The notes under the pieces are model-generated. The model saw only the letters and a list, made by a program, of their open reading frames with translations. It had not been told where the DNA came from and did not search any database. A stretch of DNA of 64,000 bases from the NCBI GenBank assembly GCA_945860085.1, contig CAMAPJ010000002.1:30520-94519 (forward strand). The letters are read 5' to 3'. The position numbers were made by a program, and so were the translations under genes. Numbering within the stretch: the stretch's first letter is position 1; each line of letters begins with the position of its first letter. Origin of the DNA: Synechococcus sp. UW140 (lineage in GTDB: Bacteria; Cyanobacteriota; Cyanobacteriia; PCC-6307; Cyanobiaceae). Below are positions 1 to 64,000 of this stretch, one piece after another.

Positions 1-2483
1 GCCAGTCCCGACTTCGCTTCAGGGTTGAGCTCGATCCGAGCTGCCTAATCGCCCTCGAAGCTCACATCCGATCCAGTCAGCACGTTCACCAAGTGCGCAT
101 CAATAGCCTGGCTGGTTGTTGCGTGGTTAGCTTCGATCCCGGCGCAGAACTGGATATCGACCATTGGCTGGCGCACTTACCGCGCGAAGCGGCACTGCGT
201 CTGCCGGATTTTCGTCCCAGGGAGAGCCTCAGCACTGGCCTAGAGAGCGCTGCCCAGGAGAGCGGCGAAGGTGAAGAACCGTTTGTGCCTACCAGGATTG
301 TCCTTCCTGTGGCCTCCCTTGGTCTGGCGCTGCTGGCTGGACCCCTTTCCCTGCCGCCCTTGGCTGTGGCCGCATTCATTCTGGTCGCAGCCCAGCTGAG
401 CTTCCGTCGCGCCTGGCAAGGATTGCGCGAGGAGCGCAAGATCAACGTTGATTTCCTCGATGGCCTGGCGGTTGTGCTGCACAGCCTCGATGGCTTCTTG
501 GTCGGCCCGGCAATGATGATCACCATGATTGAGGGGGGTGAAGCAGTTCGCGACGCCACTCAGCGAATTGCCCATTCCGCCAATACAGATCTGCTGGCCA
601 GCCTCCAAACGGATGTGCGCCTGCTGAAGGATGGCGAAGAACGGATCGTGCCGAGCACCAGCCTGGAGGCCGGCGATCGCATTCAACTGTTTGCCGGTGA
701 CCAGATTCCCGTCGATGGTGTGATCGAAAGTGGCGAAAGCTCCCTCGATGTCGTCAAATTAACGGGCGAATCTGTGCCCCGTGAAGCCGGTCCTGGCGAC
801 GAGGTCCTGGCAGGGTTCATCCTGCTGGAAGGGGCCTTGATCATCCAGACCTCAGCCGTGGGCGAGGCCACCCGGATTGGCCAAATCACTTCGATGATTG
901 AATCGGCCCCCGTTTTCGATACTCGTGTCGGTAACTACGCCGGCAAAATCGCCAACCGTTTTGTGCTGCCCACCCTGGCCCTAGCTGGCCTATCCCTAAT
1001 ACTCAGCGCCGGCAACATTGCGCAGGCGGCCTCCCTGCTGATGTTTGATTTGGGCACGGGTCTGAGGGTTTCGGTGCCGACGGCAATCATGGCGGCCCTG
1101 ACCAAAGCCGGCAGCCAGGGGCTGTTGATTCGTAGTGGTCGGGCCCTAGAGCAATTGGCCGATGTAGATGTGGTGGTGTTTGACAAAACCGGAACCCTCA
1201 CCCAGGGCCATCCCTCGGTGGTGGAGGTGGAGCTGCTACGCGACGGCGACCGCCAGGGACTGATCCGGCTGGCCGCCTCAGCGGAACAGGGCCTCAACCA
1301 TCCGGTGGCCGAAGCCGTGATCAACCACGCTGTTGAGCTGGGCCTCGACACCCTGCCCTGTGAGCGCTGGGATTACCGCATCGGCCGGGGCGTGAGCGCC
1401 CAGATCGATGGCCACCAGGTGTTGGTTGGCAACGCCAGGTTGCTGCGCGAAGAGGGGCTGGAACCGGCCGCATCGAGCGCCGAACCCCGTCTGGCGACGG
1501 CGACGCCTGTCTATCTGGCCGTAGATGGCAAGCTCGAAGCGGTGATCTACGCGGCCGATGCGATTCGGCCCGACAGCCGCCAGCTGATCCAGGAGCTCCA
1601 CCGCCGCGGCATCCAGGCCCACATGCTCACAGGCGATGTGGCGGCCGTCGCCCATGCCGTTGCCGCACAGCTGGGCTTAGCACCCGAAGAGGTGCACGCC
1701 GAAGCTCTGCCCGATCAAAAAGCGGAACTGGTCAAACAACTTGCCCAGCAAGGTCATAAGGTTGCTTTTGTGGGCGATGGCATCAACGATTCGGCCGCTC
1801 TTGCCTATGCCGATGTCTCAATTTCGTTTGCCTCGGGCAGTGATCTTGCCCGGGAAACGGCAGACATTGTGCTCACCAACGACAAGGTGTCGGGCCTGCT
1901 CGTAGCGCAGGATCTTTCGAGGCGAACCTTCGAGCTGGTCAAACAAAACATCGGCATTGTGGGGGTTCCGAACCTCTCAGCCCTAGTGGTCGGGACCTTC
2001 CTGCCGATCAGTCCGATTCTGGCGGTGATGCTCAACAACGGCTCCAGCTTGGTGGCGGCCGCTAACGCCATGCGCGTGCTCGGCTTCCGCGCCAAGGAGC
2101 TCCCGGCCGCCAGCGATGTCGCCGCAACTCCTGCGGCAGAACAGCCCATCCCCTCTACGGATCAACCCAGTCAGCAGGCCACTGCGCCAAACCCTATTGA
2201 AGTTCTGCAAGTCCCCCAGGCCCAGCGGGTCCAGCAGTTTAGGGAACCAGCAGTAGAGACAGGTGCGGAACCCCAATCAACTCGTCAAGATGGGGAACGA
2301 GCTACGGACGGTTTGGAGGTGAGCCTGACTGAGCTATCGAGTCGATTGAGTCTCAATCATCAGGCGATCACGGCCAGGCGACGTCGCACTGATTTCAGCC
2401 ATTGGGTGCGCAGCCACGATCCGGAGGGCCATGGCTGGAGGTATTGCAGCCAGACAAAGATGTATCGCAGCGTTGTGGCTTAA
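1..2483 (+). CDS. P-type (P1B-like, heavy-metal-type) cation-transporting ATPase; 5' end probably lies outside the window
   Basis: ORF track gives 93..2483 (GTG start). The same frame is open from nt 3, with no ATG/GTG/TTG before 93. Motifs: TGES (KLTGESVP), DKTGTLT (Asp codon 1182-1184), MLTGD, VGDGINDSAALAYADVSISF. An N-terminal HMA-like fold segment (RLRFR...VRINSLAGCCVVSF) begins at the window edge. A ~130-aa non-membrane C-terminal tail follows. Confidence 0.85.
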   Translation, partial: QSRLRFRVELDPSCLIALEAHIRSSQHVHQVRINSLAGCCVVSFDPGAELDIDHWLAHLPREAALRLPDFRPRESLSTGLESAAQESGEGEEPFVPTRIVLPVASLGLALLAGPLSLPPLAVAAFILVAAQLSFRRAWQGLREERKINVDFLDGLAVVLHSLDGFLVGPAMMITMIEGGEAVRDATQRIAHSANTDLLASLQTDVRLLKDGEERIVPSTSLEAGDRIQLFAGDQIPVDGVIESGESSLDVVKLTGESVPREAGPGDEVLAGFILLEGALIIQTSAVGEATRIGQITSMIESAPVFDTRVGNYAGKIANRFVLPTLALAGLSLILSAGNIAQAASLLMFDLGTGLRVSVPTAIMAALTKAGSQGLLIRSGRALEQLADVDVVVFDKTGTLTQGHPSVVEVELLRDGDRQGLIRLAASAEQGLNHPVAEAVINHAVELGLDTLPCERWDYRIGRGVSAQIDGHQVLVGNARLLREEGLEPAASSAEPRLATATPVYLAVDGKLEAVIYAADAIRPDSRQLIQELHRRGIQAHMLTGDVAAVAHAVAAQLGLAPEEVHAEALPDQKAELVKQLAQQGHKVAFVGDGINDSAALAYADVSISFASGSDLARETADIVLTNDKVSGLLVAQDLSRRTFELVKQNIGIVGVPNLSALVVGTFLPISPILAVMLNNGSSLVAAANAMRVLGFRAKELPAASDVAATPAAEQPIPSTDQPSQQATAPNPIEVLQVPQAQRVQQFREPAVETGAEPQSTRQDGERATDGLEVSLTELSSRLSLNHQAITARRRRTDFSHWVRSHDPEGHGWRYCSQTKMYRSVVA

Positions 2484-3032
2484 GTGTCACAACCCCGCGG
2501 CCCTCTCCAACTCGAGCGTTGCGCCCAGCTGATCCATGCCACGCCCCTGCGCAGGCGTTATCGCCTCACCTCGACAACCCCGATCCAGTGGCACGAGCTT
2601 GAGAAGCACTTCAAGGAGCACCTGCCGCGCCGGGGACTGGACTGGAGGCTGAATCCAGCGGCCCAGTCCCTAGTGATTTCGGGCCACCCAGACGGCACCT
2701 CCGCTCCCCTTGAGCAGGCTCTGCCACTCGTGGTTGCCGGCCTGGCCCGGGCCGGGGCTACACCGGCGGCGGCAGCCGAAGTGGTGAGACTTTCAATTCG
2801 ACCGCCCAAGCCCCCCTTGCGCCCTTGGCGCTGGTTGCTCATACCCGTCAATCTGGCCAGCCTGGTTTTGAGCCTGTCCTTTCTGTCCCTGGCGACCATC
2901 TTCAGCCTGTTGGGGCTGGTCGGACTAATGCTGCCCTTGGCGCCCGGAACCCAGTTGCTAGTGCTGGCCAGTTTGGCCGTGGAGCTGGCCTTGCTGTTGC
3001 GAAGCCCCTTCCTCGCCCGGCCTGCCGCCTGA
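2484..3032 (+). CDS. Hypothetical protein: N-terminal HMA-like domain plus C-terminal hydrophobic (2-3 TM) region
   Basis: GTG start lies immediately after the upstream TAA stop. The N-terminus (RRRYRLTS...LDWRLNPAAQSLVISG) resembles the N-termini of both flanking ATPase genes. The C-terminus (LLIPVNLASLVLSLSFLSLATIFSLLGLVGLMLPLAPG...) is hydrophobic. Confidence 0.55.
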   Translation: MSQPRGPLQLERCAQLIHATPLRRRYRLTSTTPIQWHELEKHFKEHLPRRGLDWRLNPAAQSLVISGHPDGTSAPLEQALPLVVAGLARAGATPAAAAEVVRLSIRPPKPPLRPWRWLLIPVNLASLVLSLSFLSLATIFSLLGLVGLMLPLAPGTQLLVLASLAVELALLLRSPFLARPAA

Positions 3033-3072
3033 AGCCCAGATCCTTGCCCCAGCCACCCTCCCATCAGTCGCC

Positions 3073-5229
3073 ATGACAGGCATCCGCGGCCAGGTCCTGC
3101 TCCCCCCCCTGTGTTCCCTGGTCAGTGATCTGCCGGGGCGGATCCGATTGCAATCAGAGCCCCTAGGCCACTCGCCCGAACTACGGCGCCACTGCCGGCT
3201 GACCCTTTATAGCTGCCATTGGCTGGTGTCCTTTCGGATCAATCCGATCAGTGGCTCGCTCAGCATTCGCTTCCCAGACGAACGGCGCAAGGAGCTGGGA
3301 TACCTGCTCAAGGATGCCTTCGAACAACCGGAGCTGCTGCCCTCGCGATCCAGTCCTGATGCAGACATCAGCCTGAGCAGTGGCATCAAACGGCTCAATA
3401 GCGGTCAGGCCCTACGCCATGGCAGTTTGGCTGCCTTTCTGGTAGGTGTGGACCTGCTGTTTCCGATCCCGGCGATCCTGTTCTCGGGCGTCACTGCCTT
3501 GCTGCTGCTGCCTCTCATGGGCAGCGTGATCAAGCATCTGCGCAGCCGCCGTGAACTGCCGATGGATAGTTTGGATCTTGGTTTTTCAACCGTATTAATC
3601 AGCCAGGGCCTGGCTGGAGAAGCCCTAGTTGATCTAATCATCGGCGATGCCAGCACGGCCCTGCAGAGTGCCTTTCTGCAAGGGGACCATGATTCGCTGG
3701 CCAGGGGTCTGGTGGATCGACTGGGCCATTCCATCACTCTCAAGATCACCGCTCCCTGGGTGGGCGAAAAGGACCTGCTTGAGGTCAAGGCTGGGGATCG
3801 CTATAGCGCCGAACCCCAGTCGCTGATTTATCTAAGCAGCACGATCATTGAAGGTGAGCTGACGGTATTTAACCGATTGGTGGATGGCCAATGGGCTCCC
3901 CTTCTGGTTGGTGTTGGCGATTGCCTGCAACCGGGTTCCTTTGTGATCCAGGGGAGAGCCGAGCTGGAAGTGGAGCTCACCATGCGCAACCATGCGATCT
4001 ACAGCCAGAGCCAACGGCCCTCTTGGGCCCGCCTGCAACAGTCCCGGATACAAAAAAGCCTCGGCCTTTACAAGCGTCTGATGGCACCCCTGCTGTTCGC
4101 TGCCGGCACCTACTGGTATTTCAGTGGAGCGATTCAACGCTCCCTCGGTGCATTTCAATTCAACCCGCTCAACGACTGGCAAACCAGCAATCTCGCCTCC
4201 CGCCTGACGGCCATGGCCGAACTGCGCCTGCACAATCTGAAGATTCGCGACGCTGATTCTCTCTCGATTCTGGGCAAGGTCAGCCATGTGGTGATCAGCC
4301 GCAGTTGCCTCGACCAGATTGGCGGCATCATGCCGATTGAACACCTGCCTGTGGATAGCCCCCTGGCCAAGCACACCTTGCTGAGGCTTCTGGCCGGAAT
4401 GCAGCGCTATCTGGTGACCCAGGACAGCATTCCGATCTGGTCCAACGAACTGAGCCTGAGCGAAGACGCTTTGGCAGTGGACAGCCTCAATCTCGATAAC
4501 GGTGAAGGGGGTTGGCGGGTGCGGCTGGCCGATGGCCGGGTGTTCGATGTGGCCACCCAGAGCGATCCCCCCGCCCCGATCCCCCACACCCATCTCAATC
4601 CGCTGGAAGTTCGTCAGGGCGACCAGGTGATGGGCTACGTCGAATTGCACACATCCCCCGATCCCAGCTGGATTGAACTCTGCCGCGCCCTTGGTGAGCT
4701 GGGAGTGGCGATCCACATTGTTGGCTCCGACAAACGGGAGCGCATTGCCCAGATGGTGGCGCCCCTGCTACTGCCTGATCCAGGCACCATCCATGGGGAG
4801 TGCAGCTGGGCGGAGCGGTTGGAGTTGGTGCAAGCACTGCAGGCGGATGGTGCCTGCGTGGCCTATGTGGGCTATGTGCTTAATGACATGCCAGCAGCCT
4901 TCCAGGCTGATGTATCGATCAGTATCGATGTGGATGATGACAGCGCCTTTAGCGAAGGAATCTGCGATGTGGTCATTGATCAAGATGCCGCCTGGATTGC
5001 CCGCCTGATCGACATGAGCCGCCGACTTGAAGCTACGGCTAACAGTAACTTTGGCCTGATCGGCATTACCCACCTAGTTTCCGCCGCCGCCACAGCGACA
5101 GCCCTGATCAACCCGTTGCAAACCGTTCTGCTGGCGGATCTACCGCTGGTGCTTGCTGAATTGCGCAACCTCTCAGTCTTGGCCAACCTGAAGGGCCGCA
5201 AGCGCTTCAATAGTCCAACTGCCGACTAA
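3073..5229 (+). CDS. Degenerate P-type ATPase-like protein (probable pseudo-enzyme): phosphorylation and actuator motifs lost
   Basis: 718-aa ORF with the same architecture as the 1-2483 gene. N-terminal HMA-like domain is GRIRLQSE...FRINPISGSLSIRF. At the DKTGT position it reads VVISRSCLDQIGG (codons 4297-4311). TGES is absent. GDGxND is degraded to VGYVLNDMPAAFQADVSISIDV. Confidence 0.75.
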   Translation: MTGIRGQVLLPPLCSLVSDLPGRIRLQSEPLGHSPELRRHCRLTLYSCHWLVSFRINPISGSLSIRFPDERRKELGYLLKDAFEQPELLPSRSSPDADISLSSGIKRLNSGQALRHGSLAAFLVGVDLLFPIPAILFSGVTALLLLPLMGSVIKHLRSRRELPMDSLDLGFSTVLISQGLAGEALVDLIIGDASTALQSAFLQGDHDSLARGLVDRLGHSITLKITAPWVGEKDLLEVKAGDRYSAEPQSLIYLSSTIIEGELTVFNRLVDGQWAPLLVGVGDCLQPGSFVIQGRAELEVELTMRNHAIYSQSQRPSWARLQQSRIQKSLGLYKRLMAPLLFAAGTYWYFSGAIQRSLGAFQFNPLNDWQTSNLASRLTAMAELRLHNLKIRDADSLSILGKVSHVVISRSCLDQIGGIMPIEHLPVDSPLAKHTLLRLLAGMQRYLVTQDSIPIWSNELSLSEDALAVDSLNLDNGEGGWRVRLADGRVFDVATQSDPPAPIPHTHLNPLEVRQGDQVMGYVELHTSPDPSWIELCRALGELGVAIHIVGSDKRERIAQMVAPLLLPDPGTIHGECSWAERLELVQALQADGACVAYVGYVLNDMPAAFQADVSISIDVDDDSAFSEGICDVVIDQDAAWIARLIDMSRRLEATANSNFGLIGITHLVSAAATATALINPLQTVLLADLPLVLAELRNLSVLANLKGRKRFNSPTAD

Positions 5230-5332
5230 AAAAGCGAAGGCTCGGCCAATGATCAATCCAGGCAAGTTGAACTTGAACCCTCTCAACGTTCAAAAAGCCT
5301 GCTCCGGTGAATTGCGATCGCGCCTGGAGCCC

Positions 5333-8300
5333 CTATTTGGCCTCCATCCAGTTGGGGCCGACCCCCGTTTCTACACGCAGCGGCACCGACAGCTGCACCG
5401 CCGTTTCCATCGTGCGGCGGGTGATTTCCAGGACCGCGTCCAGGGCTTCTGGGGCCGCTTCTAGAACCAGTTCATCGTGCACCTGCAAGAGCAAGCGGGC
5501 GGGCAGGCCGGCTGCGGCCAGTTCCCGGTGCAGCTGCACCATCGCCAACTTGATGATGTCGGCACTGGAACCCTGAATCGGCGCATTCGCCGCTGCCCTC
5601 AGTTGTTGGGCCTCCATGCCGGCGCGGCGGGCCACCGCCAGGTCAATCTCGAGAGGATCCTTACCCAGCAGGCGGCCCAGACCATGGGGATCGAAGGCGA
5701 AGGGACGGCGGCGGCCCAGGATCGTCTCCACATAGCCGCGGGAGAGGGCTAGGCGCTCCTGCAGTTCCAGGAAGGCGAACACCTGGGGATAGCGCTGCTT
5801 GTATTTGGTAAGGAACTCCTTGGCCTGGGCCTGGCTTACCCCGGTTTCGCGGGCGAAGCGCTGGGCCCCCATGCCATAGATCACGCCGAAATTGATCGTT
5901 TTACCAAGCCGGCGTTCATCGGCGCTCACCTCATCTTTGTCGAGCAGCAGGCGGGCCGTGAGGGCATGGACATCGTCGCCAGCCAAGTAGGCCGCCACTA
6001 GGACCGGCTCACCCGAAAGGTGGGTGAGGATGCGCAGCTCGATCTGGCTGTAATCGGCGCTAATCAGATGCCAACCCTCCTGGGGCAAGAAGGCCTTGCG
6101 GATCCGCCGGGAGAATTCCGTGCGGATGGGAATGTTCTGCAGGTTGGGATTGCTGCTCGACAGGCGGCCGGTGGCGGTGACTGCCTGGTTGAAATCCGTA
6201 TGGACCCGACCCGTTTCCGGCTCCATTAGGGCCGGCAGGGCATCCACATAGGTGCTCTTGAGCTTGCTGAGGGTGCGATGTTCGAGCACTAGGGGCACCA
6301 CTGGATGGGCGTCCTCCAGTTTTTCCAACACGGCGGCATCGGTGCTCCAACCGGTCTTGGTCTTGCGGGATTTCTTGCGATCGAGGCCGAGGCTGTCAAA
6401 CAGCAGTTCACCCAGCTGTTTCGGCGAGGCCAGGTTGAAGTCGACGCCCGCGGCGGCGCGGGCCTCCAGCTCCAGCCGGGCCAGGGTTGTGGCCAGCTCA
6501 GCGGACAGCATGGCCAGGTAGGCCGTATCGATGCGGATGCCAGTGGCCTCCATCAGGGCGAGCACCGGCTCAAGGGGCAGCTCCACGTCATCGAGGAGCA
6601 CAGGCAGGGCCGGCCCCAGATCGACCAGCTGCTGGCGCAGCAGCCCGGTCAGCCGCCAGGTGAGGTGCACATCCATGCCGCAATAGAGGGCGGCTGCCTC
6701 GACCGGCACCGAAGCGAAGGTCGTCCCCTTCGGCACTAGGTCGACGAAGCGGGTGGGGCTGAAACCAAAATTGCGCCCAGCGAGGTCATCGAGGCCATGT
6801 TTGGCATTGGCATCGCGCAGGTAATCCGCCAGCAGGGTGTCCATCGCCACTCCGCCTAGGGCCAAGCCGTGGCGCATCAACACCAACCGAGCGTATTTAG
6901 CGTTCTGCAGGGTTTTCGGATGGCGGTCACTCGCCAGCCAGGGAGCCAGGGCAGCCAGAACATGCTCGAGGGGCAGCTGGGGCGGCGCCGGCGGCGGCAC
7001 GCTGAGCAGGTCGGCTGCGGCGGGAGGGTGGTGGCCGATCGGGATATAGGCCAGATCGGCGAGGCCCTCGCCCCAGCAGAGACCCAGGCCCACCAGCTCC
7101 GCCTGGAAAGGGTTCAAGGCCGTGGTTTCGGTATCGAGGGCAATGGGGCTGGCCGGATCAGTGCTGGCCAGCAGCCGTTCGACCAGGGCTTGCAAGTCGC
7201 CCTCGGAGCCAATCAGTTGGGGGACCAGGAGGGGCAGCGCGCCCGGGCAGGGGGGGGTGGTCGGGAAGGTTGCCGGGGAAGTTGGAGGGGAAGTTGGAGG
7301 GGAGGTTGGAGGGGAGGTTTCCTGAGTTGGCTCCAGCACCCCAGCCTGCTTGCCTGGCGCTGGGCCCAAGACAGGTTGGTCGGCTGCTTCGGTCGGCCCA
7401 CCCGTCAGGGCCGGCTTCAGCCCAGGCCCTGCCAGAGCGGGGTCCACCGCAGTTGCCTCCGGGGGCGGCTCCGCCGAGAAAATCCGCGCAAAGTTGCCCA
7501 CCTGCTTGACCAGGCTGAACAACTCCAGCTCTTCCAGACTGGCCGCCAGGCTGCCGGCGTTGACCGCCCCTAAAGCCAGCCGCGGCTCGCTCGGCAGGGG
7601 GATGTCCACCAGGATCTCGGCCAACATGCGTGAGCGGTAAGCGCTGTCTCGGTCGGCGCTGAGCTTGGCCTTCAGGGCACCCTTTAAGGCACCCTTGCTG
7701 TCCTTGTCGCCAAGGCCATCGAGGGCGGCATAGACACCATCAAGGTCGCCGTTCTCCTTGAGCAGGTTGATCGCCGTTTTCGGGCCTACCCCCTTGACGC
7801 CTGGGATGTTGTCGGAGCTATCGCCGGTGAGAGCCTTGAGATCCACCACCTCCTCGGGCGGGACGCCCAATTTGGCGATCACTCCCTCGCGCTTGATTTC
7901 CAAGGGACCACCGCTTTTGGCGTAGGGCCCGCCGCCCATGTAAAGCACGGCAATATCCAGCTCGTCATCCACGAGCTGGAAGAGGTCCCGGTCACCCGAA
8001 AGGATGCGCACCCGCCAGCCGCCAGCCGCGGCACGGGTGGCCAGGGTGCCGAGCACGTCGTCGGCCTCAAAGCCGGGGGCCATGCAAAGGGGTAGATCCA
8101 GGCCGGTCTGCAAGATCTGCTGCAGGTTGGCTAGGTCAGCGAAGAAGTGTTCTGGCGCCTCATCGCGGTGGGCCTTGTAGGCGCTGTCGGCCTCATGGCG
8201 AAAGGTGGGATGGGCCGTGTCGAAGGCGATCACCACTCCCTGGGGAGCCAAGCCCTTGCAGTTGTCCAGCAAGGCCTTGAGGAAGCCATAGGTCACCGAG

Positions 8301-8530
8301 GTGGGAACTCCTTCCTTAGTGCTGAGGCCCCCTTCGCCCCCTTTGGAGAAGGCATAGAAACTTCGGAAGGCCAGGCTGTGGCCATCGACCAGAAGCAGCA
8401 GGGGCGCCTGGGAGCCCAAGCTTGGAATGGATTCGTTCACAAGACCTGACTGGTTCGGGGGCATGCCTGCTGCTGTCATGGCCTGCAACCAGAAGCAACT
8501 CAGATTGGCAGAGGGGCCAACCGGCTCCAT
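5333..8530 (-). CDS. polA: DNA polymerase I
   Basis: 5'-nuclease motif LLLVDGHSLAFRSFYAF; 3'-5' exonuclease motif IALDTETT; polymerase motifs ADYSQIELRIL, RRLGKTINFGVIYG, LQVHDELVLE. ATG at 8530. Internal ATGs at 8479 and 8464 are alternative starts. Confidence 0.95.
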   Translation of the reverse strand: MEPVGPSANLSCFWLQAMTAAGMPPNQSGLVNESIPSLGSQAPLLLLVDGHSLAFRSFYAFSKGGEGGLSTKEGVPTSVTYGFLKALLDNCKGLAPQGVVIAFDTAHPTFRHEADSAYKAHRDEAPEHFFADLANLQQILQTGLDLPLCMAPGFEADDVLGTLATRAAAGGWRVRILSGDRDLFQLVDDELDIAVLYMGGGPYAKSGGPLEIKREGVIAKLGVPPEEVVDLKALTGDSSDNIPGVKGVGPKTAINLLKENGDLDGVYAALDGLGDKDSKGALKGALKAKLSADRDSAYRSRMLAEILVDIPLPSEPRLALGAVNAGSLAASLEELELFSLVKQVGNFARIFSAEPPPEATAVDPALAGPGLKPALTGGPTEAADQPVLGPAPGKQAGVLEPTQETSPPTSPPTSPPTSPATFPTTPPCPGALPLLVPQLIGSEGDLQALVERLLASTDPASPIALDTETTALNPFQAELVGLGLCWGEGLADLAYIPIGHHPPAAADLLSVPPPAPPQLPLEHVLAALAPWLASDRHPKTLQNAKYARLVLMRHGLALGGVAMDTLLADYLRDANAKHGLDDLAGRNFGFSPTRFVDLVPKGTTFASVPVEAAALYCGMDVHLTWRLTGLLRQQLVDLGPALPVLLDDVELPLEPVLALMEATGIRIDTAYLAMLSAELATTLARLELEARAAAGVDFNLASPKQLGELLFDSLGLDRKKSRKTKTGWSTDAAVLEKLEDAHPVVPLVLEHRTLSKLKSTYVDALPALMEPETGRVHTDFNQAVTATGRLSSSNPNLQNIPIRTEFSRRIRKAFLPQEGWHLISADYSQIELRILTHLSGEPVLVAAYLAGDDVHALTARLLLDKDEVSADERRLGKTINFGVIYGMGAQRFARETGVSQAQAKEFLTKYKQRYPQVFAFLELQERLALSRGYVETILGRRRPFAFDPHGLGRLLGKDPLEIDLAVARRAGMEAQQLRAAANAPIQGSSADIIKLAMVQLHRELAAAGLPARLLLQVHDELVLEAAPEALDAVLEITRRTMETAVQLSVPLRVETGVGPNWMEAK
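7263..7320. repeat. Tandem 12-nt repeat (ggggaRgttgga, about 4-5 copies) inside polA, encoding (TSPP)n
   Basis: Read directly: units at 7275-7286, 7287-7298, 7299-7310 and 7311-7320, plus a degenerate copy at 7263-7274. On the minus strand they encode TSPPTSPPTSPPTSPATFPTTPP, between the 5'-nuclease and exonuclease domains. Confidence 0.9.
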
Positions 8531-8566
8531 ATCGTGGGACGGCGTTCCTTGCTGGCGCTAAAAACG

Positions 8567-8809
8567 ATGGCCCGTACGCCCAACCACTACGCCATTCACC
8601 TGCTGCTGGCCGGAGGCCACCACCAGGTGATCAACTTCCCCGATCTGGCCTCGTTCCAGCAGTGGTATGGCAACGTGCTGAATTCCGGTCCAGCCGAGGC
8701 CTTCGTCAACGTGCCGATCAATGATCTGCCGGGCGAATATTTGGTGGTTCGCCCCAATGGCGTGGTGGGGATCCGGGTGGAACCCCAGTTCGCCTCCTTC
8801 GACGAATGA
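8567..8809 (+). CDS. Small conserved hypothetical protein (80 aa)
   Basis: ORF 8534..8809. The ATG at 8567 gives MARTPNHYAIHLLLAGGHHQVINFPDLASFQQWYGNVL..., a balanced, non-artefactual composition. Divergent from polA. Confidence 0.55.
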   Translation: MARTPNHYAIHLLLAGGHHQVINFPDLASFQQWYGNVLNSGPAEAFVNVPINDLPGEYLVVRPNGVVGIRVEPQFASFDE

Positions 8810-8828
8810 TCTCCCTGGAGCGGCCCGT

Positions 8829-10172
8829 TTGAATCGCCTTGAGCTGCTCTGGAGCGAGTCTTTTTTTGCCGGCTCCCTGGCCCAGTTGATCGCCCGACTC
8901 ACGGGCCTTCCGGCGGTGGTGCTTTTACTTGGCGTTGGCCTTGTGATCGGACGGGCCGGGTTCAACCTGGTCCAGCCAGAAACCCTGGGGCGGGGCCTCG
9001 AACCCCTGGTGGGTCTGCTGGTCAGCCTGGTGCTGTTCGATGGCGGCTTGAATCTGCGCCTGGCCGGCCGCGACCTCCAGCGCACCGTCGTGCAGCTGGT
9101 GGTCGTGCGAGGCATCTTGGGGTTACTGGGCGGCGCCTGGCTGGCCCACCAGCTGGCTGGACTGGCCTGGCCCCTGGCCTGGGTGTTCGCGGCCATTTCC
9201 CTGGCTACAGGTCCGACCGTGGTGACACCCATGGTGCAGCAAATGCGCCTGCTCCCCGGCCTGGGCCAGATCCTGCAGGCCGAAGGGCTGATTTTGGAGC
9301 CGGTGGGCGCCGTTCTGGCCCTGTTGCTGCTGCAGCTGGCCCTGGGTGACCTGGCCGGCTGGGCCGATGTGGTCTCCCTGCTCGGCCTGCGGGTCGGGGG
9401 CGGTGTAGCGATCGGCGCCGCCGGCGGCTTGCTGCTCAGCCTGGTGCTGGAACACCTCCCCAGGGGATCTGGCACGGAGCAGGAGGACCCCCTGCCCCTG
9501 CAACTAATCCTTGGCGCCCTGTTCCTGCTGGTGAGTGGCACCGAATGGCTGTTGCCGGAAGCAGGGTTTCCCGCGGCCGTGGCGGCGGGGGTCGTGGTGG
9601 GCCTGAGGCTGGATAAGGAGGCTAGCCAGCTGGATGAACTGATCGCCCAACTAGCCCAGCTGGCCATCACCGTGCTGTTCCCGCTGCTGGCCGCCGACCT
9701 GTCCTGGGGGGAACTGAGCCCCCTTGGCCTGGGCGGCGTGGGCTGCGTGCTGGCGTTGATGCTCTATCGCTGGCTGGTGATCCAGCTGGGTTCGATCGGC
9801 CTGCCAAGCCTGGGCTGGAGCGAGAAACTGATTCTCAGCTGGATCGCCCCGCGCGGCATCGTCACCGCCGCCGTGGCCAGTCTGTTTGCCCTGCAACTGG
9901 AGGCTGCTGGGGTGGAGGGCGCTTCGGCACTCAAGGGCCTGGTGTTCTTAATGATCCTGCTCACCGTGGGCCTGCAGGGCTTCACGGCGCCCAGCCTGGC
10001 CCGCCGCCTGGGACTGGTGGTGACCGCTGAGCCCAGTGGGCCCGAAACCTTCGTCAGTGCCATCAACGAGCCGGGGCTCCTTGCAGGAGCCCCGGCAGCC
10101 CAGGGTTCTCCTGATCCAATCGAGCCAGCTCCAAGCCAAACAGATCCGACCGACAGCGGCACCTCGACTTGA
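8829..10172 (+). CDS. Na+/H+ (cation:proton) antiporter, CPA1/NhaP-like
   Basis: ORF open from 8721 but overlaps the upstream gene. An in-frame TTG at 8829 gives LNRLELLWSESFFAGSLAQLIARLTGLPAVVLLLGVGLVIGRAGF. Multi-TM protein with the typical WIAPRGIVTAAVASLFAL segment. The start is uncertain. Confidence 0.8.
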   Translation: MNRLELLWSESFFAGSLAQLIARLTGLPAVVLLLGVGLVIGRAGFNLVQPETLGRGLEPLVGLLVSLVLFDGGLNLRLAGRDLQRTVVQLVVVRGILGLLGGAWLAHQLAGLAWPLAWVFAAISLATGPTVVTPMVQQMRLLPGLGQILQAEGLILEPVGAVLALLLLQLALGDLAGWADVVSLLGLRVGGGVAIGAAGGLLLSLVLEHLPRGSGTEQEDPLPLQLILGALFLLVSGTEWLLPEAGFPAAVAAGVVVGLRLDKEASQLDELIAQLAQLAITVLFPLLAADLSWGELSPLGLGGVGCVLALMLYRWLVIQLGSIGLPSLGWSEKLILSWIAPRGIVTAAVASLFALQLEAAGVEGASALKGLVFLMILLTVGLQGFTAPSLARRLGLVVTAEPSGPETFVSAINEPGLLAGAPAAQGSPDPIEPAPSQTDPTDSGTST

Positions 10173-10275
10173 GCGCTGCAGGGATCAGCCCCCAGGTCTG
10201 ATGGCCACCCAACGACCTTGGGGAGAAGGAGGCTGCTGGACCCTGCCAGCCCCATCTCCCCCAAGCTCCGGCCGA

Positions 10276-11742
10276 TCAGAGACTGCGGCGGATGCGTTCG
10301 GCGGCCTCGCCACTGGGCTGGAGTAGGAGCCAGGTGCTGAGCAGGTCGGGGCCCTGGAGACTGCCAAGTAGGGCAGCTCGCAGGGTTTTCATCAACACAC
10401 CTTTTTTGACTCCGACCGCCGCCACCGCCTCGCCCAAGAGGGCTTGGGCCTGGTCAACCGTGAGCGGGCCTTCGCCAAGGCGCTCTAAAAGGGCCTGCAG
10501 TGCTTCGCGGGCACCCGCACTCTCGAGTTGGCCAAGGGCGGCTTCGCCGAGCTCGGGCCGACTGAAGAAGGGCCGGGCCTGCTCGATGCCATCGCGAAGG
10601 GTGACCAGCGAGGGCCCGATCAGGGCGCAGAGCGACTCCAAAGCGGCCTGGTCTGGGCCGGCTGCACCCAAGCAGCCACCGCTGGCCGGATCCAGCCAGC
10701 CCTCGGCCAGCCAGAGGGGCTGCAAGGCTGCTAGCAGGTCCGCAGGGTTCAAGTCATGGAGCACCTGGCTGTTCAGCCAGTTGAGCTTGTCCCAGTCAAA
10801 GCGGGCTCCCGCTTTGTTGACCCGATCAAAATCGAAGACGGCGGCGGCCTCCGCCAGGTGGAAGCGCTCGCCCATGCCCTCCGGCGGCGACCAGCCAAGC
10901 AGGGTCATGTAATTGGCCAGGGCTGCGGCGGTATAGCCCTGGGCGCGGAAATCGCTCACGGAGGTGACGCCATCGCGCTTGGACAGCTTTTTGCCTTCCT
11001 TGTTGAGGATCAGCGGCGTATGGGCGAACACCGGCAGCGATAGGCCTAGGGCCTCGTAGAGCAGGATTTGTTTGGCCGTGTTGGCGATGTGGTCTTCGCC
11101 GCGAATCACGTGGCTGATCGCCATGGCGGCGTCATCAACAACGACCACCAGGTTGTAGAGGGGATCGCCGATCTGATCAGCCGGGGCCCGCCGAGCGATC
11201 ACCATGTCGCCGCCGAGGTCAGCGCCGGCCCAGCGCATCTCCCCCCGCACCAAATCGTGCCAGCCGATGCTGGCACGATCCTCAATACGAAACCGCACCG
11301 TGGCCTCACGACCCTCGGCGAGGTAAGCCTGCTGCTGGGCGGCGCTCAGGTCCCGATGACGGTTGTCGTAGCGGGGGGGCTTGTTTTCCGCCGCCTGGCG
11401 GTCGCGCATCTCCTGCAACTCTGCCTCGCTGGCGAAGCAGCGGTAGGCATGACCTGAAGCCAGCAGCTGGCCAATGGCGGCGCGATGGGCCTCAATGCGC
11501 TCGCTCTGGACCACCGGCTCCCCGTCCCAGGCCAACCCCAGCCATTGCAGACCTTCGAGGATGTTGGCCGTGAATTCAGGCTTGCTGCGCTCCCTGTCGG
11601 TGTCCTCGATACGCAGCAAAAACTGACCGCCATGGCGTTTGGCATACAGCCAGTTAAATACCGCCGTACGGGCGGTGCCGATGTGCAGGGTGCCGGTGGG
11701 GCTAGGAGCCAGACGGACACGAACTGAACCCGTGTTCGCCAT
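10276..11742 (-). CDS. gltX: Glutamyl-tRNA synthetase
   Basis: [24 protein letters not shown] (HIGH motif), [12 protein letters not shown], and KLSKRDG (KMSKS-type motif). Confidence 0.95.
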
Positions 11743-11783
11743 AGTCGTGCGACTCCTTGTTGGTTGAAATGGGTTGGTTTGAA

Positions 11784-11857
11784 CGGGACCGACGGGGCTC
11801 GAACCCGCAACTTCCGCCGTGACAGGGCGGTGCTCTAACCGATTGAACTACGGTCCC
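11784..11857 (-). tRNA. tRNA-Asp (anticodon GTC), CCA not encoded
   Basis: Reverse complement is GGGACCGTAGTTCAATCGGTTAGAGCACCGCCCTGTCACGGCGGAAGTTGCGGGTTCGAGCCCCGTCGGTCCCG. It shows a 7-bp acceptor stem, anticodon stem CCGCC/GGCGG with loop CTGTCAC, and T-loop GGTTCGAGCCC. Confidence 0.9.
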
Positions 11858-12040
11858 AGGCTGGTTTTTCAACCAACAACGTTTGGCTTACTAGCCAAAA
11901 CCACAGATCAGCCAAGGCCGGATCTGGATCGCCCGGGCAACGGTTGCCGCCCTGCGCTTTGATCAGTATCCGCTGCGACGGGCCCCTGCGTCAACCAATC
12001 GGCTGAACGAGAGGCTGCAGGCAAGCTCCTTGCGCAACCA

Positions 12041-12086
12041 TGAAAAAACCCCTAGTCGGACTCCAGTGGAGCACGATTAGGGGTTT
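12041..12086 (-). terminator. Rho-independent terminator-like hairpin downstream of the 12124-12312 gene
   Basis: The minus strand reads AAACCCCTA-(loop with inner CTCC/GGAG pairing)-TAGGGGTTT followed by TTTCA. 9-bp outer stem at 12046-12054 / 12078-12086. Confidence 0.5.
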
Positions 12087-12123
12087 AAAGACTGGGCCGC
12101 TATCGGCCCAATCAACGGATGGT

Positions 12124-12312
12124 TCAGGGACGGAAGCCGGCCGGTTCAATCAGGCGAACCTGATTGCCCCTGGCCGTGAATTCGCGACCCTGGTCGCTCT
12201 GGACAACGACTCGACCACCAGATTTGACACGGATCACCCGAGCCCGAACCCAGCCAAGGGCTGCGGACTCGAGAACTTTGACCACATCACCAGGCTGTAG
12301 ATCCAACTCCAT
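12124..12312 (-). CDS. Small (62 aa) SH3/KOW-like hypothetical protein
   Basis: The ATG at 12312 (MELDLQPGDVVKVLESAALGWVRARVIRVKSGGRVVVQSDQGREFTARGNQVRLIE...) avoids overlap with tRNA-Trp. The gene is followed by its own terminator hairpin. Confidence 0.55.
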   Translation of the reverse strand: MELDLQPGDVVKVLESAALGWVRARVIRVKSGGRVVVQSDQGREFTARGNQVRLIEPAGFRP

Positions 12313-12348
12313 GTCCGGAACCACGAAACTGCAGGAAGGGGAATCGGA

Positions 12349-12421
12349 CGCGCCGTGGAGGACTTGAACCCCCGGCATCAGGTTTTGGAGACCTGCGTTC
12401 TACCAACTGAACTAACGGCGC
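12349..12421 (-). tRNA. tRNA-Trp (anticodon CCA), 3' CCA not encoded
   Basis: Reverse complement is GCGCCGTTAGTTCAGTTGGTAGAACGCAGGTCTCCAAAACCTGATGCCGGGGGTTCAAGTCCTCCACGGCGCG. Anticodon stem CAGGT/ACCTG with loop CTCCAAA. Confidence 0.9.
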
Positions 12422-12492
12422 AAGGCGATCCCCCCCACGGTCAAGGCCCATATCAAGTACGGACTTTGACCTGGGCAAATGAGGCGTGAGCC

Positions 12493-12978
12493 TCAGCGAT
12501 CGAAGCGCTGCTTGACACGAGTGGCCTTGCCCACCCGATCGCGCAGATAAAAGAGCTTCGCTCGACGCACCTTACCGCGTCGCTCCACCTTGATGGAAGC
12601 AACTTGGGGGCTGTGCAGCATGAAGACACGCTCCACGCCGACCCCCTGGAAAATGCGGCGCACAGTGATGGTCTCATGGAGACCGCCGTGGCGCTTAGCG
12701 ATCACAACACCCTCGTAGGGCTGGATGCGCTCCTTGTTGCCTTCACTGATGCGCACACCCACGCGGACGGTGTCGCCCACATAGATCTCCGGCAGATCGC
12801 TCTTAAGCTGATCGGCTTCGAAGGCCCGGATCAGATCCTGGGCGCTGAGTTTCCCCGTGGTGGCCTTCACAGGCTCCAGGGTTGCCACCGCAGCGGCACT
12901 GGTCTCCAAGCTGGTCTCCACCGTGGTGGTCTCCGTCTCGCTGGTCATGTCATTGATCTCGTTGGAATCCGCTGCCAT
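12493..12978 (-). CDS. rplS: 50S ribosomal protein L19 with acidic/Thr-rich N-terminal extension
   Basis: C-terminal 115 aa are canonical L19 ([35 protein letters not shown]...[15 protein letters not shown]). ATG at 12978. The ORF is open to 13011. Confidence 0.9.
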
Positions 12979-13035
12979 CCCAGCTCCGAAAGACGCCTGG
13001 CCAAACAACAAGTGTACCGCTCAGGCTGACCCTCC

Positions 13036-13359
13036 CTAGGCCGCTGATTTGGAACTGCGCTGGCCCTGGCGCCAGCGTTGCAGCAGCAAGGTTGCGCCGG
13101 AGATCAGCATCCAAAGCAGGCCCAGGCCATTGAGCAACACATAAAAGGGCTCGAGGGTCTGGCCGAGCCATTCGCCCTCGTGCAGCACCATCAGCAGGTG
13201 CACCTGATCGCGGCTGAGGCCTGCCCAATCCTTGAGCAGCCGGTAGGCCATGCCACTACAGACCGTGAGCAGCAACGGGGCCAGCACAAACGGAGCGACC
13301 GCCCCATGGAACCGGCGGAGCTGGTTGAACCTTTGGGGCGTCAGCACAGGCTGCGACAT
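13036..13359 (-). CDS. Small membrane protein, PepSY-associated-TM-like
   Basis: The ATG at 13359 (MSQPVLTPQRFNQLRRFHGAVAPFVLAPLLLTVCSG...VLHEGEWLG...LLWMLISGATL) avoids overlap with map. Two or three hydrophobic helices. Confidence 0.55.
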   Translation of the reverse strand: MSQPVLTPQRFNQLRRFHGAVAPFVLAPLLLTVCSGMAYRLLKDWAGLSRDQVHLLMVLHEGEWLGQTLEPFYVLLNGLGLLWMLISGATLLLQRWRQGQRSSKSAA

Positions 13360-13435
13360 CGCGGGTCGGAGAGCAGGGCGAACAACAGGAGACCGTTGTC
13401 CCGTTCTACCTTGACAATCGGCCCTGGTCCTTTCG

Positions 13436-14314
13436 ATGAATCTTTTTGCTGATCTGCTGGCTACCACCACCCGTCAAGCGGCCGCCAGCCCGTCAGCAGC
13501 GGAACAAGCTGCCGCAACCCAGACCGGTCCCCGCATCCAGAAGGGCCGTCGGGGGGTTGAAATCAAGTCTGCGCGGGAAATTGCCATCATGCGCAAGGCC
13601 AGCCGCATCGTGGCGACGGTCCTTAGGGAGATCACTGAACTGGCCGCTCCGGGCATGACCACCGCCGACCTGGATCGCCATGCCGAAGCGCGGATCCGGG
13701 CCATGGGCGCCACCCCCAGCTTCAAGGGCTACCACGGATTTCCGGCCAGCATTTGCGCGTCGATTAACAATGAAGTCGTCCATGGCATCCCCAGTAGCAA
13801 ACGGGTGATCCGGGCCGGCGACCTAGTCAAAATCGACACAGGCGCCTATTTCGAGGGCTACCACGGCGATAGCTGCATCAGCCTCTGCGTTGGCGAGGGG
13901 GCCAGCGAGGAGGCCGTGAAGCTCACCCGGGTGGCCCAGGAGTCCCTGATGAAGGGCCTGGCCCGGATCAAGGCGGGCAACAGCCTGCTTGATATTGCCG
14001 GCGCCGTTCAGGACCACGTTGAAGCCCATGGCTACGCGGTGGTCGAGGATTACACCGGCCATGGCGTGGGCCGCAACCTGCATGAGGAGCCCTCGGTGTT
14101 CAACTTCCGCACCCGGGACCTGCCCAACTTGACCCTGCGCGCCGGCATGACCCTGGCGGTGGAGCCAATCCTCAATGCCGGTAGCAAGTCCTGCCGCACC
14201 CTCAAGGACCGCTGGACCGTGGTGACCGAAGACGGCAGCCTCTCGGCCCAGTGGGAGCACACCATCGCCGTGACCAGCGATGGCTGCGAAATCCTCACCG
14301 ACCGCGACTTCTAA
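13436..14314 (+). CDS. map: Methionine aminopeptidase, type I
   Basis: Metal-ligand motifs [34 protein letters not shown] and QWEHTIAVT. Confidence 0.93.
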
Positions 14315-15120
14315 GCCGGCGGGCCAGCTGGCTGAGTCCCTTCTGGATGAGGGCTTACTGGAGGCTGGCCGCGTCGGCTGAACAGCCCCATGTACGTCCA
14401 GCGACCCAGCAGCACCATCGGCATCAGGGCATAGGTGAGGGGGTTGGGACTGACAATGATGAGACCCAGGTTCCAACTGGCAAACACCAACACGGCTCGG
14501 GCCACGAAGCCAGCCCCCAGCAGCCCGATCGGGTTAAGGTCGGAGCGGAAGGGCCCCAGCACAAGCCGGCGGATGCGCAGCTCGGGACCGGCCAAATCCA
14601 GGGCCCGCAGGCTGAGCAGCTGGCCCAGCAGCCGCTTACTGATCTCATATAGGGGGCTCACAGCAGGCAGGATTTCGGCCTCGGAGGTATTGATCCAAAC
14701 CTCCCGGCGCAACCTCTTGCCGGTGCCCCGCTTTATAGAACTGTGGCCTGCCTGAGGCGCGGCGGCGAAGAGTTCAAGCAAGCGCAGGCTGCTGAGGGCA
14801 TTCACCTCCAAGGAGCGCTCCATCGCGGCCCCACTGCGATCGGCATGGGTATTAACCCCGTGGTTGATCACCAGGATGTCGATCTCACTGAGCAGCTCGC
14901 TGAGCTCGGCTTCCTGGCCGCAGCGCCAGCGGCACTGCTCCAGCGCGATGGGAGCCCCCGCCGCTGAGGTCAGCTGCAAGGGCTCGGCCCTGGTGGTGAG
15001 CGCCACCAAGCTGGCGCCGCAGCCATGAAAGGCCCGTAACAACTCCACCCCCAGGCTGCCGCCAGCGCCGGTGATGGCAACGCGTCGGCCCGCAAACGGA
15101 CTGCTAAAACCTGGTCCCAT
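14311..15120 (-). CDS. Short-chain dehydrogenase/reductase-family protein with C-terminal membrane segment
   Basis: [11 protein letters not shown] Rossmann motif, ILVINHGV, and hydrophobic C-terminus ([35 protein letters not shown]). ATG at 15120. The ORF is open to 15216. Confidence 0.7.
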
Positions 15121-15184
15121 CGGACTGCGCAGCTGGGAAAGCCCCAGGATGCGCCATCCTGGGGCCAAGAGACATATCGACCCA

Positions 15185-15781
15185 ATGGAGACGGTTCTCA
15201 AGGATCGCGAAGCCATGGTCGCCCTCTATGCCCCTTATTGCGAGGGAGGCGACCAGCCCCAGTTGCTGGACCAGGCCCTCGACAAACTTGTTACCAACCG
15301 GCTCGACGGCAGTCGTCGGCTCAAACCCGATGGCAGTCACCTGTTTGAGCTCACCTGGCAACCCGGTGAGTCGCCCCAGGAGCCAAGCCACTGTCAGCTG
15401 AGTTTTCCCGAGGTCCCGGCGGTGAGCTACAGCTTTTCTGTGCCCACGGCCCAATTGGTGCTTTGGCTGATGCAGACCCTGGAATCCCAGGCCAGCCCCA
15501 GTCAACAGTCGCCCGCGAGGGCGCTCCCTACGCCGGACACCGTCCCAGCAGCCAGGCCTCCGGCCCTGCTGTTCCCAGCCCCACCCCTGCCGGCTCCCGG
15601 CCTGGGCCTGCCACCCCCTGGCCGGCCCGGTCTCGCCATGCCGCCGCCGCCCCTGCCCTTTCGCACCCCTCTCCAGCCAGCCAGCCTGGCGGCCAAGGGC
15701 GCGGTCCAGGCCGAAGGGCCCGCCGATCTGCCGGAAAGCTTCTGGCGCTGGTTGCTCGTGGGCGACATCCCGTCGGTTTGA
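15185..15781 (+). CDS. Hypothetical protein with proline-rich C-terminal half
   Basis: The ATG at 15185 gives METVLKDREAMVALYAPYCEGGDQPQLLDQALDKLVTNRL.... The C-terminal half is PAARPPALLFPAPPLPAPGLGLPPPGRPGLAMPPPPLPF. No recognisable family. Confidence 0.4.
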   Translation: METVLKDREAMVALYAPYCEGGDQPQLLDQALDKLVTNRLDGSRRLKPDGSHLFELTWQPGESPQEPSHCQLSFPEVPAVSYSFSVPTAQLVLWLMQTLESQASPSQQSPARALPTPDTVPAARPPALLFPAPPLPAPGLGLPPPGRPGLAMPPPPLPFRTPLQPASLAAKGAVQAEGPADLPESFWRWLLVGDIPSV

Positions 15782-15826
15782 TCCGCCTAGATTCTCGCCA
15801 CCGCAGCCGCGCCCGGGGCAACCGCC

Positions 15827-17050
15827 ATGCCGTCGACCAGGGTTTCCCCCTCCGCCTCGCCTGAAGCCGGCCCAGGATCTGTCTTGCTGGTCGGCTCCTG
15901 TGAACCCTTCAGCGGCAAATCAGCCCTGGTGCTTGGCCTGGCCCGTCACCTGATCAAAAAAGGCGTCCAGATCCGGTTCGGCAAACCCCTGGGCACCAGC
16001 GATGAGGCCGAGCGCCGGGCCTCCGGCGCGGAATCGGATCGAAGCAGCAGCCCTGGCTCCCTGCTCACAGAATTGTCTGGACCCAGCGCCACGCCCGAGG
16101 AAGCGGGGCCCGATGGATTGGTGCTGGATGCGGATGTGCGTTTCGTGGGCGAGATGCTGGCCCTCAGCCCCGAGCAGCTGCTGCCCTCCCTGCACCTGTC
16201 CGATCCGACCACGGCCCGGCAACGGCTACTCACAGGCGAGCTGGACGCTGGCCTGGGCCTGGCCAGGCTTCAGGCCCAGCTGGGCGCCGGTATGGACCAG
16301 ATCACCTTGCTGGAAGCGGCGGGCAGCCTGTCGGAAGGCCTGCTCTATGGGCTGAGCCTGCCCCAGCTGGCCCACCAGCTCCAGGCGCCAGTCGTGTTGG
16401 TGCACCCTTGGAATGATGCCCGCAGCGTTGATCCCTTGCTGGATGCCTTTGGCCAGCTCGGTCCCCTGCTGGCCGGGGTGGTGCTCAACAGGGTCGCCCC
16501 CGAGGCCGTCGCCGGCCTACTTGCGGCCGAGGTGCCCGCCCTTGAGCAGCTCGGGATCCCCGTGCTGGGGGTGATGCCCCGCAGCCCGCTGCTGCGCAGC
16601 GTCACGGTCGAGGAGCTGGCCCGGCGCCTCGAGGCCCGGGTGCTCTGTTGCCGGGAGCGGCTCGATCTGCTCGTTGAAACCTTGAGCATCGGGGCCATGA
16701 ATGTCAACTCGGCCATGGAGTTCTTCCGGCGCCGCCGCAATATGGCTGTGGTCACAGGAGCCGACCGCACCGACATCCAATTGGCGGCCCTTGAGGCCTC
16801 CACCCAGTGCCTGATCCTCACCGGCGCCGGCGAACCCCTGCCCCAGCTGATCTCCCGCGCCGAGGAGCTCGACGTGCCCCTGCTCAAGGTCGACCACGAC
16901 ACCCTGACCACGGTCGAAGTGATTGAACGGACATTCGGCCATGTGCGGCTGAACGAATCGGTGAAGGCCACCTACGCCTTCCGACTGGTGGAGGAACACT
17001 GTCAGTTCGATCGCCTCGATGCCCGCCTGCGCTTGCCGGTTCCGGCTTGA
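15827..17050 (+). CDS. Phosphotransacetylase-N-terminal-like protein (BioD/CobQ-like P-loop plus DRTGG domain), no Pta catalytic domain
   Basis: N-terminal LLVGSCEPFSGKSALVLGLARHL, and C-terminal VVTGADRTDIQLAALEASTQCLILTGAGEPLPQLISRAEELDVPLLKVDHDTLTT (DRTGG-type). Confidence 0.7.
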   Translation: MPSTRVSPSASPEAGPGSVLLVGSCEPFSGKSALVLGLARHLIKKGVQIRFGKPLGTSDEAERRASGAESDRSSSPGSLLTELSGPSATPEEAGPDGLVLDADVRFVGEMLALSPEQLLPSLHLSDPTTARQRLLTGELDAGLGLARLQAQLGAGMDQITLLEAAGSLSEGLLYGLSLPQLAHQLQAPVVLVHPWNDARSVDPLLDAFGQLGPLLAGVVLNRVAPEAVAGLLAAEVPALEQLGIPVLGVMPRSPLLRSVTVEELARRLEARVLCCRERLDLLVETLSIGAMNVNSAMEFFRRRRNMAVVTGADRTDIQLAALEASTQCLILTGAGEPLPQLISRAEELDVPLLKVDHDTLTTVEVIERTFGHVRLNESVKATYAFRLVEEHCQFDRLDARLRLPVPA

Positions 17051-17116
17051 AGCGAGCCTGTTTTTTGCAGCATCTCGACGTAACACTGCTAGTTTCAGTT
17101 TGCAATTAGAAGGCGA

Positions 17117-17632
17117 TTGGTGACCCGGTCCCTAGATCTCCCCGCCTTGGACCGCATCGACACCCTGGCTCAGGAGTTGGCCTTGCTCCAGGACCGGGGC
17201 AAGCGGCGCATTGCGATCCTGGGCAGCCGCCATGTGCCGGTGGTGTCGGTGCACTTGGTGGAGCTGGTGGCCCGTTCCCTCGCCCAGGAGGGTCACAGCC
17301 TGGTCACTTCCGGCGCCCTGGGCGTCAATTCTGCTGTGATTCGCAGCGTGCTGGATGTGGATCCCGCTCGCCTAACCGTGTTGCTACCCCAGAGCCTCGA
17401 TCGCCAGCCCAGCGAATCCCGGGAACAACTGGAGCGGGTGCTGAACCTTGTCGAAAAACCGGAACACGACGAGTTGCCCTTGCCGATGGCCAGCAGCCTC
17501 TGCAACCAGGAGATCATCAGCCGCTGTGATCAGCTGATCTGCTACGCCTTCCACGACAGCGAAACCCTTCTGGCCAGTTGCCGCATCGCTGAAGACATGG
17601 GCAAGGTCGTCAGCTTGATGTTTTTCGACTGA
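17117..17632 (+). CDS. Stand-alone DprA/Smf-like Rossmann (SLOG-type) domain protein
   Basis: RRIAILGSRHVPVVSVHLVELVARSLAQEGHSLVTSGALGVNSAVIRSVL..LTVLLPQSL follows the DprA Rossmann-domain pattern. Only 171 aa. TTG at 17117, GTG at 17120. Confidence 0.6.
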   Translation: MVTRSLDLPALDRIDTLAQELALLQDRGKRRIAILGSRHVPVVSVHLVELVARSLAQEGHSLVTSGALGVNSAVIRSVLDVDPARLTVLLPQSLDRQPSESREQLERVLNLVEKPEHDELPLPMASSLCNQEIISRCDQLICYAFHDSETLLASCRIAEDMGKVVSLMFFD

Positions 17633-17673
17633 AAGCCCGGGCTTCTTGGGTTCAGCGCCCTGGCGCTCCACGT

Positions 17674-18138
17674 TCAGCGCCCTAGCGCTCCATTGTCTGG
17701 TCCCTCGCGGGCCAGCACCTGCAAGCGGGTGCCCTCCCGGCCCATGACCGTTACTCGGCTGCCTATCGCCAGCTGCCGCGCCGGATCGAGATTGAGCGCA
17801 GCCCAGCTCTGGCCCTGCCAGCGAACCCGGCCCAAACCCTCTGCATCAAAGGCGGCAATCACGTCGGCCTGCTCGGCCGAGGCCGCCGGCGCGATGGCCC
17901 CGGTGCCCTGGCGCAAAGACCAGCGCCGCAGGAGCGCGTAACCGCAACCAGTCAGAACGGCCCCCAGCAGCAGTTGGCCCAGTGGCGGGAAGGCAGGCGC
18001 CAGGCTAGTGACAAGCACCAGCAGCAGCCCGCAGACCCCTAGGACCATCAGCAGGCCGTCGCTGTCGGCACCGAGCAACACCAGGGCTAGGGCCAGGGCT
18101 GAAAGGAGCAGCCAGAGCAGGGGAGGCGCGAAAGCCAT
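17674..18138 (-). CDS. NfeD-family membrane protein
   Basis: Hydrophobic N-terminal half plus a C-terminal OB-like tail (RVRWQGQSWAALNLDPARQLAIGSRVTVMGREGTRLQVL). ATG at 18138. Adjacent to an SPFH gene. Confidence 0.7.
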   Translation of the reverse strand: MAFAPPLLWLLLSALALALVLLGADSDGLLMVLGVCGLLLVLVTSLAPAFPPLGQLLLGAVLTGCGYALLRRWSLRQGTGAIAPAASAEQADVIAAFDAEGLGRVRWQGQSWAALNLDPARQLAIGSRVTVMGREGTRLQVLAREGPDNGALGR

Positions 18139-18218
18139 GGGGGATGCGGCGAGATGGGTGAAACAAACCCACCCGATGCCGTCACTTTGCCTAGGTTTCA
18201 ACCAGTTGCCGTCTTGCC

Positions 18219-19130
18219 ATGGAAGCCCTGGTTCCGGTTGTTCTGGCCCTGCTGGCCGCCCTTGGCGCCGGCAGTTTGAAGGTCACCAGCAGCAGCCGCT
18301 CGATGCTGGTCGAACGGCTCGGCAAGTACAACCGCCAGCTCGCCCCCGGCCTATCGCTGGTTTTGCCTGGCATCGAGCGGGTGGTGAGTCATGAGTCGTT
18401 GAAGGAACGGGTTCTCGACATCCCTCCCCAGCAATGCATCACCTGCGACAACGTCTCGATCGAGGTGGATGCCGTTGTGTATTGGCAATTGCTTGAGCAT
18501 CCCCGGGCCTACTACGCGGTCGACAACCTGCAGGCGGCGATGGTCAACCTGGTGTTGACCCAGATCCGGGCTGAAATGGGCAAGCTCGACCTTGACCAGA
18601 CCTTCACGACCCGCTCGGAAGTCAACGATGTCTTGCTGCGGGACCTAGACCAGGCCACCGATCCCTGGGGCGTGAAGGTGACCCGGGTCGAACTGCGCGA
18701 CATCCAGCCGTCCCAGGGGGTGCAGCAGGCAATGGAGCAGCAGATGACCGCCGAGCGCGAAAAACGGGCTTCGATCCTGCGCTCTGAGGGCGAACGGGAG
18801 TCCCAGGTCAACGCTGCCCGAGGGAGGGCAGAGGCCCTTGTGCTCGATGCCAAGGCCAAGCAGGAGGCCCTGCTACTGGAGGCCGATGCCCAGGCCAGGC
18901 AGCAGGTACTGCTCGCCAGGGCACGGGCCGAGGCCGCAGGCCATTTAGCCCAGGCAATCGAGGCCCATCCGGCTGCCGCCGAAAGCCTGCGCCTGCTGTT
19001 GGCCAAGGACTGGATCGCCATGGGCGAGCAGTTGTCCAAGGCCCCCGGGGGATCGGTGTTGCTGGTGGATCCCCAGAGCCCGGCTGGTCTGCTCAGTGCC
19101 CTGCAGGCCCTACAGGGCCAGGCGACCTAG
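18219..19130 (+). CDS. SPFH/band-7 (stomatin/paraslipin-like) protein
   Basis: N-terminal TM, then ERVLDIPPQQCITCDNVSIEVDAVVYWQL...DPWGVKVTRVELRDIQP...QQMTAEREKRA, followed by a coiled-coil tail. Confidence 0.9.
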   Translation: MEALVPVVLALLAALGAGSLKVTSSSRSMLVERLGKYNRQLAPGLSLVLPGIERVVSHESLKERVLDIPPQQCITCDNVSIEVDAVVYWQLLEHPRAYYAVDNLQAAMVNLVLTQIRAEMGKLDLDQTFTTRSEVNDVLLRDLDQATDPWGVKVTRVELRDIQPSQGVQQAMEQQMTAEREKRASILRSEGERESQVNAARGRAEALVLDAKAKQEALLLEADAQARQQVLLARARAEAAGHLAQAIEAHPAAAESLRLLLAKDWIAMGEQLSKAPGGSVLLVDPQSPAGLLSALQALQGQAT

Positions 19131-19154
19131 GGATTGCTTCGCTCTGGAGGCGGC

Positions 19155-19610
19155 TCAACCCGCCAGCAGCACCAGCATCGCTTCGCCGTAGAGCAGGGCG
19201 CTGCAGAACAGGGCCGTGGCCCAGCAGAGCGAGCGCAGCAGTGGCTTGTTGGCGACGTAGGCCCCCACATAAAGAAGCCTCAATAGGGGGTGGAGCAGGG
19301 CGGCCGCTGCCGCCCAAGGAGCACTCGCCCCAACCAGCAGGCAGAGCAGGGCCGCCGGGGCATGGAGAACAAAGGCTTCAAAGCAGTTTTGATGGGCCCA
19401 GCTGGCCCGTTGCCCCCAGGCGGGCAGCCGCTCGAACATCGCCCGGGGCGCTGCGATGTCGGCCATCGTGAAATTGGACTGGGAGCGGGCCGCCCCTAGC
19501 GGAACAATGCTGGCCACTAAGACGCCAGCGGCCAGGACCAGGGACCAGGCGAAGGGCGCCGCAGCTGCTGGGACGAGCAGGGCCGGCGACGCGAAGGCGA
19601 GGGGAAGCAA
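19155..19610 (-). CDS. MAPEG-family membrane protein
   Basis: 151 aa with four hydrophobic helices. Segment RASWAHQNCFEAFVLHAPAALL...LLRLLYVGAYVANKPLLRS is typical of MAPEG proteins. Confidence 0.65.
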   Translation of the reverse strand: MLPLAFASPALLVPAAAAPFAWSLVLAAGVLVASIVPLGAARSQSNFTMADIAAPRAMFERLPAWGQRASWAHQNCFEAFVLHAPAALLCLLVGASAPWAAAAALLHPLLRLLYVGAYVANKPLLRSLCWATALFCSALLYGEAMLVLLAG

Positions 19611-19770
19611 GACGGCGATGGCGGCTGCCTCTTTCTAGGTCGTCGGTGGTGAAACCCTGTTGTGAGGGCGGCCAATCGGGCCAACCCCAGTGGCACCAAG
19701 GCCTGGCCTTGGCATCCATTGGCATCGCTTGCCCTGGAACGGCGAACGATAAGCAACGCTGTGCTGCGCC

Positions 19771-19820
19771 GTTTTCCCCGGCTCTCCAGGGTTTTCCCCA
19801 GAAAAGCGGGGGTTTTCCCC
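19771..19820 (+). promoter_or_regulatory. Three direct copies of GTTTTCCCC spaced 20-21 nt apart in a ~450-bp divergent intergenic region
   Basis: Copies at 19771-19779, 19791-19799 and 19812-19820, read directly. Function unknown (transcription-factor site array or sRNA motif). Confidence 0.35.
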
Positions 19821-20061
19821 CAGCGGCTCGACTGAGACCCCGGCGCTGGTGGTGGCCGCCGCCAATCCTTGGGGAATGGTCCCCTTCCCCTTGACGGGCA
19901 GGGGCAAGGGACTCGCCAGCATCCCCAAATGGGAGGCGGACGCAAAAGGACAAGTCGCCGGCAAATTCGCAGGGGTTGTCCCACGGGTCCAGGGCGGCAG
20001 CGGCCGCTTGCGCGACAGGAGATGGTTGGGAGGTCTACGGCCTTCCGGGCAGCAAGAACGC

Positions 20062-20304
20062 ATGAACCAGATCCCCGACCACGCGCCCCGCAGTGTCTCC
20101 GTTGAGAACCAGTTCCCCGAAGACCTGTTCGACGCCATGCGGGAGTTCGTACGGGTGCATCCCCAATGGGACCAGTACCGCCTGATGCAGGCCGCCCTGG
20201 CCGGCTTCCTTTTCCAACAGGGCTGCCAGGACCGGGCCGTGGCCCGGCACTACCTCGACGGCCTGTTCCATCGGGAAGGTAGCCCCCAGGGCAGACCCGG
20301 CTAA
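20062..20304 (+). CDS. Small conserved hypothetical protein (80 aa)
   Basis: The ATG at 20062 gives MNQIPDHAPRSVSVENQFPEDLFDAMREFVRVHPQWDQYRLMQAALAGFLFQQG.... The upstream part of ORF 19849.. looks like non-coding composition. Confidence 0.55.
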   Translation: MNQIPDHAPRSVSVENQFPEDLFDAMREFVRVHPQWDQYRLMQAALAGFLFQQGCQDRAVARHYLDGLFHREGSPQGRPG

Positions 20305-20369
20305 TCGGCCTTGGGCTGCAAGTTGGCTGATCAGCTGCCTAGAACAATCCAGATCAACAGCGCAAGACC

Positions 20370-21062
20370 ATGCTCCTGGCGGTCAGTGGTGCCTCAGGTA
20401 AAACGGGTTGGCGGGTGGTGCAGGAAGCCCTGTCGAGGGGGCATCAGGTGCGAGCCTTAGCGCGGCCCGGGTCCGAACTGCCAGCCGGACTCGAAGGGGC
20501 CGAACTGGTCCGACTCGAACTCAGCGATGGCCCAGCCCTGGCCCTGGCCCTGAGCGGATGCCAGGCCTTGGTGATCGCCACCGGCGCCCGGCCGGGGATC
20601 GATCTAACAGGGCCGCTGCGGGTGGATGCCTGGGCCGTGAGCAGCCAGATTCGGGCCTGCGAGGCCGTCGGCGTGAACCGGGTGGTGCTGGTCAGCTCCC
20701 TCTGCGCCGGACTCTGGTGGCATCCCCTCAACCTCTTCGGTTTGATCCTGGTGGTGAAGCGGCTGGGCGAACAGGCTCTCGAGCGCAGCAGCCTGGCCTG
20801 GACGATCATTCGGCCAGGGGGCCTGGGCGAAGCGGAAAGCGATCTTGAGCAACAGACCATCCACTATTCCAACGCAGACCAACAACAGGACGGACGGATT
20901 CCACGCCGGCTGGTAGCGGGGGTGTGCCTTGATGCGCTGGATACGCCCCTCAGTCAGAGCCGGATCCTCGAAATCACCAGCGGCACACCGGCCGAAGCAG
21001 CCAGCGGCGAAACTCTGGCGAGCTGGCTGGCAAACAATCCAGAGCGACCCGGCAATCCCTGA
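20370..21062 (+). CDS. NAD(P)-binding atypical SDR (NmrA/Ycf39-like)
   Basis: N-terminal MLLAVSGASGKTGWRVVQEALSRGHQVRALAR Rossmann motif; RVVLVSSL; IIRPGGL. Confidence 0.8.
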   Translation: MLLAVSGASGKTGWRVVQEALSRGHQVRALARPGSELPAGLEGAELVRLELSDGPALALALSGCQALVIATGARPGIDLTGPLRVDAWAVSSQIRACEAVGVNRVVLVSSLCAGLWWHPLNLFGLILVVKRLGEQALERSSLAWTIIRPGGLGEAESDLEQQTIHYSNADQQQDGRIPRRLVAGVCLDALDTPLSQSRILEITSGTPAEAASGETLASWLANNPERPGNP

Positions 21063-21291
21063 AGGTGACAGCCACAGCCAGGTGCATCAGATATGGCCCA
21101 TAAGTTTCCTTGCCTAGAGTATTTACTTGCTCCTGAAATTTGCTGATGATGGAGAAGGTTGAACCAAGCAGGCATTAGTCCCAGCCCCAATCATGGCTTA
21201 CGTAGATGCCAATGGCTACGCAGACTTCCAGGGTTGAGCAGGAGCCTGATATGGCGTTCATCCGGGACAAGCCCTTAGCCAGTCAATTGCC

Positions 21292-22104
21292 ATGAGCAAG
21301 TCAGCCTCGAACCGACCTCAGGCCGAGCGGGTCTGCAACCTGGTGCCCTCGCGCGGGATCGAAAAGGACTGGGGAATCGAACAGGCCTTAGAGGCGAGTG
21401 CCATCGCCGCAGCCCCGGCCGCCCTGCCGGCCAGCGTGGATCTGCGGGCAGAATGGTGGGGGATCGGTGACCAGGAGGTCACCGGCTCCTGCGTGGGCTG
21501 GGCCTCCACCGATGGGGTAGCCCGGTTCCACATGGTCAAGGCCGCCAGAATCGCCAGGCCCGGCTTGCTGTCATCCCGTTGTACCTGGATGGCCTCAAAG
21601 GAGACCGATACCTTCACAAGCCGGCCAGAAACCTTCATTGAAGGCGCGGGAACCAGCCTCAAAGCGGCGATGGATATCCTGCGCAAGTATGGAACGGTAC
21701 CCGAGGCACTCTTGCCCTTCCATATCGCCACGACGATGTACACGGGCGATGAGAATACATTTTTTGCTACGGCGGCCAGTCGTCGCATCGCCGCCTATTT
21801 CAACCTGGCAAAAAATCTGACCAAATGGCGCCAGTGGCTAGCCACCCAGGGCCCGATCATGGCGGGGCTCAACGTGGATGCCACCTGGGATCACGCCAAT
21901 CTCACCCACGGCAATCTCGACACCTTCCAGCCCGATACGGTGCGGGGCGGCCATGCGATCTGCGTGGTTGGTTACACCAGCGACCGGCGCTTCATCATCC
22001 GCAACAGCTGGGGGAACAGCTGGGGGGATCACGGCTTCGCCTATGCAAGCGAGGCCTATATCAATGCCGGCTTCTTCAATGAAAGCTACGGTGTGACTGT
22101 CTGA
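21292..22104 (+). CDS. Papain-family (C1) cysteine peptidase, no obvious signal peptide
   Basis: Catalytic Cys context DQEVTGSCVGWAS, His context GGHAICVVGY, and Asn/Trp context IIRNSWGNSWGDHGFAY. Confidence 0.85.
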   Translation: MSKSASNRPQAERVCNLVPSRGIEKDWGIEQALEASAIAAAPAALPASVDLRAEWWGIGDQEVTGSCVGWASTDGVARFHMVKAARIARPGLLSSRCTWMASKETDTFTSRPETFIEGAGTSLKAAMDILRKYGTVPEALLPFHIATTMYTGDENTFFATAASRRIAAYFNLAKNLTKWRQWLATQGPIMAGLNVDATWDHANLTHGNLDTFQPDTVRGGHAICVVGYTSDRRFIIRNSWGNSWGDHGFAYASEAYINAGFFNESYGVTV

Positions 22105-22159
22105 GGACCAGGGCTGGCCTGGAGCCGCAGGCCAATAGTGGCCAGTAACCCCCTTGTCC

Positions 22160-22711
22160 ATGCGACCGCTAAATCTGGCCTTGGCGACGACCCTGCTGGT
22201 GGCCAACCTGGCCGCCAGCCCTAGGGCCTGGCCAGCCACCCCCTGCGGCCAGCCCGTCGCGCCGATCCAGAGCGTTGCGCCGATCCAGAGCGTTGCGCCG
22301 ATGCTGTATCTCACCTCAGTGGACGATGCTCGCAGCCTGGAGGTCAGCCAGGGCAGTCAGATTCAGCTGACCCTCAGCGAAAACGCCTCAACCGGCTATC
22401 GCTGGAGCCTGGCGTCACTCGATCCAACCTTGCTTGAACTGGTCTCTGAGCAGCCCCAAACCAGCCCCAGCGACACCGGCCAGGCCCTAGGGCAGTCCCA
22501 GCCCGTCGGCAGCCCTGGCCAAGTGGTGTATGTCTTCAAGGCCCTGCGCCCAGGCCTCACTGAACTGACGCTCAAAAACTGGCGCAGCTGGGAAGGCGAT
22601 GGCTCGATCATCAATCGCTTTCAAGTGTCCTTGCACATTCATGCCAAATCGGGCAGCCAAGGCGGCGTCCAACCAAACCTGCCTGCTCGAAGCGACGCAC
22701 CAACGAAATGA
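22160..22711 (+). CDS. Chagasin-like (I42) cysteine-protease inhibitor with N-terminal signal sequence
   Basis: MRPLNLALATTLLVANLAASP signal-like N-terminus. The three chagasin loop motifs are recognisable: NASTGYRW (NPTTG-like), VGSPGQVVYVF (GxGG-like) and NWRSWEG (RPW-like). TTG at 22154 is an alternative start. Confidence 0.75.
   Translation: MRPLNLALATTLLVANLAASPRAWPATPCGQPVAPIQSVAPIQSVAPMLYLTSVDDARSLEVSQGSQIQLTLSENASTGYRWSLASLDPTLLELVSEQPQTSPSDTGQALGQSQPVGSPGQVVYVFKALRPGLTELTLKNWRSWEGDGSIINRFQVSLHIHAKSGSQGGVQPNLPARSDAPTK
22256..22303 (+). repeat. 18-nt tandem repeat (2.7 copies) encoding VAPIQS-VAPIQS-VAPM
   Basis: gtcgcgccgatccagagc / gttgcgccgatccagagc / gttgcgccgatg, read directly. 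Lies between the signal peptide and the inhibitor domain. Confidence 0.9.
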
Positions 22712-22997
22712 CGCCCTAACGAAATGACAGCCGCAGTCTGATCGGCGACCAGAACGGTCATCGCTAGAGAAGTGCCGCAAGCGAAAATCAGTGGCGCCAC
22801 TATCAAATAACGAAAGAGGCCTGCTGTAGAGGTGGAAACAGTGCCGCAGATCTGAGGCTAAATCAGACCCAGGGAGTAGGCGCATCTTGCCTAACCTGAT
22901 AGGGGCCCAAGGATTAACAGCTGAGCACCCAAGCAGGGCGCAATCGCCTCGCTCAGCCGCCAGAACCGGCCGGCTCAATCCACTTGAAGAGTTCACG

Positions 22998-23432
22998 ATG
23001 GCCTTAATCAAATGGGAACCCCTGCGGGAAATCGAGGATCTATTTGGCCATTCCCTTGCCTGGCCCCTAGGACGGGCCCAATCAATGCTGGGTCTGGGGG
23101 AATGGAATCCCCGCGTTGACATCAGCGAGAGCAACGGCAGTTATATCATCAAGGCAGATGTGCCTGGCATCGCCAAGGAGGACCTCAAGGTCACCCTTGA
23201 CAGTGGCGTGCTGACGATTCAAGGCGAACGCAAGCAAGAAAAAGAAGAAGAAAACAAACGCTTCCATCGGATCGAACGCTTTTATGGCAGCTTCTCGCGC
23301 AGTTTCTCCCTGCCCGAAGATGCCGATGCCGCCGGTCTCAAGGCCACAGCCAAAGAGGGTCAGTTGGTGGTGAATGTGCCCCGCAAAGCGGTGGCCCCCT
23401 CAGCAGATGCGCTGCAGGTGCCGATCGAATGA
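22998..23432 (+). CDS. Small heat-shock protein, Hsp20/alpha-crystallin family
   Basis: MALIKWEPLREIEDLF...PRVDISESNGSYIIKADVPGIAKEDLKVTLDSGVLTIQGERK...RIERFYGSFSRSFSLPEDAD. ATG at 22998. Confidence 0.92.
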   Translation: MALIKWEPLREIEDLFGHSLAWPLGRAQSMLGLGEWNPRVDISESNGSYIIKADVPGIAKEDLKVTLDSGVLTIQGERKQEKEEENKRFHRIERFYGSFSRSFSLPEDADAAGLKATAKEGQLVVNVPRKAVAPSADALQVPIE

Positions 23433-23440
23433 GGCCAAAG

Positions 23441-23466
23441 AAGGCAGCAGGCTGCTGCCTTTAAAA
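23441..23466 (+). terminator. Weak terminator-like hairpin after hsp20
   Basis: AAGGCAGC-aggct-GCTGCCTT followed by TAAAAA. The U-tract is short, so this is only weakly terminator-like. Confidence 0.35.
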
Positions 23467-23556
23467 ACAACCTGCCGGCTGAAAACAGCTTGCAGGCGTA
23501 AAATAGCCTGCCAGCCTGAAATACTGCCCAGTCCATCAAGACGCCGCCTAGTGCCC

Positions 23557-25206
23557 ATGGCCCTCGACTGCTTTGCGCTCAAACAGAGCATCGCTGCAGC
23601 TGAGGCAGATCCCTCTGTTGACACGGGCCAGGCGGCAATCACCTTGTTGCGCCAATGGCTCAATCGCTTTGAGAGCGAGATCAGCGAGCGCCGACTGGAG
23701 ACGCCCAGCGACTTCAACGGCACAATGATCCAGTGGTTTCATTGGTATAGCGAGGGCGACGGCGGCCACTGGCGGCGGCTCAGTCAGGAGGCAGCGAGCC
23801 TGGCTAAGGCCGGCTTCACGGCGGTCTGGCTGCCGCCGGCCTATAAGGGCAGTGGTCCGGCCGATGTGGGCTATGGAGCCTACGACCTCTTTGATCTAGG
23901 CGAATTTGACCAGAAGGGCACGATTCGGACCCGCTACGGCACTAAGGAGGAGTACCTAGCGGCGGTGCAAGCCTGCCGCCGGGCGAGCATGCAGGTATAC
24001 GCCGATGTGGTGTTCAATCACAAGCTGGGGGCCGATTCGCCGGAAGACTTTGACGCCAAGCCGTTTGAACCGGCCAACCGGAACCAGAGCCTGGGCGACG
24101 AGCGCCCAATCCGCGCCTGGACAAACTTCCGCTTTGAGGGACGCAAGGGCTGCTACTCAAGCATGATCTGGCATTGGTATCACTTTGATGCCGTTGATCA
24201 CAACCTGCTAGATCCAAGCGCGCAGGCAATCTGGAAGGTGCATGGCGCTGATTTTGAACATAATGTGGACCTGGAGAAAGGCAATTATGACTACTTGATG
24301 GGCTGTGATCTAAATATCAATCATCCAGAGGTCCGCTCCGAACTGAAAGCTTGGGGCGAATGGACCCTTGATACGGTTGGCGTGGATGGCTTTCGCCTTG
24401 ATGCGATCAAGCACATCGCCAGTGATTTCTTTATTGACTGGATTGGCCATGTAGAAGACCATGCCCAGCAGGATCTGTTTGTTGTTGGCGAATACTGGAG
24501 CAACAAGCTCGAAAGCCTAAGCTGGTATGCGGCCAACAGTGGTGGTCGCATGAGCTTGTTTGATGCCCCACTCCATTACAATTTTTTTGCTGCCAGCACC
24601 AGTGCTGGGCAGTTCGACATGCGCCGCCTGCTTGATGGCACCATGATGCAGTCCCTGCCGCTGCTGGCCGTCACCTTGGTGGACAACCATGACACCCAGC
24701 CCCTACAGGCGTTGCAATCCACGGTGGAACCCTGGTTCAAGCCCTTGGCCTATGCCGTGATCCTGCTACGCGACCAGGGATACCCCTGCGTGTTCCACGC
24801 TGATTACTACGGAGCCCGCTATGTCGATCAACGCAATGGGGAGGACATCTCGATCAAAATGGCCAGTTACCGCTGGTGGCTTGATCGCTTCCTCTGGGCC
24901 CGTTCCCACTGCGCCTACGGCGCCCAGTACGACTACTTTGATCATTTCAATTGCATCGGCTGGCCCCGCCTAGGCACGGCCTGCCATCCCCGCTCACTGG
25001 CGGTGGTAATGAGTGATGGCGACCCAGGCTGGAAGTGGATGGATGTGGGCAAAGCGAACAGCCCATTTGTGGATCTGACCGGCCAGATCCATGGGCCGAT
25101 CACGACCAATGCCGCTGGCTGGGCCGAATGGCGCTGCCTGGGCGGCTCGGTGTCGGTGTGGGTGGAGCAGGAGCTTTTCATGGAGCGGGGAATGGTGCTG
25201 GATTGA
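23557..25206 (+). CDS. GH13 alpha-amylase (Bacillus/AmyA-type)
   Basis: TMIQWFHWY, DVVFNHK (region I), GFRLDAIKH (II), VVGEYW (III), LVDNHD (IV). ATG at 23557. The upstream ORF extension is Cys/Arg-rich junk. Confidence 0.9.
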   Translation: MALDCFALKQSIAAAEADPSVDTGQAAITLLRQWLNRFESEISERRLETPSDFNGTMIQWFHWYSEGDGGHWRRLSQEAASLAKAGFTAVWLPPAYKGSGPADVGYGAYDLFDLGEFDQKGTIRTRYGTKEEYLAAVQACRRASMQVYADVVFNHKLGADSPEDFDAKPFEPANRNQSLGDERPIRAWTNFRFEGRKGCYSSMIWHWYHFDAVDHNLLDPSAQAIWKVHGADFEHNVDLEKGNYDYLMGCDLNINHPEVRSELKAWGEWTLDTVGVDGFRLDAIKHIASDFFIDWIGHVEDHAQQDLFVVGEYWSNKLESLSWYAANSGGRMSLFDAPLHYNFFAASTSAGQFDMRRLLDGTMMQSLPLLAVTLVDNHDTQPLQALQSTVEPWFKPLAYAVILLRDQGYPCVFHADYYGARYVDQRNGEDISIKMASYRWWLDRFLWARSHCAYGAQYDYFDHFNCIGWPRLGTACHPRSLAVVMSDGDPGWKWMDVGKANSPFVDLTGQIHGPITTNAAGWAEWRCLGGSVSVWVEQELFMERGMVLD

Positions 25207-25314
25207 AGCTGGTGGATTCAAGCTGGTGGACTGGGCTGCGGTGCAGAGTGCCTGCCTAGGCCAGGCCTGCCCCTAGGGGGCGTCGGGCCGATCGACCAAG
25301 TCAGAACCCATGCG

Positions 25315-26298
25315 ATGCCTATCGTCTGCGCCGAGCGACTCAGCAAGACCTACCGGGTGGCCCAGAAGCAGCCTGGCCTTGCCGGCACCCTGCGCCATTT
25401 CTTCTGGCGCCGCAGCCGTTCGGTCGAAGCCGTGCGCGAGCTCAGTTTCTCGATTGAGGCGGGCGAAATGGTGGGGTTTCTGGGCGCTAACGGCGCGGGC
25501 AAGACCACCACGCTCAAGATGCTCAGCGGCCTAGTCCATCCCAGCGGCGGCAGCTTGATGGTGGCTGGCCACGTGCCCCAACGCCGCCAGGCCAACTTTC
25601 TGCGCAGCATCACCTTGGTGATGGGCCAGAAGCAACAGCTGATCTGGGACCTGCCACCCATGGATTCCTTTCGCGTCAACGCGGCGGTTTATGGCCTCGA
25701 TGACAGCGAAGCCAAGCGACGCATCAATGAACTGGCCGAGATGCTGGAGCTGGGCGAAGAACTTACCCGGCCGGTGCGCAAGCTCTCCCTAGGCGAACGG
25801 ATGAAGGCCGAATTGCTGGCGGCCCTGCTGCACAGGCCCTCGTTGTTGTTTCTCGATGAACCCACCCTGGGCCTCGATGTCAACGCCCAGGCGCGCGTGC
25901 GTGCTTTTCTCGCCGATTACAACCGCCGCTATGGCGCCACCGTGCTGCTCACCAGCCACTACATGGCCGACATCACTGCCCTCTGCCCCAGGGTTCTGCT
26001 GATTCACCAGGGAGCCCTCTTCTATGACGGCAGCCTGGAGGCCCTGAGCCAGCGTCTGTCCCCCTGCCGACTGGTGCGCCTGGAATTGAAAACGCCCCTG
26101 CCCGCCTCAGCTTTGGCAAGCTATGGGGCCGTGGAGGCCATCGATGGTCGGGACGTGCGACTGCTGATCGAACGGGACCAGCTCACCGCCACCGTGGCGC
26201 GGCTGCTGGGCGATCTAGAGGTGCTGGATCTGGAAGTGGCGGATCCGCCGATTGAAGATCTGATCGGCCAACTTTTCCAGCAAGGGGTGGTGCAGTGA
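25315..26298 (+). CDS. ABC transporter ATP-binding protein (ABC-2 type)
   Basis: Walker A GANGAGKTT, signature LSLGERMK, Walker B LLFLDEPT. Confidence 0.92.
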   Translation: MPIVCAERLSKTYRVAQKQPGLAGTLRHFFWRRSRSVEAVRELSFSIEAGEMVGFLGANGAGKTTTLKMLSGLVHPSGGSLMVAGHVPQRRQANFLRSITLVMGQKQQLIWDLPPMDSFRVNAAVYGLDDSEAKRRINELAEMLELGEELTRPVRKLSLGERMKAELLAALLHRPSLLFLDEPTLGLDVNAQARVRAFLADYNRRYGATVLLTSHYMADITALCPRVLLIHQGALFYDGSLEALSQRLSPCRLVRLELKTPLPASALASYGAVEAIDGRDVRLLIERDQLTATVARLLGDLEVLDLEVADPPIEDLIGQLFQQGVVQ

Positions 26299-27101
26299 CC
26301 ATCGCCAAGGGACTACGCATTGCACGGGTATTGCTCTCCAGCCAATACGCCTACATGCTCGAATACCGGGCTGAAATTGCCCTCTGGGCCCTCTCTGGGG
26401 TGGTCCCCTTCATCATGCTGGCCCTCTGGAGCCAGGTGGACGCGAGCGGTGCTGGCCCTCAAGCCTTAGGCCTGAATCGGCTGCAGCTGAGTCGCTATTT
26501 CCTTTCGGCCTTCATCGTGCGCCAGTTCTCGATCGCCTGGGTGGTTTGGGCCTTTGAGGAGGACGCCCTCCAGGGGCGCCTCTCCCATGCCCTGCTCCAA
26601 CCCCTGCATCCGCTCTGGCGTTACCTCAGCGCCCACCTGGCCGAACAGGCAACCCGCCTGCCCTTTGTGGCCGCCCTGGTCGGTCTGTTCTTTCTACTGC
26701 AACCCGACACGGCCTGGCTCCCCTCCCTGGGTCAGGCCCTGAGCGCAGTGCTGGCGATCTGGATGGCTTTTGCGATCAATTTTCTGTTGCAGAGCGCCAT
26801 CGCAATTCTTTGCTTCTGGAGTGAACGGGCCAGCGCCCTGGAGCGGCTGCTCTACATCCCCTATCTCTTCCTCTCTGGCCTTGTGGCACCCCTGGAGGTG
26901 TTCCCGCCAGGGGTGCGCGCCTTTGCCCTTTGGACCCCCTTTCCATACCTGATTGCCTTCCCGGCCCAGCTCCTCTCAGGCAACCCCCTGACCTTCCGCG
27001 GCGGCTTTGCGGCCATGGCGGCCTGGATTGCCCTGCTGCTGCCCCTCGTTGGACTGCTCTGGAAGGCAGGGGTGCGGCGTTACTCAGCCATGGGGGCCTG
27101 A
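26295..27101 (+). CDS. ABC-2-type transporter permease
   Basis: GTGA start/stop overlap with the ATPase gene. Six hydrophobic segments. Confidence 0.8.
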   Translation: MTIAKGLRIARVLLSSQYAYMLEYRAEIALWALSGVVPFIMLALWSQVDASGAGPQALGLNRLQLSRYFLSAFIVRQFSIAWVVWAFEEDALQGRLSHALLQPLHPLWRYLSAHLAEQATRLPFVAALVGLFFLLQPDTAWLPSLGQALSAVLAIWMAFAINFLLQSAIAILCFWSERASALERLLYIPYLFLSGLVAPLEVFPPGVRAFALWTPFPYLIAFPAQLLSGNPLTFRGGFAAMAAWIALLLPLVGLLWKAGVRRYSAMGA

Positions 27102-27104
27102 TCG

Positions 27105-27893
27105 ATGGGGCGGTATCTGCTCACCCTGCGGCGCTTCTGGGCTACGGCCCTGGCGAGCCAGCTCGAATACCAGCTCAATCTGCTGATCGACCTAGTCGCC
27201 ATGGCAGGCAACCTGGCCGGCAGCCTGTTTGTACTCAGCCTGTTTTATGGACCTGGCCGCAGCCTGGGGGGTTGGAGCTGGGAGGCGGCCCTGGTGGTGC
27301 TGGGGACCTACACCGTCCTTGATGGCGTGGCCAGTTCCCTGCTGCGGCCCAACCTCAGTACGATCGTCGCCCACGTGCAGCAGGGCAGCCTCGATTTCAT
27401 CCTGCTCAAACCGATCGACAGTCAGTTCTGGCTGTCCTTTCGCACCTTCTCGCCCGCAGGGCTGCCGGAGATCGTCACGGGGCTGGGCCTAATCCTCTGG
27501 GCTGCCGTCAAGGCCGGCGCAGAGCTGAGCCCGGTTAGGTGTCTGGCGACGGGGCTGATGCTGGGCGCGAGCCTGGTGATCCTCTACAGCCTCTGGTTTG
27601 GCCTTGCGACCACCTCGATTTGGTTCGTCAAAACCTGGAATGCCACTGAGGTTCTCAGGGCTGCCCTGACGGCGGGCCGCTATCCGATCAGCGCCTACCC
27701 CCTGCGCCTGCGCAGCCTGCTCACGGTTGTGCTGCCTGTCGCCTTCCTCACCACCGTGCCGGCCGAGGCAATTTTGGGCCGGGCCAGCCTCAGCACCGGG
27801 GCTGCATCCCTGCTGATGGCCACGGTCTGCCTGCTGCTATGCCGGGGGTTCTGGGGCTTTGCCCTGCGCTTTTACACCTCGGCGTCCAGTTAA
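27105..27893 (+). CDS. ABC-2-type transporter permease (second subunit)
   Basis: Starts 3 nt after the previous stop. A multi-TM paralog of the preceding gene. Confidence 0.8.
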   Translation: MGRYLLTLRRFWATALASQLEYQLNLLIDLVAMAGNLAGSLFVLSLFYGPGRSLGGWSWEAALVVLGTYTVLDGVASSLLRPNLSTIVAHVQQGSLDFILLKPIDSQFWLSFRTFSPAGLPEIVTGLGLILWAAVKAGAELSPVRCLATGLMLGASLVILYSLWFGLATTSIWFVKTWNATEVLRAALTAGRYPISAYPLRLRSLLTVVLPVAFLTTVPAEAILGRASLSTGAASLLMATVCLLLCRGFWGFALRFYTSASS

Positions 27894-27992
27894 TCGCGCT
27901 GGTTTACGGAAGGAAACGGGGCGGGCTGCCTCTCGCATCACCGGCTCCAATGCCGGTGATGCGAGAGGCTAGTGCTACGACAAGCGCACTCC

Positions 27993-28430
27993 ATGCCTAA
28001 GACCCTGCGGGACCACCGCTCACCGCTAGTGAGCCTGCGCCCAGGCGGCAGCGATCCCAGTGACGCTGCAAACCCGAATCCCCCCGCTGGCGCTCAGGGC
28101 GAAGCGGCCGCTCGCCGCAATGGCTTTGGGGCGGGCTCCTCCAAGGGCTCCCCAAAAGCGGGCAAGGCGGGCGCCAAGGGCCGAAAGAAAAAGGGCAGTG
28201 GCCTCAGTGCCGCCGATCGGGGCCCCCTGGGCAAACACCCTGACCTCGAAGCAATCGTGGCCCGGCAACGGCTGCACCTGCCCCTCTCCGGTCGCCTAGG
28301 CGAAGCCGAAGTGACCCGGGCCTGGAAACTGGCCGCCGGCGAGCACCATCCCGACCGGGGCGGCCTGCACGACACCATGCAACTGATCAATGGCGCCCGC
28401 GACCTGCTGCTTGGCAGGGGCCTTGTTTGA
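27993..28430 (+). CDS. J-domain-containing protein with Gly/Lys-rich N-terminal region
   Basis: C-terminal TRAWKLAAGEHHPDRGGLHDTMQLINGARDLLLG contains the HPD motif. N-terminus is GSSKGSPKAGKAGAKGRKKKGSG. ATG at 27993, GTG at 27972. Confidence 0.6.
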   Translation: MPKTLRDHRSPLVSLRPGGSDPSDAANPNPPAGAQGEAAARRNGFGAGSSKGSPKAGKAGAKGRKKKGSGLSAADRGPLGKHPDLEAIVARQRLHLPLSGRLGEAEVTRAWKLAAGEHHPDRGGLHDTMQLINGARDLLLGRGLV

Positions 28431-28558
28431 CCGGCAAACTTGGCCCGCTCCTTGCAATACCTGACTAAACCAAGAGATTCAACTGGAATATTTGAATCAA
28501 AATAGATTATAGACCTCCCCACACGAAGCTTAGATTTGACGGGCTACAAAACCTAAAT

Positions 28559-30757
28559 CTAACGCAAAGCTTTGTGGATCTCCAGATTGGTTGGGAAGGG
28601 GATTTCGACCTTGTGGGCAGCAAAGGATTGAATCACGCCACGGTTGATGCGATCAAGTTGGTCGAGGAAGCCCGCAAAGCTACTCTGCTGAGATCTGTAA
28701 TCGAACACATAATCATAACTGAAAGACGAAATTGCCAGCAGTCGACAAGAGCGGAAGCTGGCCAATGGTTCCTGCTCGATGAGGTCCTTGATCAACAGCG
28801 GCACCAAGGAGAGCTGCTCCTCGGTGCAGTCATAGGACACACCTACAACCACTCGAGAGCGAATCACCTGATCAATGATCTCCTTGAGTCTCAACAGCAG
28901 TTGATCGCGAATAAGAAGGTAGCGACTCCAATCCGACAACTCGACTTCGCCATGGCAAATCAGCAGCAGATCGCTAGAATCACTGGTTTCGAGACTAACC
29001 AATGTGTTACTGAGTTCTGGCATATCAGCCAGATAGGCTTTGCTAAAGAAGAGCAGGTCATCCATTTGCTCAGGGCTGAGCTTGCCATCAATGGCCAGGC
29101 GCAAGTCCATGGCCTGGCGGGGTAGATCAGCAGAATTACCACTGCGCTTGGAGTAATTAATAATCGTTTCTTCATCGGCAATCGAGTTGGGAATGCTGAT
29201 CCGACTCTCCAGAGTTTCCAACTCAACTGAGCGCAAGCCGATTTTGCTGACAAAGCCCAGGTTGCTACCAATACGGCAAAATTCTCCAACCCGCAGGGGG
29301 CGATCACTCTGGATTGATAGGCCCGCGAAAAGATTGCCGAGCAACTTTGACGCCCCCAAGCCGATGGCCAAACCCGGCACGGCAGAAAAGGCCAAGACGG
29401 TGCTGGGAGGCAAACCAACCTTGATTAGCAATTGATAGAGCAGGGCCATGGCGGCTAGGGCCGCCAGCATGCGGCTGATCGGCATCACCAGGTTCGTGGT
29501 GCGCTTCAAATGCAAATCGCTATGACTACCCCTAAGAAGCAACAGCCAAATACTGATCGAATGGCCCAGGGATTCAAACAGCAAAAAGACCGAAGCCATG
29601 GCCAGGGTAAAGAAAATGACATATAGGATTTCCGTGATTACGAACAATGAGAGGCCCGTAATATTGATAGACTCGGTGATCAAACTGCCTAAGGTGGTGG
29701 TTAGGGGCAAGGTCACAAGCAACAGCAGCACCCTTGTCCAGGCTGTCTTGCAAATGATCGACTGGGTACCGCCTTGGATTGGCATCTTTACACGGGGTCC
29801 ATAGGAATGATGCAGCACCACCAGAATTTTGAGTAATAAAATGATGTAAACCGCACTGACCAGTACGGTTGCGGCAACCTGGAAAATAGTCTGATCAAAA
29901 AAACTTTTCTCCAGCAACTCCTTGCGCAACCAACCAGGAATTTTTAGGTACCAAAGAGGCGGCACCAGCCCGCCAGGAGTGAGGCTATATTTTTCGTAAA
30001 AATTGGGCGAGGCTAATTCCTGATTGGTATTAACTTTGGCGCCGAGTTGCTCGAAAATTCTTAAGATCTCAGGAATCGAATCCTTCGAAAAATAGTAATC
30101 TAAGTTAGACGATTGGCCCTTGACATGATCGGTGAGCTCAATGGAGGTGTCCGGCAGGGTCCAGGTTCCTTCGGCATGGAGCCGCACTTCATTGAGCTTT
30201 TTGATATCCCCTGGGTCGGGGAGATTAAGGGGGCTTTGACTATTATTAAACTCATAATCGAGAATCTGCTTGAGTTTCAGGCTGGCTTCATGGCCCATGT
30301 CATCTTGGATGCTTTCGGGGATGGCCGAAAGATCTAGGGATTTAATCGCCAAATCCCAGAGCTGATTGATAGCGCCAATGGCAAAGCGATCGTCTTTGGA
30401 CCAAAACCAGCCGGCCTGGTCTTGGGCGGAGGCCACCAAGCGGTCCTGCTCCTTCGAAACCTTCGCCATCACCACATAAAAGTTGAGAATCGTCTCCTTC
30501 GGGCTTTCCCCCAGAACATCGGTGATTGGGGTGTCATCCCAGGCCTTGGTCGTGGCTACCAGGTCGGGATAGAAGGGTTGTTGCTGCAGCGGAATCACAC
30601 CGCCATAGGAATGGTCCATCCGGCCGACTCGTGCCACAGGGGCAGGCGACTCCTTAGCCCCATGGGCTGCCGAGGGAGAGACCTGCAAGAGGGGCAGCAG
30701 GATCAGGCAACAGGCCGTCAGGGTGGCCCCCAGCGCCAATCGCCATCGCCGGCCCAT
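28559..30757 (-). CDS. Large mechanosensitive-channel (MscS-family) protein with signal peptide and long N-terminal extracytoplasmic domain
   Basis: MscS core is FSAVPGLAIGLGASKLLGNLFAGLSIQSDRPLRVGEFCRIGSNLGFVSKIGLRSVELETLESRISIPNS. The ATG at 30757 gives MGRRWRLALGATLTACCLILLPLL. The gene is visibly AT-richer than its neighbours. Confidence 0.85.
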   Translation of the reverse strand: MGRRWRLALGATLTACCLILLPLLQVSPSAAHGAKESPAPVARVGRMDHSYGGVIPLQQQPFYPDLVATTKAWDDTPITDVLGESPKETILNFYVVMAKVSKEQDRLVASAQDQAGWFWSKDDRFAIGAINQLWDLAIKSLDLSAIPESIQDDMGHEASLKLKQILDYEFNNSQSPLNLPDPGDIKKLNEVRLHAEGTWTLPDTSIELTDHVKGQSSNLDYYFSKDSIPEILRIFEQLGAKVNTNQELASPNFYEKYSLTPGGLVPPLWYLKIPGWLRKELLEKSFFDQTIFQVAATVLVSAVYIILLLKILVVLHHSYGPRVKMPIQGGTQSIICKTAWTRVLLLLVTLPLTTTLGSLITESINITGLSLFVITEILYVIFFTLAMASVFLLFESLGHSISIWLLLLRGSHSDLHLKRTTNLVMPISRMLAALAAMALLYQLLIKVGLPPSTVLAFSAVPGLAIGLGASKLLGNLFAGLSIQSDRPLRVGEFCRIGSNLGFVSKIGLRSVELETLESRISIPNSIADEETIINYSKRSGNSADLPRQAMDLRLAIDGKLSPEQMDDLLFFSKAYLADMPELSNTLVSLETSDSSDLLLICHGEVELSDWSRYLLIRDQLLLRLKEIIDQVIRSRVVVGVSYDCTEEQLSLVPLLIKDLIEQEPLASFRSCRLLAISSFSYDYVFDYRSQQSSFAGFLDQLDRINRGVIQSFAAHKVEIPFPTNLEIHKALR

Positions 30758-31040
30758 CCCCAAACCGACTAAGCCGCAACTGAATCGGAGGCGACGCTGG
30801 CCGAAGCGAAGACGGGAAGCGAAAGGATCTCTTGCGTCAACAGTCAAAGATGGCGCCCAAGTGCTCTGGGCATCCTGACAGCGATTGCGCCGCAGATTGG
30901 CTGCAAACCCAAAGTAATGGCTGGTTGCAAGAGAACGGCATTGTCAAGGGCGCTGGCCGATTCTGGGGAGCCGCACGGGCGCTGGCTCCTTGCAACCCTG
31001 GGACCTGGTAAAGGCTGATTTCGATACCGATCAAACGGGC

Positions 31041-31068
31041 AATCTCGAGCTCAATCTCGAGCTCAATC
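31041..31068. repeat. 12-nt tandem repeat aatctcgagctc (2.3 copies), internally palindromic
   Basis: aatctcgagctc aatctcgagctc aatc, followed by a C8 run. Lies in the intergenic region upstream of the MscS gene. Confidence 0.85.
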
Positions 31069-31255
31069 CCCCCCCAGCTCCATCCAGGATTGGATTGCGC
31101 ACCAGACAACGCCTGAACCTGTGGCCAAGCCCCCCTATCCACCGCCGCCGGCCCGGCCCGATTTTCCGCCGCCCGCACGGCCGCCCCGCCCTGGCGAGTT
31201 GGAGAGCCGATGGAGCTGACAAGCCCTGGGTGCAAATGCCAAGGCAATCCATTGA

Positions 31256-31915
31256 TCAAGAGCGGATACCCCTGGCGCCGCGACGGCCGCTGGCGGATGG
31301 TGTCAGCAAGGCCGCGAGCCGTTGCTCTTCAGCAGTACTGGGCAAACGCCATGCGCCGGCAGCCAATCCATCAAGGCTGAGGGGCGCACCTCCATCCATC
31401 AGATCGATCGCCACCCGCAGCAGGCGCAGGGTCGGCAGTCCCACCGCCGCCGTCATACGGCGCACCTGGCGGTTACGGCCTTCGCGCAGCTCCAGTTCCA
31501 GCCAGGCGGTGGGCACCTGCAGCCGGTGGCGGATCGGCGGCTGCCGCTCAGGGAAAGCAGCCGCTGCAAGCTCGCTGGCTTTAAGCGCCCGGGCGCGGGC
31601 TTTCAAGGTTGGCTGCCCCTGAATCAGTAGCCCCTGGCGCAGGGCGGAAAGGGCCTCCGCCGTGGGCGTTCCCTCCACCTGAACCCAGTAGCGGCGCCAG
31701 TGGCCCCAGGCCGGATCGGTGAGCCGGTGCTGCAGCCGGCCGTTGTCCGTTAACAGGAGCAGGCCTTCGCTATCAGCATCAAGGCGGCCGGCGGCATAAA
31801 CCTGGGTCTGGTCGATGTGGTCAGCCAGGCAACCCCAGCGGCTCCCCGCTTCGGCGGTGAACTGGCTGAGAACCCCATAGGGCTTATGGAATAGCAGGGT
31901 GGTCAGGAGCTCCAG
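31256..31915 (-). CDS. rluE: 16S/23S rRNA pseudouridine synthase, RluE/RsuA family (no S4 domain); non-canonical start or disrupted N-terminus
   Basis: The frame translated by hand from 31927 down reads IPGSLELLTTLLFHKPYGVLSQFTAEAGSRW...VYAAGRLDADSEGLLLLTDNGRLQHRLTDP...YWVQVEGTP...GRNRQVRRMTAAVGLPTLRLLRVAI. The ORF track lists only the C-terminal 140 aa, because no ATG/GTG/TTG occurs in the 83 codons after the in-frame TGA at 31928-31930. CTG at 31913-31915 and ATC at 31925-31927 are the only candidate starts. Confidence 0.7.
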   Translation of the reverse strand: MELLTTLLFHKPYGVLSQFTAEAGSRWGCLADHIDQTQVYAAGRLDADSEGLLLLTDNGRLQHRLTDPAWGHWRRYWVQVEGTPTAEALSALRQGLLIQGQPTLKARARALKASELAAAAFPERQPPIRHRLQVPTAWLELELREGRNRQVRRMTAAVGLPTLRLLRVAIDLMDGGAPLSLDGLAAGAWRLPSTAEEQRLAALLTPSASGRRGARGIRS

Positions 31916-32161
31916 GGATCCAGGGATTCAGGAAGCCTGGCGGGCCTTCCAAAGGTTGACCGCCCCGATGCAGATCAGTAACAGGCCCAAGTCCATCGTT
32001 AGCGGAGGCAGGGTCATGGGGGAGTGCCTAGGCCGGCACAGGGAGAATGGCGCGACCCTAGGAGCCAGAACCAGCTGGCGCGGATGGGTTTCTCCCACCT
32101 GGGCGGGATTGGCGCCACCTAAGGTGGATAGTGCAGTTCGAAATGGTCCTGGCGGCAGCGC

Positions 32162-32431
32162 ATGATCGAGACATCCGGCGTGATCGAGAAGGAGCAGGGC
32201 AACGGGTTCTACCTGGTGACGCTCGAGCAGCCGGCCGGTCACCAGTGCCTCTGCCGGGCAGCGGGCAAACTCACCAAATTCCGGATCAAGCTGCTAGCGG
32301 GCGACAAGGTGCTGGTGGAAATCAGCCCCTATGACCTGACCCGTGGCCGCATCACCTATCGGGAGCGCAATGCCGGTGCCACCGGTCCCCGTCCCGGCGG
32401 CAACAGGCCCGGTGGTCCCCGCCGCCGGTGA
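32162..32431 (+). CDS. infA: Translation initiation factor IF-1 with Gly/Pro/Arg-rich C-terminal tail
   Basis: MIETSGVIEKEQGNGFYLVTL...CRAAGKLTKFRIKLLAGDKVLVEISPYDLTRGRITYR. Confidence 0.93.
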   Translation: MIETSGVIEKEQGNGFYLVTLEQPAGHQCLCRAAGKLTKFRIKLLAGDKVLVEISPYDLTRGRITYRERNAGATGPRPGGNRPGGPRRR

Positions 32432-32613
32432 GCTGGGGCTGTTAGCAAGCAAGTTGATCCTGGAGAGGGGCTTTAGGTGCTTGGCCCAACCCCTCTCGAG
32501 CTCAAAGACAGACTCCCTGGGCCGATTCAGGCCCAAGTCCAGCCTTGTAGCGTTCAAACCCCGGCTCCGGCGCCCGCCCCATCCCCTGGAAATGGGCTAG
32601 GTCTGCGCCCGAG

Positions 32614-33990
32614 CTAGAGCAGGGCCTCAATCGCAGCCTTAAATTCGCTGCGTTGCTTGACGCCCCGGAACGACTGCTTGAGTTCCTTGCGGAAGAACAG
32701 TTGCACCGTGGGAGTGCCCGTCACCCCGGCCTGCTCGGCAATTGCCTGGTCAGCCTCGATATCAATTTCTACCCCTTGGGCGGCGCCGCCAAAGTCTTGG
32801 AGCACGCGCTTGAGCTGGGGTTTCAGCACATGGCAGGGCCCGCAACTAGGCGAGGAATAGACCACCAGCAGGGGCCGATCGCAATCGTGATAGAGCTTGC
32901 GCAGGGCATAGCCACCCTTCTGCCAGAGGGCTGAGGGGTCGTAGTTGGCCTCATCGCTGATCGCCGTGCGCAGCGGTTCGCCGGCGGGGGCGGGATCGAC
33001 CGGGTCGTGGCTGACGATGACGGCCAGGTTCTGGTGGGTTAGCCAGCGTTCCGCCGCCAGGGCCGCCTGACAACCACTGCCAGCGGCGGTAATGCCCTGG
33101 CGCCATTCGGAATCGGCCACATCGCCGGCGGCAAACACCCCTGCGGCGCTCGTTTCGGGCCGGCCGGGGCGCACCTGCACATAGCCATGGTCATCTAGGT
33201 CGAGTTGGCCGGCCACCAGGCCGGTATTGGGGGTGTGGCCGATCGCATAGAAGAGCCCCTTCACGGCCAGCGGCTCCTCCTTGCCGCTGATCGTGTCGCG
33301 CAGCTGGATCGCTTCGAGCCAGTCAACGCCGGCCACATCAACCAGATCCCGGTTCCAGTGGACGCTGATGGCGGGGTTGGCCAGCACCCGGTCGGCCATG
33401 GCCTTGCTAGCCCGCAGGGCCTCCCTGCGCACGATCAAATGGACGTGGCTGCCGTACTTGGTTAGATAGACCGCCTCTTCGCAGGCTGAATCACCGCCAC
33501 CGACCACGGCCAGTTCGGCGTTTCGGAATTGGGGAGTTGCACCATCGCAGATGGCGCAGGCGCTGATGCCCCGGCTCCAGAAGTCCTGTTCATGGGGCAG
33601 GCCGAGCCGGTTGGCACTGGCGCCAGTGGCCAGAATCAACGCCTGGGTTTCGATCACCTGGCCTTCGACGGTGATGCGATAGGGCCTCTGGCCCAGGTCA
33701 ATGGCGTCGGCATCGGCCTCGATCAGGCGCGTGCCCCAGCGCACGGCCTGGGCCTGGATCCGGTCCATCAGATCGGGGCCCAGGATCCCATCGGGGAAAC
33801 CGGGGAAATTCTCGACATCGGTGGTGGTCATCAGCTGCCCGCCGGCGATGCCGCCCGCCTGAAAGCCGGTGATCAACAGGGGACTGAGGTTGGCCCGGGC
33901 GGCGTAGATGGCGGCGGTATAGCCGGCAGGCCCCGATCCAACGATGACCAGGTTCTCCGGGGCTCCCTGGGGGGCAGCGGCTGGGGCCAT
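32614..33990 (-). CDS. NADPH-dependent thioredoxin reductase C (thioredoxin reductase fused to thioredoxin)
   Basis: [17 protein letters not shown] (FAD), CAICDG redox centre, [12 protein letters not shown] (NADPH), and a C-terminal thioredoxin domain with SPSCGPCH. Confidence 0.93.
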
Positions 33991-34097
33991 CGAATTTAAG
34001 CGGACTCACTTCGCTTTGAATCTAGGCCCCTTTGGCTGGGAGCTGGGGCTACGGGCCTAGGGCACAGGAATAGGGCGCAAGCCCAACGAGGTCAGGA

Positions 34098-34115
34098 CGT
34101 GGGCTGCAGCCCACG
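34098..34115. repeat. Perfect 18-nt palindrome CGTGGGCTGCAGCCCACG
   Basis: Read directly. Lies between the 34215 gene end and the NTRC start. Confidence 0.9.
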
Positions 34116-34147
34116 AGTTCCTGCCAGCCTCCCAAGCCCGAGACCAT

Positions 34148-34183
34148 GAACTGCAACCAATCCGTGAACTGCAACTAATCCGT
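34148..34183. repeat. 18-nt tandem direct repeat (gaactgcaacYaatccgt x2)
   Basis: 34148-34165 and 34166-34183 differ at one position. Confidence 0.9.
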
Positions 34184-34214
34184 CGCCAAGGTGGCACAAA
34201 TCCGAAGAAATACT

Positions 34215-34457
34215 TTAGATTCCGAACCGTCCGTCCGTTTCCCTGCTGCGCCAGTCCAGCAGCCCATCGCTTGGAGGTGCTTCGTTGAAGCGATCCGCCA
34301 AAGGAGCCTTGGGAACCATCAACACCGTTTCAGCGAGAAGCTCCGGCTGGTCATCCAGGCACAGGATCCACTCGCGAAACTCCTGGGTAAGGGCATAGCT
34401 GTCCTCATAGCGCTCGCGGGAGTCAAGATTGGCGATACGTGCTACGGACCAGTTCAT
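34215..34457 (-). CDS. Small hypothetical protein (80 aa)
   Basis: The ATG at 34457 gives MNWSVARIANLDSRERYEDSYALTQEFREWILCLDDQPELLAETVLMVPKAPLADRF.... Protein-like composition, and GC lower than the surroundings. Confidence 0.4.
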   Translation of the reverse strand: MNWSVARIANLDSRERYEDSYALTQEFREWILCLDDQPELLAETVLMVPKAPLADRFNEAPPSDGLLDWRSRETDGRFGI

Positions 34458-34590
34458 CGCCACTGAAAGGCGCCGTTGGATCGAACCGTGCATGATTCAG
34501 CTCCGTTAGGGAGCCACGCTGGTCGACGCGAGGTCGGGCCAGGGTGGCAGGTTCGCAGAAGTTCGCATTTTTTTCGGATCCAGACTGTAT

Positions 34591-36156
34591 TCAGGGCTGC
34601 AGCAGAAAGCTCGGTAGCTGGGGCCCTCGCAGCCGAATCAACTCGCCAGCCCCCTCAGCCATCGCCTCCAAGGGCAGCCCAGGCGCCCGTCCCCAGCCCT
34701 GGGCAGCGACCGCTTCCGCCGGCCCCGGCCGGCTGCGCAGCAGGTAAGGCTCACTGATCGACCAGTTGCGGGCGTATTGGATCAGCAGCGGATCAGCCGG
34801 CGCAAACACATAGGAGGGGTGGCGGGGCACCGATTCCAGCTGGCTGCGCTCGCCATCGATGCGAACCGCCCGGGTGATCGCCTGGACGAAACGGCTGCGG
34901 GTCACCACTGTCGTCAGATAGGCCACGACCCGAAGCCGCGGCGCATCAAAGCCCTCCGAAGCCATGTCGATGCTCACCAGCCAGTCGGCGCGGCCGTTCT
35001 GGAAATCGGCCAGCCGGCTAGCCGCCTCCGGATCCTGGGAATGGACCAGCAGCACCTGATCCCCCTGTTCGACCAACAGCAGGCCCAGGCTGCGGGCGTG
35101 GGCGATATCGCGGGCAATCACGATGCCGCCAGCCCCCGGATGGTGACGCCGCACCAGCTCGAGCCGCTTGCGGGCATTGAGCAACACCCGCAGGGCAATG
35201 CTGCTGGCATCACCAAGGCGAATCGCCCGACGCAGGTTGCGGGCCCGCCAGCTCTCGCGCCCTTCGGCCGAGAGCGGCGAGCGTTCCAGTTCGGGATTGG
35301 TGCCCTCCTGGCGGCCGTGGTCGATCCAGCCATCTTGAAAGCGAAATTCCAGGGGGCGCACATCGCCGGCGGCAATCAGCTGGCGGGGCTCAACGCTCAG
35401 GTCCGGCGCGATCAGCTCAACCCGTTCACCCGCCTCCTCCACCTGGATGCGGCGGGCGGAGCAAAAACCCAGCTTGTCGGCCCGGAAGGGAGTGCCGGTC
35501 AAGCCCAGTCGCAGGCTGGCCCCGGCGGTGAGGCTGCTGAAGGTTTGGCCCCAGGCACTGGCCTCCGGTTCCTCCGGATCGAGACCCAGGTGATGCACCT
35601 CATCGGCAATCGCCATCCAGGCGCCCAGCTCAGCACTAGCGAGGTGCTCCTGCAGGACTGCGAGATTGCGGCTGGCCGCCTGGTAAGTGAGCAGCAGGCC
35701 CTGACTAGCGGCGGGACCATCTCTAGGGCCTTCTCTGGGACCTTCTCTGGGACCATTCCTGGGACTGTTTCCAGGACCATCCCTGAGGGCATCCCTGGGG
35801 CCAGCGACGGTGCTGCCGGCTGAGAGAGGCCAGGGGCTGGCGGGGTCCCAGTCCCGCAGCTCCAACCCCAGACGGCAGGCGGCCTGACGCCATTGGCTAG
35901 CGATCGAGCTGCGATGGGTGAACACCACAAACCGGGCAATCCGCCCATCGGCGGCTAAGGCCTGATACCCAAGCAGGGCTCCGAGGGTTTTGCCGGCACC
36001 GGGGCCGGCATGAATCAGCACGTCCTGGCCGCCGGGCTCCTGACGGTCCAGACGGCGGCGCAGCAACTGGATGAGCTGGCTCTGCCATTGGCGCGGGCGG
36101 GGGGGCATCGCCGCCTGGGCGGGCCCAGAAGCCAGGGTGAAGGACGGTGCTGCCAT
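34591..36156 (-). CDS. Superfamily-2 DEAD/DEAH-box (type III restriction Res-like) helicase
   Basis: Walker A HAGPGAGKTLGAL, DEVH box IADEVHHLG, motif III LGLTGTPFR, and C-terminal helicase lobe (GGIVIARDIAHA..., MASEGFDAPRL..., QAITRAVR). ATG at 36156. Confidence 0.8.
   Translation of the reverse strand: MAAPSFTLASGPAQAAMPPRPRQWQSQLIQLLRRRLDRQEPGGQDVLIHAGPGAGKTLGALLGYQALAADGRIARFVVFTHRSSIASQWRQAACRLGLELRDWDPASPWPLSAGSTVAGPRDALRDGPGNSPRNGPREGPREGPRDGPAASQGLLLTYQAASRNLAVLQEHLASAELGAWMAIADEVHHLGLDPEEPEASAWGQTFSSLTAGASLRLGLTGTPFRADKLGFCSARRIQVEEAGERVELIAPDLSVEPRQLIAAGDVRPLEFRFQDGWIDHGRQEGTNPELERSPLSAEGRESWRARNLRRAIRLGDASSIALRVLLNARKRLELVRRHHPGAGGIVIARDIAHARSLGLLLVEQGDQVLLVHSQDPEAASRLADFQNGRADWLVSIDMASEGFDAPRLRVVAYLTTVVTRSRFVQAITRAVRIDGERSQLESVPRHPSYVFAPADPLLIQYARNWSISEPYLLRSRPGPAEAVAAQGWGRAPGLPLEAMAEGAGELIRLRGPQLPSFLLQP
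35713..35800. repeat. Degenerate tandem 12-15-nt repeat inside the helicase gene, encoding GPR(D/E)GP-type repeats
   Basis: The plus strand reads ggaccatctctag ggccttctctg ggaccttctctg ggaccattcctg ggactgtttccag gaccatccctgag. It encodes RDALRDGPGNSPRNGPREGPREGPRDGP between helicase motifs I and II. Confidence 0.85.
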
Positions 36157-36310
36157 GGCGCCATTGTGTCGCTGGCAGCCCCTGGACATCCGGGCCGCTA
36201 ATCGGACCCGGAAGCGCAGCATTCAATGGGTGTTTCGGCCCATTCCCATTCCAGCCAGCGTATCTAGCTTCCGTCCATCAGCCTATTTCAGGGCAATACC
36301 GAACCGGCCC

Positions 36311-36487
36311 ATGGATCCCTGTTTCCCCTTCTCCTTGGCCGTAGGCCATTGGCGGGAGCGCTTCGAGCTCGCTTGGGACAAAGAATGCGATATCGATCCG
36401 ATCATCCTGCGGACCCGCTTGCTGCGTTTGCAGGGTCGCTGGCAGCAGGCCCGCTGCCTCGATCAGGAGTTGTTGCCCTATTTCTGA
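36311..36487 (+). CDS. Possible small ORF (58 aa), unknown function
   Basis: MDPCFPFSLAVGHWRERFELAWDKECDIDPIILRTRLLRLQGRWQQARCLDQELLPYF. Protein-like composition, but no other support. Confidence 0.2.
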   Translation: MDPCFPFSLAVGHWRERFELAWDKECDIDPIILRTRLLRLQGRWQQARCLDQELLPYF

Positions 36488-36715
36488 ACCGACCAAGGCG
36501 ATAAAATTAAACTGGATCAACAAGTAGGGTGCTCATTAAAAAAAACCAGGCAGGCTCCCGGGGAAATATTATTTTCATTTTTTACAATCAAATCAAACCC
36601 TTTGCAATCTTAAAAAAAAACGAGCAACCAACAGGGCTATGCACTGCCAGGTTGGCAATCGTTCGTAACAAATAGAGAGTTCTTGCTCACTTCTGGGCAA
36701 ACAACCCTTGCAACA

Positions 36716-36750
36716 GGTGCCGAATCAGCCTTGACGGCTGTTTCGGCACC
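36716..36750 (-). terminator. Long stem-loop immediately downstream of the 36764-37345 gene
   Basis: GGTGCCGAA-t-CAGCC-ttgac-GGCTG-t-TTCGGCACC (35 nt). On the minus strand it is followed by the moderately T-rich TGTTGCAAGGGTTGTTTG. Confidence 0.45.
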
Positions 36751-36763
36751 TTGAGCTGAGCGC

Positions 36764-37345
36764 TCAACCAATCGCTTCGGCGTGGTTCACCAGCAGGTGA
36801 TGCACCTCGTCGAGGCCTTCGCTTGCCACCTGACGAGCCAGGTCGCCGGGGGCGTCGCTTGTGTCCACCAGGGCAGCCGCCATGCGCTCGATCAGGGCCT
36901 GACGCTGACTGGTGAGATAGCTGATCAGCTCCTGCTCGATCAGATGGCGTACGGCCCGGCCGCGCAGGCTGTTCTGGTCAGCTTCTGCAAGGGTGCCCTG
37001 GACCAGCTCCTTGACGAACAGGCGTTGAACTTCCGTGCTGCGCAGGAAGCTTTCCATCGCATTGATGGCCCCGTCGACCACGGTGCGCTCTACCTCGGCA
37101 GGTTCTTCGTTGAGCTTGAACTCCCAGTCAAGGTGACGCCGCTGCCAACCCTGCTGCTGCAGGTTGGGCATAACGGTCTGACAGAAGCTATCGACGGAAA
37201 TTTCATAAACCCGCTCCGCTAGCCGCTCGCACCAGTCGGGACCGTGGGCGTGCAGGTTGTCGCGCAGGACTTCACGCTCCACAGCATGGCCGCCGTGGTG
37301 GCTGTGACAGACGCCATCGGGGCATTCGACCGCCGTGATCGCCAT
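36764..37345 (-). CDS. Hypothetical protein with Cys/His-rich N-terminus
   Basis: The ATG at 37345 gives MAITAVECPDGVCHSHHGGHAVEREVLRDNLHAHGPDWCERL.... The remainder looks helical. No recognisable family. Confidence 0.55.
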   Translation of the reverse strand: MAITAVECPDGVCHSHHGGHAVEREVLRDNLHAHGPDWCERLAERVYEISVDSFCQTVMPNLQQQGWQRRHLDWEFKLNEEPAEVERTVVDGAINAMESFLRSTEVQRLFVKELVQGTLAEADQNSLRGRAVRHLIEQELISYLTSQRQALIERMAAALVDTSDAPGDLARQVASEGLDEVHHLLVNHAEAIG

Positions 37346-37504
37346 TGGGAAAGAATCGCAGAGTTCAAACCATGCCTTAGCCAGGACCCGAACTGCGGGC
37401 AACAGGTCAACGGATTGGGGCGGCAATTGTGCGGGTGTGCGCACAAATCAGTCGAATCGCTTGTCTTGTCAGTGGCCAGAGACGATCACTAATAGAGACA
37501 GCTC

Positions 37505-37510
37505 AAGGAG
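37505..37510 (+). promoter_or_regulatory. Shine-Dalgarno AAGGAG for pntAA
   Basis: AAGGAG lies 8 nt upstream of the in-frame TTG at 37519. Confidence 0.5.
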
Positions 37511-37518
37511 AGCTTGGT

Positions 37519-38694
37519 TTGACGACTGTGTTAATTGCCCGCGAGCGGCGGGCTGGTGAAACTCGGGTGGCGGCCACACCGGAAACGGTGAAACGGCTGA
37601 TCGGCCTGGGGTGCGGTGTTGTTGTGGAGCAGGGGGCCGGCCTAGCCGCTGGCTACCCGGAGGCCGCCTACAGCGACGCCGGAGCTGAGCTCTTCGATGG
37701 CGGCGCTCCCGAGGCGGCCGATCGCTGGGCCGCTGCGGACGTGCTCCTAGCCGTCCAGGCGCCCCAGGTTGCCCCAGGCTCGGCAGCGGGCCTGGCCCAG
37801 CTGAGGCCCGGGGCCCTGGTAATGGGCCTGCTCGACCCGTTTGCCAATCGGGACCTAGTCGCGACCCTGCTGGAGCGTCAGCTCTCGGCCATCGCCCTGG
37901 AACTGCTGCCTCGCATCAGCCGGGCCCAAGCGATGGATGCCCTCTCGTCCCAGGCCAACATCGCCGGCTACAAGGCGGCTCTCCAGGCTGCAGCGGCCCT
38001 GGATCGCTTCTTCCCGATGCTGATGACCGCCGCAGGCACGGTGCAACCGGCCAAGGTGGTGGTGCTCGGGGCCGGTGTGGCAGGCCTGCAGGCTGTGGCC
38101 ACGGCCCGCAGGCTTGGGGCCCTGGTCAAGGTCAGTGACGTGCGCCCCGCCGCACGGGAACAGGTGGAATCCCTGGGGGCCCGCTTCATCGAACCCCCTG
38201 TGATGGAACAAAGCCCCGGCGAATCCGGCGGCTACGCCAAGGAAGCTGGGGTTGTGTTTCTTGAGGCCCAGCGCCAGCTTCTTGCGCCCCACCTAGCCGA
38301 AGCCGATGTGGTGATCACCACCGCCCTGGTACCGGGCCGGCCGGCGCCTCTACTGATCACCCGCGACATGCTCGGCCTGCTGCGGCCGGGCGCCGTGGTG
38401 ATGGACCTGGCCGTGGGCCAGGGCGGCAACTGCGCCGCCAGCCAGCCGGACCGGGAAACCATCGTCGATGGAGTCCGCGTCATTGGCGCTGGCAATTTGC
38501 CGGCCTCGGTGCCCTTCCATGCCAGCTCCCTCTATTCCCGCAACCTGATGGCCCTGCTCGAATACGTGATCAAGCAAGGAGGCCCCGCCGAACTGGATCC
38601 GGCCGATCCCCTGATCGATCCCTGTCTCATTACCCACCAGGGCCAGTGCCGACGTGCCGACCTCAGCCCCGTGGCCCAGGAGGTGGCGGCATGA
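37519..38694 (+). CDS. pntA: NAD(P) transhydrogenase subunit alpha part 1
   Basis: LTTVLIARERRAGETRVAATPETVKRLIGLG is the typical N-terminus. NAD-binding motif VVVLGAGVAGLQAVATARRLGA. TTG start with Shine-Dalgarno sequence. The ORF is open from 37429. Confidence 0.9.
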   Translation: MTTVLIARERRAGETRVAATPETVKRLIGLGCGVVVEQGAGLAAGYPEAAYSDAGAELFDGGAPEAADRWAAADVLLAVQAPQVAPGSAAGLAQLRPGALVMGLLDPFANRDLVATLLERQLSAIALELLPRISRAQAMDALSSQANIAGYKAALQAAAALDRFFPMLMTAAGTVQPAKVVVLGAGVAGLQAVATARRLGALVKVSDVRPAAREQVESLGARFIEPPVMEQSPGESGGYAKEAGVVFLEAQRQLLAPHLAEADVVITTALVPGRPAPLLITRDMLGLLRPGAVVMDLAVGQGGNCAASQPDRETIVDGVRVIGAGNLPASVPFHASSLYSRNLMALLEYVIKQGGPAELDPADPLIDPCLITHQGQCRRADLSPVAQEVAA

Positions 38695-38987
38695 GTGACT
38701 TCTCCTTGAACGAAGCCCTCTGGGTGTTGCTGCTCGGCAGCCTCCTCGGCTTCGAGCTGATCGGCAAGGTCCCCCCAACCCTGCATACCCCCCTGATGTC
38801 CGGGGCGAACGCGATCAGCGGCATCACCCTGCTGGCTGCCCTGGCCCTGATCGGCCAGGCCCCCTCGCCGCCCCTGCAGGCCCTCGGGGCCGTGGCCCTG
38901 GGCTTTGCCCTTTTCAACGTGATCGGTGGCTTCCTGGTCACCGATCGCATGCTCGCCATGTTCCGTCGCCGCGGAGGTGCCGCTTGA
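38691..38987 (+). CDS. pntA: NAD(P) transhydrogenase subunit alpha part 2 (membrane)
   Basis: ATGA overlap with the preceding gene. MSDFSLNEALWVLLLGSLLGFELIGKVPPTLHTPLMSGANAISGI. Confidence 0.9.
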   Translation: MSDFSLNEALWVLLLGSLLGFELIGKVPPTLHTPLMSGANAISGITLLAALALIGQAPSPPLQALGAVALGFALFNVIGGFLVTDRMLAMFRRRGGAA

Positions 38988-40387
38988 ACCAGTTGCTGCT
39001 TGATCTCACGGCCGTGTTGCTGCTGGCCCTTGGCCTGCGCGGTTTGGCCAAATTACGCACAGCCCGTACGGCCAATGGCCTCGCTGCCCTGGCCATTGGC
39101 CTGGCGGTGGTGGGGCTGTTACTCAACCAGGGACTGGCCGGCTGGCCCTGGATGCTGGGCGGGCTCGCCCTCGGCGGTGGCATCGGTGTGGTGCTAGCCC
39201 TTCGGGTGCCGATGACCGCCATGCCTGAAACCGTCGCCCTGTTCAACGGCTGCGGCGGCATGGCCTCCCTGCTGGTGGCCCTTGGGGTCGTGGGCCTGCC
39301 GGGCCCCATGGGCCTGCTGGCGACCGTATCGGTGCTGGCGTCGGTGGTGGTGGGCGCGATCACCTTCAGCGGCTCGCTGGTGGCGATGGCCAAATTGCAG
39401 GAATGGCTCGATACGCCGGCTTGGACCCAGCGCCAGGCCCGCCACGCGGTCAACATCACCCTGGCCGTGGCCTGCCTGGTCTGCTGCGTGGTGGTGGTTC
39501 AGGGCCAGCTCTTGGGCCTAGCCCCGTTGACGCTCCTGGCCCTGTTGCTGGGCATTGGCCTCACCTTGCCGATCGGCGGGGCTGACATGCCCGTGGTGAT
39601 TTCCCTGCTCAACTCCTATTCGGGTGTGGCCGCCGCCGCCGCCGGTTTCGTAGTGGGCAGTGCCCTATTGATCGTGGCTGGCGCCATGGTCGGCGCCGCC
39701 GGCCTGATCCTCACCCAAGTGATGTGTACGGCCATGAACCGCTCCCTGACCTCGGTGCTGTTTGGCGGTGCCCTGGGCGCCAGCTCAGCTGCCGCGGGTG
39801 GCGACAAGGAGGCTGAGTCCTATGGACGCATCACCAGCTGCAGCGCCGAAGAATGCGCCATGGCCCTGGAGCAGGCCGAGCGGGTGGTGTTTGTGCCTGG
39901 CTATGGCCTGGCTGTGGCCCAAGCCCAGCACAGCCTGCGGGAACTGGCCCGCCTGCTGGAGGGCCATGGGGTGGAGGTGAGCTATGCGATCCACCCGGTG
40001 GCAGGCCGCATGCCCGGTCACATGAACGTGTTGCTGGCCGAGGCCGATGTGCCCTACGACCAGCTGATCGAGATGGACGTGATCAACCCCGAGTTCCCAC
40101 GTACGGATGTGGTGATCGTGCTGGGGGCCAATGATGTGGTGAATCCCCAGGCCAAAAACGACCCGACCAGCCCCCTGTTCGGCATGCCCGTGCTTGAGGT
40201 GGACCAGGCCCGCTCGGTCTATGTGGTCAAGCGGGGCCTGGGGGCCGGCTACGCCGGCATCAAGAACGGTCTGTTCGAGCTGCCCCAGACCGCCATGGTC
40301 TTTGGCGATGCCAAGGCCGTGATCAATGGCCTGATCACCGAACTGCGCGGCCTGGGCGTGGGCAAAAAAGCCCTGGCCACGGTCTGA
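38984..40387 (+). CDS. pntB: NAD(P) transhydrogenase subunit beta
   Basis: Multi-TM N-terminal half plus dIII domain motifs PGYGLAVAQAQH, AIHPVAGRMPGHMNVLLAEA and VIVLGANDVVNP. Confidence 0.93.
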   Translation: MNQLLLDLTAVLLLALGLRGLAKLRTARTANGLAALAIGLAVVGLLLNQGLAGWPWMLGGLALGGGIGVVLALRVPMTAMPETVALFNGCGGMASLLVALGVVGLPGPMGLLATVSVLASVVVGAITFSGSLVAMAKLQEWLDTPAWTQRQARHAVNITLAVACLVCCVVVVQGQLLGLAPLTLLALLLGIGLTLPIGGADMPVVISLLNSYSGVAAAAAGFVVGSALLIVAGAMVGAAGLILTQVMCTAMNRSLTSVLFGGALGASSAAAGGDKEAESYGRITSCSAEECAMALEQAERVVFVPGYGLAVAQAQHSLRELARLLEGHGVEVSYAIHPVAGRMPGHMNVLLAEADVPYDQLIEMDVINPEFPRTDVVIVLGANDVVNPQAKNDPTSPLFGMPVLEVDQARSVYVVKRGLGAGYAGIKNGLFELPQTAMVFGDAKAVINGLITELRGLGVGKKALATV

Positions 40388-40421
40388 TCCGGGTCAGGGT
40401 CTGATCCGGGTCAGGGTCTGA
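40381..40421 (+). repeat. 17-nt tandem duplication (ggtctgatccgggtcag x2.4) that includes the pntB stop codon
   Basis: Units at 40381-40397 and 40398-40414, with a partial unit at 40415-40421. The pntB TGA is at 40385-40387. Confidence 0.9.
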
Positions 40422-40513
40422 ACCGCGGCCAGGGCTGGACTGGCCTTGGGCAATCGCCCGTCAAGCGCCCGGCATCAAACCCGACCTGGCCAGCGGCTTG
40501 CTTGCTCCAAACG

Positions 40514-40547
40514 GCGACGCCCATCTAATGGGCGTCGCTTTTTTTTG
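40514..40547 (+). terminator. Strong rho-independent terminator
   Basis: GCGACGCCC-atctaat-GGGCGTCGC followed by T8. Lies 127 nt downstream of the pntB stop. Confidence 0.8.
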
Positions 40548-40617
40548 GACATGGGAGCGTTGATGCCGCGAGCTGACGATAAAGCCAACTGTTATTTGAG
40601 ACAGCTCTCAATCGCAA

Positions 40618-40668
40618 CAGCCTCCGATTGAAGCAGCCTCCGATTGAAGCAGCCTCCGATTGAAGCAG
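40618..40668 (+). repeat. 16-nt tandem repeat (cagcctccgattgaag x3.2)
   Basis: Units at 40618-40633, 40634-40649 and 40650-40665, plus cag. About 65 nt upstream of the hydrolase start. Confidence 0.9.
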
Positions 40669-40733
40669 CGAGGCCCCTGCGGTCCCTTACTTGGCCCTTA
40701 ACGAGCTGACTCACTGACAAGCTGACCATCGAG

Positions 40734-41912
40734 ATGAAGCGTCCTGCCTTGGAGTCGCCACTGGCCGCGCAGCTGGGACTGCCCCCCTTTCGAGAGCGTT
40801 TTCCCTGGTGGGGCGCCGATCTCCAGACCCTGCATGACACGTTGCGGCCGGCCGAGCTGGCCCCCGAACAGGGCCAGCCCGTACTCACCGATCTTGACCA
40901 AGGCGACCGGCTGCTCTCCATGCTCGATCTGCCCCAGGCGCTGGGCTCGGACCGAGCCAGTGGCCCGCCCGAGATAGCCAGCGATGCGTTGGACCGAGCC
41001 AGGGCCCTCGTGGTGGTGCTCCATGGCCTGGGCGGATCGAGCCAGGCCATTGGCGTGCGGCGCCTCGCCCAGCTACTGCAGCGAAACGGCTTTGCCGTGC
41101 TGCGACCCAACCTGCGCGGGGCGGGACCGAGCCGGCCCCTGGCCCGGGGGTCCTACGCCGCCCAGTGCAATCGCGACCTGCTGCCCCTGCTCGCCCAGGC
41201 CCGGCGCCTGGCGGCTGGGCGCCCCCTGCTGGCCGTTGGCCTGTCCCTGGGCGGAACCGTCTTGCTCAATGGCTGCCTGGCCCAGGATTCGATCGGCTCG
41301 CCTGCCTCGAGCCCCCCTGCCCTGCCGCTGCTCGATGGGCTGGCCTGTGTCAGCAGCCCCCTGGATCTGGTCGCCTGCTCGGCCCAGATCGACCAGCCCC
41401 GCAACCGCCTATATCAGCGCTGGCTGCTGCAGCGGCTCCACCGCCAGATACAACATGATCCCTTTGACGCTTTAGAGCGGCCCCATACTGGCCCTGAACT
41501 AAGCGCTCAAGAGCCGCCTGGGCGGGGGACGGCCCTGGGGGTGGGGCAGGCAGCGACGATCCGCAGCTTCGATGCCCAGATCACCGCACCTCGCTGGGGC
41601 TACGACTCCGTGGACGCCTATTACGCCGAGGCCAGTCCCTTGAGGCGGTTGCTGCTCCGTGCGCAGGCCCGGAAGCCCCTGCTGCCTGCCAGCCTCTGGC
41701 TGCATGCCAGCGATGATCCCTGGGTGCCGGTCTGCGGCACCCAGGGCCTTGCAGCAGCCCTAGCAAACCAGCAGTCGCCGGCGGCTTCTGTGCTGATCAC
41801 CGCTTGCGGCGGCCATAACGGCTTCCATGGCCATAGCGATCCGCGCTGGGCCAGCTGGAGCGACCGCTTGGTGCTGGCCTGGTTGGGCCAGCTGGTGGGA
41901 CGACCCGACTGA
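40734..41912 (+). CDS. Alpha/beta-fold hydrolase (YheT-like)
   Basis: VVVLHGLGGSS, nucleophile elbow GLSLGG, and late DDPWV and GGHNGF segments. Confidence 0.85.
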   Translation: MKRPALESPLAAQLGLPPFRERFPWWGADLQTLHDTLRPAELAPEQGQPVLTDLDQGDRLLSMLDLPQALGSDRASGPPEIASDALDRARALVVVLHGLGGSSQAIGVRRLAQLLQRNGFAVLRPNLRGAGPSRPLARGSYAAQCNRDLLPLLAQARRLAAGRPLLAVGLSLGGTVLLNGCLAQDSIGSPASSPPALPLLDGLACVSSPLDLVACSAQIDQPRNRLYQRWLLQRLHRQIQHDPFDALERPHTGPELSAQEPPGRGTALGVGQAATIRSFDAQITAPRWGYDSVDAYYAEASPLRRLLLRAQARKPLLPASLWLHASDDPWVPVCGTQGLAAALANQQSPAASVLITACGGHNGFHGHSDPRWASWSDRLVLAWLGQLVGRPD

Positions 41913-41948
41913 GCAGCGGACCTGGGGAGAGCGGGCATCCCCTCGGCT

Positions 41949-42299
41949 TCAGGCTTGCGCTTGCAGGCCCTCAAACGGCTGTCTCTGCACGATCCAGGCC
42001 TCGATCGGCTGGCCGCCGACCACGTGCTCGGTCACGATCCGCTCGATCCGCTCCGGTGTGACGCCGCCATAGACGATCCCCTCGGGCCAGATCAACAACA
42101 GCGGCCCGTCGCGGCAGATCCTCAGGCAGTCGGCCTTGGTGCGAAGCACGATCCCGCCGGGGCGGCCAGGGGTCTCCAGACCCAGCTGACGCACTAGGAG
42201 CTTGAGCCGCTCCCAGCTGGCCAACCCCACCGCCGGATCCTTGGGGCAGCAGAGGTTGTGGGTGGGGGTGGCGCAGAGCAGCAGGTGATGGGCGATCAC
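41949..42299 (-). CDS. Thioredoxin-like [2Fe-2S] ferredoxin-family protein
   Basis: MIAHHLLLCATPTHNLCCPKD...KADCLRICRDGPLLLIWPEGIVYGGVTPERIERIV, with a four-Cys pattern including CxxxC. Confidence 0.7.
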   Translation of the reverse strand: MIAHHLLLCATPTHNLCCPKDPAVGLASWERLKLLVRQLGLETPGRPGGIVLRTKADCLRICRDGPLLLIWPEGIVYGGVTPERIERIVTEHVVGGQPIEAWIVQRQPFEGLQAQA

Positions 42300-42425
42300 G
42301 ATCAGGCGGGATCAGGGGGGATCAGGGGACTGAAGCTGGCCTCGTGACACTGGCATCGAGACAACGGGACGTGGAGGCCAGGGCCCCGCTGATTCAACAG
42401 GAAGCTGGCTCAAGCGGAAGCTGGT

Positions 42426-43676
42426 TCAACCGGCTGCCGCCACCACCGGGCGAGCGGCCGATCCGGCTGCAGCCTCACGCACCGCCTGGCGGGCCCAGGC
42501 ATCGGTGGCCAGCACATCGGACAGGGCGGGGTCGGCCTTGAGGTCAACCCGGTGGCGATCACAGACCCGCTCAATCAGCTTGGGAATGTCCACGAAGGCG
42601 ATCTGTTCATCGAGGAACAGGGCCACGGCTTCTTCGTTGGCGGCATTGAGGGCCGCCGGCATGGTGCCCCCGGCCCGGCCGGCCGCATAGGCCAGCTGCA
42701 TGCAGGGGTATTTGGCGGGATCCGGCTGGCGGAAGCTGAGCTGGCCCACCTCGGTGAGATCGAGGCGGCGCCAGGGCGTCTCCAGCCGCTGGGGCCAGCT
42801 GAGGCAATAGAGGATCGGCAGCTTCATATCGGGCCAGCCCAGCTGGGCCAGCACCGAAGAATCGACCAGTTCCACCATCGAATGGATGATCGATTGGGGG
42901 TGGATGATAATTTCGATCTGGTCGTAATCGATGCCGAAAAGATAGTGGGCCTCGATCACTTCGAGCCCCTTGTTCATCAAGCTGGCGGAATCGACCGTGA
43001 TCTTGCGGCCCATGCTCCAGTTGGGATGGCTGGTGGCATCGGCCACCGTGGCCTTCACCAGGTCAGCGGCATCCCAGTCGCGGAAGGCGCCACCGGAGGC
43101 AGTGAGCTGGATGCGGCGCAGGCCGGGGGTGGGGATGCCCGTGGAGAGACGGGCGGTATCGGCCCAGGGGGTTCCCTGCAGGCACTGAAAAATGGCCGAG
43201 TGCTCGGAATCGGCCGGCAGCAGCCGCGAGCCGGAGCGGGCCAACTCAGGCAACACCACCGGGCCGGCGGCAATCAGGGTTTCCTTATTGGCCAGGGCCA
43301 GGTCCTTACCGGCCCGGATGGCAGCAAGCGTGGGCAGAAGGCCGGCGCAGCCGACGATGCCGGTGACAACCAGATCGGCCGTGGGCCAGGCGGCGGCAGC
43401 GCAAAGGCCATCGGAGCCGCCGAGCAATTCCGGTAGGCGAGCGGGGCGCTCCTGGGGTGCCAGGGCCAGCAAGCGTTCGCGCAAGCTCGCTACCAGCTCG
43501 CCATCGGCCAGGGCCACCACCTCAGGGTGATACCGCTGGATCTGGCGGATCAGCAGGTCGAGGTTGCGGCCGGCGGTGAGGGCCACCACCTTGAAGCGAT
43601 CGGGAAAGTCATCGACGATCTCCAGGGTCTGGGTGCCGATCGAGCCCGTGGATCCCAGCACGCTGAGGGCTTTCAC
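42426..43676 (-). CDS. dxr: 1-deoxy-D-xylulose 5-phosphate reductoisomerase
   Basis: The GTG at 43676 gives [21 protein letters not shown]. Also [17 protein letters not shown] and HPNWSMG. The upstream 112 codons of the ORF track entry are a spurious extension. Confidence 0.93.
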
Positions 43677-43799
43677 AGGCGGATCGGCAAGAGTGGCGGC
43701 CAGTCTCCCACCGGGCCCGCAATCCGGGCCCCAGCTCGCTCGGCGATGGGAGAAAGGCTTAACTGGGGTCCTTGTCCCCCACCGGTTAGGGCTGCCCTG

Positions 43800-44042
43800 A
43801 TGCCCGCTTTCTTGGCCTCCCTGCAGGGATGGTCGCAGCGCTGGAATTTCATCGAGCGGGCCAAGCTGGAGCGCCAGCTCTGGGAAGCCTTCGAACGCGG
43901 CGAAGCTCTGGAGGCCTTGGTGGAGCAATGCCCGCCCGGCTTTCAGAAGGAGGTGTGGACCACCACCTTGGTGCGCATTCGCAAGATCGAGACGATGATG
44001 CAGGGCCAACAAGCCCCGGCGGCCAAACCGGACTCGGACTAG
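43800..44042 (+). CDS. Small conserved hypothetical protein (80 aa)
   Basis: The ATG at 43800 gives [64 protein letters not shown]. Divergent from dxr. Confidence 0.5.
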
Positions 44043-44119
44043 ATCAAGCCCTGATCAACAAGGAATGGAGCCAGAGCCCCAGCTCGATTCCCTGGGCCAA
44101 GGCTGCTCGCCTCACCCCA

Positions 44120-45577
44120 TCAGCTCCGCAGCCACTCGGTGAGGCCTCCCGGTTTGTCGATCAGTTCGATTCCCTTGTCTTGAAGGTTGGCGCGGATGCG
44201 ATCGGCTTCGGCATAGTTTTTTGCCGCCTTGGCCGCCTGCCGGGCTGCAATCGCCTCGGTGATGTCCTGATCGCTGGCAGCATCGCCAGCCCCACCCTCT
44301 TGGCCTGACGCCCCTTCCGGCCTGAGGCCCAGGACGCCGGCCAGGTCCAACAACAGCCTGGCCTCGGCTTGCAGGGCCAGCGCCGCGCCAGCGGCCGCTA
44401 CATCGCCCCGCTCGCTGCGATTGGCCAGGGCGCGCAGGGGTCTGGCCAGCTCGAACAGCACAGCTAGGGCCGCGGCCGTGTTGAGGTCGTCGTCCATGGC
44501 AGCGACAAAGCGCCGGCGAGAGTCGGCCAGCTCGCTCGCCGGCTCTGGGAGCGAGCTGGCCCCTTGTTCCGCTGCCAGCTGCGCCGCCAGTTGCAGGGCA
44601 GCATTGAGCCCCTTCCAGCCCGTGGCAGCCGCGGCTAGGGCCTCAGCGCTGAAGTCAAGCGGTTTGCGGTAGTGGGCCTGCAGCACGAACAGGCGCAGGG
44701 TCATCGCCGAAACGCCACTGGCGAGTAGGGCCCGGATCGTGGTGAAGTTGCCCAGGGATTTGGACATCTTTTCGCCGCCCACATTGACCATGCCGTTGTG
44801 CAGCCACCAGCGGGCCAGGGGCTTACCCGTGGCCGCCTCCGACTGGGCGATCTCATTTTCGTGGTGGGGAAAGATCAGATCGGCGCCACCGAGATGGATA
44901 TCGATCGTGTCTCCCAGTTCCTGGCGCACCATGGCGGAGCATTCGATATGCCAACCGGGCCGGCCCGGGCCCCAGGGGGAGGGGAAACTGGGCTCGCCCG
45001 GTTTGGACCCTTTCCAGAGGGCGAAATCGAAGGGGTGGTGTTTGCGGGCTTCCTCGCTGCCGGAGACGCGGCCATCGGCGTTCTGCTGTTGCTCAGAGAG
45101 ATCGCGGCCCGAGAGTTTGCCGTAGCCGGCGTGTTTCATCACGGCGAAATAGACATCGCCATCGGCGCCATAGGCCGCCCCCTTGGCTTGCAATTCGCCA
45201 ATCAGGTCGCGGATCGCATCGAGGCTCTGGGTGGCCCGGGGCATGCGATCGGCCGGCAGGATGTTGAGGGCGGCCATATCGGCCACAAAAGCGTCAATGT
45301 TGCGCTCACTCACCACCTCCATGGAGCTGCCTTCCTCGGCGGCCCGTTTGAGAATCTTGTCGTCGATGTCGGTGTAGTTCTGCACGAACGTCACCTGGTA
45401 GCCGCTCCAGAGCAGGTAGCGGCGCAGCACGTCCCAGGCGATGTAACTGCGGGCGTGGCCCAGGTGGCAGAGGTCGTAGACCGTGACCCCACAGCAATAC
45501 ATCGACACCTGGCCGGCTTGCAGCGGCTCAAACGCTTCGCTGCGGCGGGTGAGGGAGTTGGTGAGCCGCAGGGTCAC
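44120..45577 (-). CDS. cysS: Cysteinyl-tRNA synthetase
   Basis: The GTG at 45577 gives [12 protein letters not shown]. Also [17 protein letters not shown] (HIGH motif) and KMSKSLGN. Confidence 0.93.
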
Positions 45578-45624
45578 GGGCGTCAGATCAAGGGCTAGGA
45601 CGGCTGGACCGTAAGGCCCATCCC

Positions 45625-47061
45625 ATGGTCGCCCCCCACGGCACCCCGCCCCAGGCTGGCTCCGCCGGCGGGGACCCATCCGAGGCCTCTCCTCGCCACC
45701 CCGAAAGGCCCCCGACTCGGGCGGGAGAGGCCTTTTGGTGGCTCTGGGGTGGGCAACTGGTGTCCAACCTCGGCACCCAGGTGAGCCTCTACGGGGTGGG
45801 GCTGTGGGTGTTTCAGCTCCAGCAGCACCTGCTCGATTTCGCCGCCGTGGCGATCGTGGTGCAGCTGGCCAAAATCCTGGCCCTGCCGCTAGTTGGCCCC
45901 CGTCTGCCGCACTGGCGGCGGCGACGGGTGATGGTGGTGGCCAACGGCCTGGGGGCCCTAGGCACCCTGACGCTGGCGGGTTTGCTGCTGGCAGGGGGCC
46001 CGGACGGCGGGCCCCTCAGCCTGGGGGCCCTGCTGCCCCTGCAGGGGTTGGCGGCGGCGGCAGAGGCCAGCCTGGTGCTCTGTTTCGCCAGCCTGATCCC
46101 CCTGCTGGTGCCCGCTGGAGGGGCCCGCCAGCGGGCCAATGGCCTGTTTGCCAGCAGCGACGGATTGGTGCTGATCGCGGCACCGTTTCTGGGGGCCTGG
46201 CTTGTGGGGATCGCAGGCCTCCGGGGCGTGCTGGTGCTCGATGGCCTGAGTTTTGGCCTCGCCCTGGCCTGCGTGCTCCTGGCCCCCTGGCCACCAGCAG
46301 CCCTGGCTCCGGCCTCGGTGCCAAGCCGCCAGGACAGGGGCCGGCCCGCAAGCGCCTGGGCCCAGGCGCCGCTGCGCTTTGGCCGCGATCTGGCCGCCCT
46401 TTGGCGCGACCGGTCCCTGCGGCGCCTGGCCCTGGTTGGAACGGCGATGGCCTTTGTCTATGGCGCCACCGAAGTGCTTTTCCCGGCCTGGGTGATCACG
46501 GCCCTGGGGAATGGCCGCCTCGGCGGCGCCCTGCTGGTGGGCGGCCTCGCCTATGGCCTGGGACTGCGCCTCTGGCTGGTCCTCCCTCCCAGGCTTTGGG
46601 GGCGGGCCTTCGCCAGCTTGCTCTTGATCCAGAGCCTGGCCCTGATGGGGGCGGGCCTGGTGGTGTTTGAAGGCCTCATCCCCCTGTGGTACGGGGGCCT
46701 GGGGTGCTTCACCCTGGCCTTACCGGTTTGTTTGGCGATCGTGCAAAGCCGCTGGCAGCAGCTTGTGCCCGTGGCAGAGCTGCCGCGGCTGTTATCGGTG
46801 CGCTACGCCCTGGAATGGGTGGCCCGGCTGGCGGCCTTTAGTGGCAGCGCCCTGGTGGTCGATCAGCTGCTGCGGCCCGCCCTGGCCTGGCCCCATTGGC
46901 CGGGGTGGCTGCCGCAGGCCCTGGGCACGGGACCGGGCCGACCCATGGCCGTGGCCCTCGGGGGCCTGGGCTGGGTGCTGGTGCTGGCCCTGGTCAGCCA
47001 ATCGAGCCGGCCGCCGGACCTTCCACCAAACCAATCACCAAAGCTTCCACCAAAACTTTGA
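45625..47061 (+). CDS. MFS transporter (EntS/MFS_3-like)
   Basis: [27 protein letters not shown] plus about 12 hydrophobic segments. The start is uncertain. Confidence 0.7.
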
Positions 47062-47161
47062 CGCCTGGGACAGGAACGGCCTTGATCGGTAGGCGCCCAA
47101 GCCACTTCCGGCTCCCGCTGAGATGGCCCTTGGCCCTGGGCACGAATGGCACCATGGCCCG

Positions 47162-48328
47162 ATGCGGGTTCTGATCTTCACCTCCAGTGGGGGCACCGCC
47201 CACGACGCTGCCGCTGAAGCCTTGCGCGATTGGCTGCGCCAGTGGGATCCGGGCGGCGAGGTGGGGATCGAACAGGTGCTGGAGAACGCCAGTGGCCCCT
47301 ACCGGGGGGGAGTTGCTTTCTATAACTGGATCCAGAAGTACGCCCCCTGGATCCATCAGGCCTATTGGTGCCTGATGGAGTTTGAGGACCTGATCAAACC
47401 CGGCACCCTCCTGTTCGGCCGCCGCTACGTGGCCAACCTGCTGCGCCAGTTCAAACCCGATCTGATCATTTCCACCCATCCCCACACCAACCGGGGCCAC
47501 TTTGCTTTCGCCAAGCGCGTTTTGGGCCCCCAGCTGCGCTGCCTCACCTGCTGCACCGAACTCGCTGGCGGCTTTGGCTTCAGCCGCAACTGGATCAGCT
47601 CCAGCGCCGATGCCATCTGGGTCCAAACCCCCGAGGTTGCTTCTGAACTGCGGCGGCGGCGCTATCCCGCCGAGCGCATCGCCCTGCTAGGTCCCCTGCT
47701 CTATCCCGCCTACCACCGCCCGGCGCCAGCAACCCAGCAGCCGGGATCTGGTCCCGAAGCCCCTACCGGTCCCAGCGATGGTGGGGACAATCCCTCCAAA
47801 AACCAGGACCTACCGCTCTTGGTCTTGGGGGCCGGAGCCAATGGGGCCAATAACCATTGCCGCCTGCTAGAGACCCTGCGGCCCTTTGCCGGCCGATTAG
47901 CGGTGGTGGCCCTGACGGGACGACGCCAGGCAGCGTTGGAGCAGGTGCAGGCCTGGGCGGCGGCCCACCCAGCCCTGGCCGTGGAGGCCCTCGGCTTCCA
48001 GGGGCCCGAGCAGATGGTGGCCCTCTACCGCAGGGCCTGGGCCATGGTGGCCCGGCCAGGGGCCCGCACGGCCACCGAAGCCTTGCTGCTGGGCTGTCCG
48101 CTTATCTTCAACACCTTTGGCACGACCATGCCCCAGGAATGGTTAGCCCGCCGCTATTTCCGCAGTCGCGGCCTAGGGCGCTCGATTGATCGCCCCGAAC
48201 AGCTAGCGACCCTGGTGGCAGCCTGGCTCGACCAGCCCGAACGCTATGACGACTGGCGCCGTCTTTACCAGCACCATCTTCTCATTTCCGATCCCCCATC
48301 GCTGGGGCGCCTACTCCTGGGACGCTGA
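47162..48328 (+). CDS. MGDG-synthase/UgtP-like glycosyltransferase (GT28-type)
   Basis: MRVLIFTSSGGTAHDAAAEALRDWL N-terminus. LIISTHP, then a C-terminal GT-B lobe (ARPGARTATEALLLGCPLIF). Confidence 0.75.
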   Translation: MRVLIFTSSGGTAHDAAAEALRDWLRQWDPGGEVGIEQVLENASGPYRGGVAFYNWIQKYAPWIHQAYWCLMEFEDLIKPGTLLFGRRYVANLLRQFKPDLIISTHPHTNRGHFAFAKRVLGPQLRCLTCCTELAGGFGFSRNWISSSADAIWVQTPEVASELRRRRYPAERIALLGPLLYPAYHRPAPATQQPGSGPEAPTGPSDGGDNPSKNQDLPLLVLGAGANGANNHCRLLETLRPFAGRLAVVALTGRRQAALEQVQAWAAAHPALAVEALGFQGPEQMVALYRRAWAMVARPGARTATEALLLGCPLIFNTFGTTMPQEWLARRYFRSRGLGRSIDRPEQLATLVAAWLDQPERYDDWRRLYQHHLLISDPPSLGRLLLGR

Positions 48329-48433
48329 TGGCAGTTCGGTAGGCTCATCAAGCTTCGGAGGCGCCAAAAGCCTGGCCCAGCAAGGAGTTGCAGATTCCTC
48401 AATCCAGCTGAAGACCGTCCCCAAGCCACTGCG

Positions 48434-51400
48434 TTGCCTCCGCCGATCGCCCCTTCATTGACCTCCTCGCCGACAGTCCCCAGCCCTGAACCCATCGCGA
48501 TTGTGGGGATTGGTTGTCGGCTTCCCGGTGGTATCAACACGCCCGAGGCCTTCTGGGACTTGCTCTGCGATGGGCGCGATGGAATAACGGATGTTCCAGT
48601 CAGCCGCTGGGACCTGGGCCAGCATTTCGATCCCGATCCGCTCAAGCCCCTCAGCCAGCACGTGAGGCGCGGCGGCTTCATTGAGGGCATCGACCATTTT
48701 GATGCGGCCTTCTTCGGCATCTCGCCGCGGGAAGCCCTTTGCATGGATCCCCAACAGCGCCTGCTGCTGGAGGTGGCCTGGCGCGCCCTGGAGCATGGGG
48801 GCCAACCGCTGGAGAGCCTGCGCAGCCAGCCGGTAGGGGTGTTTATCGGCATCTCCAGCCTCGATTACAGCTCCCTGCTCTGGGCCTCCAGCGAGCACTA
48901 CGCCACCCCGGATAACGAGCCGTTCGTGCTGCCGGGCAATACGGGCTGCATCGCCGCCAACCGGATCTCCTATTTCCTCGACCTGAAGGGCCCCAGCTTC
49001 ACGGTCGACACGGCCTGCTCCTCCTCCCTGGTGGCGGTGCATCTGGCCTGCGAAAGCCTCTGGCGCGGCGAATCCTCGGCGGCCCTGGCCGGCGGGGTGC
49101 AGGCCCTGATCCATCCAGGCATCCAGATGAGCTTCTGCAAGGCCGGGCTGCTGGCGCCCGATGGACGTTGCAAGAGTTTTGCCGCCAGCGCCGATGGCTA
49201 CGTGCGCTCGGAAGGGGCGGGGGTGGTGCTGCTGAAAACCCTCTCGGAAGCCCGCCGCTGCGGCGATCCGATCGTGGCCCTGATCCATGGCACGGCCGTC
49301 AATTCCGACGGCCGCAGCAATGGCATGGCCGCCCCCAACCTCAAGGCCCAAATGGCCTGCGTGCGCCAAGCCTTTGCCCGCTCCGGACTAAACCCGGCCG
49401 CCACCCAGTACGTCGAAGCCCACGGCACGGGCACCCGCCAGGGGGATCCGATCGAACTGCGGGCCCTTGGCACCGTCCTGGGCGAAGGGCGCCCCAGCGA
49501 CCAGCCCTGCCGGGTGGGTTCGGTCAAAACGAACCTGGGCCATGGCGAAACCGCTGCCGGGATCACCGGGTTGATCAAGGCAGCCCTGTGCATCCAACAC
49601 CGCCAGATCCCGGCCAGCCTGCACTTCCGCACGCCCAATCCGGCGATTGATTTCGCCGGGCTGAAACTCCAGGTGCAAACCGCCCTGGAACCCTTCCCAG
49701 CCCCGGATCGCCCGGCGGTGGTGGGGGTGAGTTCCTTTGGCTTTGGCGGCACCAATGCCCATGCGGTGCTGGCCGAGGCGCCACCGGCAGAAAGCGGGTC
49801 CCCAGGCCCTCCACCCCTTCCCCTCCAGCTCCTAACCCTGTCGGCCCGCACCAGCGCCGCCCTCGGGGCCACGGCTCGCCGCTACCTGGAGCTGCTGCGC
49901 CAACGGCCGACCCTGGCCCTGGCCGATCTCTGCGCCAGCGCCAACCAACAGCGCACCGCCTTCCAGCAACGGCTGGTCTGCCTGGTCAGCGATCGCAGCG
50001 ATCTGGAACGCCAGCTGGAGGCCTTTGCCGAGGGCAAGGCCCCGGCGGCAAACCCCAGCGGAGCGCCGCCAGCAGCCCAGTCCCCCCTGCTGGCCGAAGC
50101 CGGGCGCCGGCCGGGCAAGCTGGCTTTCCTGATCAGTGGCCAAGGCTCCCAGGAGCGGGCCATGGCCAGGGACCTCTATGGCCGCCATCCGGTGTTCCGG
50201 GAGGCCTTCGATCGGGCCGCAGCCCTGGCGGACCCGAGCCTGGATTGGCCCCTGAAGCGGGTGCTCCTCCCAGGCCCTGGCGAGGAGCGGCAGGCGGCCC
50301 TGGCCCTGGAGCAAACCGCCATGGCCCAACCGGCCCTGTTCGTGGTGGGCTACGCCCTCAGCCAGCTCTGGGCCAGCTGGGGCGTGCAGCCGGACCTGCT
50401 GCTGGGCCATAGCGCCGGCGAAGTGTTAGCAGCCCACCTGGCCGGGGTGTTCGACCTGGCCGATGGGATTCGCCTGATCACGGCCCGGGGCCAGCTGATG
50501 CAGGCCCTGCCGGCCGACGGGGGCATGGTGGCCCTGCTCGCCCCCTTCGATCAGGTTCAAGCCCTGATCACCCCCAATTCCAGCCTGAGCGTGGCGGCCC
50601 TGAACGCTCCGCGCAACACGGTGGTGTCGGGTCCCGATACCGCCATCGGGGCCTTGGTGGAGCGGGCCCAGCGCGCTGGCGTTGCCACGGCCCGCCTGCC
50701 GGTGGCCCTTGGCTTCCACAGCCCGGCCATGGCCCCGATGCTGGACGCCTTTGCCCAGCTCCTGGCCCAACTGCGCCTGTCCCCACCGGCCCGGGGCCTG
50801 GTCAGCAGCCTCAGCGGTGGGCTGGCGGGGGCCGAGGTCGCCGATCCGGCCTATTGGTGTGACCAGGTGCTTGGGCCGGTGCGGTTCGCCCAAGGGGTGG
50901 CCACCCTCCAGGCCCAGGGGGCCCGACTGTTTGTTGACCTGGGCCCCAGGCCCAGCCTGATCACCCTGGCGAAGCAGAGCCTGGCCCCGGATCCCGGCCA
51001 GGGCCAGCCAGCCCCAGGCCAGGAGTCCCTGTTCCTGCCCTCCCTGGTGCCCGGTCAGGACGATTGGGGCGTGATCCTGGGCAGCCTGGCCCGGCTTCAT
51101 CTGCGCGGTCTGGTGATCGATTGGAGCTCCTTCCATGCCCCCTTTGCCCAGGCGCGGGTGGCCCTACCGGGCTATCCCTTCGAGCGCCAACGCCATTGGT
51201 GGCCAGCGGGCCGGGGCCCGCTCAAAGGAGCCCACCGCTGGCTCGACCACCTGGGCCTAGCCAGCCTTGATCAGGACCAGCCAGGGACCGGGGCAGCGGA
51301 GCCTGCGGCCCTAAGCCAAGGGCCATCGCCCCAGGGCGCCGATGCCGTCGGCGGCCCCCGGGCCCCAGTCGGGGCAGTCGATCGCAGTCCCAAGCGGCTG

Positions 51401-54400
51401 GATCTGCCGCCCGGCCACGTCCACTACCAAGTGACCCTGGACCCCAGCCAGCAGGCCGACCTGGCCGACCACGCCATCCGCGACCAGCCCGTCTTCCCGG
51501 CGGCCGGATTCCTGGTGTTGGCGGCCCAGGTGGCGGAACAGGAGGGGCTAGCCCTGAACTTTGGTGCGCTCAGCCTGGAGCGTCCCCTGCGGCTGGGCGC
51601 AGGCCCCCGGCAGCTGCACCTGGTGCTGGAAGAGGGAACCCTGGCTTTCCACAGCCTCAATCCCGCCGAGCGGGCCGCCGGCTGGACCAGCCATGGCCGA
51701 TTGGAGCTGGCGGAGGCCCCGGGCCCGATGCCCCCTGGCCAGGCCGCAGTGGCGCCAGCGGGTGCCCCCTTCGCCCCAGGGGTGGCAGCCAACGACGCTG
51801 AAACCCTGGATACGGCGGGCTTCTACGCAGCCCTGGCCCGCTGCGGCCTGAACTACGGCCCCCGCTTTCAAGGCCTCCAGCAGGTGCAACGCCAAGGCGG
51901 CCGGGCCTGGGCTGACCTGGTGCGCCCCGCCGGGGGTGGCGCCGAAGGCCTGCTGGACAGCTGCTTCCAGCTGGTGGCCGCCAGCCTGGATCCGGAGGCC
52001 GCCAGCGGCCAGCTGTTCCTGCCCGTGGGCCTGGAGGCCCTCGCCCTGGCGCCAGGGGAATGGCCCGAGCGATTGAGCTGCGAGGTGCGGCTGCAGGCCA
52101 ACCCCGAACCCGCCCAGGTGCAGGCCGACCTGATCTGGCATGCAGGCGGGGAACTGCTGGGCTGGATTCGCGGCTTCCGCCTGCGCCGCCTGCCGCGCCA
52201 GGCGGTGGACTGGATGTTCCCCGCAGCCCAGCTGCCCCCCCCGGAGCCGGCGCTCGATCCGGCCAGCTGGCTGATCCAGAGCCACTGGGAACCGCTGGGC
52301 TGGAAGCCGGCCCCAGCCGTTGAAGTCCCCCAGTCGCCTACGGCCCTAACCAGCGATCTGCCGTTGCAAGGGCGGCCCCTGTTGATCGGCGCCGGCAACC
52401 ATCAGGCCCTGGCCTTTGAAGCCTGGGCCAGCGCCCAGGGCCAGCCGCCCATGCGGGTGACCTTTGGCGACCCCCTGCCCGCCGGCTGGGGGCCGGTACT
52501 GGTCTGGCCGGATCCAAACAGCGCCGAGCCCCTGGCCTTGGCCACCCAGCTGCTGGCCCTGGTGCACCAGCTCCAGGCCCCGGGGAACTCCAGCAACGCG
52601 CTTCCCGAGCAGCCGACTGGTCCAGCGGCCCCAGGCTCCAGGCAGCCCCGGCCCCTATGGCTCGTGCTCGAGGGCGACGAGGCCTGGAGCGGGGTGCTGG
52701 CGGGCTTTGCCCAAACGGCCGCCCTGGAAACCCCCCAGCTGGCCTGGACCCAATTGCAGCTCCCCGCCGATCCCGGGCGCCAGCCCCAGGCCAGGGACTG
52801 GGACCAGCTCTGGGCCCTGGCAAGTACCGAAGCGAGCCTGCTCTGGCGTTCGGGCCAAGCCCATGGGCAACGGCTGAAACAGCTGGGGAGTGAACGGTTC
52901 CGCATCGTCAGTGGGGACCCCGGCCGCCTCGAAGCCCTGGTGCGCCAACCGCTAGCGCCAAGCTCCCTGGTGCATGGCGAGCTGGAGCTGGCCGTGGAGG
53001 CCACGGGGCTGAATTTCCGTGATGTGCTCAATGCCCTGGGCCTGTTGGCGGCCTACGGCGAAGAGCTCGGCCTGGCCGAGGGGGCCCAGGTGCCCTTTGG
53101 CGGCGAAGCCGTGGGCCGGGTGGTGGCGGTGGGACCCGGCGTGGATCCGGCCCTGGTCGGCCAGCGAATGCTGGCGGCCCTGGCCGTGGGCAGCCTGGCC
53201 AGCCATGTCACCTGCCGCGCCGAGCTCTGCATCCCCCTGCCGACTGGGCTCGATGGCGACACCGGCGCCAGCCTCAGCACGGTGTTCCTCACGGCCCTCT
53301 ACGGGCTGGTGCACCTGGCCCGGCTCCAACCGGGGGAAACGGTGTTGATCCACGCGGGCGCCGGCGGCGTCGGCCAGGCGGCCCTGCAGGTGGCCCGCCG
53401 CTGCGGCGCCCGCATCCTGGCCACCGCCAGTGGGCCCAAACAACAGGGCCTGCTGGACCAGGGCGTGGAGGCCGTGTTCGACTCCCGCAGCCTGGCCTTT
53501 GCCGAGCAGGTGCTCTCCCATACCGGCGGCAAGGGCGTCGATGTGGTGCTCAACAGCCTCAAGGGGGACTGGGTCGAGGCCAGCTTCCAGGCCCTAGCTC
53601 CAGGCGGGCGCTTCATCGAGCTGGGCAAGATTGAGATCTGGAGCCGGGCCCAGGCCCAGGAGCGCAGGCCCGATGCGGCCTACCTGCCCTTTGACCTGCT
53701 GGAGGTGGCCGCCGCCGAACCCCAGCTGGTGCGCCAGCTGCTCATCGACCTCTTCGCTGAGCTCGAGCAGGGCACCTTCCAGCCCATCCCCATCGAGGTT
53801 TTTCCCATCGCATCGGTGCCGGACGCCTTCCGGCTCCTGGCCCAGGCCCGGCACCGGGGCAAGGTTGTCGTGCGTCAGCACGACAGGCCCGCACCCCTGG
53901 CGATTGCTCCCCAGGCCACCTATCTGGTTACGGGCGCCCTGGGGGGCATCGGCCTGCGCCTGATCGACTGGTTGGCCCAGCGGGGGGCCACCTCCCTGCT
54001 GCTCGTCAGCCGCTCGGCCGGGTCCCCCTCGCCTGAGGTCAGGCACCGGCTCGAACAGCTGGAGGCCCGGGGCGTGCGCTGCGTCCTGGTGCCCCTGGAC
54101 CTGGCGGCCGGCCCAGAACCCGTAGCAACCGCCGTCCTGGCGGACGCGATCCGGGCCCTGCCCCCGGAACAGCCGTTGCGGGGTCTGTTCCATGCCGCTG
54201 GTGTCCTTGAGGACGGCCTGGTGGGCGGCCTGACGCCGGAGCGGCTGGCGGCCGTGCTGGCACCCAAGCTGGCCGGTTGGCAGCTGGTGGAGGCCGCCAT
54301 TGCTGAGGCGAAGGCTTCCCAGGAGAAACTTTTGGAAGGCAAAACTGCCGAAGGGAAGGCGGCCGTAGGGGAGACGGCCGAAGGGAAGACGGCTGAAGGG

Positions 54401-56413
54401 AAGACCGCCGAAGGCATGGCTGCTGAAGCGAACACGGCCCAAGCGACGCCCTCAGCAGGACAGGCTTGCGATGGCCTCGACTTTTCGATCGCCTTCTCAT
54501 CGCTGGCCTCCCTACTGGGATCGCCCGGCCAGGCCGCCTACGGGGCCGCCAACGGAGGCCTCGATGCCCTCTGCCGCCTGGGTACCGCCGATGGGGACGC
54601 CCATGATGCCAAGCCCCTACGGCTGGCGATCCAGTGGGGCCCCTGGGAGGGAGCTGGCATGGCAGCGGGCAAGGCCAGGCGCCTGGAGGGGTTGGGCGTG
54701 GGACTCCTGCCGGCAGCGGGGGCGTTTCAGGCCCTGGACTTGCTGCTGGAACGGGGCCAAGGCGGCGTGGTCGCCGTGCTCCATAACGATTGGCCGCGCC
54801 TGTGGGACCAGGCCACCCCCCGCCAACGACCTGTGCTGGCTCCCCTGCTCCAGGACGGCACCGGCGGGACCACGACCCCAGCGGCGTCCCAGGCAGCGGC
54901 GGCCCGGGACGCCCTGCTGATCCGCCTGGCGGCGGCAGCCCCGGGCGAAGGGGTGGCCCTGGTTCTCGAGCTGCTGCAGGGCCGGCTCGGCCAGGTGATG
55001 GGACTGGCCGAGGGGCAAACGATCGATCCGGGTGAATCCCTTTTCCACCTGGGCCTCGATTCGCTGATGGCCGTGGAATTCGCCGCCGGGCTCCAGGCCG
55101 ACCTGGGCCTCAAGGTGGACTTCGAATCCCTCAGCGGCGACCCCAGTTTGGAGAGCCTGGCCGAACGGCTGCTGGCCGATTTGCAACCGGAGGGCGCAAC
55201 CCCCTCTCCATCGGGCCTGGACCTGGGCGCGCAAGCCCAGCTGGATCCCGATTGGCGCAGGCCTGATCGCCAGCCGCTCCCCCTCGGATCCCAGGGTCCT
55301 CCGGGCGAGGCGATCCTGCTCACCGGCAGCACTGGGTTTCTCGGGGCCTACCTGCTCGCGGGCCAACTGCAACGCTGGCCCGAACTGCGGGTGCGGGCCC
55401 TGGTGCGTTGCCCATCGCCGGTGGTGGGTGTGGATCGGATCCGCACCAACCTGGAGCGCTACGGGCTTTGGCAAGAGGGTTGGGAGCGGCGGCTCGACGT
55501 GGTGCCAGGCGACCTAGCCCAGCCCCAGTTCGGCCTGGAGCCCCAGGCCTTTGCGGCCCTGGCCAAGGGCCTGGGCGGGATTCTCCATAACGGCGCCCAA
55601 CTGAGCCAGATGGCGGGCTACGCCCAACTGGCGTCCGCCAATGTGGGCGGCACCCGCGAGATCTTGCGGCTTGCCAGCCTGGACCAGCCCCTGGCGGTGC
55701 AGATGATTTCGAGCGTGGCCGTGTTTGAAGCCACGGCCTATCGCAATCGCCAGATCGTCGAAAGCGATGACCTGCCCGAGTGGCGGGGCATCCACCTGGG
55801 TTATTCCCAAACCAAGTGGGTGAGTGAGCGGTTGGTGCTAGCCGCCGGGGCGGCGGGCCTGCCGGTCAGCGTCTACCGGCCGCCGCTGATCGGCGGCCAT
55901 TCCCGCAGCGGCGCCTGGCACCAGGACGACCTGCTGCAGCGGCTGCTCAAGGGGTGCCTGGAGCTGGGCCTGGCCCCGGACCTGGCCTGGGAGCTGGACC
56001 TGGTGCCCGTCGATTACGTGGCCGATGCGGTCACCGCCCTGGCCTGGCGCCCTGAAGCCGTGAGCCGGGCCTATCACCTGCACCATCCCGAGCCCGTGAT
56101 GCTGAAGGACCTGCTGGGCCAACTGGTTGAGGGCGGTGCGGCCCTCGAGGTGGTGCCGATGGAGCGTTGGCTGGCGGCCATCGAGGCCAATCCGGCCAAC
56201 CCCCTCTATCCGCTGCGGGCCTTCTTCCACCAGCGCTGGGGCGACGACCAGCTCACCTATCCCGAGCTGAACCAACTGGGCCTGCGGGCCCGCCCCAGCG
56301 CCGAGGCCACCGTGGCGAGCCTGGCGGCCCTGGGGGTGAGCTGCCCCAGCTTCGCGGAGCTGATCGCCCCCTATGGGATGGCCCTGCTGGGCGCAGGCGC
56401 CAGCAGCCGATGA
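48434..56413 (+). CDS. Type I polyketide synthase, KS-AT-DH-ER-KR-ACP-R (terminal thioester reductase), 2659 aa
   Basis: Single ORF with a TTG start. The KS begins at residue ~19, so there is no loading domain. See the domain features below for motifs. Confidence 0.95.
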   Translation: MPPPIAPSLTSSPTVPSPEPIAIVGIGCRLPGGINTPEAFWDLLCDGRDGITDVPVSRWDLGQHFDPDPLKPLSQHVRRGGFIEGIDHFDAAFFGISPREALCMDPQQRLLLEVAWRALEHGGQPLESLRSQPVGVFIGISSLDYSSLLWASSEHYATPDNEPFVLPGNTGCIAANRISYFLDLKGPSFTVDTACSSSLVAVHLACESLWRGESSAALAGGVQALIHPGIQMSFCKAGLLAPDGRCKSFAASADGYVRSEGAGVVLLKTLSEARRCGDPIVALIHGTAVNSDGRSNGMAAPNLKAQMACVRQAFARSGLNPAATQYVEAHGTGTRQGDPIELRALGTVLGEGRPSDQPCRVGSVKTNLGHGETAAGITGLIKAALCIQHRQIPASLHFRTPNPAIDFAGLKLQVQTALEPFPAPDRPAVVGVSSFGFGGTNAHAVLAEAPPAESGSPGPPPLPLQLLTLSARTSAALGATARRYLELLRQRPTLALADLCASANQQRTAFQQRLVCLVSDRSDLERQLEAFAEGKAPAANPSGAPPAAQSPLLAEAGRRPGKLAFLISGQGSQERAMARDLYGRHPVFREAFDRAAALADPSLDWPLKRVLLPGPGEERQAALALEQTAMAQPALFVVGYALSQLWASWGVQPDLLLGHSAGEVLAAHLAGVFDLADGIRLITARGQLMQALPADGGMVALLAPFDQVQALITPNSSLSVAALNAPRNTVVSGPDTAIGALVERAQRAGVATARLPVALGFHSPAMAPMLDAFAQLLAQLRLSPPARGLVSSLSGGLAGAEVADPAYWCDQVLGPVRFAQGVATLQAQGARLFVDLGPRPSLITLAKQSLAPDPGQGQPAPGQESLFLPSLVPGQDDWGVILGSLARLHLRGLVIDWSSFHAPFAQARVALPGYPFERQRHWWPAGRGPLKGAHRWLDHLGLASLDQDQPGTGAAEPAALSQGPSPQGADAVGGPRAPVGAVDRSPKRLDLPPGHVHYQVTLDPSQQADLADHAIRDQPVFPAAGFLVLAAQVAEQEGLALNFGALSLERPLRLGAGPRQLHLVLEEGTLAFHSLNPAERAAGWTSHGRLELAEAPGPMPPGQAAVAPAGAPFAPGVAANDAETLDTAGFYAALARCGLNYGPRFQGLQQVQRQGGRAWADLVRPAGGGAEGLLDSCFQLVAASLDPEAASGQLFLPVGLEALALAPGEWPERLSCEVRLQANPEPAQVQADLIWHAGGELLGWIRGFRLRRLPRQAVDWMFPAAQLPPPEPALDPASWLIQSHWEPLGWKPAPAVEVPQSPTALTSDLPLQGRPLLIGAGNHQALAFEAWASAQGQPPMRVTFGDPLPAGWGPVLVWPDPNSAEPLALATQLLALVHQLQAPGNSSNALPEQPTGPAAPGSRQPRPLWLVLEGDEAWSGVLAGFAQTAALETPQLAWTQLQLPADPGRQPQARDWDQLWALASTEASLLWRSGQAHGQRLKQLGSERFRIVSGDPGRLEALVRQPLAPSSLVHGELELAVEATGLNFRDVLNALGLLAAYGEELGLAEGAQVPFGGEAVGRVVAVGPGVDPALVGQRMLAALAVGSLASHVTCRAELCIPLPTGLDGDTGASLSTVFLTALYGLVHLARLQPGETVLIHAGAGGVGQAALQVARRCGARILATASGPKQQGLLDQGVEAVFDSRSLAFAEQVLSHTGGKGVDVVLNSLKGDWVEASFQALAPGGRFIELGKIEIWSRAQAQERRPDAAYLPFDLLEVAAAEPQLVRQLLIDLFAELEQGTFQPIPIEVFPIASVPDAFRLLAQARHRGKVVVRQHDRPAPLAIAPQATYLVTGALGGIGLRLIDWLAQRGATSLLLVSRSAGSPSPEVRHRLEQLEARGVRCVLVPLDLAAGPEPVATAVLADAIRALPPEQPLRGLFHAAGVLEDGLVGGLTPERLAAVLAPKLAGWQLVEAAIAEAKASQEKLLEGKTAEGKAAVGETAEGKTAEGKTAEGMAAEANTAQATPSAGQACDGLDFSIAFSSLASLLGSPGQAAYGAANGGLDALCRLGTADGDAHDAKPLRLAIQWGPWEGAGMAAGKARRLEGLGVGLLPAAGAFQALDLLLERGQGGVVAVLHNDWPRLWDQATPRQRPVLAPLLQDGTGGTTTPAASQAAAARDALLIRLAAAAPGEGVALVLELLQGRLGQVMGLAEGQTIDPGESLFHLGLDSLMAVEFAAGLQADLGLKVDFESLSGDPSLESLAERLLADLQPEGATPSPSGLDLGAQAQLDPDWRRPDRQPLPLGSQGPPGEAILLTGSTGFLGAYLLAGQLQRWPELRVRALVRCPSPVVGVDRIRTNLERYGLWQEGWERRLDVVPGDLAQPQFGLEPQAFAALAKGLGGILHNGAQLSQMAGYAQLASANVGGTREILRLASLDQPLAVQMISSVAVFEATAYRNRQIVESDDLPEWRGIHLGYSQTKWVSERLVLAAGAAGLPVSVYRPPLIGGHSRSGAWHQDDLLQRLLKGCLELGLAPDLAWELDLVPVDYVADAVTALAWRPEAVSRAYHLHHPEPVMLKDLLGQLVEGGAALEVVPMERWLAAIEANPANPLYPLRAFFHQRWGDDQLTYPELNQLGLRARPSAEATVASLAALGVSCPSFAELIAPYGMALLGAGASSR
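48488..49771 (+). other. PKS ketosynthase (KS) domain
   Basis: IAIVGIGCRLPGG, active-site DTACSSSL (Cys codon 49016-49018), EAHGTGT, NLGHGETAAG. Confidence 0.9.
50117..50983 (+). other. PKS acyltransferase (AT) domain
   Basis: FLISGQGSQ, GHSAGE (Ser codon 50411-50413), RGQLMQ, LGFHS (malonyl-type-like). Confidence 0.85.
51386..52219 (+). other. PKS dehydratase (DH) domain
   Basis: LADHAIRDQPVFPAAGFL, an HxxxGxxxxP-type motif with Asp at the Gly position. Also YGPRFQGL. Confidence 0.7.
52901..53878 (+). other. PKS enoylreductase (ER) domain
   Basis: GLNFRDVL, LIHAGAGGVGQAALQVA (NADPH site), GKVVV. Confidence 0.85.
53909..54787 (+). other. PKS ketoreductase (KR) domain, with ~50-aa low-complexity insertion
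   Basis: YLVTGALGGIGLRL, HAAGVLEDG, FSSLASLLGSPGQAAYGAAN. Insertion EAKASQEKLLEGKTAEGKAAVGETAEGKTAEGKTAEGMAAEANTAQ at about 54300-54470. Confidence 0.85.
54335..54430 (+). repeat. Imperfect 15-nt tandem repeats encoding (TAEGK)n inside the KR domain
   Basis: gaaggcaaaactgcc gaagggaaggcggcc gtaggggagacggcc gaagggaagacggct gaagggaagaccgcc gaaggcatggctgct, read directly. Confidence 0.85.
54905..55183 (+). other. PKS acyl carrier protein (ACP) domain
   Basis: FHLGLDSLMAVEF (phosphopantetheine Ser codon 55061-55063). Confidence 0.85.
55307..56398 (+). other. Terminal NAD(P)H-dependent thioester reductase (R) domain
   Basis: ILLTGSTGFLGAYLL (starts at 55313), GILHNGA, YSQTKWVSE (YxxxK), VYRPPLIGG. 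Confidence 0.85.
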
Positions 56414-57753
56414 CCCTGACGCCGGCGCCCGGATGGGGTCTAGCGGTCCCGCCTGCGGTCTCCATTGGGTTGGCTGCTGATGGCGACCTGAGCTCCCTCC
56501 TGGCGTTGGTCCTGGCCGGGGCCCTGCTCCTCACCCTGGGCCTGCAGACCCTGCTCACCGGTTGGTTTGCGCTGCGGGTGCGCGGGTTGGGGCAGCAACG
56601 CCAGCGCTGGCCAGGGGAGCCCGCCGGGGGCTGGCCCGTGGCGGAGGTGGTGCTCTGCCTGCGGGGCGCCGATCCCAGCCTGGCCGGAGCCCTGGCAGCC
56701 CTCGCCCACCAGACCTACCCGGGCCCCTGGCGCCTGCAGCTGGTGGTGGATTCCCTGGCCGATCCGGCCTGGGCTGTGGCTGAAGCGAACCTGGCAGCCC
56801 TGGAGGCCAGCGGCCAGGCCAGTTGGCAGGCCGCAGTACTCAGGCCCCTGGAGCGGAGACCGCAGCGGGGCTCCCTCAAAAGCGCGTCCCTGCGCCAGGC
56901 CTTTGCGCATTTGCATCCCGCCACGGCCCTGGTGGCCCTGGTCGATGCCGATGCGATCGTCTCGCCCCAGTGGCTGACGGACCTGGCCCGGGCCTGCAGC
57001 CAGCCCGGGATCGGCGCGGTGTCGGGCAATCGCTGGTACCAGCCCCAGGGAGGCAGCCTGGCGGGGCGGGTGCGGGCCAGCTGGAATGGGGGTGCCCTGG
57101 TGCTGATGACCCTGCTAGGCATTCCCTGGGGAGGCTCCCTGGCGGTGCGCCGCCAGGTGATCGACGCCGGAACCTGGAGTGAGCGGCTCAAGACCAGCCT
57201 CTGCGAAGACACCTCCCTGATCGAGCCCCTGCGCCAGCTGGGCTGGCGCTACGCCTTCCGGCCCGAACTGATCGCCTTAGACGAGGACGACAGCATTGCT
57301 CTGGCGGACCTGGCCCCCTGGATCGGCCGGCAACTGCTCACCGCCCGGCTGCACCATCCGGCCTGGCCCCTGGTGGCCCTCCATGGCGGCGGCAGCGCCC
57401 TGCTGCTCACAGCCAGCGCCGCCTGGCTGCTCCTGGGTCGCTCCAGCCTCCTGGCGACAGCCCTCGGGCTCTACGAACTGGGCTGTATGGGCCTCTTGCT
57501 CTGGATCGAGGCCACGGCCCTCTTGGCCCTGGCGAAAACAGGGAGCCAAGCCATCCTCCCCAAGGCCGCGCCCTTCTGGCGCCGGGCCTGGGATTGGCTG
57601 GCCAACCTACCGATGACCCAACTCACCTATGCCCTCGCCTTCTGGCAGGCCTGCTGGGATCGCCGGGTGGGTTGGCGCGGCGTCAGCTACCGGGTGCTGG
57701 GGCGCCGCGACCCTGGTGGACCAGGGGTGGAAGCCCTGGGCAGGGACGAGTGA
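56410..57753 (+). CDS. Membrane glycosyltransferase, GT2/GT21 (ceramide-glucosyltransferase/HpnI-like)
   Basis: The ATG overlaps the PKS TGA (ATGA at 56410-56413). VVLCLRGADPSL...HQTYPGPWRLQLVVDS, DxD at LVDADAIV, GGSLAVRR, CEDTSL. N- and C-terminal TM segments. Confidence 0.8.
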   Translation: MTLTPAPGWGLAVPPAVSIGLAADGDLSSLLALVLAGALLLTLGLQTLLTGWFALRVRGLGQQRQRWPGEPAGGWPVAEVVLCLRGADPSLAGALAALAHQTYPGPWRLQLVVDSLADPAWAVAEANLAALEASGQASWQAAVLRPLERRPQRGSLKSASLRQAFAHLHPATALVALVDADAIVSPQWLTDLARACSQPGIGAVSGNRWYQPQGGSLAGRVRASWNGGALVLMTLLGIPWGGSLAVRRQVIDAGTWSERLKTSLCEDTSLIEPLRQLGWRYAFRPELIALDEDDSIALADLAPWIGRQLLTARLHHPAWPLVALHGGGSALLLTASAAWLLLGRSSLLATALGLYELGCMGLLLWIEATALLALAKTGSQAILPKAAPFWRRAWDWLANLPMTQLTYALAFWQACWDRRVGWRGVSYRVLGRRDPGGPGVEALGRDE

Positions 57754-57801
57754 CGCAACCGTTCAACGGTCCCTTGGCCCAGGATTGGGGGAGGTCCTAG
57801 C

Positions 57802-58482
57802 TCACCTGGCCAGCATCAGCCGCCTCAGCACCAACATGGACTGGCGCAGGTTGGCCTCATTGAGGTCGTCGTAGGTGGGGCGCAAAAAAGCGGGCAAGTC
57901 GGGCTCTAGGGCGATCTGGTGTTGCACGATCACGCCGCCGCGCACCCGGGTCAGGGTCCATTGACCCTGGAGGCTGAGGATCCGCTCGCCGCGGAGCATG
58001 CGGTAGCGCATCCAACGGGGCGCCCGTTCCTCCAGAGCCAACACAACCTTGATTGGCAGGCCAAAGGTGGAGGCGGCTTGGTAGGTCTGGGCCAGCTCCA
58101 GCTGGCTGCCCCGGCGGCTGAGCACCTTGGCCTGTTTGATGTCGGGCATCAGGCCCGCCATCGCTTCGTAGTTGGTCAGCACGGCCCAGGCCCGGGCCTC
58201 GTTTACGGGCACAAACAACCTGGCGGTGTAATGGCCCTTGCTGCCCGTTAGCAGCGGTTCAGCCATGGCAACCGGGCCTGGCAGGCCCGCGCCGCCGTCC
58301 TGCGCCAGCGCCTTCGAGCCGCCCGGGGGCTTGGCCCAGGCCCCCGGACCTGGGCCAAGCCCCCAACCCAGGCCCATACCAGCGCCTAGAATCAAGCACT
58401 GAATTAGCAACCACTGGCAAGCCCTAACTGGCTGCTTGCCTAAGGCCGCGGAGCCCCCCATGACCTTGCTTCTGCGGCCCAT
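57802..58482 (-). CDS. Secreted SRPBCC (START / polyketide-cyclase-dehydrase fold) protein
   Basis: Signal-like CQWLLIQCLILGAGMGLGWG. SRPBCC core VPVNEARAWAVLTNYEAMAGLMPDIKQAKVLSRRGSQLELAQTY...LQGQWTL. ATG at 58482 or 58461. Confidence 0.7.
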   Translation of the reverse strand: MGRRSKVMGGSAALGKQPVRACQWLLIQCLILGAGMGLGWGLGPGPGAWAKPPGGSKALAQDGGAGLPGPVAMAEPLLTGSKGHYTARLFVPVNEARAWAVLTNYEAMAGLMPDIKQAKVLSRRGSQLELAQTYQAASTFGLPIKVVLALEERAPRWMRYRMLRGERILSLQGQWTLTRVRGGVIVQHQIALEPDLPAFLRPTYDDLNEANLRQSMLVLRRLMLAR

Positions 58483-58491
58483 CAGGCCATT

Positions 58492-59892
58492 GTGATGGAT
58501 TGGGAAACGGGGCAAGATCCCCTGGGCAAGGGCCCCTTGGATCCGCGATCGCAAGTCGCTACCCCAGCTGCCAATGCAACCATCCCTGACCCCACGCCCC
58601 ATCGTGCCGACCGCGCTGGATGGGGGGCTGGGGCCGCAGCGACGGATCCGCCCCTTGATCTAAAGCGACGGCTCTACTTTTTGAGCGGTTTTGATCCCCG
58701 CGGCGCCTCCTTTTATGGGCGGCTGTTTAGCCAGGAGGTGGAGCGGCGCAATGCCACGGGCCCAACGGGCGACCGTCAGGTGATCCAACGGATCAGACCT
58801 CGGCCAGAGCGGGATCGCCTACTCAGCCGTTGGCGGATTGGGCCTCCCCAGGCCCCTCAAGCTGGCCCCTCCACCGGCAAACCCGACCTGGCTGGCGAGC
58901 CCCCGAGGCTGGGTCAAAACCATCGCGATCAAGGGCCTTCCCTGCCCGATCCCACCAGCCATGAAATTGGCTTTTTGCATTGGGATGACATTGCCCGCAG
59001 CCACTGGCCCAGGCGCTCTTTGGCCATGGTCGGCGAGATCGCCGAGGTCTACCGCTGGTATCTGCTACAGGGCGGCTTGCTGCGGATTGGCCGCCTCTGC
59101 CCCGGGGTGGCCCTCTGCGGCGCCTACCCAGCGCTGTTCACCGCTCTGGCGGTGCTGGTTGCCTTGCTCGCTGGCGCTGGCCTAGGAAAGCTGGTCTTCG
59201 GGATGGTTCCGGGCCCAGGCCTTGCCTTGGTCGCCGCAGTTCTAGTGGCCCTAGGAACCACCTGGCTGCTGCTGCTGGCGGCGTGGGCCCTGGCCGATCG
59301 GCTCGGAGTGGTGTGGCTCTGGCGCTCGATCCGCTTCACCCACCGGCTCGGCCAAGCCCGCGATGGCGACCTACGCGCCCGGGTGGGCGAGCTGGCCCAG
59401 CGCATCCTGGCGCTAGAAACCGAAGCACCGGCCGAATCGGTGCTGCTGGTGGGCCATAGCTCCGGCTCGTTTGTGATGGCGATGCTGGCGGCCGAGCTGC
59501 GCCGCCAGGACCCCGCCGCTGCGGTGACGGGCCGACTGAGCCTGCTCAGCCTAGGGCAGAACCTGGCCAACCTGGCGGTCTATCCCGGGGCCCAGGCGTT
59601 CCACGCCGATTTGCAAGAGTTGGCCCAAGGGCCCCGCCTGCCCTGGCTTGATGTCAGCAGCCGCGATGACCTGCTCTGCTTTGCCGGGGTTGATCCCTAC
59701 CGCAGTTGCGGCCTGCCGGCCCCCGCGGGGACGCCCTACCCAGCCCTGAAGCTCGTGACCCTGGCAGAGCCGAAGGGTTGGCTGGACCGGCTGGGACTGG
59801 CCTTTCAACAATTTGATCTCCACTTCCTTTACCTGCGCCAGGGTCCAGGCAGCCACGGCTTTGATCCCCTCAGCCAACTGCTGAAACCATGA
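58492..59892 (+). CDS. Membrane protein with C-terminal serine-hydrolase-like GHSSG motif
   Basis: Central hydrophobic hairpins (ALFTALAVLVALLAGAGLG..., LALVAAVLVALGTTWLLLLAAWAL), then VLLVGHSSGSFVMAMLAAEL. The stop overlaps the P450 start. The 5' end is unresolved, lying only 10 nt from the divergent gene's longest start. Confidence 0.5.
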   Translation: MMDWETGQDPLGKGPLDPRSQVATPAANATIPDPTPHRADRAGWGAGAAATDPPLDLKRRLYFLSGFDPRGASFYGRLFSQEVERRNATGPTGDRQVIQRIRPRPERDRLLSRWRIGPPQAPQAGPSTGKPDLAGEPPRLGQNHRDQGPSLPDPTSHEIGFLHWDDIARSHWPRRSLAMVGEIAEVYRWYLLQGGLLRIGRLCPGVALCGAYPALFTALAVLVALLAGAGLGKLVFGMVPGPGLALVAAVLVALGTTWLLLLAAWALADRLGVVWLWRSIRFTHRLGQARDGDLRARVGELAQRILALETEAPAESVLLVGHSSGSFVMAMLAAELRRQDPAAAVTGRLSLLSLGQNLANLAVYPGAQAFHADLQELAQGPRLPWLDVSSRDDLLCFAGVDPYRSCGLPAPAGTPYPALKLVTLAEPKGWLDRLGLAFQQFDLHFLYLRQGPGSHGFDPLSQLLKP

Positions 59893-61550
59893 GCTCCCCC
59901 CTGGTAACGGGCTCTAGCCCAGCCCATGAAGGAACGGCCGCCTCGGCCAACCTTGATGAACCGCCAGAGCAGTCGGAGCAGGATTCAAGCGAGCCGATCT
60001 GGCCCCAACCCCAACCCTTCACCGCCAATCTGCTCAAGCGCTTAAGCCGGGGCCTGGGCTCCTGGTTTGGCCTGCTGAATGAGTGGGATTTCCGCATCGG
60101 CATTGGCAGCACCAACGTCTTGGGCCTCGAGTTGGTGCTGGTTAACCAGCCGGACCTGGTGCGCCAGGTGCTCGTGGACCAACCAGACACCTTCCCCAAA
60201 CATCCCTACACCCAGTGGATCTTGGAGCCCCTGATTGGCCAGGGACTCTTTGCGGTGAATGGGGCCGAGTGGCAGCGCCAGCGGCGTTTGGTCGATCAGG
60301 CCCTGCAGGTCACCCAGTTGCGCCGGGTGTTTCCCCTGATGACAGGGGCGGTGCAGGCCATGCTCGAACGGCTTGAGGCCCAAGGGGGCGCCCAACAAGC
60401 GGGCCCAGGCCCTGGCCCAGGCCAGGCCGACCGGGGCAACACACCGGAGCTGAGCTTCGATGCCCAGGAGGCGATGAGCCTGGTGACGGCCGATGTGATC
60501 GTGCGCACCATCCTCTCGACGCCCCTCGACCCCTGCGAGGCCCGGACAATCTTTGCGGCCTTTGCCCGCTACCAACGCCGGGCCAGCCTGGTGATGGTGT
60601 TGCGCTTTCTGCGCCTGCCCAAGACCTGGCTGCAGCGGCTGCTGCAACCCGATGCCGGGTTGATCCGCAGCTGGATCGGCTCAGCCATTGCCGAACGGTG
60701 CCGCCGCCAACCGGGCCCGGGCCCAAACTCCAGCCCCGCTACCGACCATGGGGACCTGCTCGCGGCCCTGATGCGGGCCACAGATCGGGCAGACACCCCC
60801 ACCACCGGGTGTCCAGGTCAGGCGGCTGATGGGACAGCAGACAAGCCCAGCGAACCGGTGGCAGGGGGGGACGACAGCGGCAGGGGCTTCAGCCAGGAGG
60901 AACTCATCGACCAGGTGTGCGTGCTGTTTCTTGCTGGCCATGAAACCTCCGCCAGCGCCCTGGCCATGGCCTGCTATCTCCTGGCGCGCTACCCCGAGGC
61001 CCAGGCCCGCTTTGCGCAGGAAATTGAGCAGGTCCGCAGGGGATTCCCACTCCCCGGATCGCCCCCCAGTGATCACCGCCCCCTGGGCTACGAGGACCTA
61101 CGCCGCCTGCCCTATGGCACGGCGTTGCTTCAGGAAACCCTGCGGCTCTACCCCCCCTTGAGCTTCTTCATCCGGGAAAGCCAGGCCCCAAGCCAGCTCG
61201 GCGAAAGCCGCTGCCCAGTGGGGGCGCTGCTTGCGATTTCCCCTTGGGTGATCCAACGCCACGAGCAGCACTGGAGCGAACCCAACAGGTTTCGGCCGGA
61301 GCGCTTTCTCGCCACCCAGGCCAATGAGGAGGAGAAACAATGGGCTCGCGACGCCTATCTGCCCTTTGGCCTGGGACCGCGCAAGTGCCCTGGGGCCGCC
61401 TTTGCCCTGCAGGAAGCCCTGCTGGTGCTCGCGGAGCTGGTGAGCCGCTATGAACTCCTGGGCGAGCCCGGCCAGGAACCAGACCTGGTGGGCAACCTGA
61501 CCCTGCGCTCGCGCAATGGGGTGCCGTTGAGACTGCGGCGCCGCCTCTAA
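59889..61550 (+). CDS. Cytochrome P450
   Basis: Heme loop FGLGPRKCPGAAFA, I-helix LFLAGHETSASAL, ETLRLYPP (ExxR). ATGA overlap with the upstream gene. Confidence 0.9.
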   Translation: MSSPLVTGSSPAHEGTAASANLDEPPEQSEQDSSEPIWPQPQPFTANLLKRLSRGLGSWFGLLNEWDFRIGIGSTNVLGLELVLVNQPDLVRQVLVDQPDTFPKHPYTQWILEPLIGQGLFAVNGAEWQRQRRLVDQALQVTQLRRVFPLMTGAVQAMLERLEAQGGAQQAGPGPGPGQADRGNTPELSFDAQEAMSLVTADVIVRTILSTPLDPCEARTIFAAFARYQRRASLVMVLRFLRLPKTWLQRLLQPDAGLIRSWIGSAIAERCRRQPGPGPNSSPATDHGDLLAALMRATDRADTPTTGCPGQAADGTADKPSEPVAGGDDSGRGFSQEELIDQVCVLFLAGHETSASALAMACYLLARYPEAQARFAQEIEQVRRGFPLPGSPPSDHRPLGYEDLRRLPYGTALLQETLRLYPPLSFFIRESQAPSQLGESRCPVGALLAISPWVIQRHEQHWSEPNRFRPERFLATQANEEEKQWARDAYLPFGLGPRKCPGAAFALQEALLVLAELVSRYELLGEPGQEPDLVGNLTLRSRNGVPLRLRRRL

Positions 61551-61768
61551 GGCTAAGCGAACCAAGACAATTCCCCTTCACGCACCGATCCTCAAGCGAG
61601 ACAAAGACGATCCCACAGCAGCACTTAGGCACGCTTAATAACGCTTCTCACTAATCACTCAGCCGAAGATACTACCGTCAAATTCGCATAAGCGAGTTGA
61701 ATCGTGAGCCCATAGTGCTATTATTTGAAGCGATTTGCCTGGCTCCACGAGTGGCCCCTCCACCCAAG

Positions 61769-63025
61769 ATGCCCACTCCAGCCTTAAGGCCCCTGGCGGA
61801 GCGCTTGGGACTTAGGTGGTTCACGGCAGTGCTGGTAATCCTTCCCCAGCTGGTTCCACAGGAAGTTCTGGCCACGACCCCTCCCACCAGCGCCAAGCGC
61901 TCAACGGTAGCGCCCCTACAACGGACTCGTGTAACTTACGACACCTACTTGCTGGGGCCAGGGGACAGCCTGCAAATTGAGCTGGAGAACGTCCCCGAGC
62001 TGTCTGGCACCTTCACAATTGGGCCCGATGGCACCCTCTATCTACCGAGGCTGAGGGCCTTGTTTGTGGAGGGGTTGAGCATCGAAGAATTACGAATCTT
62101 CCTAACCCAGCAATATCGGGCTTTTGTGCGGCAGCCAGAAATTTACCTTCGGCCGATTGGGTATCGGCCCGTGCGCATCTATGTCGGTGGCGAGGTGCGA
62201 CGCCCCGGTTACTACACCTTGAGTGGCAGCCAGCAATTGGGGGGGGTATCAAGTAGTGCCGATAATGCAATTCGCGAGAGTGGCGGCGCCCAAATGGATA
62301 CTCGTCCAGGCCTTGGCAGTGGTCAGGGGCTGGATTCAGGTAGCCGAACTGGCAACAGCAGCCCTGCCGGGGGCGGTGGGGGGGCCGGAGGTCTGACCAC
62401 CTATGGCGCCTTTTTCCCAACCGTTTTTGATGCCATCCGGGCTGCCCAGGGAATTACACCCTACTCAAACCTTTCGTCTGTTCAGGTCACACGCAAACAA
62501 CCACTCAGCAGCGGTGGTGGCAAATTAAGGACCTCCCTAAACTTTTTATCCCTACTCACTGAAGGAGACGAAAGTCAAAATATTCGCCTATTTGATGGTG
62601 ATGTGGTGAGTATCTCAAAATCACCAGTCGTACTACGAGAGCAGCTACTGAAGGCGGGTCAAACCAACCTGAGTCCCCAATTCATCCAGGTCTACGTGAG
62701 TGGACGGGTCAAGATGCCTGGAGCAACGACCATTCCCCAGGGAGCCAGCCTGAATCAAGCCCTAATTAGCGCCGGTGGCCAACAGCTTCTCCATGGAAAA
62801 ATTGAATTCGTGCGCTTTACCCGAGAAGGGGAACTTGATCGCCGGATTTTCAGTTACAACGCCAATGCGGCATCAGATTCGGCAACCAATCCGATTTTGG
62901 TGAGTGGTGACATCATTCGGGTTCAAGAATCAGGCTTGTCGGCCAGCATCGGCGTCCTCAACGAACTAACCGGCCCATTTGTAGGTATCTACTCCGTCTA
63001 CAGCCTCTTTGGAGGTACTCGATAA
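61769..63025 (+). CDS. Polysaccharide export protein (Wza/Poly_export plus SLBB domains) with Gly/Ser-rich insertion
   Basis: YLLGPGDSLQIELENVPELSGTFTIGPDGTLYLPRL..VEGLSIEEL, later SLBB-like repeats (VYVSGRVKMPG..., DGDVVSI). ATG at 61769. The ORF is open from 61697. Confidence 0.85.
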   Translation: MPTPALRPLAERLGLRWFTAVLVILPQLVPQEVLATTPPTSAKRSTVAPLQRTRVTYDTYLLGPGDSLQIELENVPELSGTFTIGPDGTLYLPRLRALFVEGLSIEELRIFLTQQYRAFVRQPEIYLRPIGYRPVRIYVGGEVRRPGYYTLSGSQQLGGVSSSADNAIRESGGAQMDTRPGLGSGQGLDSGSRTGNSSPAGGGGGAGGLTTYGAFFPTVFDAIRAAQGITPYSNLSSVQVTRKQPLSSGGGKLRTSLNFLSLLTEGDESQNIRLFDGDVVSISKSPVVLREQLLKAGQTNLSPQFIQVYVSGRVKMPGATTIPQGASLNQALISAGGQQLLHGKIEFVRFTREGELDRRIFSYNANAASDSATNPILVSGDIIRVQESGLSASIGVLNELTGPFVGIYSVYSLFGGTR

Positions 63026-63028
63026 GTG

Positions 63029-64000
63029 ATGAACCCTTCCCTAAATTCTCCCAGCCAGCCCATGCCAGCTGATGACGAAATTGACCTTGGCCAACTTGCG
63101 GCGAGCCTGGGGCGTCGTCGCCGGCTGATCGCTGTTGTCACCTGTGGAACGGTCGTCCTCACAGGCTTATTCACCCTCCTGCAGAAGCCCGTTTGGGAAG
63201 GGGAATTCCAAATTGTGTTGGCTAGTCAGGATAGTGGCGGTAGCAGTCGTTTAGCCCAACTCGCCGCTGCCAATCCCATGTTGGCCGGGTTGGCCGGCAT
63301 CGGCTCCGGTGGCGGCAAAGATAGCCTGGAAACCGAGGTCAAGGTTCTTGGTAGTCCATCCGTACTCAAACCAATATTTGAGTTTGTCCTTGCTTCCAAG
63401 CGTGAAGCAGGTGTTGACGTTGATCAGCTCCGTTACGACAGGTGGGCAAAATCCAATCTTGATGTGAAGCTAGAGAAAGGAACATCCGTTTTAAATATCT
63501 CCTACCGAGACAACGATAAGCACTTGATCCTGCCAGTGATTGAAAAGATCTCCAAGGCCTATCAAGATTATTCAGGCAGAGATCGCCGCCGGGATATCTC
63601 TCAGGCGGTAATTTATTTAAATGGTCGAATTGCTCAAATCGGTCCCCAAGCTGAACTTTCGATGCGAAGAGCCCAGGCCTTTGCCCTTTCCAATGGCCTG
63701 GGAATTCAAGATGGAATGCCACCAGCGACCGCCAGCTCTACCGGAGATGGAGGTGGTTCATCAGGAGCGAGTTCTGGATCTGTTGAGAGCAATCGACTGA
63801 CGTCCCAGGCCCAAGTGATTACCTTGCGGCAACAAATTCGCAATGCGCAAGCCGCTGGCGCCGAAGTGCTCTTCCAGGCTCCCCAGCTAGAGGCCAATAA
63901 GGATCTCTACCAGCAGTATCAAAGCCTAGAAGCAACCCTAGCTGAGCGACGCAGCCGCCTTAGGGAAAAAGATCCAATCATTTCGGGGCTGCTGCGTCAA
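63029..64000 (+). CDS. Polysaccharide chain-length determinant / co-polymerase (Wzz/GumC-like), 3'-partial
   Basis: Not in the ORF track because no stop occurs within the window. Hand translation from the ATG at 63029 gives MNPSLNSPSQPMPADDEIDLGQLAASLGRRRRLIAVVTCGTVVLTGLFTLLQKPVWEGEFQIVL...ETEVKVLGSPSVLKPIFEFV...LNISYRDNDKHLILPVIEKISKAYQDYS, open to 64000. Confidence 0.8.
   Translation, partial: MNPSLNSPSQPMPADDEIDLGQLAASLGRRRRLIAVVTCGTVVLTGLFTLLQKPVWEGEFQIVLASQDSGGSSRLAQLAAANPMLAGLAGIGSGGGKDSLETEVKVLGSPSVLKPIFEFVLASKREAGVDVDQLRYDRWAKSNLDVKLEKGTSVLNISYRDNDKHLILPVIEKISKAYQDYSGRDRRRDISQAVIYLNGRIAQIGPQAELSMRRAQAFALSNGLGIQDGMPPATASSTGDGGGSSGASSGSVESNRLTSQAQVITLRQQIRNAQAAGAEVLFQAPQLEANKDLYQQYQSLEATLAERRSRLREKDPIISGLLRQ

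Follow-up and report, generated by a model that had tools for sequence, protein, structure and literature searches.

A picocyanobacterial gene island ending in a CoBaHMA-bearing P1B-type pump, a small membrane protein and a pump paralog with replaced catalytic residues

Textbooks present P-type ATPases as engines made of a single chain, and catalytically dead members go unmentioned in a reviewed overview of the family. KdpFABC, in which the P-type ATPase KdpB energizes a separate channel-like subunit, and pseudoenzyme partners provide a precedent, as an analogy only, for a P-type ATPase with a non-catalytic membrane partner; unlike the paralog described below, KdpA lacks the P-type fold. The hallmark of ccyA, the gene associated with intracellular amorphous CaCO3, is a (GlyZip)3 C-terminal domain, and the CoBaHMA domain family is reportedly the subject of a study by Gaschignard et al. 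2024 (Proteins).

CoBaHMA, which corresponds to HMA_2 (10.1101/2024.07.07.602159; PMC8890360), is a ferredoxin fold of the HMA superfamily to which a beta0 strand is added; it has a conserved face rich in Arg and has been proposed to dock on anionic lipids or partners. W-type calcyanins carry it at the N-terminus, as do membrane proteins of other kinds in bacteria (Benzerara et al. 2022, PMC8890360). In Microcystis, genes of the DUF5132 and CoBaHMA-DUF454Cter types flank ccyA and cax, and the CoBaHMA-DUF454 gene, the ccyA-adjacent DUF5132 gene and cax are co-expressed with ccyA (Bruley et al., 10.1101/2024.07.07.602159). The ccyA region of a Fischerella megaplasmid contains two cation ATPases and a carbonic anhydrase (PMC8890360). 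Ferrosome (fez) clusters encode two R-rich ATPases, the first of them a P1B ATPase, together with a small membrane protein that has GxxxG and a two-TM protein of the R-rich/HMA type, the gene products being named FezB (the P1B-6-ATPase), FezA, FezC and FezH (Grant et al., 10.1101/2020.01.10.902569). The P1B-6/FezB signature consists of D[Y/F]SCA in TM4 and HNxxT in TM6, and ferrosomes have been described mainly in anaerobes (10.1101/2020.01.10.902569); FezA and FezB are both required for ferrosome formation, and expression of the two in E. coli yields ferrosomes.

Layout of the operon and its island

The window analyzed here is a 64,000-nucleotide stretch of DNA from Synechococcus sp. UW140. 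Its positions 1-5229 hold three close-packed consecutive ORFs on the plus strand (g1, g2 and g3), as the sequence-only reading had stated, and a putative exchanger gene lies farther downstream:

3-2483, plus strand: g1, CoBaHMA-P1B-type ATPase, predicted to be catalytically complete; 5' end missing, with ~36 first codons beyond the window start
2484-3032, plus strand: g2, CoBaHMA domain plus a C-terminal YbaN/DUF454-like helical hairpin, putatively of tail-anchored type (weak DUF454 match; AF2 pLDDT 81)
3073-5229, plus strand: g3, CoBaHMA-pseudo-P1B-ATPase, predicted fold kept, catalytic residues replaced (AF2/Foldseek, dN/dS)
8721-10172, plus strand: putative Na+/H+ (CPA-type) exchanger with a weak K+/H+ antiporter match

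Contig L025, which is 99.87% identical to window positions 1-13032, carries g1 whole, encoding 862 aa from a start 106 nt ahead of window position 1. The GTG start of g2 (182 aa) abuts the TAA stop of g1, a 40-nt spacer separates g2 from g3 (718 aa), and neither a promoter nor a convincing terminator was found between the three genes, which argues that g1-g2-g3 form an operon. This predicted operon closes, on the downstream side, an island conserved in picocyanobacteria, which has the order DUF1345, beta-carbonic anhydrase, DUF5132, CoBaHMA-DUF454, Get3/ArsA-like, DUF5132 and g1-g2-g3, in which the degenerate Get3/ArsA-like gene lies on the opposite strand. The island is incomplete in the window because the window edge cuts it. 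The three-gene cassette originally perceived is therefore real and syntenic but not self-standing, as it constitutes the 3' end of an island of at least 8 genes.

Synteny of the whole island was observed in loci L004, L006, L007, L009, L010, L012, L014-L016 and L020-L025, with the carbonic anhydrase gene (Pro_CA) in all complete loci, and the triad itself is kept across picocyanobacteria, including the genomes of the cultured strains Synechococcus sp. CBW1107 and Vulcanococcus. A Na+/H+ exchanger gene, and often a cax-type Ca2+/H+ exchanger gene, occurs near the island: a PF00999 gene immediately follows g3 in L022 and L023, an antiporter-like ORF without family assignment does so in L014, L025 matches the exchanger layout of the window, and a cax-like antiporter gene (TIGR00378, 152 bits) is found ~6.5 kb downstream in six loci. 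In the window, the link between the exchanger and the island is tentative because polA intervenes.

Compared with the published description, the iACC accessory genes found in or near the island are DUF5132, CoBaHMA-DUF454Cter, cax and carbonic anhydrase. The ccyA neighborhoods are thus similar in their two DUF5132 genes, CoBaHMA-DUF454Cter gene and cax, and the Fischerella region additionally in its two cation ATPases and carbonic anhydrase, whereas the Microcystis neighborhood as described has no P1B ATPase pair. Inspection limited to composition and ORFs revealed no calcyanin (ccyA) in the window or the fetched loci and no Gly/Ala-rich ORF of ~340 aa in the window or the inspected flanks.

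The shared N-terminal domain

All three genes had been read as opening with an HMA-type ferredoxin-fold domain devoid of the CxxC metal site, and this reading agrees with the Pfam matches, profile-profile E-values and AF2 models. The relevant features are as follows:

3-182, plus strand: CoBaHMA domain of g1 (partial), beta1 SRLRFRV, beta2/3 VRINSLAGCCVVSF (HMA_2, hhalign)
2523-2768, plus strand: CoBaHMA domain of g2, beta0 with invariant His18, beta1 RRRYR, beta2 WRLN (AF2, ortholog invariants)
2826-3011, plus strand: predicted transmembrane hairpin of g2 with an LPLAPG turn (AF2)
3115-3318, plus strand: CoBaHMA domain of g3, beta1 LPGRIRL, beta2 FRIN (HMA_2 E 0.0024, ortholog 2.5e-4; AF2)

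When ortholog alignments were compared profile to profile with hhalign, the g1 N-terminus matched that of g2 with 93% probability (E 2.7e-7) and that of g3 with 84% probability (E 7e-6), while g2 and g3 matched at E 1e-3, values that place the likeness of the three sequences beyond chance. HMA_2 (PF19991) was the sole Pfam match of the g1 and g3 N-termini and recurred in constant register, at 11.6-21.5 bits, all below the gathering score of 30 bits; E-values on g1 ortholog N-termini ranged from 0.007 to 0.27, and the g3 ortholog P0003 has a precomputed PF19991 match. Neither g2 nor the p177 protein was matched by Pfam HMA_2, and g2 is tied to the domain family solely by profile-profile similarity and predicted secondary structure. 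The AF2 model of g2 comprises strands 14-20 and 23-28, helix 36-46, strands 52-57 and 62-67, and helix 76-89 (pLDDT 93-96), and the g3 model follows the same beta-beta-alpha-beta-beta-alpha order at lower confidence; a ferredoxin-like core with an extra N-terminal beta0 is present in both models. A Foldseek search of the PDB with the whole g2 model returned no significant match.

R23, R25 and R55 are invariant in g2 and in g3, H18 is invariant in g2, and the corresponding beta0 His position is an invariant Ser in g3. CxxC is absent from all three domains, and each bears the R-rich RxR(xR) motif: SRLRFRV in g1, RRRYRL in g2 and GRIRLQ in g3. The shared module is the already named CoBaHMA domain, equivalent to Pfam HMA_2 and to the "R-rich" motif of ferrosome ATPases. 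Like the described family, it shows the order beta0-beta1-alpha1-beta2-beta3-alpha2 with an R-x-R beta1, a basic R-x-N beta2 and no CxxC, a beta0 His in g2, the p177 protein and many g1 orthologs, and fusion to membrane proteins, one of the fused parts being a C-terminal DUF454 hairpin just like that of the ccyA neighbor in Microcystis. It is unlike the family in the invariant Ser and additional HCx6CH motif of g3, in its Pfam scores below the gathering threshold, and in that one island encodes three different CoBaHMA proteins (four with the upstream genes). In its model, g2 has the build of a tail-anchored CoBaHMA protein whose hairpin resembles that of YbaN.

The pump and its catalytically altered paralog

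The motifs of g1 that bear upon catalysis and ion selection are listed below:

762-773, plus strand: TGES, A-domain dephosphorylation motif
1041-1085, plus strand: TM4 ion-site helix MFDLGTGLRVSVPTA, in which the CPC of CopA aligns to L-G-T of FDLGTG
1182-1202, plus strand: DKTGTLT phosphorylation motif
1773-1793, plus strand: GDGINDS
2028-2048, plus strand: TM6 MLNNGSS, at the position of P1B-6 HNxxT
2346-2444, plus strand: conserved C-terminal tail of ~33 aa after a low-complexity linker, kept in L004, L006 and L015

Together with LNHP (the HP motif of the N-domain) and MLTGD, these account for every P-type ATPase catalytic motif, a point on which the earlier reading was correct. g1 scores 481.8 bits against TIGR01525 (cut-off 346.25), its Pfam content is E1-E2_ATPase plus Hydrolase, and its C-terminal tail has no Pfam match. 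The same reading had placed SVPT where a CPC motif should be, which was out of register: in alignments to CopA and CPC-type ATPases, SVPT corresponds to ATPT six residues downstream, while CPC falls on L-G-T. The lack of a thiolate site nevertheless stands, as no (C/S/T)P(C/H/S)-type motif occurs in TM4 and the site contains no Pro, Cys or His. Since the predicted ion-site residues of g1 are oxygen donors throughout, with no Cys or His in TM4 or TM6, a hard divalent cation is its probable substrate. Ca2+ is favored by the gene context, but Mn2+, Mg2+ or Fe2+ would also fit such oxygen-rich sites. We regard g1 as a predicted catalytically complete pump of P1B type, from the unclassified subgroup "D-x-G-T-G ... 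N-N-G-S/T". In a rough tree, g1-type pumps form a cluster of their own that borders the ferrosome P1B-6 (D-Y-S-C-A ... H-N-x-x-T) pumps.

At the corresponding positions, g3 has the following features:

3190-3219, plus strand: g3-specific invariant H-C-x6-C-H in and after helix alpha1, a candidate metal site
3880-3894, plus strand: VDGQW replacing TGES
4153-4188, plus strand: TM4 FQFNPLNDWQTS, helix-breaking Pro kept; F, P, W and S invariant
4297-4314, plus strand: SRSCLD replacing DKTGT(L), catalytic Asp to Ser (SRSCL at 4297-4311)
4870-4887, plus strand: GYVLND replacing GDGxND
5128-5169, plus strand: TM6 LLADLPLVLAELRN, D689 in at least 90% of sequences; P691 and N699 invariant

SRSCL was found exactly where it had been reported, with no error of register, and the missing TGES and decayed GDGxND were likewise borne out. 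With its catalytic Asp replaced by Ser, g3 cannot form the aspartyl-phosphate intermediate, in line with the initial view that it is beyond phosphorylation; throughout the g3 family this position is Ser, Thr or Ala in every member. SRSC, HCx6CH and FNPxxDW of TM4 are invariant in the g3 clade, SRSC and HCx6CH being gains of that clade; H40, C41, C48 and H49 are invariant in g3 orthologs, and the motif they form is present in all additional orthologs too. Many other invariant residues fall in TM4-TM6 and others in the replaced motifs, and a polar constellation in TM4 and TM6 is conserved. The AF2 model of g3 has a pTM of 0.64, with low confidence in the TM region 87-210, and its top Foldseek matches are ZntA 4umw (E 4e-24), CopA and ATP7B, suggesting that g3 retains the A/P/N-domain and TM architecture of the P1B fold. 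Both g1 and g3 are similar to CopA and ZntA (PDB 3rfu, 4umw) in overall fold, and g1 shares every motif of their A, P and N domains, HP among them. Unlike these pumps, neither has a CPC-type motif, CoBaHMA replaces the CxxC HMA domain, and g3 is without a phosphorylation site.

Function, rival readings and selection on g3

The explanation that best accounts for the whole, to which we assign a probability of roughly 0.5, is an island-end operon whose CoBaHMA heads gather a pump, a pseudo-pump and an anchor for a hard cation, with the context favoring Ca2+. Most likely, the proteins would handle a hard divalent cation, probably Ca2+, in a CoBaHMA-addressed way. Acting as the targeting domains envisaged by the sequence-only reading, the heads would bring the three proteins onto one membrane patch, possibly as the hetero-oligomeric or regulated transporter which that reading proposed, where g1 would provide ATP-driven cation transport, g3 may serve as a non-catalytic partner (either a regulator/scaffold or an ion-binding conduit/sensor), g2 and the DUF5132 proteins could organize the membrane, and the carbonic anhydrase and exchangers would supply or balance HCO3-/H+/Ca2+. 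Gene structure, motifs, folds, the shared domain, synteny and purifying selection are direct results, whereas we infer the identity of the cation, the physical association of g1, g2 and g3, and any compartment. A Ca/carbonate context is suggested by Pro_CA in the complete loci, the cax linkage, the ccyA-type gene sets and a Nostoc flagelliforme plasmid on which a g1-type ATPase gene adjoins cax, although the beta-carbonic anhydrase could belong simply to the carbon-concentrating mechanism. No metal-linked riboswitch or regulator came to light that could identify the ion. In one lineage (L001-L003), two dead g3 paralogs adjoin a Ca2+/cation (cax-like) antiporter gene, with no active pump within 10 kb and neither g1 nor g2 nearby, and we conclude that an active partner next to it is not strictly required for the dead protein.

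In its make-up the island mirrors both the ccyA neighborhoods and the fez clusters, and the parallel with the latter also speaks for the main explanation. It joins two recent, so far separate lines of work, namely the "R-rich" motif of ferrosome ATPases and the CoBaHMA domain of cyanobacterial CaCO3 biomineralization, and their common parts list is now found in abundant, culturable freshwater picocyanobacteria such as the two named above. It thereby offers candidate genes for bacterial hard-cation compartmentalization and possibly for picocyanobacterial calcium/carbonate handling. An extension that we consider unlikely is that the island is a calcyanin-independent, ferrosome-like "organelle kit" of freshwater picocyanobacteria, by which a lipid-bounded Ca (carbonate/phosphate) store would be built and loaded. 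Its parts would be the CoBaHMA-addressed pump, the pseudo-pump as an obligatory subunit, the tail-anchored CoBaHMA proteins, which a dedicated degenerate Get3-like factor would insert, and GxxxG DUF5132 proteins. More widely, dead P1B paralogs might be recurrent, selected non-catalytic subunits across this pump clade.

An actual ferrosome-type system, storing Fe (or Mn) phosphate within a lipid boundary with g1 as the FezB-like and g3 as the FezH-like second ATPase, is distinctly improbable, despite an architecture that fits the fez categories. The pump and accessory membrane proteins have R-x-R N-termini, the pump adjoins a small protein whose N-terminal hydrophobic helix contains GxxxG, R-rich two-TM proteins and a second P1B-like gene are present, g1-type pumps neighbor the P1B-6 pumps in the tree, and L020 and L021 have a PPK2 gene no more than ~5 kb away. 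However, g1 has DLGTG/NNGSS instead of D[Y/F]SCA/HNxxT and has thereby lost Cys and His, true DYSCA/HN sequences form a separate clade, and the second ATPase here is dead. Among the accessory proteins, the membrane domains are of the DUF454-like and DUF5132 types rather than DUF4405, the host is an aerobic oxygenic phototroph whereas ferrosomes come mainly from anaerobes, and within the island there are no FeoA/B, Fur or ferritin-like genes; its neighbors encode carbonic anhydrase and Ca2+/H+ and Na+/H+ exchangers.

These same neighbors also weigh against a heavy-metal efflux or resistance operon, in which g1 would export Zn, Cd, Co or Cu, the HMA-like domains would be metal-binding regulators and g3 a regulatory paralog that senses metal through HCx6CH. 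Such a role is very unlikely: g1 passes the P1B model, the domain is of the HMA superfamily and the g3 motif is a conserved Cys2His2-like one, but there is no CxxC in any of the three domains, g1 has no CPC, SPC or CPH, and no ArsR-, MerR- or CopY-type regulator or metallochaperone occurs near the island. Equally poor odds attach to an inorganic-carbon/pH accessory function, in which carbonic anhydrase, Na+/H+ exchange and an H+/Na+/Mg2+ pump would serve the carbon-concentrating mechanism or alkaline-pH adaptation with no storage compartment. It would account for the beta-carbonic anhydrase that heads the island in all complete loci and for the Na+/H+ exchanger after g3 in several, but it leaves unexplained both the cax linkage and the repeated CoBaHMA, DUF5132 and DUF454 proteins, the Microcystis counterparts of which border ccyA and cax, and no P1B-fold pump is known to carry H+ or Na+.

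That g3 is merely a decaying duplicate of the pump gene, as its lost catalytic motifs and an in-frame stop in one MAG (L015) might indicate, is already effectively refuted, because at least 15 syntenic picocyanobacterial loci, with identities of 36-80%, retain an unbroken ORF, its dN/dS is 0.13-0.19 (omega over unsaturated pairs, 0.135-0.185; g1, 0.09-0.10; g2, 0.22-0.27), its family has invariant motifs of its own, and the L015 stop coincides with a stop in g1 and a missing Get3-like gene, pointing to island-wide decay or MAG error rather than a g3-specific event. The sequence-only reading had dismissed decay as well. g3 is a member of an old clade of P1B-like proteins in which every protein is dead. 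The clade is conserved and under purifying selection, and its genes stand next to that of an active pump.

Active/dead pairing also recurs independently. In the rough tree, at least six further dead lineages are nested among active g1-type pumps; these several independent inactivations within the same CoBaHMA-bearing branch, together with the g3 clade, imply that pseudo-pumps may be a regular class of functional partner. On a plasmid of Gloeothece PCC 7822, for example, a g1-type ATPase gene is accompanied by a DUF5132 gene and by one for a truncated, dead "HMA2 domain-containing protein".

Organization of the operon and its surrounding island

Inspection of the ORFs and genes at window positions 1-5229 identified three ORFs, all on the plus strand, just as the sequence-only reading had described:

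Window edge to TAA stop at 2481-2483, plus strand: g1, a CoBaHMA-P1B-type ATPase with all catalytic motifs
2484-3032, plus strand: g2, a small CoBaHMA hairpin protein of 182 aa; its GTG start directly abuts the g1 stop
3073-5229, plus strand: g3, a catalytically dead P1B-like paralog of 718 aa; a 40-nt spacer separates it from g2

The window opens inside g1, and a metagenomic contig (L025) that is 99.87% identical to window positions 1-13032 places the g1 start 106 nt ahead of window position 1, for a full length of 862 aa. A scan for consensus promoters and terminators yielded neither a promoter-like site nor a convincing terminator between the three genes, which look like one operon from their layout. 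Rfam searches at gathering and permissive thresholds, covering the island and its upstream region, likewise detected no riboswitch that would name the transported ion. The genes had been proposed to form a three-gene cassette. Using tblastn mapping and gene tables, we found the triad to be syntenic in at least 15 loci, but as part of a larger island of conserved gene order. The 5' part of this island runs (DUF1345/BPSS1818), beta-carbonic anhydrase, a ~300-aa minus-strand gene in some loci, and DUF5132 (~95 aa with an N-terminal GxxxG helix), while the 3' part consists of a CoBaHMA protein with a DUF454-like hairpin (~170 aa), an ArsA_HSP20 protein on the opposite strand, a DUF5132-like protein (~110-160 aa), and then g1, g2, and g3. 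There was no Pfam match for the ~300-aa gene between the carbonic anhydrase (Pro_CA) and DUF5132. The island occurs in the complete genome of Synechococcus sp. CBW1107, in Vulcanococcus spp., and in many Synechococcus/Cyanobium/Prochlorococcaceae MAGs, and exactly this upstream gene set is found in the window's own population (L025). The following features of the relative loci (L001-L025) are referred to below:

L025 5086-6156, minus strand: ArsA_HSP20-domain protein, located just before the window start; orthologs in L004, L006, and L020-L024
L016 8310-9899 and L023 10073-11581, minus strand, with an equivalent gap in L011: alpha/beta-hydrolase of ~500 aa; one sub-lineage, in which the tight operon is broken
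L001 6497-12253, likewise in L002 and L003: CaCA antiporter and dead paralogs (707 and 750 aa)
L004 13671-15797, minus strand: 708-aa CoBaHMA protein from another dead family, a third ATPase-like gene; DKTGT replaced by TESVL, TM4 FDPASDWQLS
L015 6901-9423 and 10001-12067: active pump and dead pump ORFs, each with an in-frame stop

Weak similarity links the ArsA_HSP20 protein to All4481/NosAFP, a cyanobacterial protein with a Get3/ArsA fold. By inspection, the L025 copy has a degenerate switch-II-like LPPLHQALQLL and, since it lacks Walker A, may be a second degenerate ATPase of the island; it is possibly a chaperone for tail-anchored CoBaHMA proteins. Downstream of g3, a Na+/H+ exchanger follows directly in L022 and L023 (Pfam-annotated), as does an antiporter-like ORF in L014, whereas the Na+/H+ exchanger of the window lies 3.5 kb downstream, beyond polA. 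A cax-like Ca2+/H+ exchanger is found ~6.5 kb downstream in six loci. Several loci depart from the common arrangement. The alpha/beta-hydrolase gene of L011, L016, and L023 separates g2 from g3. In L001-L003, two g3-family paralogs lie in tandem immediately after the CaCA antiporter; each of them carries SRSCLD and H-C-x6-C-H, and neither g1 nor g2 occurs within 10 kb. The extra, more distant 708-aa dead paralog of L004 lies beside the island and adjoins a second Pro_CA gene and a DUF5132 gene. It should be noted that L010 and L016 are TPA MAGs labelled 'uncultured Klebsiella sp.' with picocyanobacterial gene content, and these bins are probably mislabelled. The Synechococcus sp. CBW1107 locus (L020) also has a glutamine-II riboswitch (5261-5321, minus strand, 75.6 bits) ahead of a DUF4278 gene; it lies within a few kb of the island and is unrelated to the triad.

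A shared head domain on an active pump and its dead paralog

Aligned ortholog sets of g1, g2, g3, and the upstream ~170-aa CoBaHMA-DUF454-like protein (p177) share a common N-terminal pattern consisting of beta0 (often with His), (P)G-R-h-R-h-R in beta1, a helix, and h-R-h-N...S-h-h-h. Profile-profile comparisons of these N-termini gave E-values of 2.7e-7 for g1 and g2, 7e-6 for g1 and g3, and 1e-3 for g2 and g3, and the sole Pfam match of the g1 and g3 N-termini was HMA_2 (PF19991), invariably in register and below the gathering score. By these comparisons, the HMA-like domain without CxxC that had been recognized by eye was correctly identified, although it already has a name: CoBaHMA (Conserved Basic residues HMA), originally reported from the N-terminal part of calcyanin, a marker of cyanobacterial intracellular amorphous CaCO3 formation (10.1101/2024.07.07.602159; PMC8890360). 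An 'R-rich' RxR motif has been reported on the FezB ferrosome pump, related P1B ATPases, and FezC (10.1101/2020.01.10.902569), and the CoBaHMA head corresponds to this motif. We compiled a motif table from the best 150 profile hits plus plasmid homologs, keeping those of at least 560 aa (131 sequences), and the same N-terminal signature was present on DYSCA/HNxxT (P1B-6) sequences and some CPC sequences. In g2, the N-terminal alpha/beta domain is confidently modelled (pLDDT 93-96), and the C-terminus is predicted to form a helical hairpin around an LPLAPG turn, with a weak Pfam match to DUF454/YbaN. Foldseek comparison of the full g2 model with the PDB returned only generic alpha/beta matches (best E 0.18).

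The active pump g1 passes TIGR01525, the curated heavy-metal P1B ATPase model (481.8 bits, cut-off 346), and contains TGES, DKTGTLT, the N-domain HP motif, MLTGD, and GDGINDS. It had been suggested that SVPT replaces CPC. The absence of a CPC-type motif held up, but the register did not, as alignment to A. fulgidus CopA and CPC-type sequences placed CPC opposite the L-G-T of FDLGTG, and SVPT is the counterpart of ATPT, six residues downstream of CPC. The resulting signature, D-x-G-T-G-(I/L)-R-V-S-x-P-T in TM4 and N-N-G-(S/T) in TM6, also occurs in plasmid-borne ATPases of Nostoc flagelliforme and Gloeothece and in many metagenomic proteins. In a rough neighbour-joining tree, these sequences group apart from, yet beside, P1B-6 (D-Y-S-C-A ... 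H-N-x-x-T). Thr and Asn take the place of the P1B-6 Cys and His, leaving only oxygen donors as candidate ligands, and on this sequence evidence we infer a hard cation as the substrate. At the g1 C-terminus (window 2346-2444), a variable Pro/Ala/Gln-rich linker is followed by a conserved ~33-aa tail, LSxxxQxITxRRRRxDFxxWxxxxDPEGxGWxY, which is kept in the L004, L006, and L015 orthologs. Pfam has no match for this tail, which resembles a small module of helical or HTH-like type.

The g3 protein gives only weak matches to E1-E2_ATPase, Hydrolase, and HMA_2 in Pfam. Of the P1B models, it matches just the C-terminal half, again weakly. Alignments with g1 and g3 homologs place its V-I-S-R-S-C-L-D opposite V-F-D-K-T-G-T-L of g1, and the coordinates first reported for SRSCL in place of DKTGT (4297-4311) are exact. 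The described loss of TGES and decay of GDGxND were likewise evident, the corresponding residues being VDGQW and GYVLND. An AlphaFold2 model built from 11 homologs (pTM 0.64; cytoplasmic domains confident, TM region 87-210 poor) matches ZntA, CopA, and ATP7B in Foldseek at E of about 1e-24. Given these matches and the replaced catalytic motifs, the model indicates that g3 keeps the P1B fold and has lost the chemistry. In and after helix alpha1 of its head domain, g3 also carries H-C-x6-C-H (window 3190-3219, aa 40-49), which is invariant in every g3-family member, including the tandem L001 paralogs, and absent from g1, g2, and the L004 708-aa paralog. This motif is a candidate Zn or metal-sensing site.

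Word-indexed and exhaustive profile searches both indicated a small g3 family of ~15 full-length 50%-identity representatives scoring >370 bits, after which scores drop to <200 bits. A pattern-based genome scan under-reports the family, as it missed VSHSC variants that were later recovered via g1. Decay of a duplicate, which the sequence-only reading had argued against, is hardly credible for g3, even though g1 (at a Trp codon) and g3 are each interrupted by one in-frame stop in a Prochlorococcaceae MAG (L015). The g3 ORF is intact across 36-80% identity, and its dN/dS (Nei-Gojobori, unsaturated pairs) is 0.135-0.185, compared to 0.09-0.10 for g1 and 0.22-0.27 for g2. Many of its invariant residues are in TM4 (F-x-P...W..S), TM5 (N-F), and TM6 (P...N and a near-invariant D), and others are in the replaced motifs themselves (S-C of SRSC, G-Y...D) and the CoBaHMA domain. 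On dN/dS and conservation together, we reject pseudogenisation. L015 is also missing the Get3-like gene, and its stops reflect either whole-island decay in that lineage or MAG assembly/consensus error.

Dead pumps are also recurrent. DKT[GA]T is missing from 38 of the 131 sequences in the motif table, a fraction that is no frequency because the set is biased toward g3-like proteins. In a neighbour-joining tree (midpoint root, no bootstrap), the g3 family, sequences P0030-32, and the L004 708-aa group form one all-dead clade with F-(N/D)-P-x-x-D-W in TM4, and at least six further dead lineages lie beside active neighbours inside the g1-type clade. The latter are N-domain-deleted forms of ~620-680 aa, D-to-A or D-to-G point variants, and the Gloeothece 'HMA2 domain-containing protein'. 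This last, independent dead protein is encoded on the plasmid of Gloeothece PCC 7822, where its neighbours are a DUF5132 gene and an active pump of the g1 type; genes for a DUF1269 glycine-zipper protein and a lipid kinase are close by. From the independent dead lineages and this plasmid, we can conclude that active/dead pairing arose more than once, which is the best, albeit indirect, support for a functional partnership. A tblastn search of PLSDB plasmids with g3 and the CoBaHMA-DUF454 protein returned no match.

Proposed function and its alternatives

With high confidence, we regard the triad as an operon that encodes CoBaHMA proteins, among them a selected pseudo-pump, and that lies within a conserved island. 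Its gene content resembles three known systems. The ccyA (calcyanin) gene of Microcystis is flanked by DUF5132, CoBaHMA-DUF454Cter, a CoBaHMA protein, DUF5132, and cax, and the CoBaHMA-DUF454 gene, the ccyA-adjacent DUF5132 gene, and cax are co-expressed with ccyA (10.1101/2024.07.07.602159). The Fischerella ccyA region (NIES-4106 megaplasmid) includes a Ca2+/H+ exchanger, two cation ATPases, and a carbonic anhydrase (PMC8890360). In ferrosome (fez) clusters, the R-rich P1B-6 pump is accompanied by small membrane proteins with GxxxG, by two-TM proteins that are R-rich, and, in some cases, by a second R-rich ATPase (10.1101/2020.01.10.902569). Each gene category of these systems has a counterpart in the picocyanobacterial island. 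Judged by ORF composition alone, the window and its flanks showed no ccyA.

We favor, with a probability of about 0.5, a composite mechanism in which Arg-rich CoBaHMA heads would gather g1, g2, g3, and p177 at the same anionic membrane patch or partner. There, g1 would pump a hard divalent cation, with Ca2+ favored because of the carbonic anhydrase, cax, and NhaP-type context, and Mn2+, Mg2+, or Fe2+ as alternatives. As a non-catalytic partner, g3 would serve as a regulator/scaffold or as an ion-binding conduit/sensor; its TM4-TM6 constellation still resembles an ion pathway, and it has acquired a possible Cys2His2 site. The g2 and DUF5132 proteins would organize the membrane, and the Get3-like protein may insert tail-anchored members.

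Among the alternatives, a ferrosome-like Fe/Mn store shares the gene categories, and FezA and FezB are both needed for ferrosomes and produce them when expressed together in E. coli (ferrosome literature). However, the P1B-6 signature of ferrosome pumps is absent from the island, and we consider such a store unlikely. Classical heavy-metal resistance is improbable; it would fit the TIGR01525 match of g1, and the all-oxygen candidate ligands point to a hard cation. We give similarly little credence to inorganic-carbon or pH homeostasis without a compartment, for which the carbonic anhydrase and the Na+/H+ exchanger would speak. Published work already covers the CoBaHMA domain, the R-rich pumps, and the association of DUF5132 and DUF454 with ccyA, and RefSeq labels one dead relative an 'HMA2 domain-containing protein'. 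Our literature search found no description of dead or pseudo P-type ATPases, and in the literature searched, the conserved dead-P1B clade with its repeated active-pump pairing, the DxGTG/NNG pump subgroup, and the picocyanobacterial island as a unit were all undescribed; an earlier mention of any of these is possible.

Additional features of the window

DNA polymerase I (window 5333-8530, minus strand) contains an inserted Pro/Thr/Ser-rich repeat, TSPPTSPPTSPPTSPATFPTTPP, between its 5'-3' exonuclease and 3'-5' exonuclease-like regions. A 2659-aa ORF at 48434-56413 (plus strand) is probably a polyketide synthase, as it opens with the ketosynthase-like sequence IAIVGIGCRLPGG. Lastly, the ORFs at 61697-64000 and 22487-23134 have a third-position GC of 0.51-0.59, compared to about 0.75-0.8 elsewhere, and may be recently acquired DNA.

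What the first reader, a model, noticed from the sequence alone, without database searches (positions are those of the whole stretch)
47162..61550. Orphan PKS-reductase cluster with two glycosyltransferases, an SRPBCC protein, a GHSSG membrane protein and a P450: candidate novel glycolipid / alkyl-glycoside pathway in a picocyanobacterium
The block reads as follows. A GT28/MGDG-synthase-like glycosyltransferase sits at 47162-48328. It is followed by a 2659-aa type I PKS carrying a full reductive loop and a terminal thioester reductase. The PKS motifs read in sequence are DTACSSS, GHSAG, HAIRDQPVFP, LIHAGAGGVGQAA, YLVTGALGGIG, LGLDSL and LLTGSTGFLGAYLL/YSQTK. Next is a GT2/GT21-like membrane glycosyltransferase whose ATG overlaps the PKS stop. 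A secreted SRPBCC/START-fold protein is encoded divergently. A GHSSG-motif membrane protein is translationally coupled to a cytochrome P450 (FGLGPRKCPG). An MFS transporter lies immediately upstream. A fully reducing module ending in an R domain is expected to release a saturated aldehyde or alcohol. Two glycosyltransferases, a P450 and a lipid-binding-fold periplasmic protein would then fit hydroxylation, glycosylation and export of a long-chain alkyl glycoside or unusual glycolipid. The cyanobacterial pathways with related logic that I know are the PUFA-synthase-like hgl heterocyst-glycolipid genes and the Ols olefin synthase (FAAL-ACP-KS-AT-KR-ACP-ST-TE). Both have a different domain organisation, and the genomic context here is a non-heterocystous unicellular lineage. 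I cannot determine from sequence alone whether an equivalent cluster has been characterised.
Basis: partly seen in the sequence, partly recalled or inferred. Interest (0 to 1): 0.85.

Follow-up and report, generated by a model that had tools for sequence, protein, structure and literature searches.

The report
Conserved picocyanobacterial PKS glycolipid gene cluster
A gene cluster kept in the same order in about thirty species of tiny planktonic cyanobacteria, including some Prochlorococcus, most likely makes, decorates and exports a sugar-capped long-chain fatty alcohol, and I found no paper that characterises it.

Summary
Window 45625-61550 encodes MFS, a GT28/MGDG-synthase-like glycosyltransferase (GT), a 2659-aa KS-AT-DH-ER-KR-ACP-R polyketide synthase (PKS), a GT21-like membrane GT (ATGA overlap with the PKS stop), a divergent signal-peptide SRPBCC protein, and a GHSSG membrane protein coupled by ATGA to a P450. 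All quoted motifs are present.

The same gene order recurs in about 30 picocyanobacterial species genomes, down to 41-48% protein identity, with dN/dS of 0.18-0.34. The genes therefore form one conserved unit.

Outside its orthologues, the ACP-R end is closest to HglB, the reductase of heterocyst-glycolipid synthesis, and to cyanobacterial KR-ACP-TR ends that sit beside a GT. The KS-AT part is CurL/MAS-like, not PUFA-like. This is not an hgl island, not Ols, and not Calteau's CF-20.

The GT21 subfamily is also linked, in Planctomycetota, to a stand-alone thioester reductase and a wax-synthase-like acyltransferase. Marine and Prochlorococcus versions of the PKS have lost the AT domain. An orphan probable outer-membrane protein, usually with Wza/Wzz, almost always adjoins the cluster.

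Best reading (about 0.55): a long-chain alkyl-glycoside envelope glycolipid pathway. It is uncharacterised and is a new variant of a known kind. No product has been shown.

The parts
45625..47061 (+). MFS transporter (DHA3/Mef-like), the proposed inner-membrane exporter or flippase of the product
   Evidence: Pfam MFS_1 at 2.6e-14 and TIGR00900 at 2.3e-18, below the curated cutoff. About 12 hydrophobic segments. Directly upstream of GT28 in 20 or more related loci, and relocated downstream of the P450 in L004.
47123..48328 (+). GT28-family glycosyltransferase (MGDG-synthase/UgtP-like), soluble or peripheral; an alternative start lies at 47162
   Evidence: PF06925 MGDG_synth scores 31.7 bits, above the cutoff of 25. 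The best solved relatives are the processive diacylglycerol beta-glucosyltransferase 9wde (1.3e-08) and plant MGD1 4wyi (2.7e-08). No TM segment. Identity across orthologues is 51-86%.
48434..56413 (+). Single-module, fully reducing cis-AT type I PKS with a terminal thioester reductase, 2659 aa, with no loading domain
   Evidence: Domains, motifs. The best solved relatives of KS-AT are CurL 4mz0 (793 bits), MAS and DEBS. Only 18 residues precede the KS domain.
48488..49771 (+). KS domain (Cys195 in DTACSSS, HGTGT, TNLGH)
   Evidence: PF00109 and PF02801; motifs. Identity to orthologues is 67-95%, but only 29% to the KS of a true hgl island.
50117..51109 (+). AT domain (GHSAG, Ser660; 'LGFHS' in place of HAFH, with Phe retained, which indicates the malonyl type)
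   Evidence: PF00698 at 9.1e-53; motifs. This domain is cleanly deleted in marine and Prochlorococcus orthologues: window residues about 530-890 are replaced by about 50 residues, with both flanking linkers kept.
51401..52207 (+). DH domain (HAIRDQPVFP, i.e. HxxxDxxxxP; GLNYGPRF; LLDSCFQ)
   Evidence: PKS_DH_N and PS-DH; motifs. The Gly-to-Asp variant is also present in Prochlorococcus MIT 1341 (HLVRDWVVFP).
52916..53872 (+). ER domain (LIHAGAGGVGQAA)
   Evidence: ADH_N, ADH_zinc_N and ADH_zinc_N_2, TIGR02824-like, motif.
53915..54733 (+). KR domain (GALGGIG; 'LED' in the position of the B-type LDD motif; YGAAN), interrupted by a low-complexity insert
   Evidence: PF08659 in two stretches; motifs.
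54335..54443 (+). 15-bp tandem repeat (about 7 copies, encoding EGKTA-like units) inside the KR domain
   Evidence: Tandem Repeats Finder: period 15, 7.3 copies, score 106. Visible as TAEGKTAEGK in the protein.
54974..55171 (+). ACP (LGLDSL, Ser2209)
   Evidence: PF00550 at 2.9e-11; motif.
55313..56362 (+). Terminal thioester reductase domain (GSTGFLG, YSQTK)
   Evidence: TIGR01746 scores 265 bits, above the cutoff of 213. PF07993 at 6.4e-54. The best solved relative is MxaA 4u7w at 239 bits. Among the nearest non-orthologous relatives are about 500-aa HglB-type ACP-TR proteins at 36-39% identity.
56410..57753 (+). GT21/GT2-family membrane glycosyltransferase; its ATG overlaps the PKS stop (ATGA)
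   Evidence: PF13506 scores 38.9 bits, above the cutoff of 21.7, and HpnI TIGR03472 scores 3.8e-15, below its cutoff. The only PDB match is human ceramide glucosyltransferase, at 2.2e-05 over about 90 N-terminal profile positions. The motifs DADA, SGNRWY and CEDT are invariant. TM segments are predicted. The overlap is read.
57802..58602 (-). SRPBCC/START-fold protein with an N-terminal signal-like segment; the likely real start is near 58461-58482
   Evidence: Polyketide_cyc2 scores 28.9 bits and Polyketide_cyc 26.5 bits, both above cutoff. There is one N-terminal hydrophobic segment. Low-GC orthologues start with clear signal peptides, for example MGKSSRAVLLGLIVGVSAPIGLVFAQS. Same position and strand in all related loci.
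58492..59892 (+). Membrane-inserted alpha/beta-hydrolase-like protein (GHSSG) with a putative Ser323-Asp(387/393)-His444 triad; conserved from residue about 58
   Evidence: No Pfam or NCBIfam hit. Invariant columns are listed. The AF2 model has pLDDT 78.8 and pTM 0.79, with long helices spanning residues 176-311. Nearly all listed Foldseek PDB hits are alpha/beta hydrolases, but they are weak (best E 3e-3, TM 0.18-0.30). Two to three TM helices are predicted. The family has 1035 50%-identity clusters.
59889..61550 (+). Cytochrome P450, translationally coupled to the hydrolase gene (ATGA)
   Evidence: PF00067 at 2.2e-61. FGLGPRKCPG, AGHETS and ETLR are present. The best solved relatives are 7wzl, CYP97A3, CYP46A1 and CYP4B1. 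The overlap is read, and the coupling is conserved in L003 and L004.
61697..63025 (+). Wza-type polysaccharide export protein: a neighbour and a separate transcription unit, possibly functionally linked
   Evidence: Poly_export and SLBB. A 146-nt AT-richer spacer and a promoter-like site at 61697-61724 precede it. Present within 8 kb of the cluster in most related loci, in either orientation.
63026..64000 (+). 5' part of a Wzz/PCP-type gene that runs off the window; in the closest relatives an orphan probable outer-membrane protein follows it
   Evidence: Translation. In L001 the order is Wza, Wzz, then a 690-aa orphan.

Best explanation
This is a vertically conserved but patchily distributed biosynthetic and export cluster. 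Its most likely product is a polyketide-extended long-chain fatty-alcohol glycoside, i.e. an alkyl-glycoside envelope glycolipid.

Proposed mechanism (S = shown from sequence, I = inferred):
1. The stand-alone module KS-AT-DH-ER-KR-ACP-R has every catalytic motif intact (S). It has no loading domain, so its KS is probably primed by a fatty-acid-synthase-derived acyl thioester (I).
2. It extends the chain with malonyl units and fully reduces each one. The number of rounds is unknown (I). In marine lineages the AT domain is deleted, so malonyl must be supplied in trans, probably by FabD (I).
3. The HglB/MxaA-like R domain releases the chain as a primary alcohol (I).
4. The membrane GT21 enzyme (ceramide-glucosyltransferase/HpnI family) glycosylates the C1 hydroxyl (I).
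5. The GT28 enzyme (MGDG-synthase/UgtP family) adds a second sugar, either to the first sugar or to a P450-introduced hydroxyl (I).
6. The coupled P450 and membrane serine hydrolase/acyltransferase form an optional tailoring pair, for hydroxylation followed by acylation or ester chemistry. The pair is absent in two marine Synechococcus genomes (S for the absence, I for the role).
7. The MFS protein moves the lipid across the inner membrane. The signal-peptide SRPBCC protein carries it through the periplasm. The adjoining orphan probable outer-membrane protein, with or without Wza/Wzz, takes it to the cell surface (I).
For: - Domain content and intact motifs.
- Translational coupling: PKS/GT21 and hydrolase/P450 overlap as ATGA. 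GT28/PKS and hydrolase/P450 overlap by 1 nt in Prochlorococcus MIT 1341, and hydrolase/P450 overlap by 4 nt in L004.
- Synteny: 21 long loci carry the whole set from GT28 to P450 (the MFS gene upstream in 20), in identical order and strand. About 30 cyanobacterial species genomes in all carry at least part of it, with identities down to 41-48%.
- Purifying selection on every gene: dN/dS 0.18-0.34 in the usable comparisons, apart from 0.63 for the MFS gene against L012.
- R domain: after the orthologues come KR-ACP-TR ends at 39-41% identity, one of which (L006) is followed directly by a GT4. HglB-type ACP-TR proteins follow at 36-39%, and one was verified inside a PUFA-like hgl island (L005). 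The best solved R domain is MxaA, which makes a primary alcohol (my knowledge of Barajas et al. 2015).
- Both GTs match lipid-acceptor enzymes only.
- Independent linkage: in 16 Planctomycetota loci the closest non-cyanobacterial GT21 relatives (45-48% identity) sit between a WS/DGAT-family O-acyltransferase and a stand-alone thioester-reductase/'male sterility' protein. This GT21 subfamily therefore travels with acyl-thioester reductases in two phyla.
- SRPBCC signal peptides.
- Hydrolase nucleophile elbow, fold and TM hairpin.
- The orphan probable outer-membrane protein adjoins the cluster in 24 of the 27 loci with at least 1.5 kb of downstream sequence.
- Another KS-AT-DH...KR-ACP-TR PKS lies next to a DevBCA-like MacB/HlyD exporter.
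Against: - There is no chemical, expression or genetic evidence of any kind.
- No FAAL, loading ACP or acyl-transfer partner was found, so the starter, the chain length and whether the module iterates are all unknown. A single round would only add C2 to a fatty acyl chain.
- The R domain could stop at the aldehyde.
- GT acceptor specificity cannot be read from sequence. The GT21/ceramide-glucosyltransferase PDB match is weak (E 2e-5) and covers only the N-terminal ~90 profile positions.
- The hydrolase assignment rests on a motif plus Foldseek hits that are all above E 0.001. The family also has paralogues that are not linked to the PKS.
- SRPBCC proteins also include cyclases and dehydratases.
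- There is no PPTase in the cluster.
- The outer-membrane assignment of the 590-690 aa orphan rests only on composition and a C-terminal Phe, and that gene lies outside the window.
Confidence: 0.55

Rival explanations
1. The lipid made here is not an end product. It is the membrane anchor or primer of a capsular or extracellular polysaccharide that is exported by the adjoining Wza/Wzz(Wzc) machinery and the orphan outer-membrane protein. The two GTs would build the lipid-proximal sugars.
For: Wza, a Wzz/Wzc-type gene and the 590-690 aa orphan lie next to the cluster in the window, L001, L003, L078, L079, L055 and most other long loci. This holds even though the block is inverted in some lineages, and it directly abuts SRPBCC where the P450 pair is missing. 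Sugar-nucleotide genes (UDP-glucose dehydrogenase, epimerases) follow in L003, L079 and L055.
Against: Wza/Wzz are absent within 6.9 kb in L004/L022, L020 and L039. In the window Wza has its own spacer and a promoter-like site. No polymerase, flippase or initiating phosphoglycosyl transferase was seen inside the conserved unit. Adjacency may simply reflect an inherited cell-envelope neighbourhood.
Confidence: 0.15
2. The chemistry is the same (a hydroxylated alkyl or acyl glycoside), but the product is a secreted specialised metabolite such as a biosurfactant, an allelochemical or an anti-grazer/anti-phage compound. The logic would resemble fungal sophorolipid clusters (P450, two GTs, a transporter and an esterase) rather than a structural envelope lipid.
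For: The gene inventory (P450, two GTs, MFS efflux pump of the Mef/DHA3 type, serine hydrolase) parallels glycolipid biosurfactant clusters (my knowledge; inventory). The distribution is patchy within picocyanobacteria. For example, there was no hit in the species representatives of PCC 6307, PCC 7001 or WH 5701, and no 8-kb PKS is listed for them in Calteau's table. That pattern is typical of accessory metabolism.
Against: A periplasmic SRPBCC carrier and an adjoining outer-membrane protein fit envelope insertion at least as well as secretion. Strict synteny over deep divergence, including streamlined Prochlorococcus genomes, suggests a physiological role.
Confidence: 0.15
3. The PKS releases an aldehyde (or alcohol) that goes to a non-glycosylated fate, such as a hydrocarbon, wax, amine or ether lipid. 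The GTs, P450 and SRPBCC protein would then act on another substrate, for example a hopanoid, carotenoid or diacylglycerol, so the cluster would be a mixed lipid-remodelling island.
For: The GT21 protein's best NCBIfam hit is the hopanoid enzyme HpnI, and GT28 resembles DAG glycosyltransferases. The P450 resembles the carotenoid hydroxylase CYP97A3. R domains can stop at the aldehyde.
Against: All of those hits are far below the family cutoffs. The GT21 start overlaps the PKS stop codon, and the GT28 stop overlaps the PKS start in Prochlorococcus. Such coupling argues for a shared pathway. The same GT21 subfamily is linked to reductases in Planctomycetota.
Confidence: 0.1

Closest known systems
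Heterocyst (heterocyte) glycolipid pathway: hgl island (HglE/F/G/D/C/A, HglB, HglT) with the DevBCA-HgdD exporter
   Same: The logic is the same: a PKS builds a long saturated chain, an ACP-thioester reductase releases it as a fatty alcohol, a GT caps C1 with a sugar, and a dedicated exporter places it in the envelope next to a polysaccharide layer. After its orthologues and a small KR-ACP-TR group, the window's ACP-R is closest to HglB-type proteins (36-39% identity).
   Different: - The chain builder is a single CurL/MAS-like cis-AT polypeptide, not a PUFA-synthase-like multi-subunit system. KS identity to an hgl island is only 29%.
- The reductase is fused to the PKS.
- The GTs are GT28 and GT21. 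HglT, by contrast, is a group-1 glycosyltransferase (my knowledge).
- The export candidates are MFS, SRPBCC and an orphan outer-membrane protein, not DevBCA/TolC.
- A P450 and a hydrolase are present.
- The host is unicellular and has no heterocysts. The 2025 phylum-wide hgl survey text never mentions Synechococcus, Cyanobium or Prochlorococcus.
Ols olefin synthase (FAAL-ACP-KS-AT-KR-ACP-ST-TE) and CurM-type terminal modules
   Same: It is a cyanobacterial single-module cis-AT PKS of the CurL/CurM sequence type that acts on a fatty acyl chain.
   Different: There is no FAAL-ACP loading region, no sulfotransferase and no TE. DH and ER are present, and release is reductive. The expected product is an alcohol or aldehyde, not a terminal olefin.
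Mycocerosic acid synthase (MAS)-like iterative fully reducing PKSs
   Same: The core domain order is identical: KS-AT-DH-ER-KR-ACP with no loading domain. MAS is the third-best solved relative at 740 bits.
   Different: A terminal R domain is added. The AT looks malonyl-type rather than methylmalonyl-type. No FadD-type activating partner was found. Iteration cannot be tested here.
MxaA terminal reductase (myxalamid) and other alcohol-forming PKS/NRPS R domains
   Same: It is the best solved relative of the R domain (4u7w, 239 bits), with the same GxTGFxG and YxxxK motifs.
   Different: MxaA ends an NRPS module in a hybrid assembly line. Here the R domain ends a fully reducing PKS module, and it is closer to HglB-type proteins (about 320-335 bits).
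Planctomycetota three-gene module: WS/DGAT-like acyltransferase, GT21, stand-alone thioester reductase
   Same: The GT21 proteins are 45-48% identical to the window's, which is as close as the Prochlorococcus orthologues. They are likewise paired with an acyl-thioester reductase, and with an acyl-transferring enzyme in the place of the hydrolase.
   Different: There is no PKS, GT28, SRPBCC protein or P450. The reductase is a separate protein. L029 additionally has an Spt/BioF-like enzyme, a methyltransferase and an MMPL transporter.
Fungal sophorolipid/cellobiose-lipid clusters (P450, two GTs, acyl/acetyl-transferase or lactone esterase, transporter); an analogy from my own knowledge
   Same: The set of tailoring functions is the same: a P450, two sequential GTs, a serine esterase/acyltransferase and an efflux transporter acting on a long aliphatic chain.
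   Different: The proteins are unrelated and the host is eukaryotic. The aglycone there is a hydroxy fatty acid from primary metabolism, not a PKS-R product. There is no periplasmic carrier or outer-membrane step.
Calteau et al. 2014 cluster family CF-20 ('PKS widely distributed in picocyanobacteria')
   Same: It is found in the same host group and is likewise described as uncharacterised and vertically inherited.
   Different: CF-20 spans only 2955-3103 bp in every genome listed, so it cannot be this 8-kb PKS cluster. The strains listed (PCC 6307, PCC 7001, WH 5701, MIT9313 and others) are given no 8-kb PKS. Only CC9311 has an orphan PKS, of 6537 bp, whose size fits the AT-less variant. That link was not tested.

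Membership tests
Type I cis-AT fully reducing PKS module with terminal thioester reductase (PKS-R) | KS with a Cys-His-His triad | tested here: met
   DTACSSS (C195), HGTGT and TNLGH. PF00109 at 2.5e-92.
Type I cis-AT fully reducing PKS module with terminal thioester reductase (PKS-R) | Integrated AT with a GHSxG serine | tested here: met
   GHSAG with Ser660; PF00698 at 9.1e-53. This is not met in the marine and Prochlorococcus orthologues, where the AT is deleted.
Type I cis-AT fully reducing PKS module with terminal thioester reductase (PKS-R) | Complete reductive loop (DH, ER, KR) with cofactor and catalytic motifs | tested here: met
   DH: HxxxDxxxxP (a variant of HxxxGxxxxP), GYxYGPxF-like and DxxxQ. 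ER: HAGAGGVG. KR: GALGGIG and YGAAN. Pfam domains.
Type I cis-AT fully reducing PKS module with terminal thioester reductase (PKS-R) | ACP serine, followed by an R domain above the curated threshold | tested here: met
   LGLDSL. TIGR01746 scores 265.1 bits, above 213.35. GSTGFLG and YSQTK are present.
hgl heterocyst-glycolipid island | PUFA-synthase-like multi-subunit PKS (HglE/F/G/D/C/A: KS-CLF pairs, PfaD-type ER) | tested here: not met
   This is a single polypeptide whose best relatives are CurL, MAS and DEBS. Identity to the KS of a verified hgl island (L005) is only 29%, with no PfaD or CLF. PfaA TIGR02813 scores far below its cutoff.
hgl heterocyst-glycolipid island | HglB-type ACP-thioester reductase | tested here: inconclusive
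   The ACP-R region is 36-39% identical over more than 90% of its length to HglB-type proteins, which rank just after a small KR-ACP-TR group among its non-orthologous relatives. However, it is fused to the PKS, and no phylogeny with support values was made.
hgl heterocyst-glycolipid island | HglT glycosyltransferase and DevBCA/HgdD-type exporter in the island | tested here: not met
   The GTs here are PF06925/GT28 and PF13506/GT21, and the transporter is an MFS. No ABC/MFP/TolC genes lie in 45-64 kb.
Ols/CurM-type olefin-forming PKS | FAAL-ACP loading region, and a sulfotransferase-thioesterase off-loading pair | tested here: not met
   No AMP-binding, sulfotransferase or thioesterase domains were found. 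The KS starts at residue 19 and the protein ends in an R domain.
MAS-like iterative PKS | KS-AT-DH-ER-KR-ACP order with no loading domain | tested here: met
MAS-like iterative PKS | Iterative use of the single module on a long-chain acyl primer | not testable with these tools
   This needs product analysis or in vitro reconstitution.
GT21 (ceramide glucosyltransferase / HpnI) family | Pfam GT21 model above threshold, and GT-A DxD plus downstream acidic and RW motifs | tested here: met
   PF13506 scores 38.9 bits, above 21.7. DADA, SGNRWY and CEDT are invariant in four orthologues. The only PDB match is ceramide glucosyltransferase. It is not an HpnI equivalog (55.6 bits against a cutoff of 310).
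GT28 (MGDG synthase / UgtP / MurG) family | MGDG_synth N-terminal domain above threshold, and a GT-B C-terminal half | tested here: met
   PF06925 scores 31.7 bits, above 25. The PDB matches 9wde and 4wyi cover most of the length. It is not an equivalog of UgtP or MurG.
alpha/beta-hydrolase fold serine hydrolases/acyltransferases | GxSxG nucleophile elbow after a beta-strand, with Asp and His after later strands, on an alpha/beta-hydrolase fold | tested here: inconclusive
   GHSSG, D387/D393 and H444 are invariant in 45 sequences and sit after predicted strands. Nearly all listed Foldseek hits are alpha/beta hydrolases, but with E >= 3e-3 and TM <= 0.30. No Pfam model reaches threshold.
Calteau et al. 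CF-20 picocyanobacterial PKS family | Cluster of about 3 kb shared by BL107, CC9311, MIT9313, PCC 6307, WH 5701 and others | tested here: not met
   The supplementary table gives 2955-3103 bp for every CF-20 entry. The PKS gene here is 7980 bp.

The most novel reading that the evidence does not exclude
Unicellular picocyanobacteria, including some Prochlorococcus and marine Synechococcus, make a previously unrecognised class of PKS-derived long-chain alkyl glycosides that works as an analogue of heterocyst glycolipids. These lipids are placed in the cell envelope by a dedicated three-compartment route of a new kind: an MFS transporter, a periplasmic SRPBCC lipid carrier and an orphan outer-membrane protein, possibly working with Wza/Wzz. 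They would alter surface or permeability properties such as grazing, phage adsorption, gas or solute diffusion and aggregation. They would also leave long-chain alkyl-glycoside or diol biomarkers in lake and ocean sediments that are unrelated to nitrogen fixation.
Probability: 0.3. Interest if true: 0.8.

Novelty: new variant of a known kind. Interest (0 to 1): 0.6.

Why it matters
Picocyanobacteria dominate the phytoplankton of oceans and many lakes, and they are regarded as poor in PKS pathways. A PKS-glycolipid cluster kept intact from freshwater Synechococcus/Cyanobium to streamlined Prochlorococcus genomes, next to envelope-export genes, points to an unknown surface lipid with ecological consequences for grazing, phage attachment, aggregation and permeability.

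If the product is a long-chain alkyl glycoside, three things follow:
- It would be a second, enzymatically independent route to heterocyst-glycolipid-like molecules.
- It would be a possible confounder, or a new tool, for sediment lipid biomarkers.
- It would be a natural example of one orthologous PKS existing in both cis-AT and AT-less forms.

The work also flags three unannotated protein families with testable roles: a membrane alpha/beta hydrolase family with more than 1000 clusters, an orphan outer-membrane protein, and a reductase-linked GT21 subfamily. Cultured carriers exist, so the hypothesis can be tested directly.

Tried and rejected
I fell back to the ACP-R region, so no database-wide KS or whole-PKS neighbour list exists.
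2. I considered that this cluster is Calteau's CF-20. I rejected that on size, about 3 kb in all genomes.
3. I considered an hgl or hgl-like island. I rejected it: the KS type, subunit structure, GT family and exporter all differ.
4. I considered Ols/CurM. I rejected it: there is no FAAL, ST or TE.
5. I tried to name the GHSSG protein. Pfam and NCBIfam gave nothing. A PDB profile search gave only E 0.2-2.5 hits at the nucleophile elbow. Foldseek against the PDB gave only weak alpha/beta-hydrolase hits. Distant family members gave only sub-threshold Thioesterase/Lipase_3/Abhydrolase_6 hits. It stays a 'probable' hydrolase or acyltransferase.
6. I tried to name the 590-690 aa neighbour. Pfam, NCBIfam and a PDB profile search gave nothing. 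It could not be folded because it lies outside the window.
7. The promoter and terminator scan was uninformative. It found one promoter-like site, at the Wza start, and fewer terminator-like sites than in shuffled sequence.
8. Rfam found only two tRNAs, far from the cluster.
9. Three of the 24 dN/dS comparisons gave pN above 0.7, which means misaligned or frameshifted MAG sequence. I discarded them.
10. Eight literature searches found no characterised equivalent. Only generic remarks exist that Cyanobium MAGs carry PKS BGCs. The library lacks most subscription journals, so absence is not proven.
11. I considered that the Planctomycetota hits were mis-binned cyanobacterial contigs. I rejected that because some lie on contigs of 215-703 kb with a different gene context. 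Conversely, contigs labelled Pimelobacter or Chitinophaga pinensis that carry the full cyanobacterial synteny (and a short Klebsiella-labelled fragment with two cluster genes) are probably mislabelled.

Full report
**1. What is in the sequence**

The region 42-64 kb reads as follows:
- dxr (minus strand, 42426-44012)
- cysS (minus strand, 44120-45679)
- an MFS transporter (45625-47061)
- a GT28/MGDG-synthase-like glycosyltransferase (47123-48328)
- one 2659-aa ORF (48434-56413)
- a GT21/GT2-like glycosyltransferase
- an SRPBCC protein on the opposite strand (57802-58602)
- a protein with no family match (58492-59892)
- a cytochrome P450 (59889-61550)
- Wza (61697-63025)
- the start of a Wzz-type gene that runs off the window

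The big ORF carries KS, AT, DH, ER, KR, ACP and a thioester reductase. The reductase scores above NCBI's curated threshold (TIGR01746, 265 bits against 213).

The two claimed translational couplings are literal ATGA overlaps.

The rest of the window is ordinary housekeeping: a P-type ATPase, polA, gltX, map, an NTRC-type thioredoxin reductase fusion and pntAB. The only changes are that the unit begins at the MFS gene and that a few start codons are uncertain.

**2. The genes are one conserved unit**

The unannotated GHSSG protein has 198 close relatives. All of the named ones come from Cyanobium, Synechococcus or Prochlorococcus.

I looked at the genomic context of five of these relatives, at 44-81% identity. 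The order is always GT28, PKS, GT21, SRPBCC on the minus strand, the GHSSG protein, then the P450. An MFS gene lies upstream where the sequence reaches that far; in one genome it lies downstream of the P450.

A scan of one genome per GTDB species, using a GT21 alignment, returned 71 loci. A tblastn matrix of those loci shows the following:
- 30 loci are the cyanobacterial cluster or fragments of it.
- 21 long loci have the whole set from GT28 to the P450 (the MFS gene upstream in 20) in the same order and on the same strands.
- Protein identities fall as low as 41-48% in Prochlorococcus.

dN/dS against three relatives is 0.18-0.34 for every gene in the usable comparisons, apart from one outlier of 0.63 for the MFS gene against L012. 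That includes the GHSSG protein (0.20-0.26) and the SRPBCC protein (0.31).

Several MAG labels on these loci (Pimelobacter, Chitinophaga pinensis, Klebsiella) are evidently wrong.

**3. What kind of PKS it is**

By sequence, the KS-AT part is closest to the cyanobacterial cis-AT module CurL, and then to MAS and DEBS. It is only 29% identical to the KS of a genuine hgl island.

Only 18 residues precede the KS domain, so there is no loading domain. No FAAL or ACP gene lies nearby.

From established motif rules:
- The AT has GHSAG and keeps the Phe of the HAFH motif, which indicates the malonyl type.
- The KR has LED in the LDD position, which indicates the B type.
- The DH has HxxxDxxxxP instead of HxxxGxxxxP. 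That variant is conserved in Prochlorococcus.

The ACP-R end tells a different story. After the picocyanobacterial orthologues come two groups of relatives:
- KR-ACP-TR ends at 39-41% identity, one of which is followed directly by a GT4.
- ACP-TR proteins of about 500 aa from Nostoc, Nodularia and Trichormus, at 36-39% identity over more than 90% of the query. I confirmed that one of these is HglB, inside a PUFA-synthase-like hgl island.

The best solved R domain is MxaA, which makes a primary alcohol (my knowledge). So the chain-building half is a standard modular PKS. The release half belongs with the reductases that make fatty-alcohol aglycones for glycosylation.

**4. The tailoring and export genes**

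GT28 matches only lipid glycosyltransferases among solved structures, namely the processive DAG glucosyltransferase and plant MGD1.

GT21 matches only ceramide glucosyltransferase, weakly. It keeps DxD, RW and ED-type motifs and has TM segments.

The closest non-cyanobacterial GT21 relatives are 45-48% identical, as close as the Prochlorococcus orthologues. They lie in Planctomycetota MAGs, some on contigs of 215-703 kb. There, in 16 loci, the GT21 gene sits between a wax-ester-synthase/DGAT-family acyltransferase and a stand-alone thioester-reductase/'male sterility' protein. This is independent evidence that the GT21 subfamily works on the products of acyl-thioester reductases.

A rough NJ tree places the cyanobacterial GT21 clade as sister to that Planctomycetota clade, inside wider Planctomycetota diversity. 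This hints at old horizontal transfer. The tree has no support values.

The P450 is intact and soluble. Its nearest solved relatives act on lipophilic substrates: CYP97A3, CYP46A1 and CYP4B1.

For the GHSSG protein:
- It has an invariant GHSSG, plus Asp and His positions placed after predicted strands.
- Its confident AF2 model (pLDDT 78.8) has a long helical insert, within which hydropathy predicts two or three TM helices.
- Nearly all of its listed Foldseek hits are alpha/beta hydrolases, but none is significant.
- It belongs to a large unannotated family of 1035 clusters at 50% identity.
- That family includes paralogues elsewhere in picocyanobacterial genomes.

SRPBCC orthologues from low-GC genomes begin with obvious signal peptides.

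**5. Variants and neighbours**

In Prochlorococcus and marine Synechococcus the PKS is about 2150-2190 aa. The AT domain has been excised cleanly, while the KS-AT linker and the post-AT linker remain. The same orthologous PKS therefore exists in cis-AT and AT-less forms.

Two marine Synechococcus genomes lack the hydrolase/P450 pair together. This suggests that the pair is one optional tailoring module.

A conserved orphan protein of 590-690 aa adjoins the cluster in 24 of the 27 loci with at least 1.5 kb of downstream sequence. Its properties and placement:
- It is Gly- and aromatic-rich and ends in Ser-Phe, and it is 55% identical between freshwater and marine forms.
- It has no Pfam, NCBIfam or PDB match.
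- It is usually convergent with the P450.
- It lies directly after SRPBCC where the P450 pair is missing.
- It lies after Wza-Wzz in the window's own lineage.

I read it as a probable outer-membrane beta-barrel. In the window it would lie just beyond 64000. Wza and Wzz/Wzc accompany it in most lineages, but not in all.

**6. Most likely mechanism**

- Shown: an intact, single-module, fully reducing PKS-R; two lipid-type GTs, one translationally coupled to the PKS; a coupled hydrolase-P450 pair; a signal-peptide SRPBCC protein; an MFS transporter; strict co-conservation.
- Inferred: a fatty-acid-synthase-derived acyl chain primes the KS and is extended with malonate for an unknown number of rounds.
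- Inferred: the R domain releases a primary alcohol, GT21 glycosylates C1, and GT28 adds a second sugar, either to the first sugar or to a P450-made hydroxyl.
- Inferred: the hydrolase acylates or trims.
- Inferred: the MFS protein, the SRPBCC protein and the outer-membrane protein move the product to the surface.

I put about 0.55 on 'PKS-derived alkyl-glycoside glycolipid of the envelope'. The rivals are:
- a lipid anchor or primer for a Wza/Wzz-exported polysaccharide (0.15)
- the same chemistry, but a secreted surfactant or allelochemical (0.15)
- a mixed island in which the GTs act on other lipids (0.10)

No chemistry, expression data or genetics exists for any of these readings.

**7. 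Comparison with what is known**

The cluster works like the heterocyst-glycolipid pathway. It fails the hgl membership tests on PKS type, GT family and exporter.

The 2025 phylum-wide hgl survey reports hgl islands in 35 cyanobacteria outside the heterocytous clade. None of them has hglT, and the paper's text never mentions Synechococcus, Cyanobium or Prochlorococcus.

It is not Ols. It is not Calteau's CF-20, which is about 3 kb everywhere. Another KS-AT-DH...KR-ACP-TR PKS next to a DevBCA-like exporter shows that the PKS-R architecture itself is not unique.

Eight full-text searches found no characterisation. The only related remark is that Cyanobium MAGs contain PKS BGCs. antiSMASH and MIBiG were not available.

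**8. Verdict**

This is a real, intact, co-conserved orphan cluster. It is best classed as a new variant of a known kind: reductively released polyketide lipid plus glycosylation.

Interest is moderate to high (0.6). Orphan BGCs are common. This one, however, is lineage-wide in ecologically dominant picocyanobacteria that are otherwise poor in PKSs, and it reaches into Prochlorococcus. It is tied to envelope export, it shows a cis-AT/AT-less polymorphism, and it can be tested directly in cultured strains.

Noticed in passing
window 54335-54443: A 15-bp tandem repeat of about 7 copies encodes EGKTA-like units inside the PKS KR domain, between its structural and catalytic halves. KR is the least conserved PKS domain among close relatives (61-81% identity).
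   Followed up: partly
L003 1688-8272; also L025, L026, L027, L039, L050, L055, L056: Prochlorococcus and marine Synechococcus orthologues of the PKS lack the AT domain. Window residues about 530-890 are replaced by about 50 residues, and both flanking linkers are retained. This is an orthologous cis-AT versus AT-less pair.
   Followed up: yes
L029 8526-13766; also L030, L031, L033-L036, L040-L043, L045-L047, L052, L059: Planctomycetota MAGs carry a conserved trio: a WS/DGAT-like acyltransferase, a GT21 (45-48% identical to the window's) and a stand-alone thioester reductase. L029 adds an Spt/BioF-like enzyme, a methyltransferase and an MMPL transporter. This is probably an undescribed fatty-alcohol or amino-lipid glycoside pathway.
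   Followed up: partly
L001 16437-18509; L003 12624-14681 (-); L055 11786-13561 (-); L078 12619-14565 (-); L079 12576-14648 (-): An orphan protein of 590-690 aa is Gly- and aromatic-rich, ends in Ser-Phe, and has no Pfam, NCBIfam or PDB match. It adjoins the cluster in 24 of the 27 loci with enough downstream sequence. It is probably an outer-membrane beta-barrel. In the window it would lie just past 64000.
   Followed up: partly
L055 and L056 (marine Synechococcus CUG2171 and AG-679-C18): These loci lack the hydrolase and P450 genes together. The orphan outer-membrane gene then directly follows SRPBCC, and a Wzc with a kinase-type AAA domain replaces the plain Wzz.
   Followed up: partly
P0243 cluster (member P0388/P0389, Cyanobium sp. 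Alchichica 3B3-8F6, 314-kb contig): The same genome that carries the PKS-linked GHSSG gene has a second, paralogous copy on another contig. The family as a whole has 1035 clusters at 50% identity and no Pfam model.
   Followed up: partly
L011, L015, L028 (record titles): L011 and L015 carry the full cyanobacterial synteny, and L028 (5.2 kb) carries close GT21 and P450 copies. They are deposited as MAGs of Pimelobacter simplex, Chitinophaga pinensis and Klebsiella. These are almost certainly mis-binned or mislabelled picocyanobacterial contigs.
   Followed up: no
L028 16-2600: On this 5.2-kb contig the GT21 gene appears to be followed directly by the P450, with no SRPBCC or GHSSG gene between them. 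This is either a rearranged variant or an assembly artefact.
   Followed up: no
L080 4322-16856: Another organism has a KS-AT-DH...KR-ACP-TR PKS, split over two or three calls, next to a MacB-type ABC transporter and an HlyD-like fusion protein. That layout resembles the DevBCA glycolipid exporter.
   Followed up: no
window 28001-30000 and 62001-64000: Two segments have clearly lower G+C (0.54) than the window average of about 0.64. The first overlaps a 762-aa MscS-domain ORF, and the second overlaps the Wza 3' end and the Wzz 5' end.
   Followed up: no
window 3073-5229 (+) and 8558-9670 (-): ORFs of 718 aa and 370 aa have no Pfam match at E <= 1e-5. They may not both be real genes in this high-GC sequence.
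   Followed up: no
Calteau et al. 2014 supplementary table (PMC4247773), strain CC9311: Synechococcus CC9311 is listed with an orphan PKS of 6537 bp and 100% GC-deviating genes. The size fits the AT-less variant seen here (6447-6585 bp). If it is the same, a model strain carries the cluster.
   Followed up: no
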